The notes under the pieces were generated by a model. The model was not told where the DNA came from and made no database searches. It saw only the letters and a program-made list of their open reading frames with translations. The position numbers and the translations under genes were made by a program. DNA of 21,391 bases from a virus. Shown in pieces: positions 1 through 21,391 of the stretch. Where the stretch lies: the IMG/VR virus record IMGVR_UViG_3300033172_000027; one strand, given 5' to 3'. Each line of letters begins with the position of its first letter. Position 1 is the first letter of the stretch.

Positions 1-39
1 AGGACAATCTACAAAACCCTTTTATATAATGATTGTCCT
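1..39 (+). promoter_or_regulatory. Archaeal promoter (TTTTATATA at 20-28) bracketed by the inverted repeat AGGACAATC/GATTGTCCT
   Basis: Arms at 1-9 and 31-39 are exact reverse complements. The TATA box lies about 25 bp before ATG 48/51, consistent with a leaderless transcript. Conserved in unit B. Confidence 0.7.
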
Positions 40-50
40 TTTAGTACATG

Positions 51-464
51 ATGGCAAAAGGTGGTCCCGTCGGTGAAGATGAAGAGAAGGCGATCCTCGA
101 AGCTCTGAAGGCGGGCCGATCCGTCCGAGACGTAGCCGACGAATTCGACAGAGCGACAGGGACCATATCTAACATAGCCGCACGAAATGAACTCGATTTG
201 GGTGAACGTTCAGCAACGAAAAAGGCGGCTCTTATCAAGTCCTGTTACGCCGCCGAGGACAGGATCAAGCTGATAGGCGAGGCCCTGAACAAAGGCAGGG
301 AGCTTCTGAAGAGCTGCGATAGTCCCCGCGATTTTCAATATCTGATGACCGGCTTTGCGATCGGCATCGATAAGCGGCGGCTGGAAGAGGCGACCGACCC
401 ATCGGCCCGGGGCGGGGAGATCCGGATCCTCTTCGAGAGGATGGGCGAGGAGGTGGAGGCTTGA
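51..464 (+). CDS. HTH protein, putative terminase small subunit
   Basis: N-terminal HTH (ILEALKAGRSVRDVADEFDRATGTISNIA). Its stop overlaps the terL start (TTGA). ATG 51 aligns with the unit B start at 14116; ATG 48 is an alternative. The TerS role is inferred from position. Confidence 0.65.
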   Translation: MAKGGPVGEDEEKAILEALKAGRSVRDVADEFDRATGTISNIAARNELDLGERSATKKAALIKSCYAAEDRIKLIGEALNKGRELLKSCDSPRDFQYLMTGFAIGIDKRRLEEATDPSARGGEIRILFERMGEEVEA

Positions 465-1693
465 GCTTCCAAGTCCCTGTGGGGAAGCAGAGGGACTTCT
501 GTCTCGGCTCCGATGCGAGGGTCAATATCGCCCACGGGGCGGTGAGGTCTGCGAAGACCGTCGGGGCCAACGTCCGATGGCTCCGGGCCGTCCTGGAGGC
601 GCCGGCGGGTGTCAACCTCCTCATGACGGGGAAGACCCTCACCTCCCTGGAGCGCAACGTCCTTCTCCCCATCTCCAGGCTTGTGGGGGCGGGCGACTTC
701 GAATACCGGCGGTCCCTGAAGGTCGCCACCATCTACGGGCGGCATATCCTTTGCGAAGGGGCCAACGACGAGAGCGCCTATACCAAGATCGCCGGCCTCA
801 CCCTCGGCGGCGCCTACGTTGACGAGGGGAGCCTCTCCCCGGAGAGCTTCCTTAACATGCTGGTGAGCCGCCTCTCCGAGCCCGGAGCTCAACTCTTCCT
901 CACCACGAACCCCGGCCCCCCCGCTCACTACCTCAAGAAGCGATGGATCGATCGAGAGGAGGAGCTGGACCTCAAAAGCTGGCATTTCACGCTCGAAGAT
1001 AACCCCTGGCTGGATCCCGTTTACGTCGCCGAGCTCAAGCGCCAGTTTGGCCCCCCGTCCAGCCTCTTCTATCAGAGGTACGTTCTCGGTCTGTGGGTGA
1101 TGGCCGAGGGGGCGGTCTATCGCAACTTCGACCGGGACCTTCACGTCGTCCCCTCCCTCCCCGACGAGAGGATGGAGGAGATGAGGGTCGCCGTCGATCC
1201 TGGGGCAACCCATCCGAGCGCGTTTTTGAAAGCTGTTAGGATCGGCGAGACGTGGTACGTCTTCGGCGAGTATCGGAAGGCCGACAAGTCCCCGGCTGAG
1301 GTATCGAAGGACCTTAAGAGGTTCCTCGACGGGATGCACCCCTCATCGATCGACGTCGACCCGGCGGCGAAGGCTCACCGGCTCCAGTTCATCGGCGACG
1401 GTATCGAGGGGGTCCAGCAGGCCGATAACGACGTCCTCAACGGCATCCAGCGGGTCATCTCGGCGTTCAATCAAGGATGGCTCAAGCTTGTGGGGCCGGC
1501 TACTCCCATGCTCCAGGAGGAGCTGGAGGGTTACAGATGGGATCCGAAGGCGACGGAACGGGGCGAGGACGCCCCCATTAAAGAGGGCGACGACCTCGTC
1601 GACGCCCTTCGATACCTGGTTAATAGGATCAGCAAGAGCCGCCGGCTTACTCCTCCGACGGCGAGACGAGAGAGGGGGAGGATCAGATCATGA
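461..1693 (+). CDS. terL: Terminase large subunit (PBSX-like)
   Basis: Walker A-like HGAVRSAKT, Walker B AYVDEG, coupling motif TTNPG, HFTLEDNP, nuclease acidic motifs AVDPG and DDLVDALRY. TTG start preceded by GGAGGT. Confidence 0.92.
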   Translation: MSFQVPVGKQRDFCLGSDARVNIAHGAVRSAKTVGANVRWLRAVLEAPAGVNLLMTGKTLTSLERNVLLPISRLVGAGDFEYRRSLKVATIYGRHILCEGANDESAYTKIAGLTLGGAYVDEGSLSPESFLNMLVSRLSEPGAQLFLTTNPGPPAHYLKKRWIDREEELDLKSWHFTLEDNPWLDPVYVAELKRQFGPPSSLFYQRYVLGLWVMAEGAVYRNFDRDLHVVPSLPDERMEEMRVAVDPGATHPSAFLKAVRIGETWYVFGEYRKADKSPAEVSKDLKRFLDGMHPSSIDVDPAAKAHRLQFIGDGIEGVQQADNDVLNGIQRVISAFNQGWLKLVGPATPMLQEELEGYRWDPKATERGEDAPIKEGDDLVDALRYLVNRISKSRRLTPPTARRERGRIRS

Positions 1694-3066
1694 CTTCGAC
1701 CGTACATACTGACTTAAGCTTCCTCGGACCGGGGCGAAAATGGCCCCCAACAGAGGATAAAGCGCGGCTGGACCGATACGCAATTAACCGCCTCCTCCTG
1801 GAAGGAGACCACGATCTCATCTTCACCAGCCTGAATGAGGACGACGCCCCCCGGATCGTCAAGATGAGGGTCAACTGGTTCAAGCGGATCATGACCCTCT
1901 TCTCCGACCTGGCTGTGGGGAACCCTCCGGCGATCAGAGCCGACGAGCCGCAACAGCCCAACCTCGACCGGGTCGTTGAGGGTAACTCCCTCTCCCTCAC
2001 GGCCTACGACCTCTTCTCCGACCTCATAGCCTTCGGCGACGGGGTCCTCAAGGTCCGATGGAACGGGGGCCGGGGTGTCATCTCCAGGATCGACCCTCGG
2101 CTCTGGTTCCCGGTCGTCGACCCCGACGACGTCGGGACCTTTGCGGCTCACGTCCTGGCCTGGGAGATCGTCGAGGGCGACGAGAAGTACGTCAAGGCCG
2201 AGATCCACCTCGCCGGAAGGATAGAGCACCGTCTCCTCAAGCTCAACGCCGCCGGCGACGAGATCCTCGGAGCCGTCCCTCTCGCCACGATCGAGAGGTA
2301 CTCGACCCTGAAGGACTCGGAGGAGACGGGCGTCCCCGGCTTCCTGGTGGTCCCCTTTTCCAACCTGAAGAGCGGCGACGGCGTCTTCGGGCTGGACGAC
2401 TTCAAGGGCATAACTGACCTTGTGGAGGAGGTCGAGCGGCGGCTGATCAAGATCTCCGGGACCCTGGACGTCTTCTCTGACCCCTGGATGGCGGGACCCC
2501 CGGGACTGAGGATCAAGGACCCTGTGACGGGCGAGGTAGTTTGGGCTTCCGACGAGAAGTACATCGCCCTTAACGAAGGCGAGTCCCCGCCCTCAATCCT
2601 CACGTGGGATGCTCAGATGGGGGCGACGTTCTCCCACATCGAGGAGGTCCTCGGCCAACTGTACGTGATGGCCGAGCTGTCGCCGGCGGCCTTCGGCGAG
2701 ACGAAGTCCGGGCTCGCCGAGTCGGGATCCGCCCTCAAGAGGCTGATGCTCCCCACCCTGGCGAAGGTCAACCGGCTCCGGCTCCGGATCAAACCGGGGC
2801 TTCTCACCGTCCTGGTGACGACCGCCGAGCTCGAAAAGGCTTCCAGGATGCCGGGGGCGACGTCCCTCGACAACCTCACTATCGAATGGAGGGAGAACCT
2901 CCCCACCGACCCCCTGGAGGCGGCGAAGGTGGAGGCGACAAGACGGGGAGCGAGAGCCACCTCGACGTGGGGGTCCCTATCCAGGCTCGACCCCGACGCC
3001 ACCGAGAAGGACCTCGAAGCCGAGGAGGCGAGGATCAAGGAGGAGGAGGCCGTCCTCCCTCCCTAA
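1690..3066 (+). CDS. Portal protein (SPP1 gp6-like)
   Basis: 458 aa immediately after terL with ATGA overlap. The segment AESGSALKRLMLPTLAKVNRLR and the C-terminal W..NLP.D pattern are typical of SPP1-type portals. Confidence 0.85.
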   Translation: MTSTVHTDLSFLGPGRKWPPTEDKARLDRYAINRLLLEGDHDLIFTSLNEDDAPRIVKMRVNWFKRIMTLFSDLAVGNPPAIRADEPQQPNLDRVVEGNSLSLTAYDLFSDLIAFGDGVLKVRWNGGRGVISRIDPRLWFPVVDPDDVGTFAAHVLAWEIVEGDEKYVKAEIHLAGRIEHRLLKLNAAGDEILGAVPLATIERYSTLKDSEETGVPGFLVVPFSNLKSGDGVFGLDDFKGITDLVEEVERRLIKISGTLDVFSDPWMAGPPGLRIKDPVTGEVVWASDEKYIALNEGESPPSILTWDAQMGATFSHIEEVLGQLYVMAELSPAAFGETKSGLAESGSALKRLMLPTLAKVNRLRLRIKPGLLTVLVTTAELEKASRMPGATSLDNLTIEWRENLPTDPLEAAKVEATRRGARATSTWGSLSRLDPDATEKDLEAEEARIKEEEAVLPP

Positions 3067-3077
3067 TTTATCACAAA

Positions 3078-3096
3078 AAGGACAAACCTTTAAATA
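3078..3096 (+). promoter_or_regulatory. Putative promoter for scaffold/capsid genes (TTTAAATA at 3089-3096, preceded by AAGGACAA)
   Basis: AT-rich 90-bp intergenic gap within a GC-rich operon, containing a canonical archaeal TATA box. Repeated at 17157-17164. Confidence 0.6.
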
Positions 3097-3156
3097 CTAT
3101 ACCAGTGAATATAGACAATAAGGCAAACGAAGGCCGCAAACTTCGGAGATTCGAAA

Positions 3157-3591
3157 ATGTCCAGTGATGATGAAAAGAAGTTCACGCAGGCAGACGTGGA
3201 CCGGATAGTCCAGGAACGGATAGCCCGTGAGAAGGCGAAATACGCCGACTATGACGAGATCAAGGCCGAAAATGAGGACCTGAAGGCCAAGATCGCCGAG
3301 AACGAATCCGCCACCCTGGAAAATCTAAAGCAGAAGGTCGTCACCGACCTCAAGCTCCCCCCCTCCCTGGCGGGACGACTCCAGGGCGCGACGGAGGAGG
3401 AGCTGAAGGCAGACGGCGCCAAGCTGCTGAAAGAACTCGGTCCCCGCGAGCCTGTGGGTGGTGGGGGGCAACCTCCGGGCGACGTGAAGAAACCGTTAAC
3501 CCGTGAGGCTGTCAAGAAGATGACCCCCGACCAAATCATCGCAAACATGGACCAGATCAAGGCCCAAATGAAAGAGGGCTCACTGAGGTAA
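3157..3591 (+). CDS. Capsid scaffolding protein (DUF4355/gp46-like)
   Basis: N-terminal KKFTQADVDRIVQERIAREKAK motif, charged coiled-coil composition, located directly before the capsid gene. Confidence 0.8.
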   Translation: MSSDDEKKFTQADVDRIVQERIAREKAKYADYDEIKAENEDLKAKIAENESATLENLKQKVVTDLKLPPSLAGRLQGATEEELKADGAKLLKELGPREPVGGGGQPPGDVKKPLTREAVKKMTPDQIIANMDQIKAQMKEGSLR

Positions 3592-3596
3592 GATAG

Positions 3597-4451
3597 ATGG
3601 CAATAACGAATTTCATAGGCGAGGTTTGGGCGGCCCAAATCCTCCAGGCTCTCCAGAAGGCCCTGGTTTACGGACAGGCCGGAGTGATCAACCGGGACTA
3701 CGAAGGCGACATCAAGGGGAAGGGCGACACGGTGAGGATCACCGCCCACGGCCCGATAACGATCGACAACTACGACAAGAGCACCGGCCTCTCCGATCCT
3801 GAGGAGCTGGACGACGCCTCCACCACCCTGGAGATCACTCAGGCCAAATCCTTCAACTTCCGGATCGAGGACGTCGACAAGGCGCAGATGAACGTGAAGC
3901 TGATGGAGAGCGCCACCAGAGACGCGGCCTATCGGCTCGCCGACGTGGCTGATCAGTATATCGTGGGGATCATGGCGGCCCAGGCCGGCTCTGCTGTGGG
4001 GGCCGACGGATCTGACAAGATCTTCGACGGGTCGACTGACCTAGTATCCGAGGAGCTGCTTGAGATCAAGCAGAAGCTCGATGAGGCCGATGTCCCCTTT
4101 GAGGGCCGATGGGTCATCGTCCCGCCCTGGGTGACGAAGTGGCTTCTCCAGGAGGACGCCGTGAATCTCCCCATGTGGTCTGCTGTGGAGGGAGTGATGA
4201 AGAACGGTCAGATAGGCCGTCTTTATGGCTTCGACATCCTCCAGTCCAACAACGTACCCAACACCGCCGGAGATCACTACAAGGTTGTGGCTGGGGTGGC
4301 GAGGGCGACGACCTTCGCCGACTCTGTGAACGAGACCGAGGCTTACAGGCCTGACAAGTTCTTCGCCGACGCCCTCCGGGGTCTCCACTGTTACGGCGCG
4401 AAGGTTATCGATCCTGAATGCCTGTGCGTTCTGACCTGTGCTCCGAGCTGA
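3597..4451 (+). CDS. Major capsid protein (HK97 fold, P22-coat-like family)
   Basis: Motifs NFIGEVWAAQIL, NRDYEGDI.GKGDTVRI, G.IGRLYGFDILQSNN and FADALRGLHCYGAKVI; GAGGT ribosome-binding site upstream. Confidence 0.88.
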   Translation: MAITNFIGEVWAAQILQALQKALVYGQAGVINRDYEGDIKGKGDTVRITAHGPITIDNYDKSTGLSDPEELDDASTTLEITQAKSFNFRIEDVDKAQMNVKLMESATRDAAYRLADVADQYIVGIMAAQAGSAVGADGSDKIFDGSTDLVSEELLEIKQKLDEADVPFEGRWVIVPPWVTKWLLQEDAVNLPMWSAVEGVMKNGQIGRLYGFDILQSNNVPNTAGDHYKVVAGVARATTFADSVNETEAYRPDKFFADALRGLHCYGAKVIDPECLCVLTCAPS

Positions 4452-4462
4452 GGTGATGAAGA

Positions 4463-4843
4463 ATGGTAAGATCTGAAATAACCGTAAACGGGCTTTCGGG
4501 GGCGTGGGCTGACAGAGAGACGCCCGACGCGATCGATAAGGGAAACCATCACGTCATCGCCGAGGGTGCGAACTTCAAGAGGCTTCTGATCCTCGTCCAC
4601 ATCTCGGCGGGAACGGGAACCGGCGGCGCTGTGACTCTGAAGGCCGGAACCGCTCACCCTGCCTTTAGGCGAGGTCTCGGCGACCTTGTGAGAGGCGACG
4701 ACGTAGTCGCCAACGATGAGTTCTGCATCGGACCCATTGAGACGGCTCGATACCTCCAGGCAGACGGGACGATCCACATCGACATAACCGACACGACCGG
4801 GACCAACATCGCCGGGACGATCGAGGCCTACGCTCTGCCTTGA
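4463..4843 (+). CDS. Small virion protein, probable capsid decoration/cement protein
   Basis: 126 aa, beta-rich (VTLKAG...GDL...IGPIETARYLQADGTIHIDI), directly after the capsid gene with a GAGGTG ribosome-binding site, conserved in unit B. Function inferred from position. Confidence 0.55.
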   Translation: MVRSEITVNGLSGAWADRETPDAIDKGNHHVIAEGANFKRLLILVHISAGTGTGGAVTLKAGTAHPAFRRGLGDLVRGDDVVANDEFCIGPIETARYLQADGTIHIDITDTTGTNIAGTIEAYALP

Positions 4844-4871
4844 AACATCACGATGGTCTGCGTTAGCCATA

Positions 4872-4924
4872 GGGGGAAGCCTCAAAGGGCTTGTCACCTA
4901 GGCCCGTTCCCCTGGGCTTCCCCC
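4872..4924 (+). other. Intergenic stem-loop (GGGGGAAGCC ... GGCTTCCCCC) with a nested GGGC/GCCC stem
   Basis: 10-bp perfect arms at 4872-4881 and 4915-4924. The arms are identical at 18943-18952 and 18986-18995 while the loop differs. Confidence 0.55.
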
Positions 4925-4947
4925 ACAAACCTCGAAGGTACGATTCT

Positions 4948-5427
4948 ATGACTGAATATGTCACTTCTGAAGAGATGGACGCCTACGCGGCCAACAGACC
5001 CGACTCATCGGCCTGGACCGGCGCCACCGAGGCGGATCAAGAGGACGCCCTGAAATACTCCTCCTCCCTTGTGGACTCTCTTCTATTCGTGGGCCGGAAG
5101 TACGACACCGATCAGGCCCTCCAATGGCCGAGGCTGATTAAGGTCCGGGGCGGCTGGACGGTCGAGAGGGACGCCGAGGGGGACGTCTGCATCCCTCAAG
5201 CGATCAAAGATGCAGTCTGCGAGGAGATCCTGTCGAGGCTATCCCCCACAGGCGCCGAGAGAAGAGCCCTCCAGGCCTCCGGGGTGAAGAGCTTCCGGAT
5301 CTCTGACCTCTCCGAGACCTTCGACCCTGCGATGGAAGGCGGCGGGATCAAGGGAACGCCCCTCATATCATGGACGGCCTACCGGCTGCTGGAGCCCTAT
5401 CTGGCGAAGGGAGCGCGGGCGAGATGA
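4948..5427 (+). CDS. Head-completion protein 1 (head-tail connector/adaptor; so-called DnaT-like phage family)
   Basis: YVTSEEMDAY...W...ALKYSSSLVD...FVGRK....QALQWPR...IPQAIKDAVCE pattern. Start set at ATG 4948 by alignment with unit B ORF 19020 (the track start at 4891 is upstream). Confidence 0.7.
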   Translation: MTEYVTSEEMDAYAANRPDSSAWTGATEADQEDALKYSSSLVDSLLFVGRKYDTDQALQWPRLIKVRGGWTVERDAEGDVCIPQAIKDAVCEEILSRLSPTGAERRALQASGVKSFRISDLSETFDPAMEGGGIKGTPLISWTAYRLLEPYLAKGARAR

Positions 5428-6050
5428 GCCTGATCTCCGGCTACCTCAACCAGACGGCCAGCCATTACGTCACAGCCGAATTTTATAATGGGGCTCCTCT
5501 CGACGAGATCCCGCTCAACGATATAACCATCGGCGAGGACTTCAGGATCCGGGCCGAACGTTCGGGGAGCGCCGGCGATCCGAGACATGTCTATCTGGTC
5601 GGGACCCTTGACGGTGAGCCCGTAACTGAAACTCTCACTTTTACATCTGGTCTATACGGCCCCGAATTGATCGTAACGGGCGATGAGCTATTCGACGACC
5701 TCACCGAAGTTACAACCGATATGGGAGGGGACTACGGCATAACAATCAGTATTCGGGCCGTTGATGCCGCCGGCGATGAGATCCCACCCACATGGCAAGA
5801 ATTCGCCTGCAGGTGGGAAGACAAAAGATCGACCTACCTTAAGGTGAGTGACGACGAAGCCAGCGAAGTTATCGCCGTATCTGATGCCAAAGTGATATGT
5901 GAGGCTCAAATAGAGGCCGAGGCCCTGGTTAGGCCCGTTGTTGGCGGCGTTCCGGGGATAGTCTATGAGGTTAAGGTGGTGAAGTCCACGCCCGGCTTGT
6001 CGGGGTCCGAGGAGTTCCGTGTTCTTCTTCTCGGGGGCGTGGGCGAGTGA
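5424..6050 (+). CDS. Head-completion protein 2 (SPP1 gp16-like stopper/adaptor core with a ~115-aa inserted domain)
   Basis: ATGA overlap with the previous gene; ATG 5424 matches the unit B start at 19496. The short N-terminal strand YLNQTA and the C-terminal CRWEDK...SDAKV...YEVK.V...GL.G.EE.R.LLL resemble head-closure proteins. The family call is from pattern and position. Confidence 0.5.
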   Translation: MSLISGYLNQTASHYVTAEFYNGAPLDEIPLNDITIGEDFRIRAERSGSAGDPRHVYLVGTLDGEPVTETLTFTSGLYGPELIVTGDELFDDLTEVTTDMGGDYGITISIRAVDAAGDEIPPTWQEFACRWEDKRSTYLKVSDDEASEVIAVSDAKVICEAQIEAEALVRPVVGGVPGIVYEVKVVKSTPGLSGSEEFRVLLLGGVGE

Positions 6051-6823
6051 CCCGAACCCCGACCCAACGAATAGGCGACAAGTGGGCGAGGACGATCGCC
6101 GAGGCCTTCCTGGCGTGGCAGAGGGAGGTAGAGATCGACGGCCGAAAGAACATCCCGGCGACGGCCTTCGACCCCTCCCCTTTCATCGAGGCCGCATTTT
6201 ACGAGAGCGGTGATGCTCAGCTCGAAGAGATCGGCAAGCTTGTGGGGATAGGCGTCAAATTCGATCTACGAAACCCTGAGACAGCGGCCTGGATCATGAA
6301 ATATGGAGCGGCTGAGGTTAAGTACATCGACGAGACGGCGAAGGCCACCATCAGAGATATCGTCCTCCGGGGCCAGACTGAGGGCCTAACCCCCACAGCT
6401 CAGGCGAAGTTGATCAAAGACCATATCGGACTCCTCCCCCGCCAGCTCCGAGCCCTGGAGACCTTCGAGGAGGGGCTTGTGGGGATGAATGAGGCCGCGA
6501 AAGCGAAGGCGGTCGAGAAGTACCGCAATAGACTTCTGAGACAGAGAGCGATGACCATATCGCTTACGGAAAGCCACAGGGCGGCCAACGAAGGATATCG
6601 AGCGGCCAACAGGGACGCGGTGAAGAGGGGCATCCTCGACCCCGACGAATGGGAGAGAGCCTGGCTCGGAACCCACGATGGCCGGATGTGCTCCATCTGC
6701 GAGGGGCTTGTGGATGCGAGGGCGGATCTCCCCGACGGTCAGTTTGACAGAGGGGGAGGGGGCGGGCCAATTAAGCACCCGAAATGCCGTTGCTGCGAGA
6801 TCCTGGTCCGGAAGGTCGCATAA
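6047..6823 (+). CDS. MuF/SPP1 gp7-like minor head morphogenesis protein
   Basis: RAMTISLTESHRAANEG, W.....DGRMCSICEGL and terminal HPKCRCC motifs. GTG start overlaps the upstream TGA. Confidence 0.82.
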   Translation: MTRTPTQRIGDKWARTIAEAFLAWQREVEIDGRKNIPATAFDPSPFIEAAFYESGDAQLEEIGKLVGIGVKFDLRNPETAAWIMKYGAAEVKYIDETAKATIRDIVLRGQTEGLTPTAQAKLIKDHIGLLPRQLRALETFEEGLVGMNEAAKAKAVEKYRNRLLRQRAMTISLTESHRAANEGYRAANRDAVKRGILDPDEWERAWLGTHDGRMCSICEGLVDARADLPDGQFDRGGGGGPIKHPKCRCCEILVRKVA

Positions 6824-6832
6824 CTGGTCATC

Positions 6833-7078
6833 ATGGCAAAGCGGAAGACCGCCAAGAAGCGGGACTATAAGAAGGAATATAGGGATTTTCACGGTAAGCC
6901 CAAGCAGATCAAACTCCGGAACCAGCGCAACGCAGCGCGGCGGAAGATGGGGCTCAAGGTCGGAGATACTCGAGAAGTGGATCACAAAGTCCCTCTCTCA
7001 AAAGGGGGCTCCAACGGGAAGAGGAATCTCAGGATAGTTTCTCGCCGAACGAATAGGAAGAAAGGCGCGAAGCGATAA
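6833..7078 (+). CDS. Small basic HNH (HNN-type) endonuclease
   Basis: EVDHKVPLSKGGSNGKRNLRIVSRRTNRKKG beta-beta-alpha-metal motif. Absent from unit B. Confidence 0.85.
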   Translation: MAKRKTAKKRDYKKEYRDFHGKPKQIKLRNQRNAARRKMGLKVGDTREVDHKVPLSKGGSNGKRNLRIVSRRTNRKKGAKR

Positions 7079-7168
7079 CACCGCAACAATTCTATTCTCA
7101 CCATTTTATAAGCACCATTTCGACCTGTAAAGCCCGGATGGCGTGCAAGAAATCAGCATCCTCCGAGC

Positions 7169-7587
7169 GTCTTCGGTAAGACGGCGAGTTCGTCTTTGGT
7201 AAGGTCTTGTCTTTGGTAAGGATTTGTCTTTGGTAAGAAGCTATTTATACGATCCTTACCAAAGACAAATACAATGAAGTCGATTAAGGCTCCGGAGGGT
7301 GGAGTTTACCGCCAGGAATTTTATAAGTGCAACAAAGAGCGGTGTAAGAAATGCCGGGACGGGCCGGGACATGGACCCTATTGGGCGCGGTTCTGGTGGG
7401 AGGACGGAAGAACGCGAAAGAAGTACATCGGCAAAAACCTACCTCTTACCAAAGACACCCCGGAGGAGGAGCCCGTCCTTACCAAAGACAAGACCTTACC
7501 AAAGACTCTTACCGAAGACACGCCCCCACCCGAACCCCTACCAAAGACACGAAAGCGACTTACCAAAGACAAATCCTTACCAAAGAC
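7169..7587. repeat. Array of 12 copies of the 12-bp motif CTTAC-CA-AAGAC (consensus CTTACNNAAGAC)
   Basis: Reverse orientation at 7169, 7192, 7209, 7226; forward at 7255, 7445, 7478, 7495, 7508, 7537 (1 mismatch), 7559, 7576. A 17-bp spacing recurs. Confidence 0.95.
7226..7266 (+). promoter_or_regulatory. TATA box (TATTTATA at 7242-7249) between an inverted pair of the 12-bp motif
   Basis: GTCTTTGGTAAG at 7226-7237 and CTTACCAAAGAC at 7255-7266 flank the TATA box. ATG at 7274 is at leaderless-transcript spacing. Confidence 0.7.
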
Positions 7588-7840
7588 GAGCACCCCCACA
7601 GGCGATGAGGTAAAGAGAGCCCTGGAGGCGATCAGAGGCTTTCACGCGCGTGGGATAGAGCCAACGGCGGCGGAGGTGGCGGAGGCCGTGGGGATGGAGT
7701 CCAGGCCCCTGGGGCGGTCGATGGCGGCGGCGGGGATCCAAGCGGTCAACTGTCACCGAGGCGGGAAGAAGGCGCGGCGCTACGTCTTCGAGCTGAGGGA
7801 GAGGATTGAGGAGATGCTAAAGGGTATAGCAGTTGGGTGA
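7274..7840 (+). CDS. DUF6788-like Cys/His domain + repeat-encoded linker + C-terminal winged-HTH protein
   Basis: N-terminal C.KERCKKC....GHGPYW...W...G.TRKKYIGK; central LTKD/LPKT repeats; C-terminal PTAAEVAEAVGMESRPLGRSM HTH-like segment. The DUF6788 name is from memory of that motif. Confidence 0.7.
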   Translation: MKSIKAPEGGVYRQEFYKCNKERCKKCRDGPGHGPYWARFWWEDGRTRKKYIGKNLPLTKDTPEEEPVLTKDKTLPKTLTEDTPPPEPLPKTRKRLTKDKSLPKTSTPTGDEVKRALEAIRGFHARGIEPTAAEVAEAVGMESRPLGRSMAAAGIQAVNCHRGGKKARRYVFELRERIEEMLKGIAVG

Positions 7841-7860
7841 CACTACCACGTGGGCGGCGA

Positions 7861-8469
7861 TCACTTAGCTCCACCAGAAAATACCAAACGGCCCGACTTA
7901 TCTTGACGCAACGACCTATCTATTAAGTCTTGATCAATTTCATAGCGCTCATCGACGGCGGAAAGAAGTTCGTCATGTGTATTGGGCTCGCGTGGACGTT
8001 TTGCCCTATAATAGTATAACTGAACTACTACCCCCGCCTCCTTAGCCGCCTGAACTGCGGGTACAAAATCACTATCGCCCGTGATTATTACAGCCTTTTC
8101 AATCATCCCACGCCAGCTCATCCGAACAAGGTCCACCGCAAACAAAACATCGACTCGTTTTTGAACAAGCTCTCCACCGACCCACCCCAATTTTCCGAGT
8201 CTCGATTCAAATCTAGGGAGACGCTCCACAACATTCATAAATTTTTGTTTGTTTGCGTATCTCCGTTTTTCGTCTTCGGTGGGCGGATCGCTCTGAAAAG
8301 GCATACAATCATAATAATAGGTTCTTAATCTATAGTCCGATCCATTACACAAATTATCACAAAATATCTCAAAGTCGATTTTTGGGCGCCCGAACGGGCC
8401 ATCTAAAACCTTCTCGAAAAAACCACCGTCGATAAAAACCGCTACCTTCCCCAAAAAATTCCCTTCCAT
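7861..8469 (-). CDS. NYN-domain (LabA/DUF88, PIN-like) putative RNase
   Basis: Conserved acidic motifs VFIDGG, TYYYD, QKRVDV..AVD and TGDSDFVPAV..AK..GV.V. Confidence 0.88.
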   Translation of the reverse strand: MEGNFLGKVAVFIDGGFFEKVLDGPFGRPKIDFEIFCDNLCNGSDYRLRTYYYDCMPFQSDPPTEDEKRRYANKQKFMNVVERLPRFESRLGKLGWVGGELVQKRVDVLFAVDLVRMSWRGMIEKAVIITGDSDFVPAVQAAKEAGVVVQLYYYRAKRPREPNTHDELLSAVDERYEIDQDLIDRSLRQDKSGRLVFSGGAK

Positions 8470-8485
8470 ATCTGTGAATATTTCA

Positions 8486-8509
8486 CTACCGTCCCCGAAG
8501 GGACGGTAG
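8486..8509. repeat. Perfect 10-bp hairpin CTACCGTCCC-CGAA-GGGACGGTAG
   Basis: Arms at 8486-8495 and 8500-8509 are exact reverse complements, located in the divergent intergenic region. Confidence 0.85.
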
Positions 8510-8635
8510 GGGCTATAGTGTAGTTACTCACTACTATAGGCAGTGATATAATAATCTGGCGGATGGGGCAGGATTTTTGGAGCATCGAAACACTTTTCGC
8601 CTATTGGGGCAGTCTCTTCCCCAGGAGATCAGGAT

Positions 8636-9226
8636 ATGGGAATTAAGGAAAAGTTACCGTTGCTTAATAGCGAAAAGAAAGCGACAAGAATCGCGGGCTA
8701 TGTGGTGTATGCGTTTGTTGTTTTGATTGTCTTGGGAGCCATTCTTCCGAGCCCGGATACTGGAGGAGAGACGGGGACGACCACGACAGCCGCAACTGCG
8801 GCCACCACAGACGAGAGCGCGGCCACTGGAACGGCTGACAAGGAGAAAGAGATCGATCCAAACCTTGAATGGATGGCCACAACTTACGTATCAATGGGTT
8901 ATATCGTGGAGGACATGCAGGCAGTGAGTACCGCTGCAGAAGATATGGACATTGACGAAGTAGCGTCCAGATGCTCCGACTTAAAGGCCCATGTTCAAGT
9001 AGCAAAGCGCCTTAATAATGAATACGAAGTTAGCTCAGAATTGGCGACTGCTAAATATGAATGGGGCGGGGCTTTGGACGACTACGAAAGGGCGGCTGAA
9101 GAGGGTTATAACGGTGCGAAAAACCTAGACCCGGAAGCCCTTGAAAAAGCATCACTGTATATGACGATGGGAAATAAGCATATCGAAAAGGCAACGGCTG
9201 AGATTGACCGATACAGTAAGGCTTAG
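8636..9226 (+). CDS. Single-pass membrane protein with a Thr/Ala-rich linker and helical extracellular domain
   Basis: Hydrophobic segment IAGYVVYAFVVLIVLGAILP, linker TGTTTTAATAATTDESAATG, acidic helical C-terminal region; AGGA upstream of the ATG. Confidence 0.75.
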   Translation: MGIKEKLPLLNSEKKATRIAGYVVYAFVVLIVLGAILPSPDTGGETGTTTTAATAATTDESAATGTADKEKEIDPNLEWMATTYVSMGYIVEDMQAVSTAAEDMDIDEVASRCSDLKAHVQVAKRLNNEYEVSSELATAKYEWGGALDDYERAAEEGYNGAKNLDPEALEKASLYMTMGNKHIEKATAEIDRYSKA

Positions 9227-9417
9227 ATCCCCACCTTTTCATCTCTTTTTATTCGATCCTATTATTAAATTCTCTAGAAGCGTTTTGAGGGGCTCTTTTT
9301 TCTGGAGGTGCGGGGGAACCATGGCTGATGGGGTTCATTTTGAGGCGATAATACTAAAATTTACCGAAACATTTTTTAATGAAATTTGACAGTAACTTTA
9401 TCCAAGAGGTTGACAAG

Positions 9418-9942
9418 ATGTGGTTTAAACTGATTTTGGCGTTATTGATGCTGGTATCCTCAGCCCTGGCAGACGAGGTAGATGACCAAATAGCTGCCCT
9501 GAAAGATCCAGCCACAGGATGGGAAGAGAGGACCGAAGCCCTTAATGGATTAATCCAAAGTAATGATTCAAGAGCTGTTGAACCCTTGATTGCGTGTCTA
9601 AATGACGAAAATTCAGCAATACGTTTTTCCGCGGCCGCGGGTCTTGGATCATTTGCTGATCCTAGAGCTGTTGATCCGTTGATCGATTCTCTGAAGAACG
9701 ACAAAGATGTCTTAACTCGCAAGGGGGCTGCGTACTCTTTAGGTAAAATTGGCGATCCTAAAGCCCTTTCCGCGTTGAAATATGCGGCCGCTAATGATGA
9801 ATCCCCACAAGTTCGGGGTAGTGCAACTGAAGCTATAGCTGTAATCAATGTCGATAATCCCGAAGAAAGCCCATTAACCTTATCGATAGGAGCTATATCC
9901 CTTATAACAGCTGCTCTCTTAACCAGGTCCAGGAGGAGATAA
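9418..9942 (+). CDS. Exported HEAT-repeat (PBS-lyase-like) protein with C-terminal membrane anchor/sorting-like tail
   Basis: Signal peptide MWFKLILALLMLVSSALA (GAGGT at 9406-9410 favours ATG 9418 over 9379). Repeats RAVEPLIACLND, RAVDPLIDSLKND, ALSALKYAAAND. Tail ESPL-hydrophobic-RSRRR. Confidence 0.8.
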   Translation: MWFKLILALLMLVSSALADEVDDQIAALKDPATGWEERTEALNGLIQSNDSRAVEPLIACLNDENSAIRFSAAAGLGSFADPRAVDPLIDSLKNDKDVLTRKGAAYSLGKIGDPKALSALKYAAANDESPQVRGSATEAIAVINVDNPEESPLTLSIGAISLITAALLTRSRRR

Positions 9943-10271
9943 GAATTAGACCGGAATTACAATACTTTAAACTGTAATTGCCTTCAAACTCCACCACCTT
10001 TTTTATAACAACCGAACCCCGGCTTGTTTACTCGATCGCAAGCCTCCCCACAGAGACTATAGGAATGTTGGCGAGCCGTCGCGTATCATCATGGGGTGAT
10101 GGGTCGAAAAGATCCTTATCCGAGAGGGCCGGCCCGGAGCAGTGGCGACCGATAGCGGTTTTTGAGGCGAGAATTTCGATTAGACTTATCGATCAGTTAT
10201 ACCAAGTAGGCAGATCACATCAGCCCCCCAGGGAGGGAGTACAATTGAGATTATTTTATACGACATACCCG

Positions 10272-10320
10272 TTCTTATGTAACCGATTGACCCTAAATGA
10301 TAGGGCGGGTTACATAAGAA
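10272..10320. repeat. Perfect 13-bp inverted repeat TTCTTATGTAACC/GGTTACATAAGAA with a nested CCCTA/TAGGG hairpin
   Basis: Arms at 10272-10284 and 10308-10320; inner stem at 10291-10295 and 10301-10305. Confidence 0.9.
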
Positions 10321-10410
10321 AATACGGGGGGGGCCAGAGCCCAGTAGGAGGAGTTACTCGAACCTCGCGCGATGGAGATTAATGTAAGGCGAATGATCTT
10401 CACAAGTCTT

Positions 10411-10477
10411 AAGAAACATTGAAGAATCTTCAAAGAAACGTCGAAGAATCGTCACATGGCGAGCTAACCTATAAATA
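10411..10477 (+). promoter_or_regulatory. Two 18-bp direct repeats (AAGAAACRTYGAAGAATC, 22-bp period) upstream of TATA box TATAAATA
   Basis: Repeats at 10411-10428 and 10433-10450; TATA at 10470-10477, ahead of the RHH gene. Confidence 0.6.
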
Positions 10478-10542
10478 GCACCACGCCATTATAATTGGTG
10501 TCGAAATAGACCTGGGGGTGCCACCCCAGGAGGAACCGAAAT

Positions 10543-10728
10543 ATGACAGTCAATCGACCAGGGGATCAGATCCTCACAGTCTACATGCCAAAAGACGAGC
10601 GGGCTATTTTTGCATCCGCCGCCAAAAATTTAGGCGTTCCTGTGTCATCTTTTGGAAGGCTAATTTTGAGAATCGGATACGATCAAGTCCAGCGAGAGCC
10701 TTCGCTCCTAATCGAGGCGATGAAATGA
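10543..10728 (+). CDS. Ribbon-helix-helix (CopG/Arc-like) regulator
   Basis: 61 aa with strand ILTVYMP followed by two helices (KDERAIFASAAKNLG and VSSFGRLILRIG), the typical RHH layout; lies upstream of the replication gene. Confidence 0.7.
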   Translation: MTVNRPGDQILTVYMPKDERAIFASAAKNLGVPVSSFGRLILRIGYDQVQREPSLLIEAMK

Positions 10729-10971
10729 TAAGTAAAAGTTGGGTAGTGGCGGGTGCCATCCGCCACCGTGTCAGACCAGCCGCTTTCCTCCTTTTCGTTG
10801 CACGGCCAACAGGAACCGAAGAAGCCAGCCGAGCAGGTGGTCTATATGAGTTGTTGTAGTTTCCCCGATATAAATGTGTCTATTTTGCCATTTACAGCCA
10901 CCTCATCCAGATCAAGGCAAACGGGGACCGGGTTATCCTTCGCAAACCCTACCTCATCTCCACGAGATCAC

Positions 10972-10993
10972 TTTCACCATGCTCATGGTGAAA
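10972..10993. promoter_or_regulatory. 22-bp palindrome TTTCACCATG-CT-CATGGTGAAA, putative operator of the replication gene
   Basis: 10-2-10 perfect inverted repeat ending 31 bp before ATG 11025. Confidence 0.55.
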
Positions 10994-11024
10994 AAATAAA
11001 AGATATCCGGTCAGAGGGGTGGAG

Positions 11025-14000
11025 ATGAACGCCCCCACAGTCGAAGAACTGACCCGGTTCATCAAGTTCCTCGGCCATGAAAAGTTCTGCATCAAGAGCG
11101 TGAGGACGGGCGAGAAGGGCGCACAAGAGGCGCATTTCGACCTCATCAACGCCAACAAGGCCGTCGATTACATCAAGCTGAGGGACGGGAAGAGGCAACT
11201 GTGGGTGAACGTCCAGAAGTTGAAGAGGGACTCCGAGAAATACCATACCCATCTGGACGTCGAGGCCTACACCAACATTTTTTTGGACATCGACGCCAAA
11301 AAGCCTGATGATAGAAAGGACCACGCCGCGACTGAATTCGAGCGGGGCTTTGCTGTGGCGCAGCTCCCCACAGTCCAGAGATGGTTATCGGAGAAGGGCT
11401 TCAAGAGCGGGCTCGGCTTCAAGTCCGGGAACGGGGCGGGGCTGCTGCTGCCTATCCCCCCCACCGAACCGACGCCGGAGTTCATAGCGAAGGTGGCGGC
11501 CTTCCTGAAGGTGGTCAGAAAGGAGGCCGACGTCGACGTCGACACGGCGACCTTCGATCCTCCAAGAGTCTGTGGGGTCCTAGGGACCTGGAACTCGAAG
11601 TTTGAAGACGAGGAAGAGGGGCGGAAGAACCACCACCGGGAAGCTATCGGCGAGATCCCCACAAGAGATGAGGATGCGAAGCTCCTGAGGTTCATCGAGG
11701 AGCTGACACCAGACCCCGACGCCCTGAAGACCTGGACGGAGAAGTTCAACCAGCCCCCCACAGCCGGGGGGGACGAGGACGCCGAGCCGGAACCGCAGGA
11801 GGACGCCGGGGAGATCGACGTCGACTTTGTGAGGGAGAAGCTCGACACCCTTTTAGAGGCTGATCCGACCCTCCAGAGCCTTCTGGACTGGACCGACGAG
11901 GCGAAGGAACGGCACGACGGGGACCGATCAGACGCCGAGTTTGGGCTTGTGGGGAAGCTCACCGGCGCCGGGTTTACCGATCCAGAAATCAACTGGATCA
12001 TGACCTACATCTCGCGGATCGGGAAGTGGTCCGAGGAGGGAGAACATTATCAGAGGCTTACCCTCCGGAAGATCCGGGCGAAGGATGCCGAGGAGACCGC
12101 CGAGGACGAAGGAGAGGGCGCCGGAGCCACCGACCCGGAACGGCTGAGGTTCAAGGATCTTATGAAGACCGTCACCGACGAGGAGACCGGGAAGAAGAGA
12201 CGGCAAAGAAGCGTAACGGCGGCGGCAACCTCGATCATAAAGAAGTATGATATCATCTCGACCCCCGACGGTCAGATATGGGTCTACGACGCCCAGGAGG
12301 GGATCTGGAAGCCGAACGGTAGGACCCTCGTCGCCGCGGAACTCGATCACGCCGGGAACGACGCAACCAACATCACGTTCACCCGCGAGGTTACGCAAAA
12401 GGTCTTCCTCCGAACCCTGGACGAGACCGACGGCGATATCTTCAATCCGGACCCCGACCTATTCCCTGTCGAGAACGGGATCATAGACCTCAGGAAGGGG
12501 CTCGACGGCTTCATGCCGCACGATCCGAAGTATAAGCGCACCTGGAAGTCTCCGATCGTCTTCGATCCGAAGGCGAAATGCCCTGAGATCGAGAAGTACC
12601 TCGCCTCCAGCCTGGACGAGGCCGGGAGAGAGACTCTCATCGACGTCATGGCGGCGAAGCTGTCCGGTTACGTCTTCAACTACTTCTCACCATGGGTGGG
12701 GACGGGACGGAACGGTAAGCTGATGGCGGCGGAGATAATCAGAGGGATATGGGGAAGCCCTCTCATAACCGAAGTGGAGGTCTATAAGCTCGCGGAGAGG
12801 AGGTTTGATCAGATCGCCCTGAGGGGGAAGAGATGGATCTTCAACTCAGAGACACCCCGAACCGCCACAAAGACCCTATTCGATTGGGCAAAGAAGATCT
12901 CCGGCGGGGACATGATAACCGCCGATCAGAAGAACAAGGAGCACGTCCAGTTTAGGACCGACGCCTATTTCGTTTTTGATTGCAACTCCGCCCCAAGGAT
13001 CGGCGAGTCTACGAGAGCGATCGAGGAGCGGATCGCCCCCATTTTTTGGCCCTATACATTCGTAGACAACCCCGTCGCCCCTGAGGAGAGGAAGGCAGAT
13101 CGCCACCTCCTGGGAAAGATCACCAAGCCGGAGGAGCTTTCGGGATTCCTCAACGTCCTCCTCCTGGAGGCCCCGAGGCTGATCGAGACAAGGATCATCC
13201 GGAGAACTGGGACCGGGAAGGAGATCGTCGAGGCCTACAACCTGAAAGCCGACCATCTCGCCATGTTCTGGGACCGAGTAGTAAGCTATTCTCCTGGGAA
13301 CGTGACACCGTCGACAGTGATGTACAACGGATACAAGCGGCTATGCGAAGCGATCAAAGTCTCACCCGAAACTCTCGTCGGCTTCAATCGATACGGGCAG
13401 AGAATTGGCTTCCGGAAGGGCTCGCCCCGCGTCTCAACCGACGACGGAAGGCAGGTACAGGTGAAGGGGTGGTACGACTGCGAGATCGACGAGAGCGAGT
13501 TAGAGGACCTCATCGGCCCCAAAGACGACGAGAAAACCGATCCGCCCCAAGACGACGATAAGGGAGACGACGAGAAGAAACAGGAACGGGTTACGGATGT
13601 TACCGGCATGTTACCGGTTTTGGAAAACGAAAACCAGCAACATGTTACCGATGTTACCGACATTACCACTTTAGATAACAGTCTAAAGGATATAGAGGAT
13701 ATAGGTAATAGTCCTGTAAATTGTATAAAGGAAGTTGTGGACGAAACCGGTAAAAGCGGTAAAATTGGTAACAAGATAGCGATTCCGACCGGTAACATAG
13801 CGGTAACATGCCCCCCAAAAAACGGTAACATCGCCGGCAAAACTTCACCCCGTCCTGTGGGCGAGAAGGCGAAGGACGACGGGGTCTTCGGGAAGAGTCG
13901 AGCGTACTATCTCCAAGTCGGTGGAGGCCAGATCCCCACCATCCGGCAACTGATGGATGACATCCCCAGCGAGTGGACAGCGGATAAAGCGAAGATGGCT

Positions 14001-14057
14001 ATCCATCTCCTGGAGGAGAAGGGCGATTCGAGGGGGTTCAATATGCCGCCGGATTGA
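11025..14057 (+). CDS. Replication protein: AEP-like primase domain + helical PriCT-like domain + D5_N + SF3 helicase (P4-alpha/D5-like)
   Basis: IFLDID, SGNG, D..TFDPPRV...GTWNSK; DRSDAEFGLVGKL; FPVENGIIDLRKG...HDPKYKRT; Walker A-like GTGRNGK, RGKRWIFNSE, KKISGGDMITADQKNK, FVFDCN. ATG 11025 is preferred over GTG 11019. Confidence 0.85.
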   Translation: MNAPTVEELTRFIKFLGHEKFCIKSVRTGEKGAQEAHFDLINANKAVDYIKLRDGKRQLWVNVQKLKRDSEKYHTHLDVEAYTNIFLDIDAKKPDDRKDHAATEFERGFAVAQLPTVQRWLSEKGFKSGLGFKSGNGAGLLLPIPPTEPTPEFIAKVAAFLKVVRKEADVDVDTATFDPPRVCGVLGTWNSKFEDEEEGRKNHHREAIGEIPTRDEDAKLLRFIEELTPDPDALKTWTEKFNQPPTAGGDEDAEPEPQEDAGEIDVDFVREKLDTLLEADPTLQSLLDWTDEAKERHDGDRSDAEFGLVGKLTGAGFTDPEINWIMTYISRIGKWSEEGEHYQRLTLRKIRAKDAEETAEDEGEGAGATDPERLRFKDLMKTVTDEETGKKRRQRSVTAAATSIIKKYDIISTPDGQIWVYDAQEGIWKPNGRTLVAAELDHAGNDATNITFTREVTQKVFLRTLDETDGDIFNPDPDLFPVENGIIDLRKGLDGFMPHDPKYKRTWKSPIVFDPKAKCPEIEKYLASSLDEAGRETLIDVMAAKLSGYVFNYFSPWVGTGRNGKLMAAEIIRGIWGSPLITEVEVYKLAERRFDQIALRGKRWIFNSETPRTATKTLFDWAKKISGGDMITADQKNKEHVQFRTDAYFVFDCNSAPRIGESTRAIEERIAPIFWPYTFVDNPVAPEERKADRHLLGKITKPEELSGFLNVLLLEAPRLIETRIIRRTGTGKEIVEAYNLKADHLAMFWDRVVSYSPGNVTPSTVMYNGYKRLCEAIKVSPETLVGFNRYGQRIGFRKGSPRVSTDDGRQVQVKGWYDCEIDESELEDLIGPKDDEKTDPPQDDDKGDDEKKQERVTDVTGMLPVLENENQQHVTDVTDITTLDNSLKDIEDIGNSPVNCIKEVVDETGKSGKIGNKIAIPTGNIAVTCPPKNGNIAGKTSPRPVGEKAKDDGVFGKSRAYYLQVGGGQIPTIRQLMDDIPSEWTADKAKMAIHLLEEKGDSRGFNMPPD
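13589..13843. other. Putative replication origin inside the rep gene: converging iterons around an AT-rich core
   Basis: ATGTTACCG at 13597, 13608, 13642, 13651; its reverse complement CGGTAACAT at 13790, 13801, 13823; degenerate copies at 13748, 13757, 13766; AT-rich centre at about 13661-13747. Confidence 0.7.
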
Positions 14058-14112
14058 GTACAAAGAGGACAATCTACAAAACCCTTTTATATAATGATTG
14101 TCCTTATTGTAC
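14058..14112 (+). promoter_or_regulatory. Unit B terS promoter inside a 17-bp imperfect inverted repeat
   Basis: GTACAAAGAGGACAATC (14058-14074) and GATTGTCCTTATTGTAC (14096-14112) match at 15/17 as reverse complements. The TATA box lies in the 21-bp spacer, and the repeat begins right after the rep stop codon. Confidence 0.75.
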
Positions 14113-14115
14113 ACA

Positions 14116-14532
14116 ATGGCAAAAGGCGGTCCCGTTGGTGATGAAGAGGAGAAGGCGATCCTCGAAGCTCTGAAGGCCGGCCGGGGGGTCCGGGCTGTCG
14201 CCGCCGAGTTTGATCGAGCGCCCTCTACCATCTCTTCCGTCGCCACCCGCAACGGTCTGGACGTCGCCGAACATGTTTTGATGAAAAAGCGGGACCTGAT
14301 GAGGACGTGTTACAACGCCGAGGCTCGCATCAGGCTTGTGGGGGAGCTGCTGGATAAGGCGCGGTCCATGCTGAAGACCTGCGACAGCTCAAGAGACCTT
14401 CAGTATCTCGCAACCTCGATAGCGATCGGCATCGATAAGCGGCGGCTCGAAGAGGCGACCGACCCGTCGGCGAGGGGCGGGGAGATCCGGATCCTCTTCG
14501 AGACGATGGGGGGCGAGGAGGTGGAGACTTGA
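14116..14532 (+). CDS. HTH protein, putative terminase small subunit (unit B variant)
   Basis: About 70% identical to 51-464 (hand count 98/138). Start set at ATG 14116 by alignment. Confidence 0.65.
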   Translation: MAKGGPVGDEEEKAILEALKAGRGVRAVAAEFDRAPSTISSVATRNGLDVAEHVLMKKRDLMRTCYNAEARIRLVGELLDKARSMLKTCDSSRDLQYLATSIAIGIDKRRLEEATDPSARGGEIRILFETMGGEEVET

Positions 14533-15761
14533 GCTTCCAAGTTCCTGTGGGGAAGCAGAGGGACTTCTGTCTCGGCTCCGATGCGAGGATCAATATCGCT
14601 CATGGGGCGGTGAGGTCTGCGAAGACCGTCGGGGCCAACGTCCGATGGCTTCGGGCCGTCCTGGAGGCGCCGGCGGGTGTCAACCTCCTGATGGCCGGGA
14701 AGACCCTCTTCTCCCTGGAGCGCAACGTCCTCTCACCCATCGCTCGGCTCGTCGGCTCGAATAACTTCGACTATAAGAGGTCCCTCAAGACGGCCTACAT
14801 CTACGGCCGGCCCATCATGGTGGAGGGCGGGAACGATGAGGCGGCCTATTCGAAGATCGCAGGCCTCACCCTGGGGGGAGCCTACGTCGACGAGGGCTCC
14901 CTCGTCCCTGAGTCCTTCACCAACATGCTCATAACCCGCCTCTCCGAGCCCGGAGCTCAACTCTTCCTCACCACGAACCCCGGCCCCCCCGCTCACTACC
15001 TCAAGAAGCGATGGATCGATCGAGAGGAGGAGCTCGACCTCAAGGCCTGGCATTTCACGCTCGAAGATAACCCCTGGCTGGACTGGTATTATATCGAGGA
15101 GCTCAAGCGCCAGTTTGGCCCCCCGTCCAGCCTCTTCTATCAGAGGTACGTTCTCGGCTTGTGGGTGATGGCCGAGGGGGCGGTCTATCGCAACTTCGAC
15201 CGGGACCTTCACGTCGTCCCCTCCCTCCCCGACGAGAGGATGGAGGAGATGAGGGTCGCCGTCGATCCTGGGGCAACCCATCCGAGCGCGTTTTTGAAAG
15301 CTGTTAGGATCGGCGAGACGTGGTACGTCTTCGGCGAGTATCGGAAGGCCGACAAGTCCCCGGCTGAGGTATCGAAGGACCTTAAGAGGTTCCTCGACGG
15401 GATGCACCCCTCATCGATCGACGTCGACCCGGCGGCGAAGGCTCACCGGCTCCAGTTCATCGGCGACGGTATCGAGGGGGTCCAGCAGGCCGATAACGAC
15501 GTCCTCAACGGCATCCAGCGGGTCATCTCGGCGTTCAATCAAGGATGGCTCAAGCTTGTGGGGCCGGCTACTCCCATGCTCCAGGAGGAGCTGGAGGGTT
15601 ACAGATGGGATCCGAAGGCGACGGAACGGGGCGAGGACGCCCCCATTAAAGAGGGCGACGACCTCGTCGACGCCCTTCGATACCTGGTTAATAGGATCAG
15701 CAAGAGCCGCCGGCTTACTCCTCCGACGGCGAGACGAGAGAGGGGGAGGATCAGATCATGA
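14529..15761 (+). CDS. terL: Terminase large subunit (unit B)
   Basis: Same motifs and length as 461-1693; differences are clustered in the ATPase half. Confidence 0.92.
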   Translation: MSFQVPVGKQRDFCLGSDARINIAHGAVRSAKTVGANVRWLRAVLEAPAGVNLLMAGKTLFSLERNVLSPIARLVGSNNFDYKRSLKTAYIYGRPIMVEGGNDEAAYSKIAGLTLGGAYVDEGSLVPESFTNMLITRLSEPGAQLFLTTNPGPPAHYLKKRWIDREEELDLKAWHFTLEDNPWLDWYYIEELKRQFGPPSSLFYQRYVLGLWVMAEGAVYRNFDRDLHVVPSLPDERMEEMRVAVDPGATHPSAFLKAVRIGETWYVFGEYRKADKSPAEVSKDLKRFLDGMHPSSIDVDPAAKAHRLQFIGDGIEGVQQADNDVLNGIQRVISAFNQGWLKLVGPATPMLQEELEGYRWDPKATERGEDAPIKEGDDLVDALRYLVNRISKSRRLTPPTARRERGRIRS

Positions 15762-17134
15762 CTTCGACCGTACATACTGACTTAAGCTTCCTCGGACCGG
15801 GGCGAAAATGGCCCCCAACAGAGGATAAAGCGCGGCTGGACCGATACGCAATTAACCGCCTCCTCCTGGAAGGAGACCACGATCTCATCTTCACCAGCCT
15901 GAATGAGGACGACGCCCCCCGGATCGTCAAGATGAGGGTCAACTGGTTCAAGCGGATCATGACCCTCTTCTCCGACCTGGCTGTGGGGAACCCTCCGGCG
16001 ATCAGAGCCGACGAGCCGCAACAGCCCAACCTCGACCGGGTCGTTGAGGGTAACTCCCTCTCCCTCACGGCCTACGACCTCTTCTCCGACCTCATAGCCT
16101 TCGGCGACGGGGTCCTCAAGGTCCGATGGAACGGGGGCCGGGGTGTCATCTCCAGGATCGACCCTCGGCTCTGGTTCCCGGTCGTCGACCCCGACGACGT
16201 CGGGACCTTTGCGGCTCACGTCCTGGCCTGGGAGATCGTCGAGGGCGACGAGAAGTACGTCAAGGCCGAGATCCACCTCGCCGGAAGGATAGAGCACCGT
16301 CTCCTCAAGCTCAACGCCGCCGGCGACGAGATCCTCGGAGCCGTCCCTCTCGCCACGATCGAGAGGTACTCGACCCTGAAGGACTCGGAGGAGACGGGCG
16401 TCCCCGGCTTCCTGGTGGTCCCCTTTTCCAACCTGAAGAGCGGCGACGGCGTCTTCGGGCTGGACGACTTCAAGGGCATAACTGACCTTGTGGAGGAGGT
16501 CGAGCGGCGGCTGATCAAGATCTCCGGGACCCTGGACGTCTTCTCTGACCCCTGGATGGCGGGACCCCCGGGACTGAGGATCAAGGACCCTGTGACGGGC
16601 GAGGTAGTTTGGGCTTCCGACGAGAAGTACATCGCCCTTAACGAAGGCGAGTCCCCGCCCTCAATCCTCACGTGGGATGCTCAGATGGGGGCGACGTTCT
16701 CCCACATCGAGGAGGTCCTCGGCCAACTGTACGTGATGGCCGAGCTGTCGCCGGCGGCCTTCGGCGAGACGAAGTCCGGGCTCGCCGAGTCGGGATCCGC
16801 CCTCAAGAGGCTGATGCTCCCCACCCTGGCGAAGGTCAACCGGCTCCGGCTCCGGATCAAACCGGGGCTTCTCACCGTCCTGGTGACGACCGCCGAGCTC
16901 GAAAAGGCTTCCAGGATGCCGGGGGCGACGTCCCTCGACAACCTCACTATCGAATGGAGGGAGAACCTCCCCACCGACCCCCTGGAGGCGGCGAAGGTGG
17001 AGGCGACAAGACGGGGAGCGAGAGCCACCTCGACGTGGGGGTCCCTATCCAGGCTCGACCCCGACGCCACCGAGAAGGACCTCGAAGCCGAGGAGGCGAG
17101 GATCAAGGAGGAGGAGGCCGTCCTCCCTCCCTAA
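15758..17134 (+). CDS. Portal protein (unit B)
   Basis: Translation identical to 1690-3066. Confidence 0.85.
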   Translation: MTSTVHTDLSFLGPGRKWPPTEDKARLDRYAINRLLLEGDHDLIFTSLNEDDAPRIVKMRVNWFKRIMTLFSDLAVGNPPAIRADEPQQPNLDRVVEGNSLSLTAYDLFSDLIAFGDGVLKVRWNGGRGVISRIDPRLWFPVVDPDDVGTFAAHVLAWEIVEGDEKYVKAEIHLAGRIEHRLLKLNAAGDEILGAVPLATIERYSTLKDSEETGVPGFLVVPFSNLKSGDGVFGLDDFKGITDLVEEVERRLIKISGTLDVFSDPWMAGPPGLRIKDPVTGEVVWASDEKYIALNEGESPPSILTWDAQMGATFSHIEEVLGQLYVMAELSPAAFGETKSGLAESGSALKRLMLPTLAKVNRLRLRIKPGLLTVLVTTAELEKASRMPGATSLDNLTIEWRENLPTDPLEAAKVEATRRGARATSTWGSLSRLDPDATEKDLEAEEARIKEEEAVLPP

Positions 17135-17224
17135 TTTATCACAAAAAGGACAAACCTTTAAATACTATACCAGTGAATATAGACAATAAGGCAAACGAAG
17201 GCCGCAAACTTCGGAGATTCGAAA

Positions 17225-17659
17225 ATGTCCAGTGATGATGAAAAGAAGTTCACGCAGGCAGACGTGGACCGGATAGTCCAGGAACGGATAGCCCGTGAGA
17301 AGGCGAAATACGCCGACTATGACGAGATCAAGGCCGAAAATGAGGACCTGAAGGCCAAGATCGCCGAGAACGAATCCGCCACCCTGGAAAATCTAAAGCA
17401 GAAGGTCGTCACCGACCTCAAGCTCCCCCCCTCCCTGGCGGGACGACTCCAGGGCGCGACGGAGGAGGAGCTGAAGGCAGACGGCGCCAAGCTGCTGAAA
17501 GAACTCGGTCCCCGCGAGCCTGTGGGTGGTGGGGGGCAACCTCCGGGCGACGTGAAGAAACCGTTAACCCGTGAGGCTGTCAAGAAGATGACCCCCGACC
17601 AAATCATCGCAAACATGGACCAGATCAAGGCCCAAATGAAAGAGGGCTCACTGAGGTAA
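17225..17659 (+). CDS. Scaffolding protein (unit B)
   Basis: Translation identical to 3157-3591. Confidence 0.8.
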   Translation: MSSDDEKKFTQADVDRIVQERIAREKAKYADYDEIKAENEDLKAKIAENESATLENLKQKVVTDLKLPPSLAGRLQGATEEELKADGAKLLKELGPREPVGGGGQPPGDVKKPLTREAVKKMTPDQIIANMDQIKAQMKEGSLR

Positions 17660-17664
17660 GATAG

Positions 17665-18519
17665 ATGGCAATAACGAATTTCATAGGCGAGGTTTGGGCG
17701 GCCCAAATCCTCCAGGCTCTCCAGAAGGCCCTGGTTTACGGACAGGCCGGAGTGATCAACCGGGACTACGAAGGCGACATCAAGGGGAAGGGCGACACGG
17801 TGAGGATCACCGCCCACGGCCCGATAACGATCGACAACTACGACAAGAGCACCGGCCTCTCCGATCCTGAGGAGCTGGACGACGCCTCCACCACCCTGGA
17901 GATCACTCAGGCCAAATCCTTCAACTTCCGGATCGAGGACGTCGACAAGGCGCAGATGAACGTGAAGCTGATGGAGAGCGCCACCAGAGACGCGGCCTAT
18001 CGGCTCGCCGAGGTCGCCGACGAGTACATCGCAGGGATCATGGCCGCTCAGGCCGGCTCTGCTGTGGGGGCTGACGGGTCCGACAAGATCTTCGACGGAA
18101 CGACCGACCTGGTGTCCGAGGAGCTCCTGGAGGTCAAACAGAAGCTCGATGAGGCCAATGTCCCCTTTGAGGGCCGATGGATCATCATCCCGCCCTGGGT
18201 GACGAAGTGGCTTCTCCAGGAGGACGCCGTGAATCTCCCCATGTGGTCTGCTGTGGAGGGAGTGATGAAGAACGGTCAGATAGGCCGCCTTTACGGCTTC
18301 GACATCCTCCAGTCCAACAACGTACCGAACACGGCGGGCGACCACTACAAGGTCCTGGCTGGTGTCAGCAGGGCGACGACCTTCGCCGACTCTGTGAACG
18401 AGACCGAGGCTTACAGGCCTGACAAGTTCTTCGCCGACGCCCTCCGGGGCCTTCACTGCTACGGCGCGAAGGTCATCGATCCTGAATGTCTCTGCGTTCT
18501 GACTTGTGCTCCGAGCTGA
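17665..18519 (+). CDS. Major capsid protein (unit B)
   Basis: 284 aa; identical 5' part and a few conservative substitutions in the 3' half relative to 3597-4451. Confidence 0.88.
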   Translation: MAITNFIGEVWAAQILQALQKALVYGQAGVINRDYEGDIKGKGDTVRITAHGPITIDNYDKSTGLSDPEELDDASTTLEITQAKSFNFRIEDVDKAQMNVKLMESATRDAAYRLAEVADEYIAGIMAAQAGSAVGADGSDKIFDGTTDLVSEELLEVKQKLDEANVPFEGRWIIIPPWVTKWLLQEDAVNLPMWSAVEGVMKNGQIGRLYGFDILQSNNVPNTAGDHYKVLAGVSRATTFADSVNETEAYRPDKFFADALRGLHCYGAKVIDPECLCVLTCAPS

Positions 18520-18530
18520 GGTGGTGAAAA

Positions 18531-18914
18531 ATGGCAACCAGATCCGAAATTACCGTAAACGAGCTTAACGGCGCATGGGCCGACAGAGCGGCACCCGACG
18601 CGATCGACAAGTCCAACCATCACTACATCGCCGCCGGGGCCAACTTCAAGAGGCTGCTGATCCTCGTCCACATCTCGGCGGGAACGGGAACCGGCGGCGC
18701 GGTGACTCTGAAGGCCGGAACCGCTCACCCTGCCTTTAGGCGAGGTCTCGGCGACCTTGTGAGAGGCGACGACGTGGTCGCCAACGATGAGTTCTGTATC
18801 GGACCCATTGAGACGGCTCGATACCTCCAGGCAGACGGAACGATCCACATCGACATAACCGACACGACCGGGACGAACATCGCCGGGACGATCGAGGCCT
18901 ACGCTCTGCCTTGA
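18531..18914 (+). CDS. Probable capsid decoration protein (unit B)
   Basis: Homologue of 4463-4843; the N-terminal ~35 aa differ and the remainder is identical in translation. Confidence 0.55.
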   Translation: MATRSEITVNELNGAWADRAAPDAIDKSNHHYIAAGANFKRLLILVHISAGTGTGGAVTLKAGTAHPAFRRGLGDLVRGDDVVANDEFCIGPIETARYLQADGTIHIDITDTTGTNIAGTIEAYALP

Positions 18915-19019
18915 AACATCACGCTGGTCAGCGTTAGCCATAGGGGGAAGCCTCAAAAGGGCTCGCACCTAGGCCCGTTCCCCTGGGCTTCCCCCACAAA
19001 CCTCGAAGGGTACGATTCT

Positions 19020-19499
19020 ATGACTGAATATGTCACTTCTGAAGAGATGGACGCCTACGCGGCCGACAGACCCGACTCCTCGGCCTGGACCGGCGCCACC
19101 GAGGCGGATCAAGAGGACGCCCTAAAATACTCCTCCTCCCTTGTGGACTCTCTTCTATTCGTGGGCCGGAAGTACGACACCTCCCAGGCTCTCCAGTGGC
19201 CACGACTGATTAAGGTCCGGGGCGGCTGGACGGTCGAGAGGGACGCCGAAGGGGACGTCTGCATCCCTCAAGCGATCAAAGATGCAGTCTGCGAGGAGAT
19301 CCTGGCGAGACTATCCCCCACAGGCGACGAGAGAAGAGCCCTCCAGGCCGACGGGGTCAAGTCCTTCAGGCTAGGCGACCTCTCCGAGACCTACGGCGAC
19401 GATCTACGGGGAGGCGGGATCAAGGGGACCCCGCTCATATCCTGGACGGCTTACAGGCTGCTGGAGCCCTATCTGGCGAAGGGGGCGCGAGCGGGATGA
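19020..19499 (+). CDS. Head-completion protein 1 (unit B)
   Basis: Homologue of 4948-5427, with differences concentrated near the C-terminus. Confidence 0.7.
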   Translation: MTEYVTSEEMDAYAADRPDSSAWTGATEADQEDALKYSSSLVDSLLFVGRKYDTSQALQWPRLIKVRGGWTVERDAEGDVCIPQAIKDAVCEEILARLSPTGDERRALQADGVKSFRLGDLSETYGDDLRGGGIKGTPLISWTAYRLLEPYLAKGARAG

Positions 19500-20110
19500 G
19501 CCTGATCTCCGGCTACCTCAACCAGACCGCCAGATATTACGCTTCGGGCGAGTTCTACAACGGACCAGCTCTCGCAACCCTCCCCCTGGCCGTGATCGAT
19601 CTCGGCGTGGATTTTCTAGTCAAGGTTGTGCGAAGCTGGAACTCCGGGGATAGATACGCCGATCTGGTGGGGACCCGCGACGGTAGCCCTGTGAGTGAGC
19701 GCCTATCCTTCTCCGGGATGTACGGGACTCTTGAAAAAATAAGCTCTAAATGGTTTGACACCCTGACGGCCGTCACCACGAATATGGGAGGGGACGCCGA
19801 GCAATACCTCCGAGTTGTGGGGGTCGACGGCGACGAGAACGAGCTGGGAGCATGGGTCGACTTCCCATGTAGATGGGAAGATAAGACGTCTCATTACCTG
19901 AAGGTAACCGACGATCACCACAGCCAGCTTATAGCCCTATCTGATGCGAAGGTGTTTTGCGAGATCCCTCTCGCCGATGGTCATCTCGTCCGGCGTGTCG
20001 TCGGTGGGGTCCCCGGAACCATTTATGAGGTTAAAAAGGTCCGACCTGCTGAAGGCCTCGAAGGGAACGAAGAGTATCGTCTATTGCTCCTGGGCGGCGT
20101 GGGGGAGTGA
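19496..20110 (+). CDS. Head-completion protein 2 (unit B variant)
   Basis: Homologue of 5424-6050, only about 55% identical by hand alignment. Confidence 0.5.
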   Translation: MSLISGYLNQTARYYASGEFYNGPALATLPLAVIDLGVDFLVKVVRSWNSGDRYADLVGTRDGSPVSERLSFSGMYGTLEKISSKWFDTLTAVTTNMGGDAEQYLRVVGVDGDENELGAWVDFPCRWEDKTSHYLKVTDDHHSQLIALSDAKVFCEIPLADGHLVRRVVGGVPGTIYEVKKVRPAEGLEGNEEYRLLLLGGVGE

Positions 20111-20884
20111 GTGACTCGCCAGACCCGGAAGATCGGGGACAAGTGGGCGAGGACGATCTCCGAGGCCTTCCTGAAGTGGCAGAGGGAGGTAGAGATCGAC
20201 GGCCGAAAGAACATCCCGGCGACGACCTTCGACCCCTCTCCTTTCATCGAGGCCGCATTTTACGAGGGCGGCGAGGCTCAGCTCGAAGAGATCGGGAAGC
20301 TTGTGGGGATAGGCGTCAAATTCGATCTACGAAACCCTGAGACAGCGGCCTGGATCATGAAATATGGAGCGGCCGAGGTTAAGTACATCGACGAGACGGC
20401 GAAGGCTACTATCAGAGATATCGTCCTCCGGGGCCAGACTGAGGGCCTAACCCCCACAGCTCAGGCGAAGCTGATCAAAGACCATATCGGACTCCTCCCC
20501 CGCCAGCTCCGAGCCCTGGAGACCTTCGAGGAGGGGCTTGTGGGGATGAATGAAGCCGCGAAAGCGAAGGCGGTCGAGAAGTACCGCAATAGACTTCTGA
20601 GACAGAGAGCGATGACCATATCGCTTACGGAAGGTCACAGGGCGGCCAACGAAGGATATCGAGCGGCCAACAGGGACGCGGTGAAGAGGGGCATCCTCGA
20701 CCCCGACGAATGGGAGAGAGCATGGCTCGGAACCCACGATGGCCGGATGTGCTCCATCTGCGAGGGGCTTGTGGATGCGAGGGCGGATCTCCCCGACGGT
20801 CAGTTTGATAGAGGGGGAGGAGGCGGGCCAATTAAGCACCCGAAATGCCGTTGCTGCGAGATCCTGGTCCGGAAGGTCGCATAA
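20111..20884 (+). CDS. MuF/SPP1 gp7-like protein (unit B)
   Basis: Nearly identical to 6047-6823 apart from the N-terminus. Confidence 0.82.
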   Translation: MTRQTRKIGDKWARTISEAFLKWQREVEIDGRKNIPATTFDPSPFIEAAFYEGGEAQLEEIGKLVGIGVKFDLRNPETAAWIMKYGAAEVKYIDETAKATIRDIVLRGQTEGLTPTAQAKLIKDHIGLLPRQLRALETFEEGLVGMNEAAKAKAVEKYRNRLLRQRAMTISLTEGHRAANEGYRAANRDAVKRGILDPDEWERAWLGTHDGRMCSICEGLVDARADLPDGQFDRGGGGGPIKHPKCRCCEILVRKVA

Positions 20885-20986
20885 CTGGTCATCAACACCG
20901 CAACAATTCTATTCTCACCATTTTATAAGCACCGTTTCGACCTGTAAAACCTCCTCTTTGTGGGTGAAATCAGCATCCATCGGGCT

Positions 20987-21389
20987 GTCTTATGTAAGCT
21001 GTCTTATGTAAGGAATCTATATATACCATCCCTTACATAAGACAACCCATGGACGCGGTTAAGGACCCCACAACGGGGAGGTTGTACAAACAAGAGATCT
21101 CCCTCTGTGGGAAGGAGCGGTGCAAGAAGTGCGAGCGAGGTGATGGACACGGCCCCTATTGGTATGCCTACTGGTGGGAGGGGGGGAAGACCCGGAAAAA
21201 GTACATCGGGAAGACCCTTCCGGCGAGCCTTACACAAGACAACTTACAAAAGACAGAAGTCCTTACACAAGACAGCGAAGAGTCTTATGTAAGACCCTTA
21301 CCTAAGACAGATACCTTACATAAGACAACGGGCCTTACACAAGACAAAGCCTTACCTAAGACAGCAGGGAAAGGGGCCTTACCTAAGAC
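20987..21389. repeat. Unit B array of CTTAC-NN-AAGAC (NN = AT, AC, CT, AA), at least 12 copies
   Basis: Reverse at 20987, 21001, 21282; forward at 21032, 21229, 21243, 21262, 21297, 21315, 21334, 21351, 21378. A TATA-like TATATATA lies between 21012 and 21032. Confidence 0.95.
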
Positions 21390-21391
21390 AG
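21049..21391 (+). CDS. DUF6788-like repeat gene of unit B (3'-truncated by the window; missing from the ORF track)
   Basis: My translation from ATG 21049: MDAVKDPTTGRLYKQEISLCGKERCKKCERGDGHGPYWYAYWWEGGKTRKKYIGKTLPASLTQDNLQKTEVLTQD..., open to the window end and clearly homologous to 7274-7840. Confidence 0.85.
   Translation, partial: MDAVKDPTTGRLYKQEISLCGKERCKKCERGDGHGPYWYAYWWEGGKTRKKYIGKTLPASLTQDNLQKTEVLTQDSEESYVRPLPKTDTLHKTTGLTQDKALPKTAGKGALPKT

Follow-up and report, generated by a model that had tools for sequence, protein, structure and literature searches.

P4 and the SaPIs possess small genomes sized for a small capsid, together with a primase-helicase whose iterons flank an AT-rich core beside the rep gene. 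Satellites that build their own capsid and steal tails are, to our knowledge, known only from bacteria. These capsid-forming PICIs (cf-PICIs) are recognized by a length of ~10−18 kb, replication and regulation modules, their own capsid, portal, adaptor, connector, TerS, and TerL, a prohead protease and HNH in the packaging module, and the lack of both lytic genes and a tail module (10.1101/2025.02.11.637232). Their tail-less capsids are released and transfer via hijacked helper-phage tails, with the adaptor and connector forming the divergent part that determines tail compatibility (10.1101/2025.02.11.637232). In archaea, pSSVx, pSSVi, and the haloarchaeal SRCEs have been characterized as plasmid-derived replicons with partial virion modules that are thought to exploit a helper virus; no archaeal satellites other than pSSVx and pSSVi were on record before that work, and all those described so far are tied to spindle-shaped viruses (10.1101/2025.02.15.638363).

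The stretch of DNA analysed in this article (the window, 21,391 nt) comprises one and a half units, namely unit A (1−14065; 14,065 nt) and a partial unit B. It represents a 14-kb mobile element of Methanotrichaceae, a family of acetate-using methanogens, with a full gene set for building and filling heads and for copying itself and without tail genes, and it probably corresponds, as an archaeal equivalent, to the "capsid-forming" satellites of bacteria, which take tails from other viruses. No published account of this lineage was found in the literature.

Gene Content of the Element

According to Pfam and PHROGs, unit A encodes TerS, TerL, an SPP1-type portal, a scaffold, an HK97-fold MCP, a beta-sandwich protein, an adaptor, a MuF-like protein, and an HNH endonuclease, together with cargo genes, a Zn-ribbon candidate regulator, and a D5 primase-helicase whose gene carries iterons, while the neck stopper was assigned from its modelled fold (Table 1). 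An earlier interpretation made without database searches (the sequence-only reading) had described the same combination of head and packaging genes, primase with origin, regulator, and cargo, and its designation of the head module as SPP1/PBSX-type is borne out. Its statement that this module ends at two head-completion proteins was mistaken, as MuF and HNH follow them. The listed ORFs occupy 94% of unit A; nearly full use of the coding space had been stated earlier. The ORFs in 9978−11028 look doubtful, with low G+C, low complexity, and non-ATG starts.

Table 1. Features annotated in unit A and unit B of the window
Feature	Position	Strand	Evidence or remark
TerS candidate (HTH)	48..464	+	HTH_38, phrog_5536; directly 5' of TerL
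TerL, PBSX/SPP1 type	461..1693	+	Terminase_3, Terminase_6N/6C, phrog_2 at 2.7e-45
Portal, SPP1 gp6 type	1690..3066	+	PF05133 at 2.8e-13, phrog_533 at 1e-30
Scaffolding protein	3157..3591	+	DUF4355, phrog_233 at 1.2e-15
HK97-fold MCP	3597..4451	+	Phage_capsid_4, phrog_267 at 8.4e-59
g126, conserved 126-aa beta-sandwich protein	4463..4843	+	phrog_24894
Head-tail adaptor Ad1	4891..5427 (likely start 4948)	+	DnaT_2 at 1.3e-15, phrog_477 'head-tail adaptor Ad1' at 1e-15
Neck stopper/head-closure protein (predicted)	5424..6050	+	AF2 model and fold matches
MuF/SPP1 gp7-like minor head protein	6047..6823	+	Phage_Mu_F, phrog_3517 at 3.6e-20
HNH endonuclease	6833..7078	+	PF01844, phrog_4590; unit A only
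Array, 11 copies of CTTACNNAAGAC (12-bp motif)	7169..7587	.	Upstream of and within DUF6788 gene
DUF6788 Zn-ribbon-like basic protein	7274..7840	+	PF20586 match weak; CxxC pairs, 40 K+R
NYN-domain nuclease, cargo	7861..8469	-	PF01936 at 5e-14
Membrane-anchored cargo protein	8636..9226	+	Hydropathy: N-terminal TM segment, Thr/Ala-rich linker
HEAT-repeat protein, cargo	9379..9942	+	HEAT_2 at 3.4e-32; hydrophobic signal-like N-terminus
D5/P4-type primase-helicase (replication)	11019..14057	+	D5_N, DUF5906, phrog_864 at 3.4e-32
Converging 9-mer iterons ATGTTACCG, 4 forward and 3 reverse	13597..13831	.	7 copies vs 0.08 expected
Unit B	14066..21391	+	Second, diverged copy; last gene runs off window
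TerS, unit B	14116..14532		
TerL, unit B	14529..15761		
Portal, unit B	15758..17134		
Scaffold, unit B	17225..17659		
MCP, unit B	17665..18519		
g127, unit B	18531..18914		
Ad1, unit B	19020..19499		
Stopper, unit B	19496..20110		
MuF, unit B	20111..20884		
DUF6788, unit B	21049..21390		Truncated by window end

The absence of tail and lysis ORFs had been claimed from the outset, and no match to a tail or lysis family was found with Pfam and PHROGs in any ORF, while the same libraries detect connector, major tail, and tape-measure genes in two tailed relatives from the same host family, the provirus of genome G058 and BK063672.1, which served as the positive control. Tail genes were likewise found neither in the window nor in ~20 long relatives, and the unexplained ORFs total only ~720 aa, which is too small for any tail. 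Additionally, no integrase was detected in the window by Pfam, PHROGs, or tblastn with the integrase of the relative L006, no AlpA-type regulator gene was seen, and no protease family was matched, a scaffold protein being present instead.

The ORF following the adaptor has no sequence-level match in Pfam or PHROGs. In its AF2 model (pLDDT 87), a head-closure barrel is interrupted by an Ig-like beta-sandwich (residues ~16−116). Neck stoppers of phages or GTAs make up most of its top VIA-align rows, including those of Pam3 (8hdr_A, Z 8.8), a GTA (6tba_3A, Z 7.5), XkdH (3f3b, Z 7.0), and the SaPI1 neck (9mu2_C, Z 6.8). On the basis of this model, the protein is identified as a neck stopper, that is, a head-completion protein and not a tail or nozzle protein. 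The insert resembles cadherin-like/Big_9 repeats. The g126 protein (AF2 pLDDT 82) yields only generic beta-sandwich matches, with Z up to 7.7, and is probably a capsid decoration or auxiliary protein. The membrane-anchored cargo protein has a weak match to the Sie-like phrog_8545, and its paralogs sit between portal and scaffold in relatives. A tail fold in one of these ORFs would have refuted the sequence-only reading; they were instead assigned as a neck stopper, a generic beta-sandwich, and a membrane-anchored protein for which Atlas returned no tail fold.

Homologs of the HNH endonuclease occur in few relatives, and those of the DUF6788 protein in most. The latter is, from its sequence features, a candidate regulator, embedded in the array of the 12-bp motif. 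This motif occurs 23 times in the window, where 0.06 occurrences would be expected, and forms a second array at 20987−21389. The iterons, which lie within the primase gene at its 3' end, constitute a candidate origin.

Divergence between the Two Units

The start of a second copy at 14066 had been taken to mean that the entire period is visible; the second copy does start there, but it is diverged rather than identical, and the window accordingly shows a pair of related units instead of a single period repeated. Nucleotide identity is 94% over 1−5469 and 96% over 6033−6833, with an exact block of 2852 nt (1092−3943 = 15160−18011) and an identical portal, whereas 5470−6032 of unit A has no nucleotide match in unit B. 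Unit B has no HNH, positions 6834−7076 being missing from it. TerS shows 71.5% amino acid identity and a dS of 0.86, which indicate a swapped module, and the stopper shows 56% identity with saturated dS; these two modules are the ones swapped between the units. All head genes are intact in both, and every gene that differs has a dN/dS of 0.09−0.31 (0.09 for the MCP), ratios that show purifying selection on all of them. Among the head genes, the stopper has diverged most (53−56% where the MCP has 92−96%), followed by TerS. This order of divergence parallels the divergent adaptor and connector of cf-PICIs. The tandem itself may not be a real array, as an assembler passing through two circles that coexisted could have created it, and the units of the window, which carry no integrase, are probably episomal or cointegrated.

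Completeness, Mobility, and Host Range

The completeness of the unit does not depend on the tandem and is better grounded in relatives that close on themselves or are bounded by att sites. One such relative (L001; 13,899 nt) has a 99-nt terminal overlap and closes at ~13.9 kb, and L016, L045, and G002:C23 also wrap round. The sizes observed are 11.9 kb (G002:C23), 13.5 kb (L006), ~13.8−13.9 kb (L001), and 15.4 kb (G036). Integrated relatives in Methanotrichaceae genomes carry att repeats and are bounded by host genes. The element in the closed genome G036 measures 15,423 nt and is enclosed by exact 107-nt repeats at tRNA-Ser; PheRS genes flank it at one end and DUF2207/IS genes at the opposite end. 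In the MAG-borne L006 the 13.5-kb element adjoins LeuRS and an archaeal Hel308. Neither possesses a tail module; both end at host genes, which answers the earlier suggestion that flanking DNA be searched for tail genes. A tyrosine integrase and att sites are present in L006, L047, L074, and G036, and one genome (G002) carries four copies of the element.

The host is established as Methanotrichaceae by physical linkage in two MAGs and one closed genome, and MCP homologs are present in 15 of the 105 species genomes of this family, in line with the archaeal host that had been supposed. The lineage, consisting of 12−15 kb units of these Methanothrix-type methanogens, includes ~80 IMG/VR contigs that have the same architecture and cargo regions without tail genes, and is spread over ~56 metagenome ids.

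Relationship to Archaeal Tailed Viruses

In the MCP tree, all 14 tail-less rows (14/14) fall within one group of 18 rows that contains no tailed row and is placed among tailed viruses; its 17-row core is supported at 100/99 and the join of that core with G036 at 88/73. The tailed virus BK063672.1 (Caudoviricetes sp. vir515, 36.5 kb) and the G058 provirus represent the tailed viruses and proviruses of Methanosarcinales/Methanotrichaceae, and seven gene families, the primase included, are common to the former and unit A. The homologous genes of these viruses comprise TerL (30%), portal (25%), scaffold, MCP (42−43%), the phrog_24894 protein (34%), which in BK063672.1 also follows the MCP, adaptor (33−35%), and D5 primase (30%); the integrase of the G058 provirus is 53% identical to that of L006. 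These viruses differ in having a full siphovirus-type tail module, composed of a connector, a major tail protein, a 1089−1622-aa tape measure, and distal tail proteins, none of which the window lineage has, and they are more than twice as long as the tail-less units. No similarity to the window stopper could be detected in the G058 neck genes. In terms of Caudoviricetes as a whole, the HK97-fold MCP, portal, and terminase are present in the element, whereas an own tail (tube or nozzle, tape measure, fibres) is absent. Descent from archaeal tailed viruses, as inferred from the MCP tree, implies an origin independent of the bacterial cf-PICIs.

Proposed Life Cycle and Alternative Explanations

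The favoured interpretation, which is considered somewhat better than an even bet, is a lineage of self-replicating, capsid-building satellites that use the tails of a siphovirus-like virus. Each unit would be replicated by its own D5-type primase-helicase at the iteron origin in the 3' end of that gene and would express the complete SPP1/PBSX-type head and packaging set, including adaptor and stopper. The particle predicted from this set is a small, tail-less capsid filled with DNA and sealed by the adaptor−stopper neck. This capsid would most likely dock onto tails from a siphovirus-like virus that infects the same hosts and is co-infecting or co-resident, in the manner of bacterial cf-PICIs, with TerS providing packaging specificity and the adaptor and stopper providing tail compatibility. 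Some relatives add a tyrosine integrase and reside at tRNA genes. Particle formation, small capsid size, and helper dependence, including the use of helper tails, are inferences only, made without expression, particle, or DNase-protection data. No helper virus has been identified; the closed genome G036 contains the element but no tape-measure match, so that any helper there would have to come from outside.

Against the satellite interpretation, the Ig-like insert of the stopper could point to direct binding of the host. The element would then be an autonomous tail-less virus, with the capsid and its adaptor−stopper ring as the infectious virion and the variable Ig-like domains binding the sheathed Methanothrix surface; the ring alone would deliver the DNA, and the element would be the first tail-less prokaryotic member of Duplodnaviria. 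The variability of the insert, its resemblance to adhesin repeats and to virus turret or fibre domains, the unidentified helper with the G036 case, and the abundance and diversity of the lineage speak for such a virion. However, the structural matches of the insert reach only Z 6−7, scores that common arrangements also attain, many phage structural proteins bear Ig-like decorations that do not serve as the receptor binder, the known role of adaptor and stopper is to receive a tail, and no lysis or egress gene was found in unit A. We know of no HK97-lineage virus of prokaryotes that infects without a tail, and an autonomous virus is regarded as unlikely, though not negligible.

It is also rather improbable that the element is a capsid-encoding plasmid or integrative element with capsids that are non-infective or beneficial to the host, whether GTA-like and domesticated, protecting lysis-released DNA for other uptake, or interfering with tailed viruses. 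The plasmid-like replicon with iterons, the many copies per genome, and cargo proteins with possible roles in exclusion or defence (a nuclease and membrane or exported proteins) would be expected of such an element, but the presence of its own TerS beside its own origin and the uniform unit size fit the packaging of self-DNA, and its mobility (integrase/att variants and circular forms) and patchy distribution are unlike those of a vertically kept host device. Decay of tailed proviruses that have lost their tail module into non-functional remnants might be suspected from the homology of the head genes to those of tailed proviruses in the same host family and from at least one relative (G081) in which the MCP is broken by two in-frame TGA codons; this is very doubtful given the intact, selectively constrained head genes of both units, the recurrence of the compact architecture in ~80 contigs, the single MCP-tree group that it forms, and the existence of self-closing forms and precise att sites. 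Finally, a chimeric contig, or tail genes located elsewhere in the same genome, is hardly credible, for although the units differ and an assembler joining two strain variants could generate their exact shared block, the same content recurs in self-closing relatives, in host-bounded integrated copies (one in a closed genome), and in a second, independent 26.5-kb contig (L018/L023) with two diverged units in tandem, and the inventory of each unit holds even if the tandem is chimeric.

Significance

The lineage is compact, widespread, and evolutionarily coherent. If the satellite interpretation is correct, tail piracy would no longer be confined to one domain of life and would have been invented independently in archaea, starting from their tailed viruses. 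An extra route of gene transfer would also exist in Methanothrix, which ranks among the chief acetoclastic sources of methane in wetlands and digesters. The multi-copy carriage and the cargo genes suggest effects on virus-host dynamics, and the swapped TerS and stopper offer a testable hypothesis of how co-resident elements keep packaging and tail use apart.

Comparison with Known Satellites and Gene Transfer Agents

GTAs occupy a non-mobile host locus that packages random host DNA and is unable to package itself. The element differs in gene content and distribution: it has its own replicon and TerS, exists in self-closing forms and in variants with integrase/att, and is patchily distributed. 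With P4 and the SaPIs/PICIs it shares a small genome and a D5/P4-type primase-helicase with iterons flanking an AT-rich core beside the rep gene; P4 and the SaPIs, however, take helper capsid proteins and redirect only capsid size, whereas the entire head is encoded here. The archaeal pSSVx, pSSVi, and SRCEs differ in being tied to spindle-shaped viruses and in encoding at most an MCP and/or ATPase, and none of them involve head-tailed viruses.

Membership of the cf-PICIs by homology was considered and rejected because of the archaeal host, the absence of a detected protease and of an integrase in unit A, the SPP1-type portal, and the archaeal MCP lineage. The criteria of an integrase, of a prohead protease with HNH (HNH in unit A only), and of a bacterial host with common descent are unmet, while those of size, replication module, packaging module, and absence of lytic and tail genes are met. 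The differences from cf-PICIs lie in the archaeal host, an SPP1/PBSX-like head with scaffold and MuF, the protease that was not found, the optional HNH, the lack of an integrase in the window unit (some relatives have one), and the AlpA-type regulator that was not seen. The likeness to cf-PICIs such as EcCIEDL933 and KpCIDSM30104 extends to the size range, an own TerS, TerL, portal, capsid, adaptor, and connector/stopper, sometimes HNH, a primase-helicase-type replicon, accessory cargo, and the lack of both tail and lysis genes, and in both systems the adaptor/connector (here the stopper) is the divergent part of the packaging module. The checks on flanking DNA, folds, and host all favour the earlier proposal of an independently assembled counterpart of the cf-PICIs.

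Gene content and repeats

Searches of the ORFs against Pfam and PHROGs identify a replicon, head and packaging genes, and the adaptor of the neck (listed in the table). An SPP1/PBSX-type head module combined with a P4/D5-type primase-helicase and an origin had been proposed in the sequence-only reading; these searches bear out the module and the primase-helicase, and the ATGTTACCG iterons mark a candidate origin. A further 12-bp motif, CTTACNNAAGAC, occurs 23 times in the window against 0.06 expected, with a central dinucleotide that differs between unit A (1-14065) and unit B (14066-21391, running off the window end).

Features of the element and of one integrated relative
Feature	Location	Basis or remark
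TerS-like HTH protein	48-464 (unit A); 14116-14532 (unit B)	Pfam/PHROGs
TerL, PBSX/SPP1 type		Pfam/PHROGs
Portal, SPP1 type		Pfam/PHROGs
Scaffold protein		Pfam/PHROGs
MCP, HK97 fold		phrog_267, 8e-59
g126, 126 aa	4463-4843	phrog_24894
Head-tail adaptor Ad1		phrog_477
Predicted neck stopper	5424-6050 (unit A); 19496-20110 (unit B)	structural model
MuF-like minor head protein		Pfam/PHROGs
HNH endonuclease	6834-7076 stretch, unit A only	Pfam/PHROGs
DUF6788 Zn-ribbon-like protein		Pfam/PHROGs
NYN nuclease		Pfam/PHROGs; opposite strand to other genes
HEAT-repeat protein		Pfam/PHROGs; signal-like N-terminus
D5 primase-helicase, 1012 aa		Pfam/PHROGs
Membrane-anchored ORF	8636-9226 (unit A)	N-terminal membrane anchor
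ATGTTACCG, seven converging copies	13597-13831	within 3' end of primase gene
CTTACNNAAGAC arrays	7169-7587; 20987-21389	upstream of and within DUF6788 gene, both units
att repeats of integrated element, genome G036	13937-14043; 29360-29466 (joined coordinates, L108+L109, G036:C1:1672000-1711999)	exact 107-nt direct repeats

The HNH gene is cleanly absent from unit B, and homologs were found in only a few relatives (contigs L030 and G002:C23), so it is regarded as an optional, possibly homing, insertion and not as a core packaging gene; an HNH-based cos module as a core feature was rejected for this reason. Several relatives (L001:3014-3355, L014:8970-9296, L040:6835-7176) carry a paralog of the membrane-anchored ORF (~36% identity) between their portal and scaffold genes, which indicates that this family shifts between the head operon and the cargo region. 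An Atlas look-up gave weak leads at most for this ORF and for a 421-aa ORF of the G036 element. The ORFs within 9978-11028 look doubtful, and those antisense to TerL and MCP (335-1339 and 17317-18537) were treated as GC-rich artefacts.

Two diverged units in tandem

The window had been read as one period visible in its entirety before a repeat at 14066, a view that unit-versus-unit alignment replaces with two related, diverged units in tandem. Nucleotide identity is 94% over 1-5469 and 96% over 6033-6833, while 5470-6032 of unit A has no nucleotide match in unit B. A block of 2852 nt (1092-3943 = 15160-18011), containing the 3' part of TerL, the portal, the scaffold and the start of MCP, is exactly identical between flanks of 85-93% identity, and could stem from recent gene conversion, a cointegrate-forming crossover, or an assembler path. 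The tandem itself may likewise be a real array or an assembler path, neither of which is decided; the same two-unit pattern occurs in a second case, the L018/L023 contig.

At the protein level, portal and scaffold are identical between the units, followed by MCP and MuF (both 96.5%), TerL and g126 (both 93%), and the adaptor (91%). Strong divergence is confined to TerS (71.5% aa, dS 0.86) and the stopper (56% aa, with saturated dS), the rest of the head modules being 91-100% identical. The dN/dS ratio is 0.09-0.31 in each gene that differs, which argues that both copies are functional. Judged from sequence divergence alone, TerS and the stopper resemble exchanged modules, or alleles that were swapped and did not drift apart gradually; such a swap would possibly keep co-resident units separate in packaging specificity and in their compatibility with tails or necks.

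Completeness in circular and integrated relatives

The completeness of the unit is independent of the tandem in the window. The relative L001 (13,899 nt) carries a 99-nt terminal overlap and the gene order of the unit, and the sequences of L016 and L045 also wrap round. Contig G002:C23 (L094+L095, 20,991 nt), from a Methanotrichaceae MAG, has a period of 11,923 nt with an exact wrap-around overlap of 9068 nt and encodes TerS, TerL, portal, scaffold, MCP, g126 and HNH; no homolog of the window's adaptor, stopper or primase was detectable in it, and it is therefore considered a smaller variant whose neck and replication modules differ.

Integrated forms were also identified. The closed Methanotrichaceae genome G036 holds an element of 15,423 nt between direct repeats, with an integrase, head genes, D5 primase, TerS, TerL, portal, MuF and the single unknown ORF of 421 aa. 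Its right repeat extends over the first 44 nt of tRNA-Ser(GCT) and 63 nt upstream of them, so that the att site falls within the 5' half of this gene, and the element as a whole lies between PheRS genes and DUF2207/IS genes. A 13.5-kb element with integrase (L006), bounded by 15-nt repeats, adjoins LeuRS, aminotransferase and archaeal Hel308 genes. The sequence-only reading had called for a search for syntenic elements of 13-15 kb in methanogen genomes and viromes; L001, with its matching gene order, and L006 are of this size. The neighbours of the integrated relatives are host genes and not the tail module of a larger provirus.

Several observations concern individual relatives. In L047, a tRNA-His gene (267-340) stands directly beside an integrase (895-1848), which indicates that different members attach at different tRNA genes. 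L042 (14895-18395, minus strand) encodes a protein of 1166 aa that combines DUF11 and SdrD-B-like domains with related surface-repeat domains and has a 326-nt internal repeat; this may represent either a large adhesin-like cargo gene or neighbouring host DNA. One Methanotrichaceae genome (G081:C2:2703-3549) contains an MCP homolog interrupted by two in-frame TGA codons, with a split match, indicating that some relatives are decaying.

Absence of a tail module

The expectation that no ORF encodes a tail or lysis protein holds, as none matches a tail or lysis family in Pfam or PHROGs. The ORFs left unexplained total only ~720 aa, into which a siphovirus, myovirus or podovirus tail does not fit. 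This negative is meaningful because, in relatives from this host family, the same libraries readily pick up tail genes, namely a head-tail connector, a major tail protein and a 1089-aa tape measure in the provirus of closed genome G058, and a full tail module in BK063672.1 (Caudoviricetes sp. vir515, host Methanosarcinales, 36.5 kb). The variable regions of ~20 long relatives contain cargo, including a methyltransferase, a ClpP-like protease, a PD40 propeller, a DUF11 surface protein and minor capsid protein 2, and no tail genes.

The ORF at 5424-6050 has no sequence match, profiles of it and of g126 match no solved structure, and Foldseek with either model returned nothing below E 0.001. The confident model of 5424-6050 (pLDDT 87, from a 20-homolog alignment) was placed by an exhaustive structure aligner only, for which the best matches (Z 6.8-8.8) are mostly phage neck stopper/head-closure proteins, together with GTA, PBSX XkdH and the SaPI1 neck; on the basis of this model, the ORF is assigned as a neck stopper. 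Its residues ~16-116 are modelled as an inserted beta-sandwich. The family profile matches plain stoppers of ~100 aa in the C-terminal core only, and repeats of giant cadherin-like/Big_9 proteins in the insert. The g126 model is a generic beta-sandwich.

Host and evolutionary position

Four of the seven matches in the genome collection fall within two Methanotrichaceae MAGs, G002 alone has four MCP matches, and MCP homologs occur in 15 of the 105 Methanotrichaceae species genomes surveyed; relatives in IMG/VR span more than 80 contigs from ~56 metagenome ids. Near-identical elements lie in MAGs labelled Synergistetes and Rikenellaceae (L001, JALHIN010000038.1; L003, CAZMSH010000150.1). A bacterial host, which would have refuted the archaeal reading, is rejected; the labels are best read as mis-binning, since the integration of relatives in Methanotrichaceae chromosomes suggests that small circles in high copy number were binned wrongly.

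MCP identity to GenBank phage records nowhere exceeds 60%; it is highest for the bacterial phages D6E and AP45 (49-52 kb; 48.5-48.6%) and the tailed archaeal virus vir515 (41.7%), which has seven gene families in common with the unit, the primase included. The MCP tree unites all 14 tail-less rows in a single group of 18 rows without any tailed row inside (the architecture of the other four is unknown), and this group nests among tailed proviruses and vir515; its 17-row core has support of 100/99, with G036 joining at 88/73. Classifiable Methanotrichaceae relatives with MCP identity of at least 51% are tail-less and 12-15 kb long, whereas those at 42% or below (32-42% by tblastn) are tailed. 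The lineage is most simply read as having arisen once, from a siphovirus-like archaeal virus that lost its tail module.

Proposed mechanism and the helper question

Whereas the replicon, the head and packaging genes and the neck proteins are established, what follows is inferred: the element would replicate from the iteron origin and package its own DNA into a small capsid, for which T=4 is suggested by a length of 12-15 kb. The adaptor and stopper would then close the capsid, after which a tail would be needed, although no particle or expression data exist.

The helper search identified none. Profile-profile comparison revealed no similarity between the stopper and the two post-adaptor ORFs of the tailed G058 provirus, and the G036 genome gave no tape-measure match. 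Tape-measure-like genes matching phrog_28 are co-binned with two element-rich MAGs (L118, G002:C33, E 2.5e-11; L119, G003:C211, E 1.9e-39) and may be pieces of tailed virus genomes from these hosts, making them candidates for a helper search; G002:C33 is not called a helper because of its atypical gene context. The Ig-like insert of the stopper also leaves room for a tail-independent route.

Comparison with known systems

According to a 2025 preprint, which adds satellites of spindle-shaped viruses, earlier descriptions of archaeal satellites were limited to pSSVx and pSSVi (10.1101/2025.02.15.638363). A 2026 survey mentions seven provirus regions in a Methanotrichaceae MAG but does not analyse them. 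No literature on an archaeal capsid-forming or tail-less, head-only satellite was found, a search whose scope excluded the 2023 methanogen-virus compendium, where a mention is possible. The observation of a tail-less unit with its own head genes is confirmed with the corrections given above, and the evidence supports interpreting it as a new, archaeal form of the capsid-forming satellite strategy, with helper dependence inferred and still to be shown.

In functional terms, the element most resembles the bacterial cf-PICI, whose tail-less capsids are released and whose divergent adaptor and connector genes decide which tails fit (10.1101/2025.02.11.637232). The proposed archaeal counterpart is supported as a functional likeness, not one by descent. 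Unlike cf-PICIs, the element has an archaeal host and an SPP1/PBSX-like module with a scaffold, with no protease found and with HNH optional, and the window unit lacks an integrase; as in cf-PICIs, a neck gene is among the most variable, TerS and the neck stopper differing most between otherwise near-identical units.

Follow-up and report, generated by a model that had tools for sequence, protein, structure and literature searches.

The closest described counterparts of the gene reported here are replication initiators and centromere-binding proteins. Initiator O of phage lambda consists of an N-terminal reader, followed by a C-terminal end for its partner. The Rep proteins of iteron plasmids (RepA, RepE, pi) recognise direct repeats and, for self-repression, an inverted pair over their own promoter; they contain two winged-helix domains, and their site of action adjoins an AT-rich region. 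Par of pSK1 and StbA of R388 are bacterial, and each system is a single DNA-binding gene which regulates itself, has repeats at its promoter and lacks a dedicated NTPase; these repeats are intergenic, unlike the linker boxes described below, and to our knowledge neither protein has detectable homology to the protein described here. Autoregulation is known also for ParR, whereas in the present case it is predicted. The repeated sites of lambda O are situated in the middle of the gene for their own binding protein, where extra repeats add residues (PMC7466680). Ribbon-helix-helix (RHH) centromere-binding proteins have arrays at their own promoter, e.g., ParR/parC of R1 (PMC2241845) and ParG/parH (PMC3130281), and families of ParR set the compatibility of C. 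perfringens plasmids (PMC9426499).

The window (the whole stretch of DNA which was analysed, 21,391 nt) consists of two related tandem units of about 14.07 kb, unit A at 1-14068 and unit B at 14069-21391, which are 94-98% identical across the head genes. The tandem arrangement may be real or due to co-assembly. The head genes of one unit code for TerS, TerL, portal, scaffold, an HK97-type capsid protein and head-completion proteins. The remainder comprises the gene containing the boxes (box gene), a NYN gene in convergent orientation, and genes for a low-complexity and a HEAT-repeat protein; this cargo is followed by a non-coding stretch of about 600 bp, by a small ORF (10543-10728) and by a D5-type primase-helicase of 1012 aa. 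An HNH endonuclease gene (6833-7078) is present in unit A only; in unit B, position 20894 runs straight into the equivalent of 7077. No tail gene was recognisable in this head-only element of about 14 kb, which may represent an archaeal satellite-like element that forms capsids. Related elements were contigs of 13.9-15.2 kb. The NYN and HEAT-repeat cargo genes may be defence-related (PADLOC matches listed below).

By its relatives, the virus-like element is assigned to acetate-using methanogens of the Methanotrichaceae. All organism-labelled relatives belong to this family, except one 13.9-kb scaffold binned as Synergistetes (L105, JALHIN010000038.1, 13,899 bp), which contains the complete 207-aa unit B gene and has 98.5% DNA identity to unit B; this scaffold is probably archaeal and was binned wrongly. 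Among proteins, the best match (93%) comes from a contig of 14,527 bp in Candidatus Methanocrinis natronophilus. In the nearest record (G001) the gene is absent.

The box gene of unit A (7274-7840) is monocistronic and faces the convergent NYN gene. Its features, together with the two cargo genes named above and the counterpart in unit B, are:

7169-7180, minus strand: upstream box 1, CTTACCGAAGAC
7192-7203, 7209-7220 and 7226-7237, minus strand: upstream boxes 2-4, CTTACCAAAGAC
7244-7249, plus strand: TATA box TTTATA, its centre about 27 nt before the ATG
7255-7266, plus strand: promoter-proximal box, between TATA box and start codon
7274, plus strand: start codon ATG
7274-7435, plus strand: N-terminal Zn-ribbon-like DUF6788 domain, aa 1-54, with C19, C24, C27 and H33
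7436-7597, plus strand: linker-coding DNA with an array of seven boxes, aa 55-108, linker modelled as disordered
7445, 7478, 7495, 7508, 7559 and 7576 (starts), plus strand: exact intragenic boxes, in frames 0 and 1
7537-7548, plus strand: near-exact intragenic box, CCTACCAAAGAC, one mismatch
7598-7840, plus strand: C-terminal wHTH, aa 109-188, and stop codon
7861-8469, minus strand: NYN-domain cargo gene; PADLOC HEC-09 and NYN, weak
9379-9942, plus strand: HEAT-repeat cargo gene; PADLOC HEAT-ARM_XIII, 1.8e-10
20987-21391, plus strand: counterpart gene region in unit B, cut by the window end
20987 (minus), 21001 (minus) and 21032 (plus strand): promoter boxes of unit B, around TATATATA
21049, plus strand: ATG of the unit B gene, with nine intragenic boxes, one of them reversed at 21282

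The box is an asymmetric 12-bp sequence, CTTAC-NN-AAGAC. Exact matches to CTTACNNAAGAC occurred 23 times in the window, compared to 0.06 expected from shuffles, and were confined to the unit A gene and its unit B counterpart. An earlier note on this DNA had counted 12 copies in unit A, and had proposed a motif scan of the whole genome as a check; a scan of the window detected boxes at these two places only, and none in unit A beyond the gene locus. Eleven of the copies are exact (within 7169-7587) and the twelfth, at 7537-7548, is a near copy with one mismatch, so that 12 boxes lie inside 420 bp. The distribution stated there, four inverted copies upstream, one just past the TATA box and seven in the ORF, holds if the last group is read as six exact boxes and one near box.

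The upstream boxes at 7192, 7209 and 7226 follow each other in steps of 17 bp, and the last of them ends 6 bp before the TATA box. Together with the promoter-proximal box on the plus strand (7255-7266), it forms the inverted pair bracketing the TATA box which had been described before. From the position of the TATA box, a leaderless archaeal transcript would be expected. This promoter layout including the TATA box recurs in unit B (21018-25) and in the related loci L003 and L101. Within the gene the boxes are spaced irregularly (13-33 bp), unlike most characterised centromere arrays. A distance of about 180-200 bp separates the upstream from the intragenic cluster, and on the two sides of the promoter the boxes mostly point in opposite directions. 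In unit B the box reads CTTAC[A/C][T/C/A]AAGAC; thus, the two dialects differ solely at the two central bases, where the array of unit B tolerates variation.

Structure prediction with AlphaFold2, based on 42 homologues, yielded a beta-rich N-domain (residues 1-54, pLDDT 81-92), a stretch with pLDDT < 50 which was taken as a disordered linker (residues 59-107), and a wHTH of the topology H-H-H-beta-beta wing (residues 110-187, pLDDT > 90). The C-x4-C-x2-C-x5-H motif of the N-domain was found as noted earlier (C19, C24, C27, H33), and the statement that the repeats encode the linker between the two domains agrees with the model, where every intragenic box sits in DNA for the low-pLDDT part. The wHTH matched MarR-, PadR- and AF1382-type proteins with Z values of 7-8.3, best of all MarR (5h3r; Z 8.3, 73 residues, rmsd 2.6) and AF1382 (2qvo; Z 8.1); the top Foldseek match was 2pg4, and a sequence search of solved structures with the protein gave the same entry only (E = 0.26). 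As modelled, the fold is generic, and these matches point to no particular subfamily or partner. AspA and TubR were among the weaker structural matches, which is a generic similarity. A fold search with the N-domain alone produced nothing convincing (best Z 4.1, Foldseek E at least 1.2); its match to the integrase arm-binding domain (3jtz) had an E value of 3.2 and was rejected as evidence for such an identity. PHROGs and PADLOC contained no match for the protein, and a search of a protein atlas gave scores up to 0.81, i.e., in the range of chance.

A relation of the protein to a DUF6788-like family (DUF6788, PF20586) was suggested by the earlier note, with Pfam among the checks named. The protein by itself (P0001) scored 19.6 bits (E = 0.001, residues 10-54) and thus remained below the gathering score of 27.2, but its orthologues and an N-domain profile place it in the family: 42 homologues, including the 93%-identical P0003, carry a precomputed PF20586 assignment, and a profile of nine N-domains retrieved 2349 representatives at E ≤ 1e-3, the ten top matches of which all contained PF20586 above threshold (29-46 bits) in a Pfam scan. 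Elsewhere, DUF6788 forms the N-terminus of large SARP/AfsR-type regulators (with Trans_reg_C, BTAD, AAA_16 and TPR) and proteins of 400-630 aa contain it as a tandem of two or three (examples of fusions and tandem copies are P0145, P0177, P0179, P0156, P0181 and P0142). These arrangements are consistent with a nucleic-acid-binding role. No paper on DUF6788 was found in the literature, and searches for publications on Methanothrix mobile elements and on self-encoded operator arrays yielded no description of the family.

Several observations indicate that the repeats are constrained as DNA and not as peptide, as had been claimed. The unit A box is read in frame 1 (LTKD) as well as in frame 0 (LPKT), and the reversed copy of unit B (21282-21293) is read as SYVR, all as reported before. 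All eight leucine codons of the linker are CTT, TTA or CTA, which make up 25% of the leucine codons in the other genes of the element; CTC or CTG, which account for 69% there, are used in none of the eight. Among codons for the same residue in orthologues, 0-3 of about 20 differed inside the boxes, versus 30-42% elsewhere in the gene (Fisher p 7e-5 to 0.03, with the box mask defined in one sequence only). Peptide conservation with free synonymous drift, named in the earlier note as the contrary outcome, was looked for; the opposite was found. The upstream copies are untranslated and mostly in opposite orientation, which also argues against a motif in RNA.

DNA of relatives was obtained for 12 loci by exact protein look-up, and for 95 more with an alignment of the wHTH. 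All of the nine DUF6788 loci mapped (9/9) possess a plus-strand box at -16/-18 and a minus-strand box at -43 to -49, with additional boxes further upstream; five to nine boxes from about +172 to +350 are present in all but L011. Intragenic DNA repeats in other DUF6788 genes, proposed as a further check, are therefore a property of these loci. L011, which has a short linker, contains one intragenic box and three boxes just 3' of the stop codon, and thus the array is a DNA element which need not be translated. Three dialects of the box were distinguished, and these pair with three subtypes of the N-domain:

CCAAAG: unit A, L003 and L008
CATAAG, CACAAG or CCTAAG: unit B, L001, L002 and L010
CAGAAG: L009 and L011

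In many relatives the wHTH was kept (57-96% identity) and a ribbon-helix-helix domain replaces the Zn-ribbon. One type is RHH_1 (24-26 bits versus a cut-off of 20.5); these genes have repeats of the GTTAAAC type in the promoter region and again in the DNA for the linker; those of L004 have a period of 11 bp and are read in all three frames. A second type, which is ParD-like and below the Pfam threshold, has AGGACCTTAAGGTCCT palindromes in the same two places. The reader is likely to be the N-domain, since it is this domain, rather than the wHTH, which the sequence of the boxes tracks. The pattern was also evident when 7-mers were compared in 48 distinct complete genes: the promoter (110 nt before the start) shared a mean of 13.1 words with the linker DNA and 2.5 with a control of equal length. 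Sharing was above control in 44/48 genes (Wilcoxon p = 1.6e-8, a value which overstates independence, because the genes are related by descent), and at least three shared 7-mers were present in 22/22 DUF6788 forms and 25/26 other forms. At least six unrelated classes of boxes show this relation between promoter and linker.

Some loci contain more than one member of the family. In L010 there are two full members, the second of which has an RHH reader accompanied by ATTAAATC repeats of its own. Such extra wHTH paralogues, which include short ORFs that are fragments or consist of the wHTH only, were located in L010 (6125-6670 and 5295-5561, both minus strand), L006 (8717-8893) and L003 (9255-9401). 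On L009, a contig of 33.7 kb, two DUF6788 family genes are inverted relative to each other (6949-7569, plus strand; 11395-12009, minus strand); each adjoins a methylase/ResIII pair, and extra box clusters are located between them (9956-10088).

Three candidates for a common partner or target were considered and rejected. The HEAT-repeat protein is present in the window, L006/L007 and L012, and absent from L001-L003, L008, L010 and L011; a neighbouring protein of 250 aa is absent from the window and L003. The third was a non-coding repeat, as a common target of the wHTH, which is present in the window, L003 and L010 only:

10272-10320 (L003: 10718-10766; L010: 10851-10899): 13-bp inverted repeat with a 23-bp loop, core GTTACATAAGAA

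Within the conserved non-coding DNA (about 600 bp), this repeat directly follows a TATA-like TTTTATAC. The core is identical to the unit B-type box, though located in unit A; RHH-type elements lack the repeat.

The genome of Ca. Methanocrinis natronophilus Mx (2.4 Mb) provided a view of the boxes in a host background. CTTACCRAAGAC had nine matches, which all fall in a stretch of 400 bp at the 93%-identical orthologue, and a reversed control pattern gave 0 matches. Specific sites confined to the gene of the regulator itself point to a landmark acting in cis and not to a regulon. Strain Mx contains exactly three full members of the family, on three small contigs, each with a different pair of reader and box and with the same wHTH:

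14.5-kb contig: DUF6788 reader
12.2-kb contig (C18): RHH_1 reader
10.1-kb contig (L113, G002:C24, 10,121 bp): ParD-like RHH reader

The smallest contig has a terminal overlap of 127 bp and is thus a circular episome of about 9,994 bp. The two RHH contigs (C18 and L113) are 76% identical in their replicase DNA. They resemble in this respect the ParR/parC plasmids, where similar replication genes co-reside by means of different pairs (PMC9426499).

What follows on binding and repression, on the wHTH and its role, and on the biological output is a prediction from sequence. The N-terminal Zn-ribbon-like DUF6788 domain would read the 12-bp box CTTAC-NN-AAGAC, and occupation of the box pair around the TATA box would block TBP/TFB or RNA polymerase, with negative autoregulation as the result. 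The proposal of the earlier note that the protein binds these sites and autoregulates is probably correct, since the box tracks the N-domain and the positions flanking the TATA box are kept in DUF6788 loci. The cluster of twelve boxes could then constitute one nucleoprotein landmark, unique to each element. The wHTH would be the output end, common to co-resident elements with different readers and boxes, which probably couples the landmark to a shared partner provided by the host, or to itself. Such a landmark may serve inheritance and compatibility of episomes, comparable to a centromere-binding adaptor without an NTPase of its own.

Among the roles listed for the array by the earlier note (second origin, centromere, packaging site, recombination accessory), a centromere-like or compatibility landmark fits best, as a candidate. 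As in ParR and ParG, short repeats flank the promoter and many members of the family have RHH readers, and as in the ParR families, related co-resident elements differ in their pairs of reader and site. In contrast to ParR/ParG, the window's member has a Zn-ribbon and not an RHH domain, half of the array lies in coding sequence, the output domain is a wHTH, the spacing is irregular, and no ParM or ParA partner gene was seen. Genes for ParA, ParM or TubZ-type NTPases were found neither by Pfam among all ORFs of unit A nor in the gene tables of twelve related loci; therefore, partition would need a host motor or a passive mechanism. Further points against the landmark are the closeness of the dialects of units A and B, whose specificities may overlap, and the divergence between the two units, which spans the entire cargo region (7132-9981) and is thus wider than the box module. 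Taken as a whole (self-repressing protein, element-specific landmark, coupling by the wHTH, maintenance or compatibility), the reading appears to us almost evenly balanced, with doubt slightly ahead; its part concerning stable inheritance and compatibility is put forward tentatively. More doubtful still is the extension to an undescribed plug-in adaptor system, common to viruses, satellite-like elements and plasmids of the Methanotrichaceae and lacking an NTPase, in which interchangeable readers (DUF6788 Zn-ribbon, two kinds of RHH) and one wHTH would hook the elements to host machinery.

A live rival is pure self-regulation, where the gene would encode a plain autoregulated transcription factor, the intragenic boxes would strengthen self-repression by looping, as a roadblock or as a sink, and the wHTH would act on another target. 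The boxes bracketing the TATA box at fixed positions would be expected for such a factor, the distance and mostly opposite orientation of the two clusters would suit a loop, and DUF6788 is fused to SARP-type transcription regulators elsewhere. However, its sites are restricted to its own gene, in the element and in the host genome, which leaves no evident target; no shared 10-mer stood out among the three co-resident elements of strain Mx outside the wHTH-coding DNA; and, with boxes past the stop codon in L011, the array is not bound to the transcribed body of the gene. We consider this explanation rather unlikely.

Similarly improbable is an initiator-origin module of the lambda O type, in which the intragenic array would be a primary or second origin, the N-domain would bind it and the wHTH would recruit a helicase or another component of the replisome. 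Repeats in the middle of a gene, in a part of the protein for which no contact with DNA is assumed, are the design of ori-lambda in gene O (PMC7466680), and this precedent, cited in the earlier note, is the closest formal analogue of the present array, which has seven boxes in linker-coding DNA. A primase-helicase is also encoded in every related element. The inverted sites at the promoter, combined with direct repeats, recall iteron-plasmid Rep proteins, although the present protein consists of a Zn-ribbon and one wHTH. In contrast to both lambda O and the iteron plasmids, there is no AT-rich stretch for unwinding at or beside the array (GC 0.52-0.60 across 7400-7700). The only strong dip of GC content (0.39 at 13600-13799) is inside the 3' end of the primase-helicase gene, where it is flanked by converging repeats:

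13597, 13608, 13642 and 13651, plus strand: ATGTTACCG copies
13757-13831, minus strand: facing ATGTTACCG copies, three exact and one near

Judged by these properties, the region 13597-13831 is a better candidate for an origin than the box array. Further differences from lambda O are the additional boxes bracketing the gene's own promoter, the lack of a sequence relationship to O (no Pfam match of the protein to Phage_rep_O or Rep families) and a C-terminal domain which does not track the replicase of the element. At loci whose replicases lack BLASTP similarity to that of the window, the wHTH is still 59-73% identical, which would speak against co-evolution with a partner; next to the 93%-identical orthologue lies a replicase with a different helicase half. 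The suggestion of a second origin is weakened by these results.

A packaging (pac) site or a recombination-accessory array, e.g., arm-type sites of an integrase, is very unlikely, notwithstanding the TerS, TerL, portal and capsid genes of the element and the location of the L011 boxes between the box gene and an integrase gene: plasmid-like relatives without capsid or terminase genes have the same design, TerS of the element is a separate HTH protein, and the absence of an integrase from unit A speaks against recombination as a general function. That the repeats were selected as short linear motifs of the linker peptide, with the DNA repeats as a by-product of slippage, would agree with arrays growing by tandem duplication (LTKDK five times in L060, one 8-mer eleven times in L055), but is already contradicted by the use of two or three frames and both strands, the copies in untranslated DNA upstream of the start, the fixed rare codons and the frozen synonymous sites, and may be dismissed.

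Returning to the self-repressing protein with its landmark, DUF6788 gains a concrete role which can be tested, with a predicted 12-bp target and three natural dialects of specificity. Should the reading as a plug-in adaptor be true, DUF6788 would represent a new type of domain which binds DNA sequence-specifically, at a 12-bp site that is defined. Binding sites which are written into a disordered linker, where the peptide matters little, stay linked to their protein, and reader and sites could be exchanged against a constant output domain. Methanothrix-type methanogens are major producers of methane and have no genetic system, and we know of no characterised functions for plasmid maintenance in this group. 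The gene and its array may indicate how these organisms keep small episomes, and a working cassette of reader, boxes and wHTH could help to build stable, mutually compatible vectors for them.
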